From: Okamejei kenojei
Lineage: Eukaryota
Assembly (NCBI GenBank): GCA_035221665.1
Contig: CM069153.1
Location: 40,114,001-40,178,000, forward strand
Length of the DNA stretch: 64,000 bases
Direction of reading: 5' to 3'
This document shows positions 1 through 64,000 of the stretch, in pieces (positions within the stretch are counted from its first letter, which is position 1; each line of letters opens with the position of its first letter). The notes beneath the pieces were generated by a model. That model saw only the letters and a list, made by a program, of their open reading frames with translations. It was not told the DNA's origin and did not search any database. Both the position numbers and the translations under genes were made by a program.

Positions 1-173
1 AGTGCTCAGTCCAAATTGCTTCTATCAATATGTCCGTGAAGTATATACGCAAAGAAACATAAGAAATGGCCTCAGCAATGAAATAAAGATTCCTGTAATA
101 AAACCTTTCAAGAATTGCAAATATCAGATTCACTTCCAAAGGTCCTGCAAAGGTGCTCCAAAGGCTAATGTTT

Positions 174-405
174 AATGTTTTATGTATCATTCTTAATTGT
201 TACTGTATGTCATGTTGTTACTTGCGAGCGGAGCACCAAGGTAAATTCCTTGGTAGATAAAAATGCTGGAGAAACTCAGCGGGTGCCGCAGCATCTATGG
301 AGCGAAGGAAATAGGCGACGTTTCGGGTCGAAACCCTTCTTCAGACCCTTGTATGTGTACATACTTGGCCAATAAACTTATTCATTCATTTATTCATTCA
401 TTCAC
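174..405 (+). mobile_element. LINE-type 3' UTR fragment with (ATTC)n tail, interrupted by a Penelope-derived insert
   Basis: AATAAA followed by ATTC microsatellite tail; a related 3' end occurs at about 8480-8672. Confidence 0.5.
253..346 (-). mobile_element. Penelope-like pseudo-LTR fragment with minimal hammerhead ribozyme motif
   Basis: Minus strand reads gtCTGAAGAagggtttcgacccGAAAcGTC. Flanked by ccttg on both sides. The same repeat follows GIY-YIG remnants elsewhere in the window. Confidence 0.7.
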
Positions 406-429
406 TGCACGTGCTCCTGCTTTTCATTT

Positions 430-528
430 ATGTCTGAAGAAGGGTCTCAACCCAAAACGTCACTCATTCCTTCTATCCAGAGATGCTGCCTGTCCCGCTG
501 AGTTACCCCAGCATTTTGTGTCTATCTT
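430..528 (+). mobile_element. Penelope-like pseudo-LTR fragment (degenerate hammerhead motif)
   Basis: ctgaagaagggtctcaacccaaaacgtc..gatgctgcctgtcccgctgagttac; opposite orientation to the 253-346 copy. Confidence 0.65.
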
Positions 529-549
529 TTATTTATGTAAGATATATGA

Positions 550-858
550 CTGCACAGTGGCGCAGCGGTAGAGTCGCAGCCATCCAGCGCCAGAGACCCA
601 GGTTCGATCCTGACTATGGGTGCCGTCTGTATGGAGTTCGTATGATCTCCCCGAGACCTGCGTGGGTTTTCTCCAGGTACTCCGGTCTCCTCCCACAGTG
701 TAAAGACACACAGGTTTGTAGGCTAATTGGCTTGGTAAACTTGTAAATTGTCCCGTGTGTGTAGGATAGTGCTAGTGCACGGGGATTGGTGGTCATCGTG
801 AACTGTGGGGAAAAGGTCCTGTTTCTGCCCTGTTCCTCTAAAGTCTAAAAGTAAAATC
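550..858 (+). mobile_element. HE1-like tRNA-derived V-SINE
   Basis: A-box tggcgcagcggt, B-box ggttcgatcc, central gggttttctcc..ctcccaca..aaagac core, CR1-like 3' tail. Confidence 0.85.
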
Positions 859-1329
859 TTAAGGGAGCGAAAGAGGAAGACCCCTTATTAATTGTGCCCC
901 CTCAGTGATGACGAACGGCTACGTCCCTGTGTGGGTCTGGACCTTTGTGTCACCGTTGTTCGATATTGGAAATAAAGCCTACTATGAGTATCAGTGTGGT
1001 CAATGGTGATCTGGTATCATAACTGATGCCACAGTATATACATAACACAAATTAGTTGTACAATGTATATTTCTGTGAAATAAGTAGAACGGTAGGACAT
1101 GCTCCTTTACAATTCTTGTGCTATTTTGAGACGTTTCCTTTGCATTCAGTTGCTTCAAGTCATTCTCAGTTTCTGAGCATGGGTAATGCACTGGAGGACT
1201 GCAGGGAATGGTGTCTGGTAATCCCAGTGTCAGGAGCTAGGGTGTCATTGAACAAGTGCAGGGAAACGCACCCCGACGGGACAAAACACATGGTTGAAGT
1301 CTGGCTTGCAGCAAACCACGGCCTGCAGT

Positions 1330-1745
1330 GGGGGAAGGCGCTGAGCCAGCCCCTGCAGTCGAACGCAAGACCTGGTGGCCTGCCAGTTGCAAGGGGGAGA
1401 CGGCCCCCTCTCATCCATCGAAGACCAGAGGGTCCGGGTGGATAGAAACGGTGACGATGACGGACATGAAGGGCAAGGAGCGAGGCTGGTAGGAGAGGGA
1501 ACCGGGGTCGGCTGTCGGCTGCGGGGCACAAAGACGGATGGGCGAGGAGAGAAATGTCGAGTCCAAGGAAGGTGATGGCTTGAGGCCCGCAGCAGCCTGG
1601 GACTCGCCTGGATAGGGCACCGCTCATAGGAACTACAGCGTGGACTGGACTTTGAAAATGGCGTCAAACCAATGGCGCCTCTTGCATGCGGGCTCAGTAA
1701 ACTATTTCTGCACACTTTGCTAATCAGGGATGAGCTTAGGTGGAG
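1330..1745. repeat. Unclassified GC/CpG-rich interspersed repeat
   Basis: Abrupt GC-rich block; shares ggactggactttg with the GC-rich element at 13660-14280; no credible protein. Confidence 0.35.
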
Positions 1746-2884
1746 CAATACTATACTGGTCCGTTTTTATAAGAAAATAATTTCACTTCGCGTTTGCACA
1801 GGTGACCATAAAAGCAACACTGAACCCTGGAATAACAGGCAGACACAAGAGTTAAAGAACAAGATTGCAAAAATAATATAGGCAAGTTCATGGTTTGCAT
1901 AAATTCAAAAAGTTAAGACAGGTTAAAGGTTCAGGCGATAACACTTCCGATTCTTGGGTTTTGGGGCTGATACAAGCTTGGTTTATTGGCATTCAATTAG
2001 ATCTGAATTCGGAATGAAATCCAAAATGAGACATTCCAACATCTCATGATTAATTTGGGCGACATTTGAAGAAACCTTTCCATACACCCCAGTCTGACCA
2101 CTCATTAAATAGCATTGCAGGTTATTATTTACTAGTTCTATCTTCTAAAAAAAATGTAATTCCAACAAAATAATGTTTTTTTTTAATTCTCGCTGCCATC
2201 TAAATGAGGAGGTTAAATTTGACCAAAGTAAGCACATTCATTACACAAGGATGTGTTTCATTAAGTGCCAGGTTGCTTAAGCTTGGTCAATACTGAGTAG
2301 GTGTTGTGCACAAATGTGTTTGGGGCCAGTTCCTTTTCTTGCATTCTGTTCCAGATCCTGTAGAGCTTACAAACTGAAATATCCAAACACAAAAGCAAAA
2401 TAGCGCAGATGCTGCAACTCTGAAATAAAACACATAATACTGGAAGATCAGCAAGTCAGATAGTAACTGTGGAGATAAAACAGATTGATGACTTTCATTT
2501 GAACTGGGAAATATTAATGTTTAATATTTAAACATTAACTCTGTTTCACTATTTACGGATGCTGCTTGATCTGTGGATTCGCTCCTTAGATGCTGCTGCA
2601 CCCGCTGAATTTCTCCAGCCTTTTGTGTAACCCTACCTTCTTTAAACTTCAAATTATGGATTCTGACTTAATTCCCTGCATCTCTGTTGTCTTCTTTGCC
2701 TATCTTTCCACCATAGAGATCCCAGTCACTAACAAGTTGAATTGTCGTTTGTAGTTGACCACAATGTTATACGCACCAGAGTTTTTCACTGTATCTCAGT
2801 GCACTTGGCAATAATAGCTATTGTCAATACCACCCTACGCTCCACACCCATAGGATATCACATCAGTCACTTTTGTATCATCGG

Positions 2885-3335
2885 TGTGTTCAACGTAGCC
2901 CAGACCACCACACGAACCAACCTCCCTTCCATTGACTCCATCTTCACTTCACACTGCCTCGGCAAGGCCACCAGCATAATCAAGGATGAGTCTCACCCGC
3001 ATCACTCCCTCTTCTCCCCTCCCTCATCAGGCACGAGGTAGGGAAGTTTAAAAACGCACACCTCCAGATTCAGGGCCAGTTTCTTCCCAGTCGTGATCAG
3101 GCAACTTAACCATCCTACCAACAACTAGAGTACAGTCTTGGCTTACCATTGACCCCATTGGAGACTCTTGGACTACCTTTAATCAAACTTTACTGAACTT
3201 TATCTTGCACTAAACATTATTCCCTTTATCCTGTACCTGTACACTGTGGATAGCTCAACTGTAGTAAACGTATAGTTTTTCCGCTGACTAGACAGCATGT
3301 ACCCCGGTATACATGACAATAATAAACTAACTTTA
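2885..3335 (+). mobile_element. Rex1/Babar-like LINE 3' fragment
   Basis: AQTTTRTNLPSIDSIFTSHCLGKATSIIKDESHP C-terminal ORF remnant, 3' UTR and aataaactaa tail. Confidence 0.75.
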
Positions 3336-3799
3336 AACTTAGCAAATCTTTGTAACTTTCCGAATCAATGTCGGTTATGTCAGTTGGGACAACTCACACT
3401 TTGCAACCTTGAAACCAGGACATGATACACCATTACTTGGCTCTACCTTTAAGGAAAATTGTTCAGGAAATTGAAAAATACGTCATGAAAATGTTTGAAT
3501 GAGGAAATGAGAGTTGGCTTCATTCAGCCAACACTAGCACCACAGATTCTCGTTGACCTAATTCAACGTCCGTGGAGTCAAAATGGCTGAAATATTTACC
3601 CATGTCTCAATGGTAACCCTTTTCAAATATTGAAATATCTCTCTAGTCCAGAAATGGGCTAAATAAAGAGCTGACACATTTAGCATACAAATATTGAACT
3701 TCAAAACAGGTGTGGCTACTGAGTGAGCAACTTCCTAATTTCGAAGGCATCGATGACAAGAATCAAAAAATAAATTATGTTGCTGGAATGACACCTTTT

Positions 3800-5300
3800 A
3801 ATTTAGTTTACCGAGGTTTACCGAGTGAAAAGCTTATTTGTTGCCTGCTGTCTAGTCAGTGGGAAGACTATACATGATTACAATCAATCCATCCACAGTG
3901 TACAGATACGGGATAAAGGGAATAACATTTAGTGCAAGATAAAGTCCAGTAAAGTCCGATTAAAGATAGTCCAAGGGTCTCCAATGAGGTAGATGGTAGC
4001 TCAGAACCGCTCTCTAGTTGGTGTTAGGATGGTTCAGTTGCCTGATAACAGCTGGGAAAAAGCTGTCCCTGAATCTGGAGGTGTGCGTTTTCACACTTCT
4101 GTACCTCTTGCCTGGTGGGAGAGGGGAAAAGAGGGATTGTCCGGGATGAGACTTGTCCTTGATTATGCTGGTGGCCTTGCCGAGGCAACGTGAGGTAAAT
4201 GGTCAATTGAAGGGAAATTGGTTTGCATTATGGTCTGGGCTGCGTCCACAATTCTCTGCAATTTCTTGGATGGAGCTGTTTTTTTGTTTTGTTTTGTTTT
4301 GTTTATTTATTTGCACCATGTTTTAAAAGAAGACAAACGATCAATTTATAATACCATACAGTGCTGGGAGGGAAGGGCAGCTCAGAGGGCTTATACAAAG
4401 TCCGCTCCCATCTGAAAATGAGCGTTAATGGCAAATCAGGGGGTAGGAGAAATAAAAAAGACAATAATAAACAATAATACAGTTTAAGAATGAAAATTAA
4501 AAATATGAAATTAAAAATATGAAAATAAATAAAATAATAAGGTATGGTATGAGATAAGAGTCAACAGAAGTAGTTTGAGCTCATAAATAGCATTACAAAA
4601 AGCTGGAGGTCAGAACTCAGGACATGATGAGAAACTTTTTAAGCTCAATCTTAAAGGTGGCTAAGGAGATGTGAGACTTTAATGACAGAGGCAGGGTATT
4701 CCAAAATTTAGGACCTTTAAAAGTAATGCAATGTTGGTGTTTGAATGTTCGACAAAACGGAAGATGAAGATCATTTCTTCTTCAGGTTGGGTAACGGTGA
4801 ATATTAGAAGAAAGGGTGAAAAGATCATGAAGGAAAACGGGCAAGTCATGTTTACATTTAAGATATTTGAAAATAAAAATACACATTTGGAATGCATTCA
4901 GTGTATCTACAGACAAAATTGAGCACTTCTTGAAGAGAGGGGCAGAACGTTCTTGTGAATTTGAATGAGAAATTAATCTCATAAATTTCTTCTGTATGAT
5001 GAGTAGCTTAGAAAGATAGGAAGGATAGGTAGAACCCCAAACAATATTACAATAATTGAAATAAGGAAAAATCAAACTGTAATATATTGTTAGATGGGAA
5101 GACAGGTGAATAAATTCACAAACCTTTCTCAGAATACCAAGCATTTTCATTGATCTTCTACAGACAAGTATTGATATGTTCTTTCCAAGTTAAATTTTGA
5201 TCAATGGTTACTCCTAAAAATTTTGTATATGTTACTTCAGCTGTTCCCAAACTATGCTGTGATGCATCCCGAGAAAATGCGCATCTGTAGAAGTTGATGA
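3800..5300 (-). mobile_element. Rex1/Babar-like LINE 3' fragment split by a nested LINE
   Basis: Reverse complement of the 2885-3335 family from 3800-4280, resuming at 5239-5300. Confidence 0.7.
4281..5238 (-). mobile_element. 5'-truncated L2/Crack-group LINE (RT C-terminal region)
   Basis: YYSLIFPYFNYCNIVWGSTY..LLIIQKKFMRLI..APLF ORF remnant, A-rich tail, TSD agctgtt (4274-4280 and 5239-5245). Confidence 0.75.
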
Positions 5301-5678
5301 GCCTGCAATTCTATTTAACAAGTGGGCAGACTGGGGTTTATGGAAAGTTTTCTTCAAATGTTGCTGAAATTAATCATGAGATGTTGGAATGTCTCATTTT
5401 AGATTTTATTCCAAATTTAGCTCCATTGGATGCCCATGAATCCACCTTGCTTCAGCCTCAATACCCAAGAATCTGAAGTGTTTTTGCCTGAATCTTTAAG
5501 GAGTTTGGCTTAACGTATTAAATTTGTGTACGCCAGAACTCAACTATATTAACTTTGTAGACAGTATTGACTTACTGAGTGGAGTTACCTTGGGAATTAA
5601 TTGACAGGATACTGAGCAGACTTTTGAAATCTTATAAAAAGCTGTGGTTACAGAATATAAACATGTTGCAGTACCTAC

Positions 5679-5872
5679 CTGAAAGGATCTGTAACTTGCA
5701 TGAGACGGAATGCATTTATAAGTCTTGGTGTTACAACAACCAGAACAGCGCTGTACTTCAACACACGATGGCCACAGAAAGAAGCCCACTGAAGTAGGGT
5801 CCACTTTATACCGAGGAACATCAACCGTGACTATTCTTGTTTTGCATCCAGCTGCTTTTGGACTGCTGTGCA
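5679..5872 (-). CDS. PDGF-A/B-like growth factor, exon 4: PDGF/VEGF homology domain (HSSPKAAGCKTRIVTVDVPRYKVDPTSVGFFLWPSCVEVQRCSGCCNTKTYKCIPSHASYRSFQ)
   Basis: CKTR..WPxCVEVxRCxGCCN..C signature with PDGFA/B cysteine spacing. Acceptor ttctcttctcataatcaaag|, donor CAG|gtaggt, 194 nt, phase 1 to 0 as in PDGFA/B exon 4. Confidence 0.95.
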
Positions 5873-5933
5873 CTTTGATTATGAGAAGAGAAAATGGAGA
5901 AATTATTACTTTCAAAGTACATCCTCGCCTATA

Positions 5934-6257
5934 TTTAGTTTAGTTTAGTTTAGTTTGGAGATACAGCGCGGAAACAGTCCCTTCGGCCCACCGAGCCCGC
6001 ACCGACCAACGATCCCTGCACAGTAACACTACCCTACACACACGATGGACAATTTTTTACATTTATACCAAACCAATTAACCTACAAACCAGTACGTCTT
6101 TGGAGTGTGGGAGGAAACCAAAGTTCTCGGAGAAAACCCGCGCAGGTCACGGAGAGAACGTACAAACTCCGTACAGACAAGTCAGGATCGAATCCAGGTC
6201 TCTGGCACTGTAAGCGCTGTAAGGCAACAAATCTACTGCTGTGCCGCTGTGTTGCCC
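5934..6257 (-). mobile_element. HE1-like V-SINE
   Basis: Full SINE body with (TAAAC)n tail. Confidence 0.85.
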
Positions 6258-6464
6258 ATTCTACCATGAATTCCTGAACTCCCCGCCTGGTTGTGCTGAC
6301 AACACAAATCGAATGTTGCATTAGTTGTGACAAGAAATGCTCTTTCCATTTCCTCCAGGGAATGGAAATGCACATTGCATACATCTGCCCCTAACACACC
6401 ACCTAGCTCCCAGAAAACAAAATATGTGTACCTATTATTCTGACTCATACCTTCATTAGTAATG

Positions 6465-7165
6465 GGTGCAGAATTAAGCCATTCGACCCATTCAATCATG
6501 GCTGATCTATCTTTCCCTCTCAACCCCACTCTCCCGCCTTCTCCCCATAACCCCTGATACCCTTACTAATCAAGAATCTAAAAATCTTCACTGTAAAAAA
6601 AATCCATTGACTGGGCCTCCACAGCCTTCTGTGGCAGTGAATTCCACAGATTTGCTACCCTCTGACTAAAGAAATTCCTCCTCATATCCTTCCTAAAGGT
6701 ATGACTTTTTATTCAGAGGCTATGGCCTCTTGTCCTAGACCCTCCCACTAGTGGAAACATCCTCTCAACATCCACTCTATTCTGGCCTTTCACTATTCGG
6801 TACGTTTCAATAAGGTTCCGCTCATTCTTCTAAACTCCAGCAAGTACAGGCCCAGTGCCGCCAAACACTCACCATGGACTCATCCAGAGACGGTGTTGTT
6901 TGACATAGAAACTTAGAAAATATGTGCAGGAGTAGGCCATTCGACCCTTTGAGCCAGCACCGCCATTCATTATGATCATGGCTGATCATCCAGAATCAGT
7001 ACCCTGTTCTTGCTTTCTCCCCATATCCCTTGATTCCGTTAGCCCTAAGAGCTATATCTAACTCTCTCTTGAATACATGCAGTGAATTGGCCTCCACTGC
7101 CTTCTGTGGCAGAGAATTCCACAGATTCAAAACTCTCTGGGTGAAAAAGCTGTCCTCATCCCAGT
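6465..7165 (-). mobile_element. Two CR1/HER1-like LINE 3' fragments
   Basis: MFPLVG.SR.RGHS..LWNSLPQ.AVEA coding remnant and CR1 3' UTR hairpin, present twice. Confidence 0.8.
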
Positions 7166-7217
7166 CCTTCTCTGCCTGTTACAACGAACATCTCCATGAC
7201 TGACTGATTGGCCTTAT

Positions 7218-7598
7218 GAAAGTGTGAGGCCATATGCAAATTGGAGGAACAGCACCTCTTATTTTGCTTGGGCAGCTTACAACCCAGCGGTATGAACAAT
7301 GAATTCTCTAACTTTCGGTAACTTATATAAACACTCCCCTCCCTCTTCCACCATTAAAAGTTGGTGAACCAGTTCCACAGTTTACAATGATGTATCCCTC
7401 TTGGGATCACACCATCCCTAGCCAACAATCAGCCTATTGGAACAATCCTTCCCGATGTCATGTTACCAGCCCAATCTAAAACTGAACTGAAAACTGAACT
7501 GAATGGAACAAATTTGTCTTGGTCTTTTCCTGCTTCCAGTTCCTCCCTCCTGCAATCAGTCCGAAAGACAGATTCCGACCCGAAACGTCGCCTATCCA
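7218..7598 (+). mobile_element. Penelope-like element 3' end (GIY-YIG C-terminus plus pseudo-LTR)
   Basis: KLEEQHL..LGSLQPSGMN.EFSNF remnant followed by a degenerate gacccgaaacgtc motif. Confidence 0.7.
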
Positions 7599-7604
7599 TT
7601 TTTG

Positions 7605-7830
7605 ATCCCGCCCACGGGTGCTATCTGTATGGAGATTGTACGTTCTCCCCATGACCACATGGGTTTTCTCCGAGGTCTTAGGTTTCCACCCACACTCCAA
7701 AGACGTATAGGTTTGTAGGTTAATTGGCTTGGGTAAATTGTCCCCGGTGTTTGTAGGATAGCGTTAATGTGCGGGGACTCGGTGGGCCGAAGGGCCTGTT
7801 TCCGCACTGCAATCTCTAAACTAAACTAAG
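7605..7830 (+). mobile_element. HE1-like V-SINE (5'-truncated)
   Basis: SINE core and (TAAAC)n tail. Confidence 0.8.
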
Positions 7831-10185
7831 TTAAATGTCTCTCAATTACTCTCAAGGATCTGCTTTAAAATAAGTCCTACCTTGCCCTTCTCTATTGAAT
7901 AAAGTCACTGGAATTTATTTATCTGGAATGGAATTCAATTTGATATGTTACTTATGAAAGTAATTTGCTGGCTTTGAATTCTATATTCCATGTGACACAT
8001 ATCACATGTTTTCAAGGATCGTAGTCATCTAACGTGGAAACAGGCCCTCACGCCCACTGTATCCATGGCAACCATCAACCACCCAATTACACTATTCTCC
8101 TTTTTTCACCTCATTCTCCGCAGCTCTCCCCAGGTTCAACCACCCACCAATTCAGAATGACCAATTAACCTACCAACCCACACGTGTTTGAGAAATGGGG
8201 GAAACCGGAGCACCCAGAGGAAATCCATGCCGTTACAGAGAGAACAAACAAATTCCACACTGACAGAACTGGAGGTTAGAATTGAACCAAAGTTTCAAGC
8301 GATGTGAGGCTGCAGACCTCGTGTTAGCCAAGAAACTTATTACAGTACAACCTTCTTCCATTTCCATGAAGGTAAAGACATAAAAGTTAAAGTTGGCATC
8401 TTTCAAGAAGAGGAACATAGATTGCACTGGAGTTGACAGTAATGTCATTTGTTAACAGAGTATCATCATACCTTCCCAAAGGGAATGGACTTGAACTTTA
8501 TTTCGCCTTCCATCACAGTGAGGAATGTGTAGGAGTCACTGTGGCGGATTTTCATGTTAAAATGTGTTTTGGGTGTTCTGTTGCAATTTATTTGTATGAC
8601 TGACTTGGCAAATGAAATTCCTCGTGTGTTGCAAAACATACTTGGCAAATAAAGTACTATTCTGATTCTGATCAAGCTATTTCCTCAGCATTCGTGTCAT
8701 CCCCATTCTTATTCCCCCACAACCCTGCAAGTTGAATCTTCTACCACCACTCTTTCAGACCGTAAATTCCAGATCAAGATCACTTGATCCGTGAAAAATA
8801 TTTTTCCCATATCAGCTTTGGGCTCTTCCTCCCTTTTCCTCTAAATCTGCATCCTCCAAATGTTGGCGTTTCTGCCAAAGGAAACGCTTTTGTTTCATTC
8901 ACACTGTTTCAGTCCTGGACAATTCGGAACACTTCTTTCCCATTAGCCCACACCTCTAAGGAGGACAATCATCATTTCTCCAACCTGACCCCTTACATTG
9001 TGACGATCCTACCTAATCCTTTCTGCACCCTCTATGGATCTTCCCATACTTGCTTTAGTGCAATGACCAAAACTGGATCCAGATCTTCATTGTTTTATAA
9101 GAGTTCAATGTAACCTCAACAGATTTGGCCTTTACACCACCACTTAAAATCACTTTCTGGTATAGCAGCATCAAATATTTGTGCACATATACATGCCAAT
9201 TTCTGTCCATATGCCTCTTTGTAATTGGGCCGTTTATATTGTTGTCTTTCCTGATTCTTCCTGACTATATCACTTTGCAGTTTTCTGCTTTTGATTTCAG
9301 GGATCAACTGAGTGAATTTCCTCTGAATTGCTTCCTTTCCTGATTGAAAGCTGCAGCAGTAAGACCTTTAGCCCATCGAGTCCATGCCGACCATCGATCA
9401 CCCTTTCACACTAGTTCAATGTTACGCCACTTTTGCATCTACTCCCTACACACCAGGGGCAATTTACTAAAACTATCAACCTACAAACTCAGCACCCAAG
9501 GTCAGGATTGAACCTGGGTTCGATCGAACCTGCACGCAGATGATACAAGGAGATGGGAAAACATTGTGACGAGAAAGCAGAGTCTGCAACATGACATAGA
9601 CAGATTAGATAAGTGGGAAAATATTTGCCACAGGAGTGTAATGTGAGGAAATGCGAGGTTGTTTAATTAAACGGAAAGTATGAAAAAACAGAAAAAGTAC
9701 CATTGAACCATTGTAATGACTTGCAGTCCCTAGATGACATCCCTAAGAGGACAATCACATCTGCAGCCAACCTGAATTAACCTGTCAGTTGCCACAAGTA
9801 TGTTGGACATTAAATAACTAATTCTGGGGAAACAAGACTGCAGCACCCTAATTCTGTTCTTTTTCACATTCTTACCTTATTTTCACTCTTTGTTGAGGAC
9901 ATTGCACTCGACTGCATCTAATGGTGATCGCATGCTCTGCTTTTACTGGACAGTTTCCCCAAACCTGAAATTATCTTCAGGATTAAGGCCAATGCAACTA
10001 TACTTGGATCTCTTTTAGATTTTAACTTAAGTGTTTCTCGTCCATTTTATGTAACAACTGTCCATTTTAACAACTGTCAGCATTGTTCTCGAACAGCTCC
10101 ACAGTGCAAATGCCATGACATGGGATGCTACTGAATTGCATTGTTTCACTTTGGAAAATTCTTTCAGCAAGGCAGATTTGCATTT

Positions 10186-10490
10186 GACTTTAGACTTTAG
10201 AGGTACAGCGTGGAAACAGGCCTTTTGGCCCACCGAGTGCACACCGACCAGCGATCACCCCATACACTAGCACTATCCTACACACTGGGGACAATCTACT
10301 ACTTTGCAAAGCCAATTAACCTACAAACCTGTACGTCTTTGGAGTGTGGGAGGAAACTGGAGCACCCGAAGAAAACCCACGCGGTCACGGGGAGAACATA
10401 CAAACTCCGTACAGGCAGCACCCGTGGTCAGGATCGAACATGGGTCTCTGGCGCTGTAAGGCAGCATCTCTACCGCTGCGCCACCGGTCC
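10186..10490 (-). mobile_element. HE1-like V-SINE
   Basis: Complete tRNA head, core and tail. Confidence 0.85.
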
Positions 10491-10934
10491 GCCTCCAGAT
10501 GTTAAGAAGGAAGCATCTGATTTTACTAACTTTAAAAAAAAATTTGGGCAGCATTCATGCGCTTAATGAATTATACCCATCCAGATTCATTTGCCCTTCT
10601 CATTATCCTGCCTATAAATAGTACACTGTTTTTAGTACACTTTGGTACACTTGGCCAAGAGATGATAGAGATGTGAAAATGATTGGTGTCTATTCTGGTA
10701 AAAAGCAGATTAGGCCAAGTAATGGACTCATTCTTGTGTGAAACTTCCATCGTTGACGTGCAACCTTATCAATTTCTCTAATCTGCTACACTTTCCTAAA
10801 GCGCCTACCCTGGCATCCATATTGTTCACCTCACCAGCTCATAAACATCCTCCTTTCCTAAGAAAGCCCAAAATGTTACAACTGAAAGAGTGTTCATTGC
10901 TGAGGATTCAAAAGATTGTTCTTGCAATTAAGTA

Positions 10935-11257
10935 GTTTAGTTTTTTTAGTTTAGTTTAGTTTAGAGATACAGCACAGAAACAGGCCCTTCGGCCCACCGA
11001 GCCTGCAGTGATACCCTCAAATTAACACTATCCTACACACACTAGGGCCAATTTACCTTTATTCCAAGCCAATTAACCTACAAACCTGTGCAACTTTGCA
11101 GTGTGGGAGGAAACCTAAGATCTCAGAGAAAATCCACACGGTCACGGTGAGAACGTACAAACTCCATACAGACAGCACCCGTAGTCGGGATTTAACCCGT
11201 CTCTGGTGCTGTGAGCACTGTAAGGCAACAACTCTACCACTGCACCACCATGCCACA
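10935..11257 (-). mobile_element. HE1-like V-SINE
   Basis: Complete body with (TAAAC)n tail. Confidence 0.85.
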
Positions 11258-12174
11258 CAAATGCGATGCTGATCCAAGCAGTAACTAGCAAGGGAGCCCT
11301 CCTACTTATAACAAGAATAAAGTTGGCTTTCAAATTGTAGCCGAGTTTTAATAGAAATTTGATTTTTTTTAAATCTTATAAGTTGAAGTAAAGTCCTCCA
11401 AGTTACATTTTAAATGCAGAGATTACTTATTGCAGAGGTGATTGGTGTTCTCCTAATTCTGCTCCAGCCAGAATGGTTTTAATCTAATTGAAAAAGATCA
11501 GAAAAGAGGAAAGTCTCTGGAAATCTGTGGCAACCAGGTGAGAATAACATCAACATAGTTTGGGAATCAGAAATATAAGGTGTTCTTCCAAGAATCAAAT
11601 GATCATAAGGCCTCGACAAATGGAAAAATGCAGCTTCAGGATAAAATGGTTAATTGTCCATTCAGTTCATGGCCCGATCCAAAATGTTTTCAATTACAAA
11701 CATATATAAGAAGTCAGAAGGAAAGCAGAAGAAGGTCCTCGCAAGTTGAAGGGACGCCAGCTTAATCTCATCCACTGGTGCTCCAGGAGCAACAAACAAC
11801 TCGCTGAAGGTACCCAGCCGGTCAAGCAGCATCTGTGGAGGGAAATGGACCGTCGACGTTGTGGGTCAGAACCCTCCACCTGAAAGGGTAGAGGGGAGAT
11901 AGCCAGTACGCAGTGGCGAGGATAGAGACGTTGGGGAAGAGCCGGCAAGCGATATAGGCGGATCCAGGTGAGGAGTGGTTGATCGGAAGATGGAGTCAAG
12001 TGGATGGGGGAAGGGGAGAGTGGAGATAGTGACAGAGGCCGGAAAGGTGATGAATGAAGGCAGCAAAGTGTCGCGGGTGGTGGGTTCGAGGAGAGAGGTG
12101 CTCCAAGTTGACGTGCACTTGCTGTTAAGCAGGAAATGGAAGATGTTCATCGACTAGTAGTAATACTAGCAGAC

Positions 12175-12321
12175 CTGCTTTAACTGCTGGTTGCTGGTTC
12201 TGTGGCGGACGCTCTTGTGGTAATACTGGGTGAAGCCGCGGGGTCGAGCGTTCGTCATTGCGAGCCTGGTGTCGAAGGTAATCATGAGTACTTTTGTATG
12301 AATCCCGCCAATGTGGCGCAC
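12175..12321 (-). CDS. PDGF-A/B-like growth factor, probable exon 3 ((G)APHWRDSYKSTHDYLRHQARNDERSTPRLHPVLPQERPPQNQQPAVKA)
   Basis: Strong acceptor tttgtttgtgctttgtgtcttttaag|, donor GCAG|gtctgc (weaker). 147 nt, open in phase 1-1, and joins exon 2 and exon 4 in frame. CpG-rich and non-repetitive. No recognisable sequence homology. Confidence 0.65.
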
Positions 12322-12649
12322 CTTAAAAGACACAAAGCACAAACAAATCTCACTCAGTTCAACTAGCATGTAATGCCGAGCCCACATCTACCACGAGACA
12401 TCATGTGGTTGTGCAAAATGCTCAGCTGATGAGATAATAGCCCTGGGCAGGCATTCACAGGGATTGAAGATGCCAGAGATTGTTGAATTTGATGTGACTT
12501 GAGTGGTTAACAGCATCAAGGAGCCAATTGTTATGCAGAATTATTGCATAACACTGCAAAAGCATCCAAGTTCGGAGTTCTGGCATCAACATGTCAGCCC
12601 TCTTTATTCCCCACGCAAAATACGTGGCACAGATTCAGTATTGTTATCG

Positions 12650-13080
12650 ATGGTGGACGCAGCCCAGACCATCACACAAACCAACCTCCCTTCCATTGAC
12701 TCCATTTACACCTCGTCCTCACGCCGCCTCTGCAAGACCCCCAACATAATCTAGGAGGAGTCGCACCCTGGCCACTCCCTCTTCTCCCCTCACCCATCAG
12801 GCAAGAGGTACAGAAGTGTGAAAACGCACACATCCAGATTCAGGGACAGTTTCTTCCCAGCTCTTTCAGACAACTGAACCATCCGACCAACAACTAGAGA
12901 GCAGTCCTGAGCTACCGTCTACCTCATTGGAGACCCTCGGGCTATCTTTAATCAGACTTTACTGGACTTTATCTTGCACTATTAACTGTAATCATGTATT
13001 GTCTTTCTGCTTGCTGGTTAGCACGCAACAAAATGTTTCACTGCACCTACAGTAGGTACACGTGACAATAAACTAAACCA
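12650..13080 (+). mobile_element. Rex1/Babar-like LINE 3' fragment
   Basis: VDAAQTITQTNLPSIDSIYT remnant and family 3' UTR. Confidence 0.75.
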
Positions 13081-13659
13081 AAGGGACTTTATTGCTTTAC
13101 GTGTGTGCTCATTGTCAACAGCCCACAAGTGGATTGTTGATTATTAAAGGATTATCAAGAGAGAGTTAGATTTAGCTCCTAGGGCTAAAGGAATCAAGGG
13201 ATATGGAGAAAAAGCAGGAACGGGGTACTGATTTTAGATGATCAGCCATGATCATATTTAATGGCGGTGCTGGCTCAAAGGGCCAAATGGCCTACTCCTG
13301 TACCTATTTTTCTATGTTTCTAACAATTGCTAGAGCCTGTGAACTGGGCACAGAGCTTGGGGGACTGTTTTAGGCACTACCTAAATCATGGGATAAACTT
13401 CAAAATATTGCAGTCAAATTGCAGACAAGACTGACAAGATTGTGGGGAAGTAATAATTACCTTCATTAATTCCAGTAATTTGCATAAGTCAGTGGGCATG
13501 CTCATTATTAGGGAGGAAGCAGCTTAAATTATTTGTGTTTAATTTTTAAAACACTTAAATTACCACCATTGAATCACGACTGCCGAGTGTTTTACTCTAG
13601 TAATTGTATTTATCAAAACACATCCCTTGGTGCCTATCACTCCAGTTGAGGTACGTGGT

Positions 13660-14280
13660 ACGTTTAGGTTGTGGACACTGCTGCACCTCTGTCTGGATTG
13701 TGGGACTGGATGGGCAGCGAGGGGGTCAGGAAGAGGTCTACACGCCACTAGAGTTGTGGGTCGCCGCGCGGGAGCTCCCGAATGCTGAGACTGCAGGTGA
13801 ACATCGCGGTGCTGTGGAGCGGCCAGCTGACTTTAACATCAGGAGCCTGGGATCTCTCGGTGAGATCACCAGTGGCGGAGCTCCATCCAGCGCGGCCTGC
13901 CGGCTTCGGAAGCCGCGGTCTCCGGTAAGGAAGCGGCCGTTCCAGGTGTCTCAAGCCGCTGAGAGGGTTCTCCCGACTCCGGAGCACCATTACCCGGCGA
14001 GAGGGCCTGAAACACCTGGGCGCCATAGCAGAGGCCCGACTATGGGCCTCTGAAGAGGCCCGACTATGGGCGGACAAGGCGATGGGGACTGGACTTTGTG
14101 CCTTCCCTCACAGTGGGAAACATTGTGGGGGGATGTTTTTATGTTTAGTGTTACATTCTTTAATGTTGAGTCTTATCTTTATTTGTGTGCTGCAATGGCA
14201 AGTCAAATTTCACTACACCAATTGGTGTATGTGACAATAAATGTCCTTTGTATTTGTATTGTATTTGTATTTGTATTTGC
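13660..14280 (+). mobile_element. Unclassified GC-rich retroposon with (TATTTG)n tail
   Basis: CpG-rich body, then gtgacaataaa and a microsatellite tail like the LINE 3' ends in the window. Confidence 0.5.
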
Positions 14281-16967
14281 ATAATGTTTATGTGTAGGAA
14301 GGAACTACAGATGCTGGTTTACACCGAAGATAGACACAATATCTGGAGTAACTCAGCGGGTCAGACAGTATCTCTGGAGGAAAGTAATAGGCGACGTTTT
14401 GTTTCGAGACGTCGAACTATTGAGACGTTATTGAGTTATCGAGAGCAGAAATGTCACCTATTCCTTTTCTCCAGAGATGCTGCCTGACCCGATAGTTACT
14501 CCAGCATTTTATGTCTATCTGATACAGTTTAGTTTAGTTTAGTTTAAAAATATGGCATGGAAACGGGCCCTTCAGGCACTGAGGCTACGATGATCATCAA
14601 ATCACCTGTTTCACACATTCTATGTTTTCCAACATTCTCATCCGACATACCTTGGGCAATTTACAGAAGCCAATTGACCTCCAAACCCGCACATCTTAGG
14701 GATGTTGGAGGAAACTGGAGCACACGGAGGAACAGGGAGAACATGAAGACTCCACACAGACAGCACCCAAGGTCAGGATCAAACCCGGGTCTCTGGCATT
14801 GTGAGGCAGCATCTCTACCAGCGTCGTCACTGTGCTGCCACTTGTAAGCTCACGAGGTAAGTTGGGCCTCATTTATGTCACTTAACAGGAGGGATGATTG
14901 TTGTTAACAGGATAAGCGCAAGACACGATGCCTCCCAGCTTCTGTGACCTAGGCTCAGTCCTGATCTCGGGGGGCCATCTTTATTGAGTGTATACACCCT
15001 ACCCCTGACCATGTGGTTTTCTTCTGGGTTATTTGGATTTGCTGGGTTGCAGGTTAGCCCATTATACAAGTTCCCCTTGTAGTGAAGGTGAACAGCAAGA
15101 GAAACAACAGGGAATTGATGGACACAGTGAGAATAGTTTACTGGGAAAGAAGTGACAGGAATCTCTGAGAGCCAACGTCGAGTTAATGGATCAAAGAGCC
15201 TCCTTCAGCATTGTGTGAAATATGAAATGACTTGAAGTATGAATAAATATGAAACATTATAACTATGCATTGGGTCACAGATCCTTTAACCCTTATTTGA
15301 TCAGACAACAAAAGATGAGAATGACATTAAAATTGGAACATTTATGACGTTTCCAAAATTCCTGGAAAGTCAATGGGCATCTAAGCATAAAGTAATATTA
15401 TGACTATATTATTATATCATATGAAATATTAGGTGAGGCAAGAACAGTGGTTATTGGGGTTCAGACTCGAGTTTGGTCCTGACCTCAGGTGCTGTCCGTG
15501 TGGAGTTTGCACATTCTCCCTGTGACCACTTGGGATTCCTCCCATATCCCAAAGGATGCATGGATTTGTAGGTTCAATAGGACTCTGCAAATTGCCCCAA
15601 GTGTGTGGATATGGATGCAAAAGTGACATAGACGTATTGTAAACAGGTGATCAATGGACAGCATGGATCTGGTAGGCCGAAAGGCCTGTTTCCATGCTGT
15701 ATCATTCAATAAATCAAAACAGGGCCTTGTTATTGTAAAGATATAAGCACACAGACACATTGTGCTGTGTTATTGAATTATTTTATGCTAACATACAGTA
15801 TGTGTTAACTGTTTATTTTAAATAATTTAATATCTCCCTGAAAATAAAAGGAAATCAATATGCAGGCCAAATGATTATCAGCTAATGTCTTCATGTCCTA
15901 ATCTCAATGGTCAAATGTAAATCACTTTGAAAATTAGTGAAAACTTTTCATTAAAACTTTTCATTGTGCCTATGGAATCATAATACATTTTTTTTTAATT
16001 AATTTCTTAATTCTTTGGAAGATTGTTGAAATGAATCATAATGATCATATAAAACGTTTCCTTTTGAAGCATCTTCAAAAGGGTGAGATTGTACCTAATC
16101 AAATATATTGAATTAAACCATGAACGGAAAATAATTGAAATGGTGGGAAAACGTGTGATGAGTGGGTCAGAAGATTGTGATTAAGAGCAAATAAATTGAA
16201 TGTGGCAGCTTTCAACATCTGCCTTTAGAGAGGATATTAAAAATGAGAATTATTTTGAATGTATCATGCATAAAGATTGCATAATTAATAGGTGCGCTCA
16301 TTCTGGACAAAATATGATGAACTTTACTGGTATACCTTCCGTCAAGCTGACACTATGGCAATCCTCATTGCAAGCTGGGTAACCTGATCCCTTATTTAGA
16401 CCAAAGATTGAGAGTGGGCCTGACAAGGTAGATGTTGTGATATTTGTACTGGTGGTAGAGTTGCAAACTAGGGAACATAGTTGCAAGGGGCACAAATTTA
16501 AAAAAGAGGCACGTAAACATTTAAGGGGGTGACAAATCTCTGGAATCCGACTTAACTAGACATTACCTTGCACTAAATGTAATTAATGCCCTTTATCCTG
16601 TATTGAACACTGTGGACAGCTTCATTGTAATCATGGATAGTTCTTTTTGCTGACTGGATAGTACGCAACAGAAAGCTTTTCCCTGTCTCTCGGTACGCAT
16701 GACAATAATAAATAATCTAAACTATAATAAACCTTTCCTTTCAATGTATTGTACCTATCCAAATATCTTTTAGATGTTAACAAGATATCGTACTATCTGT
16801 ACAGTTTCAGCTAGGTCCCAGCTGTACTTGAAACATACTTCAGGGTCTCTGAGCATTGGTTTCCTGCCAATCTGCAGCTCCATCATAAGGGCAGCTAAGC
16901 AGAAGGCCCCCGTTTGGGATTAGATGCACATTCCATTAGAGGCAAACAGGAACTCTGCTTAAGTGAA

Positions 16968-17665
16968 TTTAGTTTAGTTTAGGTTAGTTTAGAGATACAG
17001 AGTAGAAACGGGCCAATCGGCCCACCGAGTCCGCAACGACTTGCACACTAACACTATCGTACACGCACTGGGGACAATTTTTACATTTATACCAAGCCAA
17101 TTAAACATATAAGATTGTTAAGGGCTTGGACACGCTAGAGGCAGGAAACATGTTCCCGATGTTGGGGGAGTCCAGAACCAGGGGCCACAGTTTAAGACTA
17201 AGGAGTAAGCCATTTAGAACGGAGACGAGGAAACACTTTTTCTCACAGAGAGTGGTGAGTCTGTGGAATTCTCTGCCTCAGAGGGCAGTGGAGGCAGGTT
17301 CTCTGGATGCTTTCAAGAGAAAGCTAGACAGGGCTCTTAAAAATAGCGGAGTCAGGGGATATGGGGAGAAGGCAGGAATGGGGTACTGATTGGGGATGAT
17401 CAGCCATGATCACATTGAATGGCGGTGCTGGCTCGAAGGGCCGAATGGCCTACTCCTGAACCTATTGTCTATTGCCTATTGTCTAATTAACGTACAAAAC
17501 TATACATCTATATGGAGTGTGGGAGGAAACCGAAGTTCTTGGAGAAAACCCATGGAGGTCACGGGCAGAACGTACAAACTCCGTGCAGACGGCACCCCTA
17601 GTCAGGATCGAGCCCGGGTCTCTGGCGCTGTAAGGCAGCAACTCTACTGCTGCGCCACCGTGCAG
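16968..17665 (-). mobile_element. HE1-like V-SINE interrupted by a CR1 fragment
   Basis: SINE halves at 16968-17104 and 17485-17665. Confidence 0.8.
17105..17484 (+). mobile_element. CR1/HER1-like LINE 3' end
   Basis: MFPMLGESRTRGHSLR..FFSQRVVSLWNSLPQRAVEA; (CTATTGT)n tail; TSD aattaa. Confidence 0.9.
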
Positions 17666-19616
17666 CCCGGACATCTGATTTTGATTGTTTCAGAGATTCG
17701 CCAGCAGAGTCATTAATGATTGGGTATTCTTAAATGCCCAGCTGACCATAAAATAAAATCGGGAGCATCTACATACGTGACAGAATGATACGGCCTCAGC
17801 GGGGATTGTTAAACAGTGAGAGGGCAGAATCAATGGCTATTGCCACAGAATTTCCTTAACATTTGACTGGATGCAGTATATAATGATGGAAGACAAATTG
17901 TTAACACTATTCCAAAATGTACAAATGTCAGAGCTATTTATAGATTGGCTTCCTTGGCATTGAGAGTTGAAAATATTTGTGCCTGTAAATTAGAAACGTG
18001 CCAAGTATATTTAATGCTTCATTTGTTTAACTTTCACCCCAGTTTTATTTTTCTCAATCAGACGTTTATATAGAGCTTGCTTGAGCCTAGAGCTAACGGG
18101 AAGAAGTTTTTTTGATTTCCTCTCCTTAGTTTGTTCCTTTACTTGATAACTGGTGCTCCTTTTTTCTTCGTCTCGCTTGCTCCATTCCCCAAGTCAATGC
18201 TCTCCTCTGTCCGAACCATTCCCCACGTTACCGGGGTTGTTTCCTCATTCGTGTTCTCCTGTTTCTTCAGTGATGCCACGGGCAGGAAGATTGAGCAAGA
18301 TCGGCTCGAGAGAGCAGCCTCCTCCAGGCAAAGGGGCAGGCAAGTTTAGGCAGGAAGGATAAACCCAGCAGGAGGAAACAAAATAACTCAGCAAGACCAG
18401 GCAGAAATAGCGGAAGAAAAACAAAAACCAAAGAGAAAGTCCCAAAAAGTTTTCCGTTAACACAGGCTAGGTTGTGGGCAAAAGGGTGAAGAATAGCACA
18501 AACCCAACACCCAAAGAATTTTCACCTCGACCTGGGTGATTTTCGGTAACATTTTGATTCTGAAGAGCAGAAATATACAAAGATTAGGAAATCCAACGCA
18601 CCCCAGCTGCAAAATAGCTGAAGCAAGAACATCTCTTAGAAGCTACACATCATCTTGGAATTAATGTGTCTGGTAAAGAGAGCAGATTGCATACTGCAGA
18701 TCCTTTTATGAACTGAAATCCTTGCTGCAGCAACTTGTTAAAAGTTTAAGTCATTCTTTGAGAGCTCAAGATCAAAGTGGCCATTAGCAGCAAAATAGAA
18801 TAGACCACAAAAGTCCCAGAAGATAAACATCCATTGAAATGCTCGCAGCGAAAGTACCCAGTAAAACCGTACAGAAATAACAAACATATCAATGTACAGT
18901 AGTTCCCAATAACAATTAACTTCAAACACCGACACTGGATGTTTTATGCAGAGACCTTTATCCTGGAATTGACAGCATTTTTTTGTTTACTGAAGACTTT
19001 ATGAACAGTTTTTTATCTATTCACAATCTCTTGGACACAATCAGGAAGCTGCTGATGAAGAGGGGGAGAAAACAAGGAAGAATGCATGACAATGAGGAAG
19101 AAGAGATGGTATTGATTGTATATCTAGACACAGCATAATCCAGTCAGTGAAACTCAGAAATTTAAATCCAAATCATCTCCAGCACTCTTGAACACTTTCC
19201 TCTTTTCCATTGTCCAGCTCTGAACCGTGAATCTTCTGAATCTGGAAGTTATCTTGATACTGAAAATAGCAAGCTAGACAACTGGATAATGCTCACTCGG
19301 TCAAATATATCATTCAAATGTTTCACACGTGTAATAATATTGTGCTCCTTACCTGCACACAAAGGATGCCTGGTATTTCACATTTAAAGCAATACTGGAT
19401 ACTCATGATTGCGAAACTATTGTGAGTAAGAGATTTGCTAAGATTTAAAATTAAAACTCCATAAACCATAGCCAATCCAAACCCAACCAAAGCCTGGGTA
19501 TTTTTCATGTATTTCATACCCATCCCAATAATTTGTAATAAAGTATGAAAAGACACTAGCTAAAAAAGAATTTCACTATACCTCAGTACAAGTGACAATG
19601 TAGAACCATTCTTCTA

Positions 19617-20285
19617 CTGTCAGAGTGAGGTCGAACACAAATTGGAGGAACAGCACCACATATTTCGCTTGGGCATCTTACAACCCTGTGGTATGAATAT
19701 TTATTTCTCGAATTTCAAGTAACCCTGACTTTTCCTCTCTCCGTCCCTCTGCCATCCTAGTTCTCCAACTAGTTTCATTGTCCTCCTGATTAAATTTTAC
19801 TGTTTATATGCCTTGTTGTCACCTTCTCCTCAGCTAACAATGAATCATTCTACATTTTCCTTGATCATCTTCCCCTTTGATCAGTCATTTTCAAACCTTA
19901 CCCTTCCATATCTCTATGTCTCCCTCTCACCTGAGTCTCAATCTGAAGAGCCTCAACCCGAAATGTCACCCATTCCTTCTCTCCAGAGATGCTGCCTGTC
20001 CCACTGTGTTACACCAGCATTTTGTGTCTATCTTCACTGAACTATTCGATCAACACAAAGAGCTGGAGTAACTCAGCACGACAGGCAGCATCTCTGGAGA
20101 GAAGGAATGGGTGACGTTGCGGGTCAAGACCCTTCTTCAGACTAGTTAGGGATAAGGGAAAACGAGAGGTATGATGCTTCACTGAACTATTGTTCACTGC
20201 AGGTAGACAGAAATGCTGGAGAAACTCAGCGGGTGAGGCAGCATCAATGGAGTGAAGGTAATAGGCCGGGTCGAAACCCTTGGTC
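19617..20285. mobile_element. Penelope-like 3' end followed by inverted pseudo-LTR copies
   Basis: GIY-YIG C-terminal remnant (KLEEQHHIFRLGILQPCGMNI) on +, then minus-strand pseudo-LTR pieces at about 20050-20170 and 20200-20282. Confidence 0.75.
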
Positions 20286-21660
20286 ACTGCATGTTTATTG
20301 CTATGGATCAGGAGCAGTAAAATTTACTGCAGGACTAAGGACATCATTCTATGATGATCTGGGTAAAGTATTAAGCTGAGCTCATACAATATGGCCCACC
20401 CTGGTCAGACTCTCCCTGACTAAAGTCAGTTATAAATAGTTGTGTCCCATCAGCATCAGAGTAGGTAGTGTGGCTCAGTGTTGGGTGGTGAATGGATGAC
20501 ATCTTCGTGGCTGTTGGTTAAGAGATAAATAAGTACGGATGAGAGTAACAGGCAGAACATGACCAGACTGGGGAGTTAAATGGAGACACAAGGTACGGCA
20601 GATGCTGGAATCTTGAACAAAGCACAAAGTGCTGGAGAAACTCAGCTGGTCAGGCAGCATCTGGGGTGGGAATGAACAGGGAGAGGGACCTGAACCGAGA
20701 CATTGCTTACCCATTCCCTCCACAGATGCTGACTGACCCGCTGAGTTCCTCCAGCTCTTTGTGTTTGTCTGACCAATTAAACTATTTCTGCTCCCACTCA
20801 CCATAAAATCACCTGGATGTATTAAAAACTGAATTTAAAATGTACCAATATGGTGGAAATATGAAAACTTTATGGCACATTTTTAACAGAAAGAGCCTTT
20901 GGCTTCACATTTCACTCTTCTTCCCTTATCTGGCACCATTTTGTCTAAATGTTTATCTCTAGCCTTTGCCTTCCCATCTGACAATCAAAACCCTTCTCAC
21001 CTGTATCCACCTATCACTTACCATGCGTTGACCTACTCTCGCCTCTCTTCCAGTGCCCCCCCCCCCCGTCCCCCCTTCACTACACAGTTCTAAGGACCCC
21101 GACCCAAAACTTATCCTAATCATGTCCTCCAGTGATGCTGCCTGACCCACTGAGTTACTCCAGTACTTTGACTTTTTTTTTTTGTAAAGCAGCATTTGCA
21201 GTTCCTTGCATTAAAAAAAGTGAATGCTGTTTGTTTAGGTCTGCTGGTCAAGTTGGGAATGGATATAAATATTTGAAAAATAGCATATTTTGGGACATCT
21301 ACACCACCATTAACTTTCCAGGTCTCCTTGCATGACAGTGAAACCACTTGGAAGACAGGAATTCTCTGCAACACGTTTACCGAACACTTGTCCTCATCCA
21401 GTTCAGCTTTTGCACCATAGTCTGAAAGCTGACCTTTCACATTTCACTCACTAGCTGGTCTCATTATATTTTCATTGCAGCACTTTACTGAAGGGATTGC
21501 AATCATTTATTCCCAATGGAACATTTCCAAACTGATGTAGACTTCAGAGAAACAGAAAGAAACCACATGATTTGGAACAAACCTGATTTAGACACAGTTT
21601 AACAGAACATCAATAGTAACTTGTGCTTAAAAATTTAATATGTAGTCATCGTGTTTTTAA

Positions 21661-21928
21661 GTTAGTTTAGTTTAGAGATACGGTGTGGAAACAAGCCCTT
21701 CGTCCACACCGACCAGCGATCCCCGCACACTAACACACAAGGGACAATTTACAATTTTACCAAGCCAATTAGCCTACAAACCTGTACGTCTTTGGAGTGT
21801 GGGAGGAAACTGGAGCATCCGAACAAAACCCACGGGAAGAATGTACAAACTCCGTACAGACAGCACCCGCGAATACGGGGTCTCCGGCGCTGTAAGGCAG
21901 CAACTATACCGCTGGGCCACCGTGTCGC
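21661..21928 (-). mobile_element. HE1-like V-SINE
   Basis: SINE core and tail, with internal deletions. Confidence 0.8.
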
Positions 21929-22147
21929 CTGTTTGTTGCTTATTGTTTATTGCTTCTTGATAATAACATAAACCTTACGCTCCAGTGTGAAAATGGAAAC
22001 ATTGGTTAGTGCCTCTCGTGAAGCAAATGTCTAGGAAATGCAAGTCTTTCACGAGGTTTCATAAACTCTGCTTTCTTGGTCGGTGTCACCTGGTTGCTTG
22101 AAGAGATTTTTAGCAAAGAGTTATTTTAAAAATATGCTTTTTAGTCA

Positions 22148-22742
22148 ACATAGAAACATAGAAACATAGAAATTAGGTGCAGGAGTAGGCCATTCAGCCC
22201 TTCGAGCCTGCACCGCCATTCAATATGATCATGGCTGATCATCCAACTCAGTATCCCGTACCTGCCTTCTCTCCATACCCTCTGATCCCCTTAGCCACAA
22301 GGGCCACATCCAACTCACTCTTAAATATAGCCAATGAACTGGCCTCAACTACCCTCTGTGGCAGAGAGTTCCAGAGACTCACCACTCTCTGTGTGAAAAA
22401 AGTCTTTCTCATCTCGGTCTTAAAGGATTTCCCCCTTATCCTTAAGCTGTGACCCCTTGTCCTGGACTTCCCCAACATCGGGAACAATCTTCCTGCATCT
22501 AGCCTGTCCAACCCCTTAAGAATTTTGTAAGTTTCTATAAGATCCCCTCTTAATCTCCTAAATTCCAGAGAGTATAAACCGAGTCTATCCAGTCTTTCTT
22601 CATAAGACAGTCCTGACATCCCAGGAATCAGTCTGGTGAACCTTCTCTGCACTCCCTCTATGGCAATAATGTCCTTCCTCAGATTTGGAGACCAAAACTG
22701 CACGCAATACTCCAGGTGTGGTCTCACCAAGACCCTGTACAA
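22148..22742 (-). mobile_element. CR1/HER1-like LINE 3' end, low divergence
   Basis: Uninterrupted frame LYRVLVRPHLEYCVQFWSP..EGVQRRFTRLIPG..LWNSLPQRVVEA; (TTTCTATG)n tail. Confidence 0.92.
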
Positions 22743-23084
22743 ATCTCTTGTAGTCTGGTGGTTAGGCTGCTGAATCAACAACTCAGCAGTCGTAGGTTCA
22801 ACGTTACTACCTTGCAAGGAATATAATTGACTTAATTTACCCTGGGGATCTCTACACCAGCCACAGAAAGTGATCATAAAAGCTGCTAAAATTCAATCCA
22901 TTCATTTGTGTCCATTGGGGAAGGAAGCCTGCCAGTACCACTTGCTCTCACCCACATGTGATGTGCCAGAGGAACATCAGGTACGAAAATAGGAATGATT
23001 AATAAATACTGGCAGTAGAATTGAAAGCAAATGAGGGATTAAAAAACTTTACTTTGTATAAACCAACTACAGTCTGGGATGGGT

Positions 23085-23590
23085 TGGAAGGAACTACAGA
23101 TGCTGGTTTATACCGAAGATAGGCACAAAATGCTGGAGTAACTCAACGGGTCAGGCAGCATCTCTGGAGAAAATAAATAGGTGACGTTTTGGGTCCAGAC
23201 CCTTCTTCAGACCGAGACTCAGGGGAGAGGGAAACTAAAGGTATGAAAAGATATAAATCAAAGCCAGCAACGATGATCAAGGAAAGGTGGAACCCACTAG
23301 GGTCGATAGTTGGCTGTGAAAAAGGTGACAATGAATGGATTAAACTGTGAAACCAAGCAGGACGGCAGTGAAACTAGTAGGACGGCTAGGGTGGGGGAGG
23401 GATGGAGAGAAAGGGAATGCAAGGGTTACTTGAAATTAGAGAAATCAATATTCATGCCGCTGGGTTATAAACTACCCACGCAAAATATGCATTGCTGTTC
23501 CTCCAATTTGCGTTTGGCCTCACTCTGACAGTGGAGGAGGCCCAGGTCAGTGTGGGAATGGGAAGGGGAGTTAAAGTGTTTGGCAACCAG
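23085..23590 (-). mobile_element. Penelope-like element 3' end (GIY-YIG plus pseudo-LTR with hammerhead-like motif)
   Basis: VAKHFNSPSHSHTDLGLLHCQSEAKRKLEEQ..SGMNIDFSNFK, followed by ggtCTGAAGAagggtctggacccaaaacGTCacc. Confidence 0.8.
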
Positions 23591-23947
23591 AAGATGCCAG
23601 AAGTCTGCATGGAGTCTGACATTGTGGCACTGAATTGCTGGATTATTCTGCATCATATTATTTTCCTCTCCCTTTGGCACCCTCAGAACAGAGAGGGACC
23701 TGCCTCTAGTCCAGTTCTGTGGCTTCTCAGGTCACTGATGAGGCCCATGTGGGAACTGCAGAGACTATGACAAAGGTTCAGATGGGATGGTGGAGCGGTA
23801 GTTTTGGAGATGACTTGCATCTTACACAATTTATGGTAGATTTCCATCTGTTCATGACACAGAACAGTGAGGTTCTCAGTACCACCCCGGGTGGGGGTTT
23901 TCTCCGTTTTGAGCTATTGTGAGTTCCAGGAATCAGTGAAGATTTAA

Positions 23948-24282
23948 AGCCCTGACCCACTGTAAGAGTTCATTCAAAGGGTTCTACCGAGTTTGCCCTG
24001 ATTCGAACTCGGAGATTTACGGTAATGGCCGCTCGTCGGTACTCGGGGCTCTCGTGGACATTTTTCAACATGTTGAAAAATCTTCACGAGTCTTCCCGTG
24101 CTTACCTGCCGTTAGCGAGTCTTCCCGAGTACCTGCCATTAGCGTTACGAGCCGCTAAGAGACGTCCCCGAGCTCCGACGTACCCGCTGCGTTCATTCTC
24201 CGTGCTTACCACAAGTTAAATTTTTTTTGTTTTTTAAACTCGGGAGAACTCTTGGAATGAACTCGCATCATGGGACAGGGTT
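23948..24282. mobile_element. MITE (PIF/Harbinger-like TIRs), older copy
   Basis: Imperfect TIRs agccctgacccac.. / ..tgggacagggtt; inverted homologue of 53936-54262. Confidence 0.75.
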
Positions 24283-24439
24283 AGTACTTTTTTCCAGGAG
24301 ACTTCATGCACATTCTTGAATCTGTCCACCTGGTGAACTCTTCCCAGGACGGAGTGTCAGAATGAAGGTTCTTGTTCAAGAGTCTTGTTCAAGAGTTAAT
24401 GCAAACGAGGTTGGTCTGCCCAAATGAATTGAATTAGAA

Positions 24440-24832
24440 CCTTATGGAAAGGATTTATGGCCTGGATAGTGTGGATGTGGAAAGGATGTTTCCACTAGTG
24501 GAGGTGCCTAGGACCGGAAGTCATAGCCTCAGAATTAAATGGTGTTCCTTTCAGAAGGAGATGAGGAGGAATTTCTTTCATCAGAGGGTGATGAATTTGT
24601 TGAATTCTTTGCCACAGAAGGCTATGGAGGCCAAGTCAAAGTTATATTTTGAAGGCAGAGATAGATACTTTCCCACTTTTTGCGGTCAGTGCTCCCACTT
24701 GATTCGTGCAGGTGTCAGGGGTTATGGAGACAATGCAAGAGAATGGGGTTTGGAGCGAGAGATAGATCAGCCATGATCAGCAGAGTAGACTTGATGGGCC
24801 GAATGGCCTAATTCTGCTCTTATCACTTATGA
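24440..24832 (+). mobile_element. CR1/HER1-like LINE 3' end
   Basis: GLDSVDVERMFPLV..FFHQRVMNLLNSLPQKAMEA. Confidence 0.85.
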
Positions 24833-25434
24833 CACTGCGCTGGGAGGATCTGATTTTGCAAGGAGGTGTTTCCAGTACCAAAGGAGAATGTCGCTGAGTT
24901 ATGTCTTCATTGATATTAATTCCTAAATAAACTCCTGAGGTACTATGGCAGCTTGTATCTTGGAGTAAATCAGTGTTTCATGAGTTATGTATAACAGCAC
25001 AAGTCACTTAATAATGCTGCGTGAGGTTGGTTTAGTAAAGTTTAGTTTAGTTTGGAGAAACAATGAGGAAACAGGCCCTTCGGCCCACTGAGTCCGTGCC
25101 GACTACTAGTACTATCCTACCGAATAGGAACAAATTACAGAAGCCAATTCATCTGCAAACCTCTCATTCCTGAACCAGATTTTATGACAGGTTCTTTCCT
25201 CAGAAAACTGTCTTCCCTGGCTGATTATCATTGTTTCTGCAAGCAGGAGTTTACTCTTTGTTCTACCTTCTGCTCTCCAATTTCACACCATCCTCTTTCT
25301 CGCATCTTGTGTATAATGAGCTGTATAAGATTATTGTTATGTCGCTCCAGACCTTTTGATAAGAACTTTAGGCAGCAAAGCACTCAATTTAGTAGCTATG
25401 GCATTGATTTGTCAATTATAATTAACTCCTGAGG

Positions 25435-26155
25435 TTAGTTTAGTTTACTTTAGTTTAGTTTAGTCTAGTTTAGTTTAGTCGGGAGATACAGCACAATGAC
25501 AGGCTCTTCGGCCGACTGAGTCCACGCTGACCAGTGATCCCCGCACATTACCTTCTGCATTTTGCAGTCGGCAGGGCAGTACGCTGCATATCGCCAACGT
25601 GGACAACTTTACATTTTTATCAAGCCAATTAACCTACAAACCTGTACGTCTTTGGAGTGTGGGAGGAAACCGAAGATCTCGGATAAAAACCCATGCAGAT
25701 CACGGGGAGAACGTACAAACTCCATACAGACAGCCCCTGTAGTCGGGATCGAACCCGGGTCTCTGGCGCTGCATTTTGCTGCAAGGCAGCAACTCTACCG
25801 CTGCGCCACCGTGACCGCCCAGTGCCACCGTGACTGCCCCCACACATACAAGGGGCAATTTACATTTACACCAAGCTAATTAACCTACAAAACCTGTACA
25901 TCTTTGGAGTGTGGGAGGAAACCAAAGATCTCGGAGAAAACCCACGTGGTCATGGGGAGAACACACAAACTCCATACAGCCAGCACCCGTAGTCAGGAAC
26001 AAACCGGGGTCTCTGGCATTGAAAGGGCTGTATGGTAGCAACTCTATTGCCGCGCCACCGTGCTGCCCTTTAGTTTAGTTTAGTTTAGTCTAGAGATACA
26101 ACATGGAACAGGCCCATCGAGTCCACACGGACAATCAATCACCCATTCACACTAA
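25435..26155 (-). mobile_element. Cluster of tandem HE1-like V-SINEs
   Basis: Two SINE bodies (25435-25830 and 25840-26068) plus a tail fragment. Confidence 0.8.
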
Positions 26156-26585
26156 ATGCAAATGTAAGATCGGCCTTTCCTGAGAGGAATCCACTCTCTG
26201 TGAGTTTGGTTAAACAAACTCATTAAGTGGATGACGTTACAACTGCAGGAGATATCAACCAAGAGACAAAGATTGCACCACCATCACACTTCCCAGTGCT
26301 TTTTTTTTAACTGTTTCTGCATTTTACCCCTGAATGCGGCTTTAAATCTAAATAGTGTATTGTTCACCTTATTATTTGTTGCATTTAAACACACAAGGCT
26401 CTGTACATTAGGCCTACCTGTTCTGGATCTGGGTCTGATGCCAGCAGGATCTGTTGAAAGAATATTAAAATTAATGCAATGTAAATAATTGGTATATTGT
26501 TATAAAACATTCATTAAACATATCGTTGAATAGATGTGTTAATTTTTGGAGATGTAACCTTTCTACATTATGATAGAATTTCACT

Positions 26586-26725
26586 GGGGTGATGGGAGAT
26601 TGCAAACTTCACGTGGTCCACCCTGTTTCGACGAATACAATCAACCTGGCGTGCACAAACAGAAGATCAAACTGAACAAGTTGTCTTACAACTTTAGGCT
26701 GAGCACGCCATACGCAAGAAGAAGA
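26586..26725 (+). mobile_element. Short (~140 bp) AAG-tailed retroposon, copy 1
   Basis: TSD tagaatt(t/a)cact; homologous to 39727-39859 and 49236-49371. Confidence 0.8.
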
Positions 26726-27589
26726 TAGAATTACACTGCATCTAGGTACATGTGACAATAAAGTATCATTGAGTCAATGATACCATTAAGATCATCAGCA
26801 TTGAAAGTAAATCTATATCCACGTCCTCAAGATGAGCTGGGCAACGACACAATGCTGAGTTACCATCCTTATAAAAAATCTGTACAAAATCTATAAAAGC
26901 AAGTATCAGCATTTTTGAAACCACACAATGCAAATCTTTATTTCAAGAGGTTTCATACACAACTTTAAGGTTAAAATATTACAGGAATGAAGTGAAAGAA
27001 CTCAAAGCATTCGTAGAAGGGAAGCTAACAGAGTGAGCCCCTTTGACATAGACTCCATTCTTGCTCCTCTCGGCAGGCTCGGGGTCAGAAAATCCACAGC
27101 AAAATAACCTTCGGCAAGAAGGAAGCACACCAGGAAACAAAGTATAACAGGAGATAAGCAATTCATTTATGATATACTAACATACTCCGAACTCCAAAAC
27201 TGAAACCCTTCAAAAAGCATTACAAGTGAGCCTCAACTGCTCAATGGTATTGCATTGATATTGTATGGATGAGAATAGCTCCTGACCCATTACTCATTAT
27301 TAGAATTTCAACATGGGAATGAGGTTTGTGAATGCTAACACAACAACCTCAAATCCCAGACATAAAATCCGCAGAGCTACAAATCAGAACCTTCAGGTAA
27401 CAATGCTAAATTCAGCGAGCCACCTGAAATTTGCTGCAGTTTGTGCTTTTTTTTAAAATCATAGCAGTTGCAATCTTCTTTCATCTATGAACGGTCAAAT
27501 CCAATCAGGAATCTGGGCTACCTTCAAAATTTTAGTTGTCAAGAGTTCCACTCACTAGATTAACATTTGCTCTGCAGGGCATTTTAATT

Positions 27590-27835
27590 TACTTTAGAGA
27601 TGCAGTGTGGAAACAGGCCCTTCGACCCATCGAGTCTGCGCCAACCAGCGATCACCCGTACATCAATTCTATCCTACACAGTTTGGACAATTTCCAGAAG
27701 CCAATTAACCTACAAACCTGCGCATTTTTGGAATGTGGGTGGAACTCGGAGCATCCGGAGAAAACGCACGTGGTCACAGGGAGAACGTGCAAACTTCATT
27801 CAGACAACACCAATATTCAGCATCAAACCCAGGTT
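27590..27835 (-). mobile_element. HE1-like V-SINE (partial)
   Basis: SINE core and tail. Confidence 0.75.
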
Positions 27836-30800
27836 CAAATTCACCCCATAAATGTTGTTCAATCACCGAAAGCACAGCTTTACGCATTCGAACACACCAT
27901 GACCATTGACTGTATTTGATTAAAAACACTCCTGTTTTCATTTCCCGTGCCTCAGGAATGACTGAAAGACAAGATCAATTAACTCGGTTGTCCCATTGCG
28001 GATGAATCCTTTGTGAGGCAGAGTTCCTCATCAAGTCAGAAATGTAACCTGGATACCAATGTAAAACACAACGACCTGAAAACCCAGACATAAAATCTGC
28101 AGAGCTCTTAACCAGAATGTCTACGTCACAGTGCCAAGTTCAGCAGACCTCCTGACATTTCTACATGAGCAAGTCATTAAAAATATCTCACCTAGATTTT
28201 CAGAAAGGCCATCACTCCAGGTTTAATATTATCATTGTCCTACCTCGGACACATGACAATAAACTCTCTTGACCTGACATGTCATTAGTTAGTGTGTCAT
28301 TTGTTAGATGTTGTGCAGAGGAGAAATATGGATTAAAGATTCTGCAAATGGTGAAAAATGACTTTACTATTAAATCATCCATGGCTTCACGATTCAATGA
28401 ATAGTAAGGTTTGGGGTTTGGAGCCTGAAAGGTTTGGATCCAAAATCAAACAATCAGGTTAAAGGCCTTTTCATTCTGACATTTGCCACTGTAAACAGTG
28501 TGCATGATGAAGTGTTTCAAACATTAACTTTGATACCAAAACTCCAAGAACATTTGTCTTGAAACAATTTTAAAAGGAGCATATTTCGTAGCATTAAAAG
28601 GCTTTAATAAGTTCTCAGAGCAGAATTAGGCCATTCAGCCATCGTCTACTCCACCATTCAATCATAGCTGATCTATCTTTCCGTCTCAACCCCATTCTCC
28701 TGCCTTCTCCCCATAACCCCCGACACCCTTACTAATCAAGAATCTGTAAATCTCCACCTTAAAAATTCCCATTGGCTTTCAACATTCACCCATTCATATG
28801 TGTGCAAATGTATGTTTAAAACTTTTTTTAAATGTTTTAATTCATAAAACATAAGTTCGAAAATGCAGTTCAGATGACAAACGTTGAAAGCAGCAAGGAT
28901 TTCCCATGTAGTTTCCATTTGGACACGCGCAGCCTGATCTCCATTGCTGTCTGTGTGGAGTTTGCATGTTCTCCCTGTGACAGATTGGGTTTCCTTCAAT
29001 TGCTCTGGTTTCACCACATTCCACAAACATCCAGGCTGCTAAGTCAATTGGCCACTGTAAATTGACCTCCAAGTGAGCTGGTGAATTGTAAAATCTATGG
29101 GGAGTTGATGGGAATGTGGAGAGGTTAAAATGGGATCAGTATTAGATTTTAAAAAAGGCACTGCTTGTTAGTCCATGAAGATTCAGTGGACTGGAAGGCC
29201 TATTTCTGAAAGAAAAGGCACTACATAACTCTATTTATCATTCTGAAGGACAACTCCATTAATTTAATTTATCCCTCAGAACGTAAAATATAAATTATAT
29301 CTTCGTAGAATGTGCCCTACATGTGTGAGTGTGTAATGTCTGGCTATGAGCGGTAAATTGTTCTGACAGGAATTAAAATAAACAGCAGCTATTACGAACT
29401 TGGTAGGACTCAGGTGTGGTGAAAGTGGAAAGCATCAGAAGAAATGTTTGCATTGGACCATGACGTATTCTTGATATGTTATTGTCTTAAGAGGTCAGAG
29501 AAATTATTTGTGGGTGAGGTATAATGTTACTGCAATGAATGCCGGTTGTGTGCCATTGTGACTATGTGGGCCGTGGCAGCTACAGCCTTCTGAAGGAATG
29601 TGAACTGAGAAATAATTAACTGGCCTGCTCGTGATTCTAACTGTGTGTGGAAGGGATGTGTGCAACATATTAGGTTAGAGACCTGAGGTAACCCTTACTC
29701 AAATAAAGATTACTTTATCAGAAAAATTACTAATCAGTACATAAAAACAATGAGCTGAAATGTCATTAATGTGTGATCCAAAGACTTTACATCTGCAATT
29801 ACTGACAACTCCCTCAAGAGAGTTTTATTGTCATGTGTCCCTGATAGGACATTGCATGCGAGAGGTGCAGCTATACTAATGTAGTTTAGTGTAGTTCAAA
29901 GATAGCATGGAAACAGGCCCTTGGCCCATCAAATCCATGCCGACCATCGATCACTAGTTCACACCAGTTCTGTGTCATCCCACTTTCTCAACCACTCCCC
30001 ATACACTAGGGGCAATTTTACAGAGGCCAATTAACCTACCAATATTGTAACAGTAACAACAGAACCAGAGCTTTATCAAAATAAAGGAGTCTAGCAAGGT
30101 ATTGCGTGCGAGAGGTGCAGGAATATGTGCATGCTTGTTAAATTTCCATGCGTGTGTCAATGTGTTGATGGTTAAATGTTTTATCTGTGAATCTTCATCA
30201 TTTGGTTTCATTTCTGGTTGATGCCAAAATGTTTGTCATAACTATTTTCATGGAGAATAGCTTTGAGATGAAGCACGGGGCATGGAATGGTGGTGTAATT
30301 CAAGGATAGGCCAGCACGGTGGTTTAGCCAAAGTTGCTGCCAGACAGCTCCACGGTTCTGGGTTCAAATCCAATCTCGGGTGCTGTCTTTGTAGAGTTTG
30401 CAAGTTCTCCCTGAGAATGCATGGATTTCCCTTGGGAACTCCAGTTTCATCCCATGTAGTAAGTATGTGTTGGGAGGTTAATTGACTACTGTGTAAATCA
30501 CCCCTAATGTTAGGAGATAGCAAGGGAATTGGGAGGGTGCGGTGGTGTTGGGATTGGGGGATTATGGAGGGGAATTGGACTGAGAACCAACATGGACCTG
30601 ATGGGAGGAATGGCTCCTTTCCATACTGTAAATTATATGTGACAAACATATAGAAGCATTGTTTTGTTGTAGGAAGGAACTACAGATGTTGGTTTAAACC
30701 GAAGATAGACACAAAATGCTGGAATAACTCAGCAGGACAGGCAGCATCTCTGAAGGAATGGGTGATGTTTCAGGTCGAGACCCTTCTTCACACTTCATTG

Positions 30801-32383
30801 TTTGCTGGGAGTAACTAGGTTTATTAGGCTATTTTGTCATGTTTTCAAATTTATGCTCTGTTTCTTAAAGTAATTTTTTTAGCTCCTTTAGTACAGTAAT
30901 TCATCTTTTTATTGCTCAACTGCAGCTTTCAAAAAGAAATTGGACTGATTTTTAACTCTCTCTCTCTCTCTCTGATATCTCCAACACATGGGGAACTCCC
31001 CTATGTGGCTCAGCGGGACAGAACACATCCTCTGTGCTAACAAGATGCAAAATCACAAGGCACTAACCTACTTTAGGTTTAGGTTTAGATTGAGGTTTCG
31101 CTTTAGGTGTATTACAATCACGTGTACCGAGGTACAAAGTTGTGTTTTGCATTCTGTCCAAACAGACATACTGTACTCAAATCCAACCATGTCAAACTCA
31201 AGTGATTAGAAGCCTTACCTCTGTTCAGTGGGTTACCCTCATCCACTATTTACCTGCCTGTTCCATTAAAACTCCTCAGAGCAGTGATCATGCTGAATTT
31301 CCTGCGTCAGCCGCCTCTCATAGAAATTTCACGGTCTGGGATCGTGATCAGTGTCTGCTTTTAATTGTGAAAGTAAGGAGTGTTCAGATTCTTCCAGGGA
31401 ATAGACATTCCTATGTGTTGAGGTCAAAAAACCCCACCGCACTTGTGTAATTTTTCCCACAAACATGAACAAATAGGTACAACTGCTTTGTTTGAGGGGA
31501 ATTCCCCTTCAATAATATGTTGACTCTGAGGCAAAGGATAATAACCTACTTATCCTTACCTTTTGTTCCTAAGCAACCTTTAATTATGAAACATTAAAAA
31601 AAATCAAACAAGAGGCATGTAAGAATTTACATCATGTCTAGAGTAAGACAGATCTTACATTTTTGCAACGTCGGGGATTTTTGATAATTAGGCTGATTGC
31701 AATGAAGGAAAGTTTGATTTCTTGCTGAACGGTTTCCAAACAATATCTTTCTGAAACTGACTATTGTTTTCTATAAATTATTCACTAATTTTTTTAGAGA
31801 GCTTGCATTAAAATAACACACATATATTGTTTCTGGGCACATGACAAGTGATAGGCGCCTGACGGAAACTATTCATCCAATTTCCACTGAAAATTGCAAT
31901 GGTTTCTCCTTCAAAATTATAAAAAAATTTCCAAACATTTATCAAAATATTACCCAAAATCTATCTGCGTAACCCCAAATCTTTTAACTATCTCCTCATT
32001 TCCCGCGAACTGTTTTAAATTGTTGTGACTCCCCAAGATGAGGAAATAAATTCTCCCATTCAAGCACTTAATCATTTAATGCGCTTCAATTAAAATTCCA
32101 AGCCTCCTTTGCTTTAGTGAAAATAAACACAGTGTATAATTTCTCTTCATAATTTTAAAGATATATCCCTGCAATTAACGGTGTTCAAGGTTTAAACAGC
32201 GTGCAAAACACGAGTAGACTAGACAATATCTGTACATAATGTTGAGCGTACAGATTGCAGTCCAAAGTGTTATGTGAAACACTTATTTTGTGCACAGATT
32301 CATGATGCCCTTAGCAATAGAATGAATCCAGGGTGTTCACTTTGTAAGTGAGCGCCATTTGGATTGAATGGCTAATCCCTTAT

Positions 32384-32974
32384 GGGCCTGTCCCACTTAG
32401 GCAACTTTTTAGACGACTGCAGGAGACTATGCAGTCAGTCACATGGTCGCCACATGTTTGCGGGTAGTTGCCGGGCAGTCGCCTTCATGGTCGCGAGGAG
32501 TTCCCGCATTCTGGGAACTAGTCGCGGCCTCATTATGGTCGCCGCTAATTTTTCAACATGAATGAAGTCGCCATGGAGAGTAGCGAGAATTCTTGTGCCG
32601 TAGGTGGGTCGCCAGAATGTCCTAATGGGTCGCCAGGAGGTCAAAGGTTCTCGGAGGTTCTCGTAGGTTGGAGCCGGTGCTGACTGGTGAATTTCATTGG
32701 CTCATTGGGAAAAAAAGGTAAGCAGTAATTTTCAGAACCAAGGATAATCGACGGTAACGTTAAATGTCCACCGAGCTTCACAGCCCTGTCTAAAAAANNN
32801 NNNNNNNNNNNNNNNNNNNNNNNNNNNNNNNNNNNNNNNNNNNNNNNNNNNNNNNNNNNNNNNNNNNNNNNNNNNNNNNNNNNNNNNNNNNNNNNNNNNN
32901 NNNNNNNNNNNNNNNNNNNNNNNNNNNNNNNNNNNNNNNNNNNNNNNNNNNNNNGTCCGCTGAAAAATCGCCCA
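32384..32974. mobile_element. MITE-like DNA element (gggcctgtcccactt terminus) spanning an assembly gap
   Basis: Left end resembles the TIR of the other MITEs and shares the internal ttttcaacatg motif; only part of the expected right TIR (aaaaatcgccca) is present. Confidence 0.55.
32798..32954. other. Assembly gap (157 N)
   Basis: Run of n characters. Confidence 1.
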
Positions 32975-35900
32975 TTTTACTTCGGAGTCACGCGAGTGAA
33001 TACGTGAAGAAGACCCCGCCTGGCACATGCTGGGCATTACATCGACGCAGGTGAAGCTCCGACAGGGTGGATAGTGCAGCTCCCACCAGCGGAAGTTTAA
33101 CCCGCAGGTAAGTCGCTGTTGAACTTTCTTGCTAGTGGGTTTAAACTCTGTAAGTCTGCAGAGCCAGCTAGAGTGCTGATGTATTTTGAAAATTTTTCTA
33201 AAACTCTGTAACTCTGGCTCGTAATACGGAGCCAGCTAGAGTGAATGTATTTTTAAACTGCGGTAATTGAATAGAACGCAGTTTCCGATTTAGATTGGAT
33301 CGGGAGATAAAGGCTGCTTTAAAAGCCGGCTCCCGCTATTTACTGCTATTTAGATCGGGTTTGGAGATAACGGCTGCGCTAAATGCCGGCTCCAAATACC
33401 CAGTAATTGTAAAATAAAGTCTGCTCTGAGTATATGTTACCAGATGCAGTTTTCTTTATGGAAATGTATATAACCCTATGTGATACTGAGGTTAATACAA
33501 ATATTCTGCAAGCAGAATGTGCCTATCAGAATTACAATTTTAAACATATATGGTTTATGCACAAATACAAGACAGTAAAGAAGTAACTCTCCTCCAAGGG
33601 AGGACAAGAATGTGGGAGAGGCTGGAAATGGAGAAAATGCTCCACACTTGACTTAGTCAAGGGTTCTTGACCCAGGTATGTCTTCCTGTAAGGCAGGCTC
33701 CAAAGGAGTTTCCATACGCTGAGTATGGTTCCTATGAAAATGGGATTCTGATTCTCCAGTACCTTGGTTAGGTCTGGATGAGATCCCTAGAGCAAGATAA
33801 AATGCTCCAAATTCTAATCAGTCAAGGGTTCTAAAGACCCATGAGATTCTAAGGCAGGCTCCGAAGGAGTTTCCATACACTGAGTATGGTGCCTATAAAG
33901 AATGAGAATCTCATTCACCAGTGCCTTACATAGGTCTGGATGAAGTATTTAGAGCGAAGACTCGGGAGTACCAGGGCAGGATGAAACTGACCCTGAAGCT
34001 GGTGTCCCTACTTATGTGTATACACCAGAGCACAATAGAAACGCTCCAGGTGTTCCCGATGTAGCACCAAGTTTTGCTATATCGGTATGGACTGGTGAGG
34101 CTATGGATGAACCTGGCAGCCAACATTATTTGGTTTCTCACCTACTCCAAGAAACTGTTATGACTGATACAGTAAAAAATATATATATAAACACCCATCT
34201 ATTGTGCCTCGCTCAGGGTGCCAACAGTAACTCAATAATTGGGCACCCATGAGTGTAACGATGCGAGGACAGGAAATGTGTTCCAGCATGTCCTCTAGCT
34301 GATATTCAGTTGGCATTACTGCATTTGGGGAAGACCTACATGGGTCAATAATGTCCAATACTTTTAAGACATGTTTGCGTTACTCTGCAATGCATATTCG
34401 AACCCAATTGTATGATGAAAATTGCCATTTGGCTAACATTATACCCAAAAAATGCAGGATTATGTGGGCAAGCTATAACCAGATTTATGATTGATGAAAA
34501 AACTGCCCAAACAATTAAGGATATTTGCCTTATAAAACTTCTCATCCCTGATTTGAGAAAACAAACAGGTTGAATACGAACCCCTATATTAAGAGAAGGA
34601 GATCTTCTGGTTCATTTACGGAAGTACAGAAACGTCATTCCATCACACATGGAATTTCTGGGAAACAACCTCTGGTTGGTTGTAAGATTACAATTGTTTT
34701 GTAATTCTGCATTAAATCTGATCGGCTTGGTGTTTGAATGTACCAGGAACTCGTCAGGTAGAGATAATATATCCCAGACACAAGTATGGGGGTTGCAGAG
34801 TCATTCTGGGACTCACAAGCTTAAATTTATAGTTCAGTATAGGCATTTTAAAAAAGTACACTTCAACACTGTAACCAAGTTGTTATCACAAGGCTGCTAT
34901 ATGGCTATTATTAGACCTAAAAAAGATGCCTTATTATTCAGGTACTTAAATTAATTGGATGGGTCAGCTGAAGGAATGACCTAATGGGTTAAATTCAGCC
35001 CTCAGATTGCTCACACAATTATTGAAACCAGCACTGGTGTTTATGAGGGCTCAGAATCACATTGTAATGACTTATGTAGAGGATATGTTAATTGTAAATG
35101 GGAGCAGCTGAAGAACTGGGTTCAACAACCATAAGCCTATTGAAAGGCTAAGGTTCTGTACATCCAAACAACATGTAAGTTACAGACATCCCAAACAATT
35201 GATTATTTGGAGGTTGTCATTAATACAGTTGATATGTCAGTAACTTTACCAACAATTAAGGTTGGGGATGTTACAAATGCCTGTACTTGTCTTGGTAAAA
35301 AACATTATCTCACCGTTCAAGAAGTAGCTACGGTTACTGGTAAAGTGATAGTGGTAAAGTAAAGTGATCAAAGTCTGCAAAGACCTGAGAATAAGCGTAA
35401 AAAGCGTGCAGGTCATTGATTAGGTCCATGCAGTTACCAACTAAAAGGTTGAGCTGAATTGCAATGATGGATTCTCAATGCACAAGTTACTAGAAGTAAA
35501 AATGTGCTTGTTCAGTAGTCTTCGGTGGTATTAAAGACTGATGGGAGTGCTCTCGGATGGGGAGTCAAGGACAGCGACACCAGTTGTGGTGGTCGATGGA
35601 CTGTCCAAGACGATTTAATTCTCCAAACACATGGTTTGAATTATTTGGAGTTATTGGGGGCGTTTTATGCATTGATAGCTGTTTGTTCTACAATAAAGAA
35701 CTTACATGTTCAATTACGAGTAGGCAATACCACAGCTGTGGGAGAAGACAATATTGTGGTAAGAAAACAGATCACGAAAGTTCAATGACAATACAGAATG
35801 AATGTTAAAATTCAAAAAGTTTAAAAAAAAGATTGTCAGACAGTATGAGTACCAAATGTTGATCTGTTGTGTCTGGATTAAATCTCCAGTGGTCTAAATG

Positions 35901-37741
35901 TGTCTCATGGGAGCCAGACCCAGGAGCATTAGCGGTGGATGCATTCTCGCTACATTGGGGAAGTATAGTCTTTCATGTTTTCGCCATTTTGCCTGATTAG
36001 GCAATGTGTCACCAAAATAGAGCAAGTCTCCGCCGCAGGCATTTGGTGGTTCCAAACTGGTATTGCTTCTCGGCCTTTTGGCTAAGATCAAGTGTAGTAT
36101 CTGTTCTTATCAGTTTAATATCTGATACGTCCCTTATCTAGGGACCATTACTACACAGCCATTGTTCCCATTCGTGCTCAGAATGATGATTCAGACATTC
36201 ATGACAAATCCCAGGTGCAGTAATTGTTGGTACATCCAGTAAAACAGAAGTCATCCATTACATGACCGTATTAATTGTTAATCTGCAGGTTCTGATGGAA
36301 TGTTGGATAGGACCATGGATGTCATAACTGCGGCTTGGAGATATAGCAGTAAGAAACAATATATGTTTCATATAAGGAATGGGAAATCTTTTGTATACAG
36401 TCAGATATCATACTGCAAACATGTATTGGAGTTCCTTGCTATGTTGCACCTGAGTTATAGTACCATTAATGGAGCTCGGAGTGCTTTGTCCTCCTATTTA
36501 GGACAATTTTCAGAACGACAATTTATCGGGTCTCATCCATTAATATCCCGATTTATGAGAGGAATTTTAATAAAATCCTACCAAACCCAGATATACAGAA
36601 ATCTGGGATGTCAGTATAGTTCTCACATTGCTTCAGCAATGGACTCCAATTACAACACTGTCTTTTCAGAAGTTAATATTTAAAGTGGTTATGCTGATGA
36701 CATTAATATCAGCACAATGAGTACAAACATTACAAATGTTGCGGTTACATTGTATGCAGTTGTCTGTAGTTAAAATGACGTTTTATGTCAATGATCTAAG
36801 CAAGCAAAGCAAGCCAAGAAAGGCAGGAACCAATGTAATCTTTAAGACATACTCTGTCAACTAAACTTTGTGTGTGGTTAAGCATCTGATTTAATGTATA
36901 TTGAATTAAGAGTCTCCGAGATTGTGAGACACCAATGTTCATTACCCACAAGAAACATATTAAAAAGTGACAGTACAAACTATTTCTAGATGGATAAACA
37001 GGTTCTGGATTAACTGGAGTAGACACTGATGTGTTTAAATCTCACTCCACAAGGGCAGTATCAATGTGCACGGCAAAGGTGCAGGACATGCCGCTCGACC
37101 AAATTCTGGAAACCGCAGGATGGTCTAAAGAGGAACTTTTCTAGATTTTATGATAAACCTGTTGTCACAGTGCCAGGGTTGCACATGCTGTGTTGGGTTC
37201 TGTTCAAATTGTTTGCTTTGTTGCATATCATTTCTTGTAATTTCCCCTGGGATAGAGGGGTTATTGCTTTTATTTTTATTATTATTATTAAAATATTAAA
37301 TGCATAATTTCAAGCAATTATATATTATTTACTCACTACTGTGTAAACTCAAGCAGTGTGTTGTATGGAATGATCTACAGCATGAAAATCACAGAGCTTC
37401 AAAACCTTCACGTAGTCACTCACGTGACTCCGAAGTAAAATAGTAAGATTAAATGAGAACTTACCAGTTTGAAGTTTGATCGTTATTTTATGAGGAGTTA
37501 TGATGAGGGATTACGTGCCCTCCACTCCCAACCCTCATAATATAAATGATCATCTGGTAGTTCTGGTCCATGTAAGCCTTACTATCTTACTCCGGCTATT
37601 GGTTCTGTGTTTTTCACGCCGCTGCTTTGAAGTATGCCGAGCATGCACCAGGCGGGGTCTTCTTCACGTAATCCCTCATCGTAACTCCTCATAAAATAAC
37701 GATCAAACTTCAAACTGGTAAGTTCTCATTTAATCTTACTA
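32975..37741 (+). mobile_element. DIRS1-type tyrosine-recombinase retrotransposon, full structure, ORFs degraded
   Basis: Inverted terminal repeats (about 33002-33055 and 37612-37669). Internal complementary region 37406-37517 matching both termini. Remnants of RT (about 34830-35350), RNase H (LKTDGSALGWG..LNYLELLGAFYAL..GNTTAV), MT-like region (DPGALAVDAFSLHWG) and tyrosine recombinase (AAWRYSSKKQY..LSYSTINGARSALS..SHPLISRFMRGI..SHSTRA..AGWS). Confidence 0.92.
36062..36148 (+). pseudogene. RNU2: U2 snRNA 5' fragment (3'-truncated pseudogene) inside the DIRS element
   Basis: attgcttctcggccttttggctaagatcaagtgtagtatctgttcttatcagtttaatatctgatacgtcc.. equals U2 nt 1 to about 87, including the branch-point recognition GTGTAGTA. 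Ends before the Sm site. Confidence 0.95.
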
Positions 37742-37939
37742 TTAACCTACTAAAGCATAATTGAAAATAACCTGCAACTTCAAAGTCTGCAGATGTCAAA
37801 TGGGCAACAATGCAGCAAGGAATCAGCAGCAGCAGTCAGTATCAAAGAATGCGGAGAGAAATGAGGAACAGAAAAGCCACACAAAATATAATCCTTCATT
37901 TTTCTTTTTTGGCCCTTACACACATACAAACAAGAGCAT

Positions 37940-38356
37940 TGAGTCATCGAGTCACAAAAACAGGCCCCTCGGCCCAAGCCGGTTCACCCAAGCCAACCAT
38001 GATGCCCATATAAGCTAGACTCATTTGCCCACATTTGACCATATTCATCTAAATATTTCCTACCCAGGTACCTATCCGATTGTTGCGGTACTTGCCTCTT
38101 CCACTTCCCCTGGCAGCTCAGTCTATATACCCACCACTCTCTGTGTGTAGTTGTTGCCCTTCAGGTTTCTATTAAATCATCCTTGATTCCTAACCTTGAT
38201 TCCCTGATCCTGGGGAAATACTTTATGCATTCGCCCTCACGACTTTATACACCTCTACAAGTTCACCCGTCAGCCTCCTGCGCTCCAAGGAATAAAGACC
38301 CAGCCTGCCCAACCTCAAGCTTTAGCTCTGCCCCTCAAGTCCTGGCAACATCCTCA
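37940..38356 (-). mobile_element. CR1-like LINE 3' fragment (diverged)
   Basis: Homologous to the CR1 subfamily at 63402-63873. Confidence 0.7.
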
Positions 38357-38384
38357 TAGACCTAAGTTCACAAGTTTATGTTCA

Positions 38385-38637
38385 TTGGGTCTGTGCCAAC
38401 CAGCTATCCCCGTAGACTAGCATTATCCGACACATTAGGGACAATTTGCAGTCTTTTCCAAACACAAATTAACCTACAAACCTGTACATCTATGAGTGTG
38501 GGAGAAAACCGGAGCACCCGTGCAAATCCCACATGGTCACGGGGAGAACGTACAAACACCGTACAGACAGCACTGGTTGTCAGGATTGAACACGTCACTG
38601 GCGCTGTGGCACCTCTACCGCCGCGCCACGTGCCGCC
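38385..38637 (-). mobile_element. HE1-like V-SINE
   Basis: SINE core. Confidence 0.75.
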
Positions 38638-39115
38638 CCACTTGTATAAGTTGTTTACCGCTTAAACATGCAGTCACCATGGTAGCTACACATCAGTAAC
38701 ATATAGACTGGTGTGATGGAAAGAGCTGCTTCAGACATCATCGTAACTGTGCATGTTTGTAACCACAGGTTCAATCCCCTCTCCCGACACATCTATTTCC
38801 TTACTTGTTCCACCCGTGGGGATGATGATTGAGCTGCACATAAGATTATGGTCTCCATTTTATACATTTACCGAAATGCACTTTTTATTTTATTAAACAC
38901 AGACTTTGGAATGTTTATGAGCAGACATCAATGAGTTAATGGAGCCGTCTTCCTAATATCTGCAATTTTGATCACAATTACAGCAAGATTAGAAAGTGAC
39001 GTGCTGCTTGTTCTCTAGGGACTGTCCCACAGAAGTGTGGAGCTTTGAGGTCCAATTTACCTTGACGTTGTTTGAAGCTTGTTCTGCTCTATGACTTATG
39101 TCAAATGTGCTAACT

Positions 39116-39432
39116 AGAGTCATAGAGTCACACGGCGCAGAACAGGCCCTTTGTCCCAACTTGCCCGCACCAACCAACATGCCCCATCTACACTAGTCCC
39201 ACTTGCCTGCCTTTGGCCCACATCCCTCTAAAGATATCTTATCCATGTACATATCTAAATGCTTCTTAAATGTTGCTTTAAACCTGCCTCAACTACATCC
39301 TCTGGTAGCTCATTCCATGCACCCAACACCCTCTGTGTAAAAACGTTACCTCTCAGGTTCCTATTAAATCTTTCTCCCCCACTCCCCCACCCTAAACCTA
39401 TGTACTCTGGTTCTTGATTCCACTACTCTGGG
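39116..39432 (-). mobile_element. CR1-like LINE 3' end
   Basis: (GACTCTAT)-type tail; 3' end shared with the SINE tail. Confidence 0.75.
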
Positions 39433-39726
39433 CATCGCAGCACACCACTCAACACTAGCTGTATAAAGTTTTGAAATGCTTATCTCAGAACTAAGATATT
39501 AGTTGCAGCGGATTACTCGTCACAGATATCAAAGCCGAGATCCTATTACTGCTTTCAAAACAGGATAACCACAGCAGCTGCATCTAAGCTGCTGCAAACC
39601 TATAAATCCAGTTGCAGCACCGGATTTCCCAACTACCAACAGACAATCTCCGAGCCAGCAAACGATGCAAAAGCATCAGTCTCCACTACATGATGTTAAA
39701 GAGATTTACCTCTTCACTATATCAGT

Positions 39727-39859
39727 GGGGCGGAAGATTGCAACCACCTGGTCCGCCCTGTTTCGACTAATGCAATCAACTCGACGTGCACAAACGGAAG
39801 ATCAAATAGAACAAGTTGCCCATCAACTTTAGGCTGTGCACGCCACACACGAGAAGACG
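39727..39859 (+). mobile_element. Short AAG-tailed retroposon, copy 2
   Basis: TSD tatatcagt (39718-39726 and 39860-39868). Confidence 0.8.
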
Positions 39860-40229
39860 TATATCAGTCAGTCAGCTAAGCTTCCGTCACGTATTTTCCA
39901 TGCAACTACACAACCACATAATGAGCAGGATGAGTAGGGCCGAAGGGCCTGTTTCCGTGCTGTAATTTTTGTAAATTGGAGCCATAGAGCCATGCAGTTA
40001 TGCAGCATGGAAACTGGCCCATCAATCTAACCCACCGAGGGTAAAATACTCTGTGCATTCTCCCTATCTATTTCCCTCATGATTTTATGCATCTCAGTAA
40101 GATCACCCCCTCATCCTCCTGCGCTCCGAGGCATTAGGTCCAAGCCTGCCCAACCTATCCCCATAGCTCAGGCCCTCGAGTCCTGGCAGCATTCTCGTAA
40201 TATTGGTAATGTTTCTGTGCCCCACCTAC

Positions 40230-40350
40230 CTTTGGCTTCGACACCCAGGAGATGTTCCAGGTCACCAATACTCCGGATGTCTGCTTGACCAATTATCTTC
40301 AGAACATCATCCGGGAGACCATCCTCTTTGTCAATGTCTTTAGGCATATC
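40230..40350 (-). CDS. PDGF-A/B-like growth factor, coding exon 2 (PDGF_N propeptide: DMPKDIDKEDGLPDDVLKIIGQADIRSIGDLEHLLGVEAK)
   Basis: Acceptor ttattttctcgaacag|, donor AAAG|gtaggt, 121 nt, phase 0 to 1. LPDDV..IRSIGDLEHLL matches the PDGFA/B propeptide motif IPxE....I(H/R)S(I/F)xDLQRLL. Confidence 0.9.
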
Positions 40351-40691
40351 CTGTTCGAGAAAATAACATGGTTACAAATCCAAAGACAAATAAATGTTAA
40401 GCATGCACGAGACAATGTTGTATTTAGTAAGCATTGGGTGTCAGTGGTTTAGTGTTTAGAACGCAAAAGTGAGAGATGTAAAGCGAAAGGGAGAACAAGG
40501 ATGGCCCATATAACAAATGGCAGTTAACAAAATGCACCAGTGAGCAAGAACTTGGAGCATCTACAATTTAATGTAAATCAAAAACCTTTGTGCTGCAAAC
40601 ATGTGATAAATGAAACACAATGACCAGATGATCCACTGAGATAAAGACAGAGTATAACAGTATAACAGAGTATACGCCATACACCAAAGGG

Positions 40692-40985
40692 TCACCGTTT
40701 AAGGATAAGGGGAAAATCTTTTAGGACCAAGATGAGAAAAACATTTTTCACACAGAGAGTGGTGAATCTCTGGAATTCTCTGCCACAGAAGGAAGTTGAG
40801 GCCACTTCATTGGCTATATTTAAGAGGGAGTTAGATGTGGCCCTTGTGGCTAAAGGGATCAGGGGGTATGGAGAGAAGGCAGGTACAGGATACTGAGTTG
40901 GATGATCAGCCATGATCATATTGAATGGCGGTGCAGGCTCGAAGGGCCGAATGGCCTACACCTGCACCTATTTTTTATGTTTCTA
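40692..40985 (+). mobile_element. CR1/HER1-like LINE 3' end
   Basis: Near-identical to the 3' part of 22148-22742, in the opposite orientation. Confidence 0.88.
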
Positions 40986-42602
40986 TAATATCTTGGATCT
41001 AAAAGTTTCTCTGGGTCTCTGATGATCAGGAGATTCACTACAATCTTCTGTAGGAAATGATATCAACCACATCCAGGAACTTGCCCAGTTCTGAATGAGT
41101 GCAGCACCAAGACCCTTTCTTGCTTAAAAAAAAAAGGCACAAGGTGCTGGAGTAACTCAGCAGGTCAGGCAACTCTGGAGAACAGGGATAGACGACGTGT
41201 TATTGTCACCGCGAAACGTCACCTATCCATATTGTGTCTTTCAGCTAGTTTGTGATTTTCTTTGGTAAAACAGCATCAGCAGTTGCTTGTTACGACATTT
41301 GGACTGTTAGTTTAGTTTAGTTTAGGGATTCAACGTGGAAACGTGCTCTGTAGCCCACCGAGTCCACGCCGAGCAGTGATCACCATACACAGGGGATAAT
41401 TTACAATGTTTACCCAAGCCAATTAACTTTGGCTTTTGAACCTCTTCTTGGAAATAACTAAATATCTGGTACTTTCTTTGATCGTTAATGGTCCATTATT
41501 AAGTATCTTATGACCAAATGTTAAAAAAAAAAATTGTGGACATGACATTGGACGCAAACACTTCCGTTCTTTTGGTGTTACTTGTGTCAATGTGCTTCCA
41601 GTTATCCTGTGTGAGTCAAGGGCATAAATTGCACCCTCTGATAAATTGAATTGGACAATAGTTTGTCCCTCACTCACACAGGCTGAAGGTGCGCAGAGAA
41701 AACAGATCTAGTTTGATGCCGACACAAGAGGCTGCAGATGCTAAAATCTCGAGTAAAAAGCAGATTGATGGAGGAATTCAGCTAGTCAGGCAGCATCTGT
41801 GCAGGGAAATGGAGTCTGAAGAAGGGTCCAAAACTTATTTCCCTCCACAGATGCTGCCTGTCCCACTAAGTTCTTCAAGCAGTCTGTTTCTTAACTACTT
41901 GTTTGATGTCACAGATTACAAACTGGACTTTAATTAAGACGCAAGGAACTGCAGATACTGGAACCAGGAGCAAAACACTAAGTGCAGAGGGAACTCAGCG
42001 GGTCAGGCAGCATCTGTGGAGGGAATGGACAATTGGCATTTTGGGTCAGGGCCCTTCTTCAGGACTCCAATGATCCCTATTAACATCACTATTGTAAGTA
42101 GCAAAATAAGCCATCTACACAAACATCACAATTTATAGTAATTCTCATTGGCTTCCACATCGCTTGGCGATTGATTAGAAAAAAAGAGGGTTGGAGAGAA
42201 GTGTGGTATTTACTATTGTCAGATGTGGTAAAAATTTCTTACGTCTTTGGGGAATGATGTGGTTGCAGTTTAGATTTCTCAAATATTATTTTTAGCCATG
42301 TCCTTTTCCTTCCAAACCATTTCCCTGCAAGCCCAGCAAGCTTTGGCTATAGAAACTCTTGTCAAAAATCTCAGCAGAAAATTCCGTGTCCATTCACGCC
42401 CTCCGAACCTTCTCTCCCTGCCTGGTTATGCCTCACATGAATATACGACCTCTCAATCCCTCCTCTGCAATCCAGAGCCAGTATCTGAGTTGGTGGCCAT
42501 TTGATTTGATTTGATTTTATTACTTGTCATTCGAACCTCAGAGAGGCTCGAACGAAACTCCGTTTCTACAAGCCATACAAACAAACAAACAGAACAATTC
42601 GT

Positions 42603-42690
42603 AAAAAAACACGCAAACAATTAAATTCACACAAACATCCATCACAGTGGATGGATGTTTGTGTGAATTTAATTGTTTGCGTGTTTTTTT
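42603..42690. repeat. Perfect 41-bp inverted repeat with 6-nt spacer
   Basis: 42603-42643 is the exact reverse complement of 42650-42690. Confidence 0.95.
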
Positions 42691-42720
42691 GTCAGATTTA
42701 TCCCTACCTTATATTGCTCA

Positions 42721-43272
42721 ACTTTAGACTTTTAGACTTTGGAGATGAGTTGAGTTTAGTTTATTGTCACATGTACTGAGGTACAGTGAAAAGCTTTTGT
42801 TGCGTGCTAACGAGTCAGCAGAAAGACAATACATGACTACAATCAAGCCACCCACAGTGTACAGATATATGATAAAGGGGATAACTTGAATAATGTGTAG
42901 TGCAAGATAAAGCCAGTAAAGTCCAATCAAGAATAGTCAGAGAGTCTCCAATTATATAGATAGGGCTGCTCAGATACAGTGCAGAAACAGGCCCTTCGGC
43001 CCACCTAGTCCGAGCCAACCAACAATCACCCCGTACACTAACTCACACACACTAGGGACAATTTTACAATTTTACAACTTACTAATTAAGCTAATTAACC
43101 TACAAACCAGTACGTCTTTGGAGTGTGGGAGGAAAGCAAAGTACCCGGAGAACACTTACGTGGTTACAGGGATAACATGCAAACTCCATACAGACAGCAC
43201 CCATAGTCAGGATCGAACCCGGGTCTCTGGAGCTGTATGGCAGCAACTCTACCATTGTGCCACCATGCTGTC
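42721..43272 (-). mobile_element. HE1-like V-SINE whose tail is interrupted by a Rex1/Babar-like 3' UTR (about 42747-42970)
   Basis: SINE tail fragment, then LINE 3' UTR, then the SINE body resumes at agatacagtgcagaaacaggccc. Confidence 0.75.
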
Positions 43273-44940
43273 ACATAGCTACCAGAGCTTAGACTAGTGG
43301 GAAGTTACAGGCTACCTGAAAGAAAAGCAAAGGGCTGTGCACTCATACCATCAGTATCTTAACTGGAAAAAAATGATGAAGGGCAGGTGGGATATCCTCT
43401 CGAAATGAATGCTCACATTGCATTTGCCTTCCTTACTACTGACTCAACCTGCAAATTAAACGTCACCCAATCCTTTTCTCCAGAGATGTTGCCTGTCCCG
43501 CAGAGTTACTCCAGTCCTATTTGTGTCTAACTTCTGCAAATTAAACTTTTGGGAATCCTGCACTAGCACTCCCGATATGAATCCTCACCCCATTTAGAAA
43601 ATGGTCTAATTGTTACTTTAAAGGATTTTCTCCTTTCTTCTGCATGAAAAATAAATGGTTGTGTAAAAGAAAATAGAATCGCTGACTGTCATTTTAATTT
43701 TATCGTGACCTTAAGTCATTTCACTGGGAAACTAATGATTGCTTAGATATTGTTGCATGATTTAGAATGCCACAGAGCCATTGTTTCCATGGGGGCCGCT
43801 GTGACTTAAACTAAAGTAACTGATGCATTCCATCTTTGGAAAATTGTTTCAACTTCATGGGAATATTATTCTAAAACCTCAACCTAAAGCCTGTGGTCTT
43901 TTTCCATCAGCCACTGCATGGGACAGGAATGGTCCAGAATTCCATTTGGAACAATGGCCCTAAAAATTCACATCTGTTCTTACATTAATTTTGTGGTTGG
44001 CAACTCTGTCAATGCATGGATGCTTTCATTCCAAGCCTTGGTCCATGGTCTTTTGTGAGGGTAGCATCTTTGCTATCCGGTAGAAGCACCTGCTTTAAAA
44101 ATCAAGAGGTCTTGTAATGCAGACCCCGGATAGAATCACCAAAAGATTAGAGAACAGAAGAGATTCTTAAAAACATTTGAAGTTTAGTTTATTGTCATGA
44201 GTACAGATACAGCGAAGAAGTTGCTGCCAGTTCTTTAAACTACTGCTCCTCTTCCCAAAAGCAGTAGAATCACAATCATACAGCTTCGGGAATAGACCCT
44301 ACTTGACCACGCCAACCAAGATGCACATCTAAACTAGTCCCACCTGCCCATGTTTGACCCGTATTCCTCTAAACCTTTGTACCTGTCCATATGACCTTTA
44401 AATGTTGTGATGGTGCCTGCTTCAACTACCTTCTCAGTTGAACACTGTGCACCACTTGTTCTGCGTGCTATTCAATCAAATCAGAGGGGACACGAGTACA
44501 ATCTTCTTGTACAGCTTGCAGAAGGTGCCACGTTCCAGCGTAATTGTGATTATAGTCTACTGGGAACATGAGCTACTTTAATACAGAGGATGGTGGATAT
44601 ATGGAACGAGCTTCCAGAGGACGTAGTTGCTAGTGCAACTTCCAAATATCTGAAAAGTCTGAACGACCGAAGGAGATATGCAACTTCAATATTCTTAATT
44701 TAATGCCTGATATCCTGGTTACTTCCAAGGGACAATGTGAAAACAAACTTGTTTCCCTCTTTTCCAGTTCTGAGTCCCAGACCTGAAACATTAACTGTTT
44801 CTCTTTCCACAGATGCCACTGAACCTGTTGTGTGGTTCCAACATTTTCTGTCTTAATTTCAGATATTCTCTTCGGGTGAATTTTGATTACATTCTGCTGG
44901 GAACATGAGCTACCTTCATACAGAGGATGGTGGATGTATG

Positions 44941-46627
44941 CAGGGCCGGATTTAGATGAAGAAAGGCCCTAGGCTATTCCACTTGTGATGCCCCTCCCAA
45001 TCTTCCACCCCCACGACGAGAGGAAGAGTCCACCAGATTGACACCGATGTGAAGCCAAATGTGGCCAATGAGATAAGCGCTTTTTATTTATTGCCAGTGC
45101 TAGTGTCTAGTTATCGGCTTAAAACACTATTATTCTGAAATGGAGGGCAAGGAAAATTACTGAAGTGTTGTTTAGAGACTACAGTGCGTTGTGACAGCAT
45201 ATGTAAGAAAGGCCTATGCCAGTGTCAAAAATATTATACACCAGGCCCGTACGAAGCTTTTCAAAAAGGGGGGTGGCATGGCAGGATTACAAAAATTTTA
45301 TGTGAAATAAGTGCACGCAGCGTGTATCACAAGCGCGAAGCTGAAAGACCCTTGTGTCCGGGGTCCAGGGCCCGCTTAAGGAAGCTCTGGGGTTTTAGAT
45401 GCTCTCTGGTGCATTCTGAGCCTTATTTTGGAGCATTTTTGCACCAAATTTATGATCAATATTTCAGAAATAATTTTGGTTGAGTCAAGAGTAATGAGTG
45501 GTTGGAATGGGATGATTGGGGTCATTGTTGTATACATTTTTTTTAATCAAGAATTAAAGCTGTCCTTGTTTTAATAATCAAGTTGTACTATAAAATGTTA
45601 TGTAAAATGTTATAAAGGAGCATGCAAACACTGCAAATAAAATACTGTAAGTTTTTTCAGTAAATAAAATCTTTTTTTTGAAAATGTTTTGTGTGTTGAT
45701 TTGATTGCCTGTTACTGTTCGACTGCGTTAGTGTGTGCACATTAAAAATATGATGCAAAATGAAAGTCGCAAACTATGGAATACATATTTTTCAGTATTG
45801 TTATTAATGGAAAAGAAAGCAGTTTCAATTGTTTGATATTATTCTTATGGAGAGAAAATATAATTGCTCTAAAACCTACCTTAATTTTGCAATCTCACTA
45901 AAGATAATCCCCCTTTCCCTCTCCCCCCTCTTCCTTCCCCATCCCTCTCCCTCCACCGCTCCCCCTCCCCTCTCTCTCCCCTTCCCCCTCTCTCCCCCTC
46001 TGTCTCTCCCCCCCTTCCCCCTCTCACATCCCCTCCTCTCTCTCGCCCTCCCCACCCCCTCCCTCCCCCTCTATCTCCCTCCCACGCAGCGAGGCTCCGA
46101 CTCCGCACCGCAGGCACCGCAGCCCTCCCCCCCCCCCCCGGCCCGGAGAAACGGGCACTCCCGCAACGCAATATTCGACTACTTACCTGGAGTAGACACC
46201 TAGGATCTTTGGTAGACACGACGCATCGAGGTGATTGTGTGGACTGCAAATGGAGATCTGAACCCGCCCGGGCCCACTGCGCACGTGCGGAGAGACAGCA
46301 TCAGTTTGCGTCGCTACTGCGTCACCGACTCCCCCAACTGCGCAGGCGCGGATGGTCGCAAATTTTATCCCCAAAACTTCCAGCGGGCCGTAACCAGAAT
46401 TTCGGGTCATTTCCGTCAAAGTGGAAACGATGAGAGTGCTCTTTTTTTTCTCTCTGGATTTTTTTTACTTTGGGGAAAAAAAACACATTGGCCGGAGGCC
46501 CCCTCGATTTTGAGGCCCTAGGCTTCAGCCTATGAAGCCTATAGGTAAATCCGGCCCTGCCGAGGCCCCCCTAGATCTCGAGGCCCTAAGCTTAAGCATG
46601 TGAAGCTCATACATAAATCCGGCCCTG
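44941..46627. mobile_element. Non-autonomous hAT-type DNA transposon
   Basis: 14-bp TIRs cagggccggattta / taaatccggccctg. Perfect 8-bp TSD gatgtatg (44933-44940 and 46628-46635). Inserted in a CR1 fragment; no transposase ORF. Confidence 0.9.
46085..46430 (-). promoter_or_regulatory. CpG-rich promoter-like segment with consensus splice donor inside the hAT element
   Basis: High CpG density, NRF1-like tgcgcaggcgc (46339-46349) and tgcgcacgtgcg (46278-46289), GC box, minus-strand CAG|GTAAGT at 46187/46186. Confidence 0.45.
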
Positions 46628-46959
46628 GATGTATGGAACGAGTTGCCAGAGGAGGTAGTTGAAGCATTTAAATGACATTTGGACAGGTACATGAATAGGA
46701 AGGGTGTAGAGGAATATGGGCCAAATGTGGGCAGGTGGGACGAGTATAGATGGTTAGCATGGGCAAGTTGGGCCTGTTTCCGTGCTGTATGACTCTATGA
46801 CTGCTGCTTTTGGGAAGAGGGGCAGCAGTTCAAAGAACTGGTAGCAACTTCTTCCACCCCATACACCCTCCATAACTCCCCCCAACACATGCGCGCACAC
46901 ACACACACACATTCCACTAATCCTCAACACTCCCATCCATTTTTCTGTGCAAGAACAAG

Positions 46960-47735
46960 CAAGTCTTCATGGAACATCATGACCCGGTGTCAAGGCAACA
47001 ACCTTTCTCTCAATGTCTGCAAGACAAATGAGGTAGCGATTGACTTCAGGAAGCGAAACGGTACACATTGATGGTGCCAAAGTAGAAATGGTTGAAAGCT
47101 TCAAATTCATAGGAGTAAATATCACCAGCAACTTGTCTTGGACCACCCGTACTGAACCAATGGTCAAGAAAGTACACCAACACCTCGACATCCTTGGAAG
47201 GCTGAGGGGTGTCGACATGTCCCCAACAACTCTCACCAACTTCCACAGGTGCGCCATAGGAAGCATTTTATCGGGGTGCATCACAGCAAGGTTTGTGAAC
47301 ATCTCCATCCAAGACTGCAAGGAATGTCAGAGCATTGGGGACACAGCCCAGACCATCACACTAACCAACCTCCCTTCCATTGACTCCATTAACACCTCAC
47401 GTTGCTTCGGCAAGGCATAATCAAGGCTGAGTCACTCCCCTCTCCCGTCAGGCAAGATATACAGAAGTGTGAAAAAACGCACACGTCTACATTCAGGGAC
47501 AGTTTCTTCCCATCTGTAATCAGGAAAATGAACCATCTGATCAACAACTAGAGAGAGGCCTTAGCTACTATCTACCTCATTGCAGATCTTCAGACTATCT
47601 TTGATCGGCCTCTATCTTGTATCAGTATACTGTGAATGGCTCAATGTAATCATGTATTGTCCTTCCGCTGACTGGTTAGCACGCAACAAAAGCTTTTCAC
47701 TGTACCTCGGTACGCGTGACAATAAACTAAGCTCA
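46960..47735 (+). mobile_element. Rex1/Babar-like LINE 3' fragment
   Basis: NNLSLNVCKTNEVAIDFRK..VESFKFIGVNITSNLSW..AIGSILSGCITA. Confidence 0.85.
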
Positions 47736-49235
47736 AACATGTTCTAGTCTCTTTATCAGGGATGCATGCATCCAAGCACACCAGAAAACTCTTGACCATA
47801 GTGGCATCCATCAACCAGCCCCAGTGCACTTTCACCCCAGATCCGTGGCTGTCGAAATCCTAGCACAACTATTAAGACTCTGGTCTTAATAGTTTATCAG
47901 GCTTACTTCCTTTTGAAAAATTATGATGAGCACATGCAAAAAGCACAGGCTATTAATATCTAGCTTGTATACATGGATCAATCGAACAAATGTACCAACC
48001 ATCAATTAATGAAAAATGGATGATAAGGTTGTGCAGGTTTTTTACTTCAAGATATCATTTTACTTGTACTGAAACCCAGGAGTATGTATGAATGAGTCTT
48101 ACTGTTCAATATCTTCTGCCAGCCAATGTAATGAGAGATATTGTGGTCGCCTTACATATTCTCCGATAATCAATTTACTGTAATGTTTGAATGTTAGACC
48201 TAGTCAGGTCTAACCCCAAGCACTGCAGAGAATAAAGACCCTGCTTTCAATCTGTTTATGGAAACGGTTGTTTAACAATTTACACAAGCTGAGGTGTTCA
48301 GAAAACGTCAGTTTCCCTTTCAAAAAAATCCCTTTTGCTCAGGGAATCCCCCCCACAGGCCGCATCCATCTTAAGAACAAATTTATCAAGGGGCTCTGAA
48401 TAATAACGAGGAAAATGTTTCACCATGTTCTCAATTCAGAGCGGCCATTTCCTTACACTAGCTCCGTGATGCCTTTCTGTAAAAATAATAAACTGAAAAG
48501 GTTGTGGTTAACTTCTTTAACTGGCACAAACCTATAACTTAGGTTTGGGTCTAATGAATGGTTTAAAACTACATGTGGGTCACGCAGTTGCAATTTTTCA
48601 ATTAAACGGCCAGAAGAACAGTATCTGCATTGATGAACAGAATCTTTAAAATGAGACCCGAGTTATGGACTAAACGTTTCACTCCAGCTGTTTGTGTCAT
48701 CCGCTGAGTTACTCCAGATTTGTGTCTATCTTCGGTTTAAACCAGCATCTGCAGTTCCTTCCTGCACAGTGGAAGGAAATCCTGTTTTAGTGAAGATGCA
48801 AGCCATCGGCTTCATTGACAGGTCCCAACAAAGCTTGCACACAAAACCTCAGTTGCAACAAAAGAAATAAAGGTTTCACTTCGGAGAGCTAATAACGATT
48901 GCTTCTAGTGATAAGAAGTGGGCTTCAGACTATAAAGTGGGAGCCATAAACCACTTCCGTTCTTGCTGCAGTGTCTCTAAACTACATGTGCGGCTGAATA
49001 CATGATGCATTCTGCACTGAACATACTGTACACGGTAATATGTCATTGCAGGGAGAGATGCATCAGGTTTCATACTGACAAAGGTTCAAAGAGCATCAAT
49101 GTTGCATATGTTGCTTCACCAAATTGCCTCCCAGCGTACCTCTAATTGATGGGTTTCACCTAAACACCCAGTTAAAAAAGCATAACCCCAGGTGATCCAA
49201 GACTAAAAGATTGAGATTGCATTAAGGAGGCCTGC

Positions 49236-49371
49236 TTCTTCTTCTTCTTCTTGCGTACGGCGTGCACAGCCTAAAGTTGTAGGACAACTTGTTCTATTTG
49301 ATCTTATTTGATTGTGCACGCCGGGTTGATTGCATACGTCGAAACACGTGAAGGTTGCAATCTTCCACCCC
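49236..49371 (-). mobile_element. Short AAG-tailed retroposon, copy 3
   Basis: Perfect 12-bp TSD aaggaggcctgc (49224-49235 and 49372-49383). Confidence 0.85.
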
Positions 49372-49396
49372 AAGGAGGCCTGCAAGAAAGTATTAG

Positions 49397-49830
49397 ACAA
49401 TAGACAATAGGTGCAGGAGTAGGCCATTCGGCCCTTCGAGCCAACAACGCCATTCACTGTGATCCGATGGCTGATCATCCACATTCAGTACCCCGTTCCT
49501 GCCTTCTCACTATATCCCCTGACTCCGCTATCTTTAAGAGCTCTATCTTACTCTCTCTTGAAAGCATCCAGAGAATTGGCCTCCACTGTCTTCTGAGGCA
49601 ACGAATTCCACTTTTTCACCCTTATTCTTAAACTGTGGCCCCAACTTCTGGATTCTCCCAACATCGGGAACATGTTTCCTGCCTCTAGCGTGTCCAATCC
49701 CTTAATAATCTTATGTTTCAATAAGATCGCCTCTCATCCTTCCAAATTCCAGAGTATACAAACTCAGCCGCTCCATTCTATCCATATATGACAGTCCCGC
49801 CATCCCAGGAATTAACCTCGTGAACCTACG
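49397..49830 (-). mobile_element. CR1/HER1-like LINE 3' end
   Basis: Homologous to 17105-17484, with an internal deletion. Confidence 0.85.
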
Positions 49831-49959
49831 CGGTATTATTACTGAATACAAATGTCAAGCAGAATGTCTGCAGAAATAAGGAGTGCAGCAATCACAACAC
49901 AAGCTAGTTGGTGCCATACAGCAGATTGGTGCAATACTGAGTTCATAAGATCATAACAT

Positions 49960-50490
49960 CAGGCATCTGAACCATCCTGCCAACAATTAGAGAGCAGTCT
50001 TGAGTTTACTGTCTACCTCATTGGAGACCCTCCGACTATGTTTGAATGGACTTTACTGGACTTTATCTAATATCTAAATATTATTCACGTTATTCCCTTT
50101 ATCATGTGCCTGTGCACCATGGATGGCTTGATCGCAATCATGTTTTGTCTTTCCGCTGACTAGTTAGCACGCAACAAAAGTTTTTCACTGTACCTCAGTA
50201 CACGTGACAATAAACTAAACTAAACTAAACTACACCATAAGACATATGAGCAGAATTAGGCCATTCGCCCTATCGGGTCTGCACCGCCATTCGATCATGG
50301 CTGATCTATTTTTCCCTCTCAACCCCATTCTCCTGCCTTCACACCATAACCTTTGAGTTTTAGCCCTTTTGTAATCAAGAACCCATAAACGTCCCCTTTA
50401 AAAATATATAATGGCTTGGCCTCCACTACAATCTATGGCAATGAATTCCCCAGATGCACCACTGTCTGGCTAAAGACATTCCTCCTCATC
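49960..50490. mobile_element. Rex1/Babar-like 3' UTR (+) abutting a CR1 3' end (-)
   Basis: Family 3' UTR and tails recognisable from other copies in the window. Confidence 0.7.
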
Positions 50491-51209
50491 TTCTGTCATC
50501 TGATGAGCATGTTAAGGGATCCAAGGACATTGGTAGTAAGGTAGTCAAACTGATAGCACAGGCACTGTGGTGCCTGGAGTTTCTGACTGGGATACTATTT
50601 TTTTTTGGTCCGAAGTGATCTACATCCTTCGCATGAATAGAAAAGGCAAAAAGAAGGCATTGGAAATCTTGAATAAATAGTGACCTCAATACCAACGGCA
50701 ACAACGTGGGAATGTAAGAATGCACAGGACAAGGAGCACATTGAGCCCTATCTTTTCACAGACCACATGCGTCATGTTCAATCTATCTTAGCACTACTTC
50801 TACATTTAATATTAGTAAGGAAAACCTTGCAATTTTTGGCAAAAAAATCTAATTGGAATTAATCATTTTAATATCAGTAGCAAGTACGTTAGTCGGAACA
50901 ATGATAGGAAATTTCCTTCCCCCCCAGTCTTATTGTCTTTATATATATCCAATGCTCCCAACCATTTCTTGACAACATATGAGGTGAATTGAATTGGCTT
51001 CTGTGATGGGGGCATAATTATGAGGCAGTTTGGAGGGATTGTATATTGGGCATTTCTAAGTGAATGTTCCTGGATTCAGGGTCAGCAAGCAGCAAAGTAA
51101 TAGTTTCAATGGAACAGACTGAGACCGGACGATGCAACACAAGTACAAAGAGAGGTTGAAAAAATTGCAAAGAAATAGGAAAGCTACATGGCGGGCACAG
51201 CGTGTTGAG

Positions 51210-51526
51210 GGCAGCACAGTGGCACAAAGGTAGAGTTGCTGCCTCACAGCGCCAGAGATCTGGGTTCAATCATGACTACGGGTGCTGTCTGTACGGGGTT
51301 TGTACCTTTCCACCATGACCACGTGGGTTTTCCCCAGTTGCTCCAGTTTCCTCCCACGCTCCAAAGACGTACATGTTTGTAGGTTAATTGGCTTCGGTAA
51401 TGAATTGTAAATTGCCCCTAGTGTGTAGGGTAGTGCTGGTGTACGGGGTGATCCCTGCTGGTCGACGCGGACACATTGGGCTTAAGGGCCTGTTTCCTCA
51501 CTGTATCTCTAAAGTAAACTAAACTA
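51210..51526 (+). mobile_element. HE1-like V-SINE
   Basis: Complete head, core and tail. Confidence 0.85.
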
Positions 51527-51534
51527 CAGTCAGC

Positions 51535-52055
51535 CTTTGCATAGCTCAGCATGGTTAGGGAGGAGCTCCACCCAAGACCGCAAAAAAGTGCAGAGATTTG
51601 CGGACGCAGCCCAAACCATCACACGAACCAACCTCCCTTCCATTGATTCCATCTACACTTCACGCTGCTTCGGCAAGCCCACCAGCATAAACAAGGAAGA
51701 GTCACACCCCAGTCACACATTCTTCTCGCCTCTCTCATCAGGCAAGAGATACAGGTGTGAAAATGCATACCTCCAGATTCAAGGACAGTTTCTTCCTAGC
51801 TGTTATTAGCCAACTGAATCGTCCTCTCAACAACTAGAGAGCGGTCCTGACCTCCCATCTACCCTCAGACTATCTTTAATTGGGCTTTACGGGACTTTAT
51901 CTTGCACTAAATGTTATTCCCTTTATCCTGTATTTGTACATTCTGGAAGGGTTGATTGTAATCATGTATAGTATTTTCGCTGATTGGATAGCATGCAACA
52001 GAAAAGCTTTAAATTGTACCTCAGTACATGTGACAATAAACTAAACTAAACCAAA
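51535..52055 (+). mobile_element. Rex1/Babar-like LINE 3' fragment
   Basis: QDRKKVQRFADAAQTITRTNLPSIDSIYTSRC remnant plus 3' UTR. Confidence 0.8.
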
Positions 52056-52502
52056 ACCAAGATTATGACACCTGGTTCATGGGATAGTGAAGAAGTCTGA
52101 GACAGCATTTATTGAGCAATTTCATAATTAATCATGGAACAATTCCATCTATTTAATAATATTCTTCTGTGGCATAATTTTACATGACCATGTCCTGTAA
52201 ATGTTTAAAAGATCTTTGCCCTGTGGTAATATGGCACCTACTATGGCCATCGCAATTATTTAGAAAATACTTTATACATAACACTATCCAGAGAAGCTAA
52301 CATGGCTTGCCTGGGTTGGAACACAAGTCTTTACCATTTTGTCAGCAAAAGCTTTTCAGTATTATAGTGTGAAAGCGCATACCTCGAGATTCAGTGACAG
52401 TTTCCTCCTGGTGGTTTATTAGGCAACTGAACCATCCTATCAATAACTAGTGAGCGATCCTGACCAACCATTACCTCATTGGAGACTCTCCGAATATCTT
52501 TG

Positions 52503-52594
52503 GTAGACAAAATTGCTGGAGAAACTCAGCGGGTGAGGCAGCATCTATGGAGCGAAGGAATAGGTGACGTTTCTGGTCGAGACCCTTCTTCAGA
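52503..52594 (-). mobile_element. Penelope-like pseudo-LTR fragment with hammerhead motif, inserted in a Rex-like 3' UTR
   Basis: Minus strand CTGAAGAagggtctcgaccaGAAAcGTCacc; same boundaries as the 253-346 copy; ctccgaatat repeated on both sides. Confidence 0.7.
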
Positions 52595-52851
52595 ATATCT
52601 TCTCCGAATATTTTTTATCAGACTTCATCTTGTAATAAATGTTATTCCCTTATCCTGTCTCTGTACACACCATGACGGCTTGATTGTAATCATGTATAGT
52701 CTTTACGCTAACTGGATAGCATGCAACAAAATACATTTTCGCTCTTACCCCGTACACGTGACAATAATAAACTAAACTAAACTAAATTTCAACTGAATGG
52801 GATAGTTATCATCATCTTTAAGGTGATGGAAATGTGGAAGGGTGAAAATCG

Positions 52852-53305
52852 CTTTCAAGAGAGAGCTAGATAGGGCTCTTAAAAAGAGCGGAGTCAGGGT
52901 ATATGGGGAGAAGGCAGGAACGGGGTACTGATTAGGGATGATCAGCCATGATCACATTGAATGGCGGTGCTGGCTCGAAGGGCCGAATGGCCTACTCCTG
53001 CACCTACTGTCTATTGTCTATTGTCCTACTATAGAGGGCAAGCAATAAGGTCAGAAGTGGCAAGTTTAATGGAGACATGCATGGGCAAGTTTTTTTTACA
53101 CATAGATTGGTGGGGGCCTGGAACGCACTGCCAAGGATGGCGGTGGAGGCAGATTTAAGAGCCTTTGGATAGGCACATGGAACTGCAGGGAATAGAGGGA
53201 TATGGACCATGTGCAGGCAGATGCGATCAGTTTAACTTGACATCATGTTTGGTACAAACATTGTTGGCTGAAGGCCTGTTCCTGTGCTGTACTGTTCTAT
53301 GTTCT
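52852..53305 (+). mobile_element. Two CR1-like LINE 3' fragments
   Basis: CR1 C-terminal remnants and tails. Confidence 0.75.
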
Positions 53306-53935
53306 AAGATACTTCAGGTTAATATGGTTTAAATGGACTCGTAAAGATTCCCAAAGTTAGCATACTCGCGTTGGCAAAAGTAAGAGAGAATTTATATTCT
53401 GGTTGTAGCATTTCTTTTACACCGCACTTGGTTTTTTCCAGACACTACACAACTTGAATAAACAGAAAGATTGCAGTGGCAAGTAATCAGACATTGGCCT
53501 CAATCTTCTGTTCAAAAGCCAGCAGCTCTGCTCAGGATTCACTTCACTGGGCAAAAGTTAATGACTCACGGACACAACTGAAGCTTTCTGCCTTGACTGA
53601 GAGCTCTGAGCAAGACACCTCACAGAGTCCAAGTTGAGAAGTGTAGACTACCATCGGTCTCTTGGCATTTAGGCCTGGAAACCTACCAACTGAGTCTGTC
53701 TCAGTTCACCTGGTGTGGACTCAACCAGTCCATTGATTTCAATAGGAAGAAGCAGCTAGAGAAGAGGGGAAGTGGAGGAAAGTGCATGCTAGGTTTCTAT
53801 TTGAAAACCAAACATTTCCAGATGTTTTAAATAAAAGTAAACTGCAGGAAATACACAACAAGGAAGGCAGAATCCATGGAGAGAAAAACATTTAATGTTT
53901 TTGGCAAAAATAAAGACACAAAGTGCTGGAGTTAT

Positions 53936-54262
53936 AGCCCCGTCCCACGGTACGAGTTCATTCCAAGAGCTCTCCCGAGTTTAAAAAAAATCAAACACGT
54001 GATAAACACGGATAATGAACATAGCGGGTACCTCGGAGCTCGGGGACGTCTCTTAGCGGCTCGTAACGCTAACGGCAGGTACTCGGGAAGACTCGCTAAC
54101 GGCAGGTAAGCACGGGAAGACGCGTGAAGATTTTTCAACATGTTGAAAAACGTCCACGTGAGCCCCCAGTAACGACGAGTGGCCATTACAGTAAATCTCC
54201 GAGTTCGAATCAGGGCAAAGTTGGCTAGCTCTTGGAATGAACTCGTACCGTGGGACAGGGCT
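53936..54262. mobile_element. MITE (PIF/Harbinger-like TIRs), younger copy
   Basis: About 36-bp TIRs agccccgtcccacggtacgagttcattccaagagct / agctcttggaatgaactcgtaccgtgggacagggct. Confidence 0.85.
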
Positions 54263-54545
54263 TTCACAATGCCAGAGACCCAGTTTGGTTTCTATCTATG
54301 AGTGCTGTCTGTACAGAGTTTGTACATTCTCCCTGTGACCGTGTGGATTTTCTCAAGAATGCTCCGGTTTCCTCAAACATTCCAAAGATGTGGAGGTTTG
54401 TAGGTTAATTGGCATCAGTAAAAGTGTTAATCGTCCCTAGTGTGTAGGATAGTGCTAGTGTACGGGGATCGCTGAGTGGTTTAGACTCGGTGGGCTGAAG
54501 GGCCTGTATCTGCACTGTATCTCTCAAGTTTAAAGTTAAAAGTCG
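54263..54545 (+). mobile_element. HE1-like V-SINE (5' end missing)
   Basis: SINE core and tail. Confidence 0.8.
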
Positions 54546-55319
54546 AACTCAGTGGATCAGGCAGCATCTCTGGAGAACATGGATAGATTACGTTTTATTC
54601 GAGGTTGCAGAAAGGGAGAGCGTCAAATGAACAAAGGAGCGTCCATGATAAGAAGACCAAGGTTGTCCAGGTGACTATATGCTTTCTGAGCAATCCAGTT
54701 CATGGGTGAATTGGGACGGTTAAAAAATGAATAAAGAATGTGTGGGAAGCTGAATAAGCCAATTGCTGGAAATCTGAAACAAAAGAGAATGCTGAAAATA
54801 TATCTAGCAGATCAGTTGGCACCTGTGGAGAGAGAAACCCTGATTGACCTTACATTAGCAATTCTTACTCGGACAGGCAAAGTTATTTATCTGAAGTTGC
54901 TGAATTGTTCAAAGTCCCATGAGTTGCAACATGCCCAGGTGAGGTGTTCGTTCTTTGAGCTTAGGTTTGACTTTGTTGGCAGAGCGTAGGAGGTCAGAAT
55001 GAGAATGAAATGGAGAATTGAAGTAACAGAAACTGCAAGCTCCAAGGGCACAATGTGTCATCTAATCTACATTAGGTTTCAACTTGTAGAATAAGCCCCA
55101 TTATGGGTACAAAGTGCAATGCATGGATTGGAAGTGAATCGCTGCCTCAGATTGAAGGATTGCTTGGGTCCCTGGACAACAGGAAAGGAAGAGATAAAAG
55201 TGTCGCCGTTGTTTCTTTGGCAATTGCAAGGGAAAGTATTGTCAAAAGGGGAATGTTTGGTGGAGATTAATGATCGAAAAAGGGAATCAGAAAAGGAATT
55301 ATCCCCTCAAAATGGTCCC

Positions 55320-55732
55320 CTGAGGGGGAACCTCATTGAAACATACCTAATAGTGAAAGGCTTGGATAGAGTGGATGTGGAGAGGATGTTTCCACTAATG
55401 GGAGAGTCTAGAACTAGAGGTCGTAGCCTCAGAATTAAAGGGTGTTCGTTTAGGAAGATGAGGAGAAATGTCTTTAGTCAGAGGGTGGTGAATCTGTGGA
55501 ATTCTTTGCCACAGAAGGCTGTGGAGGCCAAGTCAGTGGATATTTTTAAGACAGAGATAGATAGATTGTTGATTAGTACAGGTGTCAGAGGTTATGGGGA
55601 GAAGGCAGGAGAAGGCATGAGAATGGGATGGAAAATGGGGTTAGGAGGGAGAGATAGACCAGCCATGATTAAATGGCAAGAGTAGACTTGATGGGCCAAA
55701 TGGCCTAATTCTACTCCTATTCCTATGACCTT
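55320..55732 (+). mobile_element. CR1/HER1-like LINE 3' end nested in an old Penelope-like element
   Basis: LRGNLIETYLIVKGLDRVDVERMFPLMGESRTRG..LWNSLPQKAVEA. Confidence 0.88.
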
Positions 55733-55739
55733 AAAGTGG

Positions 55740-56380
55740 AAGGAAAGGAAAGATGCATCTTCAGGTTCCCATGTTGTTGAAGGTAGCGGAAATAACTGAG
55801 AATGATCTATCGAATGTAGAGGCTGGGAGATGGTGATAAAGGAAACCAGAATCTTGTTCCAGCTGGAAGGAGGGGAGAAGGGAGCAGATGTGAGAGAAAT
55901 AAAAGAGTCACTGTTGAGAGAGTCTTGTCATCTATAGCAGAGAGAACACCATGGTTAAGGATAAAAGGCACTGGTGGACAAAGACTTATCAACAAAGATG
56001 GAACAGAGTCCTTACCGGAAGCAGGATGGGAGGAGGTGTAGTCAAGATAGTTGTAGGAGTCTGTGGGCTGATAATTGATATTGATTGTGTGTCTCTCCCC
56101 TGAAATGGAGACAGAGAGATCAGGATAGAGGAAAGAAATTCCAGATATAGAGCATGAAGAATTATTTTTGTTTGCCACCTTGACATCTGAAAGTGAGAAC
56201 AAGGTGAAATTTGACAAACAGTAAAAGCTTTATCTGTGCAAGTGCAAAAAGTAGCAACATTAACTCCATTAATGTAGCGGGAAAAATAGTTGAGGGAGAG
56301 TTCTTGTCCAAAACTAAAATAAAGACCCATAGAAATACAGGCATAACATGGACCCATGCCCATGTAATACAAGGGAACTG
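55740..56380 (-). mobile_element. Old Penelope-like element, RT remnant
   Basis: ISFL..DLSVSISG..NINYQPTDSYNYLDYTSSHPASGKDS matches the Penelope RT motif (FLD...Y.KPT...YL...S.HP...K). Its diverged 3' part continues at about 54740-55260. Confidence 0.7.
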
Positions 56381-56665
56381 CAGATGCTGGTGTATACCAA
56401 AGATAGACTCAAAATGCTGGAGTAACTTAATAATAATCTTATTATAATAATAATAATGGATAAGAAAGGTGTAGAGTGATAAGGGGCTAAATGCATGTAA
56501 ATGGGACTAGCTTAGATGGGACATCTTACGATTATTTGTATAATAATAATATAATTATTGCTTAATATAATAAACTTGCTTTTTAATCATTTATTTTTGA
56601 GTGTGGCTGAGTGTTTTTGAAGGATTGCTGTAATGGCGACTGAACAGTAGGAGAGGGCTTCACCC

Positions 56666-56679
56666 GTTACCAAGGCAAC
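56666..56679. promoter_or_regulatory. Candidate RFX X-box (GTTACCAAGGCAAC)
   Basis: 14-bp match to GTNRCC(N0-3)RGYAAC in non-repetitive sequence with local CpGs. Confidence 0.4.
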
Positions 56680-57412
56680 GCAAGAGACGGAGATTGCCAC
56701 ACACACTCAGTGAGGTCCACAACTGTTCCAGGTCTCTCCTTACAACTGGAAACCAGAGTCCCAGCAGAAGCCTGTGCCAGCTCCAAGGGCAGGCCACCAG
56801 CAAGATGTGGCAGCTTGCCAATTGGTAAAAGATCCTCTGCTTCCCTTTATTGTTTGTATAACAGCAGTTAGAGCCTCCATGTGCTCAGCTTTGTAAGATT
56901 TGATCTAATGTTTTTCTTTCTTCTTACTCAACATTTCTTCCAAAACTATGTGTTGTGGGAAGGGGCCAAAAACCTGCAAGCCAAATGATAACATTGTTAA
57001 AACGTTTTTTTTTTAAACGCTGTGTCCTTCCCTGTGAAATTCTTAGTTGTTTTGTGTAAAGTCCAAGAGCAATGTTTTTTTGCACTAAAATAACATCTTG
57101 CTAAACATTTCAGCTAATCAAATAATAGTAAATTAGGAATTTCATGTTTAAGATGCTGAATTATCCGATAACTGGAATAATGTCAGTTTACAGTTCATAT
57201 TGAACACTAAAGAGCCTGACATCATACTCAGAGGCCAGCGGGTTGCTTCTCATGACCCTTAGAATAAATTGCCTATTTAAGCTGGATCCCTTGGGTTTAG
57301 TTGTGCAATAAATGTACTGAGCCAGATTTTGCAGTCCAAATAGTGGTAAAATGTCCGAGAACTGCCATTAACTACATATGAACAAGTAAATGGGTAAATT
57401 AGGAAGCCTGTT

Positions 57413-57715
57413 GTAGAGCACGGAAACAGGCCCTTCGGCCCACTGAGTCCGCGCCAACCTGTGATCACTCCATACACTAATACTATCCTACACACCAGGG
57501 ACAATTTATAATTCTACTGAAGCCAATTAACCTACAAACCAGTACTTCTTTGGAGTGGGGGGGGGAGGGGGAGGGGAAATCAGAGCACCCGGGGAAAACC
57601 CGCACGGTCACAGGGAGAATATATCAGCTCCATACTGATAGCACCTGTAGTCAGGATTGAACCCAGGTCTCTGGCGTTGTAAAGCAGCAATTCTACCGCT
57701 ACGCCACTGTGCCAC
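57413..57715 (-). mobile_element. HE1-like V-SINE
   Basis: SINE body with an internal G-run. Confidence 0.8.
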
Positions 57716-58261
57716 TTTATTATACTCCAGGTAATAACAGTATCCATACACTAGATATCAATATTATACCTTCGAAGGTAACAGTATAATCAAGCCCTTG
57801 AAGAATGTGGAATATGTATGTATCTGATATGCCTTCATTAAAATCCTCAGAAAGGAAGCCTAGCCTAAGGAGTCTTTTTTTACATAATGTCACAAATATG
57901 GCAAAACAACTCCCTGGTACTGAATATTAACGTTAAAAACGGTGGCATCCTATTCCTTCAGAATTAAACGAGTACTGGAGAATTTTATTAAAAAGTGACA
58001 ATCTGTTCATTCTTTCCATTTTTCATTTTGTTCTTGATATTGAATTCATTTTTCAAATTAACATTTTCCGATTTGCACACAACATTGGTCAGTTATTCAG
58101 TTTCTCGATCTGATTGTTTAAGGCAATATACAGATTGCCTACTCTTTTATAGTTTTAAATATGGATTATTAAACTTAACATGAAACCAACATATAAACAA
58201 TTGTTGTCTATTTCTTCCTTTCTTCACCCTTGGACAAAATTAATAAAACTCATACTCTTAT

Positions 58262-58680
58262 GTCATAAGTCAGAAGTGATAGTAGAATTAGGCCATTCGG
58301 CCCATCAATACCCATTTAATCATGGCTGATCTATCTCTCCTTCCAAACCCCATTCTCCTGCCTTCTCCCCATAACCTCTGACATCTGTACTAATCAACAT
58401 CTATTTATCTCTGCCTTAAAAATATCCACTGACTTGGCCTCCACAGCCTTCTGTGGCAAAGAATTCCACAAATTCACCATCCTCTGACTAAAGAAATTTC
58501 CCCTCATCTCCTTCCTAAAAGAACGTCCTTTAAATCGGAGTCTATGATCTCTAGTCCTGGACTCTCCCACTAGTGGAAACATCCTCTCCACATCCACTCT
58601 ATCCAAGCCTTTCACTATTAACTGTATGTTTCAATGAGGTCCACTCTCATTAATCTAAACAGGCCCAGTGCCGACAAACG
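58262..58680 (-). mobile_element. CR1/HER1-like LINE 3' end
   Basis: KGLDRVDVERMFPLVGESRTR..LWNSLPQKAVEA. Confidence 0.85.
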
Positions 58681-59688
58681 CTTATATTTTTAGTAAACTA
58701 TATTTTCAGAAGTTTCATTTCCTTCTGTTAGGATATTAACAATATTTTACAATTATGAATTTACATTATAACAATGCAAAATTATTTGAGATATCTAAAG
58801 ATGTGCAGTATATAAAAGCAATACTCCCCCCCCCCCCCCCCTCCCTCCGTCCCTTTCTTATTTTGTTGTATTTGTTCACATTTCTGGGTTCTGATGAAAG
58901 AAGGTCGACCTGAAACATTATCCCTGTTTTTCTCTCCACAAATGCTACCTTACCTGCACGGTATTTCTATAAGTATTTCATCCACAAGACTGTAAATATG
59001 AGAATATAAGAAAGTAGTCCATTCTAGGAATCAACCTGTGAACCTTTGCTGCTCTCCCTCCAGAGCAAGTATAGATAAAAAGACAAAAATAGTTCACATT
59101 TCTCCAGGCGTTTTGTATTCTCACTCATGATTGATCTCTACTAAAGGCTCAATACACTGTGAAGTGAATTAGACTTTATTAACATTAAAACTCCTTTTAA
59201 CAGATTGAACCAAAGAGAGAGGTTGACACTCGTATTCTCCCTTAGAGTTTGGGATTGAACGTATGAACAGAGTTTCACTATTTATCAGATGCTGACCATA
59301 AATCAACACAGCAACATATAAAAGTCTGCATCCACTACTGCTCATTGATTATTTAACATAAGCAAAGTGTAAACTGAGCAATGTGCATCACAGATATCAA
59401 CAAAATTCACTGCGAGCGTTCTCTGCAATATAGGTAAACCCATGAGAAAATTATATATAAAAACAACTTATATATGTCTACAACTGGACCAACTACAATT
59501 TGCACAGCTTGAGATATTGCAAATAATTTTCTTATATCACAACTGAACATACTGTACATACAACTATACTTAACAGTCGCACAACAATTAGCAAAGCAAA
59601 TCAGAAATCCAAAAAGGAGGTGCTCAGACATGCAAGCAAAGATTCCAAGACATCACATGCTGTTGGATCTAAAAGCAATATTTATTAC

Positions 59689-59748
59689 CTCAGAGTAGGC
59701 AGTCCAGAAACAGAAGAGGGATAGGAAAACAAGGAGCTGGGACTTCAT
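59689..59748 (-). CDS. PDGF-A/B-like growth factor, first coding exon (signal peptide MKSQLLVFLSLFCFWTAYSE)
   Basis: ATG in aacaacATG context, then 20 codons with a hydrophobic core ending ..AYSE and a phase-0 donor GAG|gtaata. Same layout as PDGFA/PDGFB exon 1 (signal peptide ending in Glu at phase 0). An acceptor ttttttgcag| lies 18 nt upstream of the ATG (exon start 59766). Confidence 0.85.
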
Positions 59749-59984
59749 GTTGTTTTCAGTTGTTTTCTGCAAAAAATCCATTTGCTGTAGCAATGTGGTG
59801 ATGAACTGAATTATAGTCTAGATAATTGCAGTCCCCTTTTTCTCAGCTGCCCAGCAATGTTTGTAAATGAGGTCTCACATACAGCTTCCGCACTAAACCT
59901 ACGCCCACAAAAAGCCAATGGAATTCATTAGTGAATGCTTCCCCTTTTAACTCTTAGGCTGCTGAAGGGCAGCACTCATCATGC

Positions 59985-60611
59985 GTTCATAAGTTATAGG
60001 AGCAGAATTAGGCCATTCGCCCCATCAAGTCTACTCTGCCATTCAACCATGGCTGATCTATCCTTCCCTCTCAACCCCGTTCTACTTCCTTCTCCCCAGA
60101 ACCCCTGACACCCGTACTAATCAAGAACTGTCAATCTCCGTCTTAAAATTACCCAAAGACAGCCTCCTCAGACTTCTGTGACAATGAATTCCACACATTT
60201 ACCATCCTCTGACTAAAGAGGACTAGATAAAACAGTCTTCTGACGGTAGTCATTTTTCTTTTGATAAAAGGAAGCATTTTACATATTTTTAAAAGAAGAT
60301 AGTTGTTTCGTTTTTAGATTAGTTTAGAGATCACCGTGGAAACAGGACTTTCGGCCCACCGAGTCCACACCAACCAGCGATCCCCGCACATTAACACTAC
60401 CCTACACACAAGGAACAATTTACATTTATACCAAGTCAATTAATCTACAAACTTGTAGGTCTTTGGAATGTGGGAGGAAACCGAAGATCCCGGAGAAAAC
60501 CCACGGTGTCGCGGGAAGAACGTGCAAACTCCATACAGACAGCACCCAGAATCAGGATTAAAACCCGCCACTGTAAGGCAGCAAATCTACGGCTGTGCCA
60601 CCATGCCGCAG
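59985..60611 (-). mobile_element. CR1 3' end (59985-60220) and HE1-like V-SINE (60305-60611)
   Basis: Family motifs as in the other copies. Confidence 0.8.
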
Positions 60612-61199
60612 TGAGTCTAGTCTCACCCCAAAACATCACCTATTCCTTTTCTCCTGAGATGCTGCCTGAATTACTCCAGCATGTTGTGAATATCCCAAGT
60701 TTGTCCAACTCTCCTTGTATCTAATACCCCCTAATCCAGGCAGCATTTTGGTAAACCTTATTTACTGTCTGATTTCTACAGAGTGTTTGAGTAAAGTCTA
60801 CATGTCCTGGTGTAGCAGGTGCTTGAGCAGTTTGACTTCAAGGCATCTGTGGTACTGTACTTAGTTTAATTCAAAGCATGGATGTATCAGTGTTTTAGTT
60901 TGGTTTGGGTGTATCCTGCAGCAAATGTGATGCCATGATTTCCCATCACTAATCCCAATTTGGTCATTTGATGGTGAACAGGTGACCTCCAGCAGCTGCA
61001 AGACAGTGAGATAAGATGCAGGCAGTGATTGATTCTGATAATGACATTACAAGTGACATCAGTCTCACTCCATGCCAACTAGTTTTACACCAACATCCCA
61101 AAAATAAAGTTTATAAAAATGATGATCACAGATGTGCACACAATGTGTCCTGGGGTCATAAAGCATAGAAACAGGCCCTTCCACTAAGTCCATGCCATC

Positions 61200-63873
61200 A
61201 GATCAGATCTATCCGAGGACATTGCGGGGGAACTAGAGAGGAAATTGCAGGAGAGCTGATTGAAATTTACGAGTCGTCCTTAAATACAGGAGGTGCCGGA
61301 AGACTGGAGGGTGGCAAATGTTGTGCCTCTTTTCAAGAAGGGCTGCAGGAAAATGCTAGGAACTATAGGCTGGTGAGCTTAACATCTGTAGTTGGAAAGT
61401 TACTGGGGAGTGTTCTGAGGGATGGGTTATACAGGCATTTGTATGGGCAAGGGCTGATTCGGGATAGTCAGCATGGTTTTGTACGTGGGAGGTCGTGTCT
61501 CACAAATCTGATTGATTTTTTTGAAGACGTGACCAAAAAGGTCGATGAGGGCAAAGCTGTAGATGTTGTGTGCATGGATTTCGGTTAGGTATTCGACAGG
61601 TTTCCGCATGGTGGGCTGCTCTGAAAGGTTATATCGCATGGGATCCAAGGAGAGCTAGCTGAATGGAAAAAAATTGGCTCCATGGAAGGAAGCAGAGGGT
61701 GATGGTGGAAGGTTGCTTCTCAGACTGGAGGCCTGTGACAGGGTTTGGTGCTGGGCCTGTTAATGTTTGTCATCCACATCAATGATTTGGATGAGAACAT
61801 ACAGGGCAAGATTAGCAAGTTTGCTGATGGTACAAAAGTGAGCGATTTTGCAGATAGTGAAGATGGTTGTGAAAGATTACAGCACGATCTGGATCGAGTG
61901 GCCAGGTGGGCGGAGGAATGGTTGATGGAATTTAATACAGAGAAGTGTGAGATGTTGCATTTTGAGATGTCGAACAAGGACAAGACCTTCACAGTAAATG
62001 GTAGGTCTCTGGGTAGTGTTGTGGAGCAGAGGGATCTGTAAATACAGGTGCATGGTTCCTTGAAAGTCGAGTCGCAGGTAGATAAGGTGGTCAAAAATGG
62101 CTTTTGCCACTTTGGCCTTCATCAGTCAGAGTATTGAGTATAGAAATTGGGATGTCATGTTGCAGTTGTACAAGACACTGGGGAGCCTGCATTTAGAATA
62201 TTGTGTTCAGTTCTGTGCACCATGTTATAGGAAAGATATTGTCAAGCTTATTGGATCCTCGACTTCCTCATTCACAGACCACAGTCTGTTCGTATTGGTG
62301 GAAATGTGTCAGACTCAATAACAATCAGCACGGGAGCACCTCAAGGCTGCGTGCTCAGCCCCCTGCTGTACTCACTCTATACTCATGACTGCGCAGCTGG
62401 TCATAGTGCAAACTCCATCATCAAGTTCGCTGACGACACCACTGTTGTGGGACGTATCACTGATGGGCATGAGTCGGAGTGCAGAAGAGAGATCGAGCAA
62501 CTGTCCATATGGTGCCAGCACAACAACCTGGCCCTCAACACCAGCAAAACCAAGGAACTGATTGTGGACTTTGGAAGGAATAGGATGGGGACCCATACCC
62601 AGCTGGCTCAAGAGAATTAACTTTTCTTCATCTGAACAGATTTCAGGCTAGTTTTCTTCAAAAGTGCTTAGAAGAATGTTATTTTGAATTTGGGTTTGTT
62701 GGATGGTTGAAAGGGTCAAGAGCTTCAAATTCCTGGGCGTGCGCATCTCTGAAGATCTTTCCTGGACCGAGAACACAGATGCAATTATTAAGAAAGCTCA
62801 CCAGTGCCACTACTTCCTGAGAAGAGTATGGAGAGTTGGTTTGTCAAGGAGGACTCTCTCTAACTTCTACAGGTGCACAGTAGAGAACTTGCTGACCGGT
62901 TGCATCATGGCTTGGTTCGGCAACTTGAACGCCCTGGAGAGGAAAAGACTACAAAAAGCAGTAAACACTGCCCAGTCCATCATCGGCTCTGACCTTCCAT
63001 CGAGGGGATTTACCGCTGTCGCTGCCTCAAAAAAGCTGGCAGTATCATCAAGGACCCACACCATCCTGGCCACACACTCATCTCCCTGCTACCATCAGGT
63101 AGAACGTACAGGAACCTGAAGACTGCAATGACCAGGTTCAGGAATAGCTACTTCCCCACAGACATCAGGCTATTAAACTTGGCTCGGACAAAACTCTGAT
63201 AACTAATAACCCATTATCTGTTATTTGCATTTTATTAGTTTATTTATTCATGTGTGTATATATTTATATATGGTATATGGACACACTGATCTGTTTTGTA
63301 GTAAATGCCTTCTATGTTCTGTGTGCTGATGCAAAGCAAGAATTTTATTGTCCTATCAGGGACAATTGACAATAAACTCACTGAACTTGAACTTGAACTT
63401 GAAGCTTGAAAGGGTTCAGAAAAGATTTAAGAGGATGTTGCCAGGAGTAGAGGATCTGAGCTATAGGGAGAGGTTGAGTCTCTATTCCATGCATCACAGG
63501 AGGATGAGGGGTGATATTATAGAGGTGTACAAAATCATGAGAGGAATAGATCGGGTACATGCACAGTCTCTTGCCCAGAGAAGGGGAATCGTTGACCAGA
63601 GGACATTGGTTCAAGGTGAAGGGGAAAAGATTTAATAGGAATCCGAGGGGCAATTCTTTCACACAAATAGTGGTAGGTGTATGGAACAAGCTGCCAGTAG
63701 AGGTAGTTGAGGCTGCGACTATCCCATCGTTTAAGGAACAGTTAGACATGGATAGGACAAATTTGGAGAGATATGGACCAAGCGCAGGCAAGTGGGACTA
63801 GTGCAGCTGGGACATTGTTGGCCGGTGTGGGCAAGTTGGGCCAAAGGACCCGTTTCCACACTGTATGACTCTC
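61200..63873 (+). mobile_element. CR1-like LINE (RT region to 3' end), split by a nested Rex1/Babar element
   Basis: SLTSVVGKLL..SQHGFVRGRSCLTNL..KFADGTK..HLEYCVQF..KDIVKL | ERVQKRFKRMLPG..VWNKLP. Confidence 0.9.
62250..63401 (+). mobile_element. Rex1/Babar-like LINE (RT to 3' end) nested in CR1
   Basis: [34 protein letters not shown]; (CTTGAA)n tail; TSD aagctt (62244-62249 and 63402-63407). Confidence 0.9.
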
Positions 63874-64000
63874 TATCAAGTAACCTCCTAGATTCCTGAA
63901 ACACTAGTCCTGGATTTGTCATAGAGACTTAGAGTGTCAAAGAGAGCCTGCTGAATTACTCCAGCATATTGTGTTTTACTCAAGTACCACAGAGAAGTTG

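Follow-up and report, generated by a model that had tools for sequence, protein, structure and literature searches.

An intact third PDGF-A/B-type gene of cartilaginous fish, probably an ohnologue that encodes a secreted ligand of PDGF receptor alpha

Chromosome C23 of the skate Okamejei kenojei contains a third PDGF-A/B-type gene, which has eight coding exons spread over 68 kb and 274 codons with no internal stop. The gene is read from the minus strand, and two of its eight coding exons lie to the left of the window, the 64-kb stretch of DNA that was analysed. We regard it as fairly probable that the whole explanation holds, namely that this is an intact third PDGF-A/B gene, that it is an ohnologue and that it encodes a secreted, disulfide-linked ligand of PDGFR-alpha.

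Coding exon 1 (59689..59781, minus strand) runs for 93 nt from the upstream ATG at 59781 to a GT donor and encodes a short leader followed by a hydrophobic stretch that, judged by eye, resembles a signal peptide. A second in-frame ATG at 59748 gives a 60-nt version (59748-59689). Both methionine positions are conserved in 15/15 aligned orthologues, and ATG 59781 is the start used by the orthologues. The preliminary description had placed the end of the feature at 59766, which is no exon boundary, and its own ATG begins at 59748. An 84-nt Thr/Pro-rich cassette exon (56016..56099, minus strand; AG/GT, phase 0/0) is present in the skate and Mobula isoforms P0001, P0002 and P0007 and missing from other isoforms. 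Exon 2, of 121 nt (40230..40350, minus strand), encodes the conserved start of the PDGF propeptide. The following constitutive exon of only 33 nt (26418..26450, minus strand; AG/GT, phase 1/1) matches skate P0002 at 12/12 residues and covers the position of the PDGF-A/-B convertase site, with no R-X-X-R there. A 147-nt cassette exon (12175..12321, minus strand; AG/GT, phase 1/1), included in P0002, P0185 and P0186 and skipped in P0001 and P0177, adds a 49-residue spacer ahead of the growth-factor domain.

Cysteines 1-6 of the PDGF/VEGF cystine knot are encoded by a 194-nt exon (5679..5872, minus strand), which is 98% identical to Leucoraja P0001 and 72% to Callorhinchus P0026. The next intron (1..5678, minus strand) extends past the window's left edge, with two further coding exons beyond. 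The exon with the H-x-x-C-x-C knot end, correctly predicted to lie left of the window, is open and starts 35 bases left of position 1 (C23:40113853-40113965, minus strand); it has 113 nt and also encodes loop 3. The last exon, of 40 nt and with the stop (C23:40105950-40105989, minus strand), is located about 8 kb left of the window; it encodes a short, weakly basic tail and matches the tail of P0002 at 12/12 residues.

The preliminary description had joined four exons, 59748-59689 (60 nt), 40350-40230 (121 nt), 12321-12175 (147 nt) and 5872-5679 (194 nt). All four are real and lie on the minus strand, and their join gives 522 nt and 174 codons without a stop and with AG/GT at every internal boundary. 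The model was in frame but incomplete; the gene has eight coding exons and 274 codons. The junction of the 121-nt to the 147-nt exon and the 27,908-nt intron between them found no support; the 33-nt exon 26450-26418 lies in between, and the direct joint was observed in 0/39 orthologue rows (37 show the small-exon segment and 2 are without the preceding exon). The 147-nt exon, described as a linker, is a cassette that some isoforms skip, and the 84-nt cassette (56099-56016) had been overlooked.

The missing exon 2-to-exon 3 junction is the one point that speaks for a pseudogene or for unrelated exons joined by chance, a reading that is hardly credible and was already refuted. All eight exons are open with canonical splice sites, the reading frame ends in one terminal stop, 254 of the 274 residues are identical to Leucoraja P0002, and orthologues occur in 19 species. 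In addition, contigs of at most 1173, 1310 and 1328 bases from public assemblies of relatives encode proteins that span six or seven exons and so represent spliced transcripts. The splice support comes from these relatives, with no junction shown by reads of Okamejei kenojei itself. Four sequencing runs (10 kb, repeat-swamped), one of them flagged as probably DNA, gave two contigs that cover the knot exon alone. Beyond the exon the contigs go on for another 234 and 556 letters, which are not those of the adjacent intron, and they were given little weight.

The domain content was examined with Pfam. The knot exon matched PF00341 (PDGF/VEGF) with 51.9 bits (E 9.4e-14) and the orthologue P0001 with 70.6 bits, at a cut-off of 27. 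All eight knot cysteines were found in 39/39 orthologue rows, six of them in exon 5872-5679 and two in the 113-nt exon, and they have the spacing of PDGF-A, as had been claimed for the A/B type. The PDGF_N motif was matched only weakly. Exon 40350-40230 matches the beginning of PF04692 (positions 2-30) but with 19.8 bits (E 0.0013), below the cut-off of 29.5. Across this gene and its orthologues only model positions 2-31 were matched, with 14-21 bits, whereas shark PDGF-A scored 89.2 bits and skate PDGF-B showed no match; the region of the 121-nt exon also aligned weakly, as a second domain, with the 3MJK/3MJG propeptide. Apart from PDGF and the weak PDGF_N match, the Pfam search revealed no CUB or BR3P domain. 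The 147-nt exon gave a weak RIP match that stayed below the cut-off (E 0.064) and was put down to chance. Among solved structures PDGF-A (3MJK) scored highest with 99.6 bits, followed by PDGF-B with 79.6 and the best VEGF with 44.9. The ESM Atlas returned generic PDGF/VEGF clusters only, with a PDGF-A cluster in the first structure row (TM 0.76).

The identity counts given earlier were reproduced exactly, with 32/56 to chimpanzee PDGF-A and 26/56 to a mammal-type PDGF-B row. In the knot, identity is at least 69% within the group, 44-50% to PDGF-A and 35-49% to PDGF-B. PDGF-A orthologues share 81% or more of this domain.

Three A/B-type loci were found in the assembly, on C23 (self), C22 (55%) and C37 (58%), and separate PDGF-C/D-type exons on C1 and C6. 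Over the C22 exon, identity to the PDGF-A of tetrapods and coelacanth reaches 90-97%; the gene groups with bony PDGF-A, lies between FAM20C and PRKAR1B and thus is PDGFA. Neither this grouping nor this location applies to the C23 gene. The closest named relatives of the C37 exon are skate and sawfish PDGF-B. This gene groups with bony PDGF-B and holds the place of PDGFB on a chromosome with RPL3 and genes that we take to be of the SOX10 type, which the C23 gene does not. The intron phases of the knot exon (1 before, 0 after) are identical in all three genes. The C23 gene has FAM20A and PRKAR1A as its neighbours, in a slot and orientation equivalent to those of PDGFA between FAM20C and PRKAR1B, so that its synteny is paralogous and not orthologous. 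Each of the three PDGF genes, all read from the minus strand, is closely followed downstream by Fam20C-family exons on the plus strand, the last FAM20A match on C23 being 4.0 kb from the 40-nt exon. PRKAR1-type RIIa exons lie upstream of the PDGF genes on C22 and C23, and the search found none on C37. On C23 the neighbours scored best as FAM20A (85.6 vs 64.6 bits) and, by a small margin, as PKA RI-alpha (70.4 vs 63.8 bits); on C22 they scored as FAM20C (85.9 vs 57.7 bits) and RI-beta (57.0 vs 41.0 bits). SoxE matches (3/3) and three multi-exon Fringe-family genes fall on the same three chromosomes. The FAM20 gene of C37 had no clear FAM20A pairing, with one exon favouring FAM20A and three exons 60% identical to C22 and 56% to C23; a pairing of C23 with C37 was not shown by these exon identities.

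In Leucoraja, linkage group H comprises segments 1-alpha on LER20, 2-alpha on LER23 and 2-beta on LER37 (PMC10115646 SI Table 3), and the tables of that paper list Pdgfa-1 under chromosome 20 and both Fam20a and Prkar1a under 23. The Leucoraja PDGF-B record is on a contig of 13,149,398 bases, the size given for scaffold rank 37 (PMC10115646). The paralogon of these genes is described in the available part of PMC3560075. For human 17q24.2, one table (PMC7756535) lists ABCA8, FAM20A, PRKAR1A, WIPI1 and LINC01482 in a 400-kb window, and no PDGF. The C23 gene lies in this paralogon among ohnologous neighbours in conserved order.

In one tree the group formed its own clade (100/99) beside the shark-plus-bony PDGF-A group; in the best tree it stood next to one hagfish PDGF (84/82), on a very long stem. 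Three tree builds over 93 columns, from which the half-length VEGF outgroup exons were left out, agreed on the separate clade and did not give its placement. The AU test yielded p-AU 0.158 for a clade with all PDGF-A and 0.292 with all PDGF-B. The best trees fit a duplication before the split of sharks and bony fish. A duplication of PDGFA within cartilaginous fish followed by fast evolution, as in PMC10328876, was not rejected over these 93 columns, with p-AU 0.397 for a clade with shark PDGF-A alone and 0.063 with better sampling. The nearest solved structure is also that of PDGF-A, the RefSeq models, whose knot exon is up to 98% identical, are named PDGFA-like or 'PDGF subunit A-like', and the protein searches revealed no orthologue in any bony vertebrate sampled, bony fish included, at the level of proteins and not of loci. 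Such a late origin is nevertheless quite improbable. A single-gene copy must land, with introns and orientation intact, between the paralogues of PDGFA's two neighbours on another chromosome. Duplication of a whole segment is unlikely, as mammalian FAM20A and RI-alpha, on which the C23 neighbours have their best scores, are older than the split. Moreover, shark PDGF-A has kept 88% identity to its chimpanzee counterpart and falls into one group with bony PDGF-A. The C23 gene is most likely an ohnologue of the vertebrate genome duplications, kept by cartilaginous fish, where orthologues occur in 19 species of sharks, rays and chimaeras, and lost by bony vertebrates. This supports the earlier proposal of a third A/B ohnologue lost in mammals, none of whose refuting conditions was borne out, but the loss seems wider and includes all bony vertebrates sampled.

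By its locus the gene is likely the second-round sister of PDGFB. It lies on group H 2-alpha, and PDGFB on 2-beta, the sister segment from the second round; the name 'PDGFA-like' is therefore probably wrong. Against this kinship, the knot is more similar to PDGF-A than to PDGF-B (99.6 vs 79.6 bits), also in the diagnostic columns (11 vs 6). RefSeq already carries the annotation PDGFA-like, and a shark pdgfa duplicate is in print. Rauniyar et al. 2023 (PMC10328876) note a duplicated PDGF-A in all sharks analysed in the legend of Supplementary Fig. S7 and list it under individual gene duplication in that of Fig. 4; their shark 'PDGFA-like' is, from these legends, almost certainly the C23 gene. 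The ohnologue origin and the altered processing were not found in print: the available part of that paper contained no synteny, ohnologue assignment or processing analysis of 'PDGFA-like'. Of the 24 supplementary files of the whale-shark paper, the 12 that were searched did not mention PDGF.

The processing signals of the protein are altered. R-X-X-R within 25 residues of the first cysteine was observed in 0/38 rows of this gene as compared to 94/114 of PDGF-A and 29/31 of PDGF-B. The prodomain in Okamejei kenojei contains no R-X-X-R, and in 4/39 orthologue rows the motif occurs inside a cassette exon. A basic tail, defined as 6 K/R in 10 residues, was found in 0/39 rows vs 30/34 of PDGF-B and 35/117 of PDGF-A (annotated isoforms). 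An N-glycosylation sequon is located at the last cysteine pair in 37/39 rows. One PDGFR was found in the assembly and scored as alpha (92.8 vs 78.4 bits); PDGFR-beta and a third PDGF receptor were sought there and not found, which qualifies the earlier suggestion of a possibly different receptor preference. In the fin data of little skate 'Pdgfa-2' moves with Tp63 and against Pdgfra (PMC10115646), and we infer from neighbouring gene ids that 'Pdgfa-2' is the C23 gene.

From these features a mechanism can be proposed. The protein would very probably be secreted and dimerise. It may, on a cautious preference, evade the furin-type convertases and leave the cell with the propeptide on; a trypsin-like protease outside the cell may then cleave it at one conserved basic residue. 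The ligand would rather probably diffuse without sticking to the matrix and, with equal confidence, would be made by the epithelium and act on PDGFR-alpha-positive mesenchyme. After extracellular activation, the disulfide-linked dimer would likely signal via PDGF receptor alpha.

The protein could have the same origin and another job, as a weak agonist, an antagonist, a heterodimer partner tuning PDGF-A/-B or a ligand of another receptor, with the change due to an uncut pro-form or a rebuilt loop 3; we consider this unlikely. Loop 3, parts of which do not vary within the group, agrees with PDGF-A or -B at only 2/10 positions, so that the receptor may be bound weakly or in a different way, and 38/84 knot columns match neither growth factor; the lack of a convertase site and the sequon point the same way. 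However, Arg27, Trp40, Asn54, Tyr77 and Leu84 (PDGF-B numbering) are retained and loop 1 is PDGF-A-like, loops 1-3 being the receptor clamps according to the available part of PMC10781716. The published fin data are consistent with a paracrine ligand.

If the gene is an ohnologue, three PDGF-A/B genes would have been present in the jawed ancestor, each on one of the surviving group H segments, and what shark databases list as 'PDGFA-like' would be PDGFB's sister. In Callorhinchus, where the annotation names the orthologue of the C23 gene 'PDGF subunit A' and that of PDGF-B 'A-like', the names would be corrected. In bony vertebrates, pericyte recruitment depends on PDGFR-beta. As a speculative and rather doubtful extension, this fifth PDGF ligand of cartilaginous fish would be the lost PDGF-B sister, with protease-gated release in place of furin activation and matrix retention, and three A/B-type ligands would act on PDGFR-alpha alone, at least in this skate, after the loss of PDGFR-beta. 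A PDGF that has neither convertase site nor retention tail and is strongly constrained from skate to chimaera would be a natural experiment on propeptide removal and matrix binding as setters of PDGF range.

Compared with known systems, the protein is closest to PDGF-A (PDGFA; 3MJK; PF00341 and PF04692), its best solved match (E 1.2e-27). The two have eight equally spaced cysteines, the intron phases around the knot exon, the paralogous FAM20-PDGF-PRKAR1 block and the loop 1 residues P26, R27, P32 and S34 in common, as well as Y77 and L84. In contrast to PDGFA, the C23 gene is on a different chromosome, its propeptide is shortened after the first 30 residues, loop 3 is rebuilt, two cassette exons are present, and the convertase site and the basic tail are missing. 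PDGF-B (PDGFB; 3MJG, 1PDG) is the second solved match (E 1.6e-21), and the motifs WPSC and CSGCC occur in skate PDGF-B as well; the C23 protein differs from PDGF-B by its knot identity of 35-49% and by having neither R-X-X-R nor a basic tail. It differs from PDGF-C and PDGF-D by its A/B-type cysteine spacing and the absence of a CUB domain. These two are latent PDGFs that need an extracellular protease, and the comparison with them is one of the mode of working only.

The four exons of the preliminary description (59748-59689, 40350-40230, 12321-12175 and 5872-5679, all on the minus strand) were borne out, with AG/GT ends and 174 codons joined without a stop. The last of them, the knot exon with cysteines 1 to 6, matched PF00341 with an E value of 9.4e-14, far beyond chance, and the identities of 32/56 and 26/56 that had been counted by hand were reproduced against protein records (rows, isoforms included) of PDGF-A and PDGF-B. 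The four-exon model was not complete, however. When the Leucoraja orthologue P0002 was mapped to the 264 kb surrounding the window, an upstream in-frame ATG was found at 59781, an 84-nt cassette exon at 56099-56016 and a 33-nt exon at 26450-26418, all on the minus strand. The same mapping placed the H-x-x-C-x-C exon, which had been predicted left of the window, 35 bases beyond its left edge, and the last coding exon 8 kb left of the window. The 147-nt exon (12321-12175), described as a linker, is a genuine exon but a cassette, and its direct join to the second of the four exons was observed in 0 of 39 orthologue rows. The eight joined exons gave 274 codons with a single terminal stop and 254/274 residues identical to P0002, and the reading frame was kept in all five exon-skipping combinations tried. 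The gene is real, intact and conserved. One run of 157 N (window:32798-32954) lies in the intron between the 121-nt and the 33-nt exon and touches no exon. Repeat fragments, probably of LINE type, are abundant in the introns and flanks within the window (e.g. 47037-47417 and 62688-63116).

A genome search with the knot exon gave three strong loci, C23 (self), C22 (55%) and C37 (58%), followed by three VEGF-type exons. Among the best 120 of 547 matches listed for the C22 exon, PDGF-A rows from sharks to primates showed 90-100% identity, and 3 rows at 53-60% were PDGF-B types from skate and sawfish, and these match the C37 exon. In all three genes the intron before the knot exon has phase 1 and the one after it phase 0. 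The separate PDGF-A locus on C22 and PDGF-B-type locus on C37 support the earlier reading of the C23 gene as an extra PDGF-A/B-type paralogue. The skate PDGF-B record P0189 (cf. P0092) keeps an R-X-X-R site and a basic tail and had no PDGF_N match at all. A VEGF-like exon at G000:C43:4000567-4000695 has irregular cysteine spacing and may be degraded or frameshifted.

The taxonomic range was followed by protein searches. With the knot exon, a word-based search returned 42 rows. Of these, 26, at 72-98% identity, came exclusively from cartilaginous fish and covered 17 species, Callorhinchus among them; the remaining 16 rows, at 50-55%, were PDGF-B wherever clearly named. Two further skates have the gene as cluster members. 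A profile of 15 sequences found the same 26 rows of 38 at 209 bits or more, with the next drop to 106. In an index-free search a single representative scored 404 bits and the next match 130; the best 150 of its 565 matches comprised 1 classed with the C23 gene, 76 placed in PDGF-A and 73 in PDGF-B. Ten rows checked individually were two hagfish PDGFs, five PDGF-B (bichir, paddlefish, gar, coelacanth and bamboo shark) and three PDGF-A. No bony-vertebrate orthologue was found among the matches of the word-based, profile and index-free protein searches. Its loss in bony vertebrates is graded only as likely, because the evidence comes from protein searches, where clusters at 50% identity may conceal a member.

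In a tree of 38 rows and 93 columns, the C23 gene formed a single clade (100/99) with a long stem and short inner branches, and shark and bony PDGF-A formed a separate clade (90/75). Grouping the C23 gene with shark PDGF-A alone could not be rejected, either with 21 rows (p-AU 0.397) or with 27 rows including hagfish and basal bony fish (p-AU 0.063), and the same held for a clade with all PDGF-A (0.158) or with all PDGF-B (0.292). The best trees joined the C23 gene weakly to chondrichthyan PDGF-B (38/87; 21 rows) or to one hagfish PDGF (84/82; 27 rows). An ancient origin would fit these trees but is not proven by them; the argument is carried by synteny.

Each minus-strand PDGF gene on C22, C23 and C37 is followed directly downstream by Fam20C-family exons on the plus strand, and a fourth family member is on C10. 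C22 and C23 also have minus-strand RIIa exons upstream of the PDGF gene; C37 yielded none in a genome search with 6 matches in all. Bit scores against solved structures identify the C23 neighbours as FAM20A (85.6 versus 64.6 bits) and, by a small margin, PKA RI-alpha (70.4 versus 63.8), and the C22 neighbours as FAM20C (85.9 versus 57.7) and RI-beta (57.0 versus 41.0). Between the stop of the C23 PDGF gene and the last FAM20A match are 4.0 kb, and 41.8 kb separate the ATG of this gene from the RIIa exon. The FAM20A/C-type gene adjoining PDGFB (G000:C37:13831802-13865787) favours FAM20A with one exon, while three exons jointly are nearer to the C22 FAM20C; it is possibly another ohnologue absent from mammals. 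All three SoxE matches of the genome search fell on C22, C23 and C37, and by their N-termini they are probably SOX8, SOX9 and SOX10. The three multi-exon Fringe-family genes (among 21 matches) are on the same chromosomes, and RPL3-family genes on C22 and C37.

A paralogon on human chromosomes 7, 16, 17, 19 and 22 has been described, with FAM20 'consistent with 2R', though methods disagree in places (PMC3560075). For the little skate, linkage group H is assigned as 1-alpha to LER20, 2-alpha to LER23 and 2-beta to LER37, with 1-beta missing (PMC10115646 SI Table 3), and the tables of that paper place Pdgfa-1 on chromosome 20 and Prkar1a and Fam20a on 23, 140 kb apart. From these assignments and placements, each surviving segment has one A/B-type PDGF. 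Its locus would make the C23 gene the sister of PDGFB from the second round.

The existence of the gene is already known. Its orthologues are named 'PDGF subunit A-like' in RefSeq, and a duplicated PDGF-A gene, 'PDGFA-like', is reported in all sharks analysed and classed among individual duplications (PMC10328876). In Callorhinchus the naming is crossed: 'PDGF subunit A' stands for the C23-gene orthologue, and 'subunit A-like' is the label of the PDGF-B orthologue (P0026, P0187). The C23 gene may be among the 19 ohnologues that the little skate paper counts as retained by cartilaginous fish but lost from bony fish (PMC10115646). No ohnologue or synteny account of the gene, and no report of its altered processing features, was found in the freely accessible literature searched.

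Expression was traced in close relatives. Proteins of 186 and 235 residues that span six or seven exons, some including the 147-nt cassette and some skipping it, are encoded by public-assembly contigs no longer than 1173, 1310 and 1328 bases; contigs this short across a gene of 68 kb must be spliced RNA. In the anterior versus posterior pectoral fin of the little skate, 'Pdgfa-2' had a log2 fold change of +4.73 (adjusted p 3.7e-36), Tp63 of +2.63, Pdgfra of -3.47 and Pdgfa-1 of -1.16, and negative values were found for Alx4 and Pax9, which mark the anterior fin, as well as for Grem1, a posterior marker (PMC10115646 SI Table 5). The entries of that table suggest a contrast of epithelium versus mesenchyme. 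'Pdgfa-2' is probably the C23 gene, since its neighbouring gene ids are chromosome-23-type genes.

When two kinase exons of the C1 receptor were each searched against the whole genome, the same eight related kinase loci came out on top, and a search with a juxtamembrane exon gave four of these eight. The C1 gene scored as PDGFR-alpha and the C11 gene as CSF1R, with a TEC-family kinase lying 140 kb upstream of it and a VEGFR-type kinase on its downstream side. PDGFR-beta was not found in the assembly, the three genome-wide searches giving one PDGFR only, and no second PDGFR was present in the 280 kb surrounding CSF1R (G000:C11:44046001-44326000). PDGFRB is reported in the ghost shark (PMC7717901), which counts against a real loss, and an assembly gap is possible. 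Jawed vertebrates are listed with two PDGFR genes (PMC4898815). The little skate tables also speak against a loss, with a 'Pdgfrb' on chromosome 11 (PMC10115646), though this may be a mislabelled CSF1R since 'Csf1r' is absent from the same file. A glial blood-brain barrier is described in some elasmobranchs (PMC13225842).

Of the 84 knot columns, 29 have a majority residue in the C23-gene group that is shared with both paralogues, 11 one shared with PDGF-A alone, 6 one shared with PDGF-B alone and 38 one that matches neither. The eight cysteines were kept in 39/39 orthologue rows, so the product is expected to be a covalent dimer, as is established for the PDGF family. With loop limits taken from PMC10781716, loop 1 resembles that of PDGF-A, and loop 3 is rebuilt. 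We propose that the product would be a diffusible ligand, made by an epithelium, activated outside the cell and recognised by PDGFR-alpha.

Human proPDGF-A is cut by furin-type convertases (PMC4147316). In the C23-gene group a single Arg or Lys is conserved at the homologous place in the 33-nt exon, which would suit a trypsin-like extracellular protease; inclusion of the cassette puts this residue 49 residues from the knot. R-X-X-R was found inside the cassette in 4/39 orthologue rows, and no row has R-X-K/R-R. In the 25 residues that precede the first cysteine, R-X-X-R occurred in 0/38 rows of the C23-gene group (1 too short), whereas the same stretch had it in 94/114 rows of PDGF-A (3 too short) and 29/31 of PDGF-B (3 too short and 2 more unparsed), counts that include isoforms and are not independent. 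Likewise, a tail with at least 6 K/R in 10 residues was seen in 30/34 rows of PDGF-B and 35/117 of PDGF-A, but in 0/39 of the C23-gene group.
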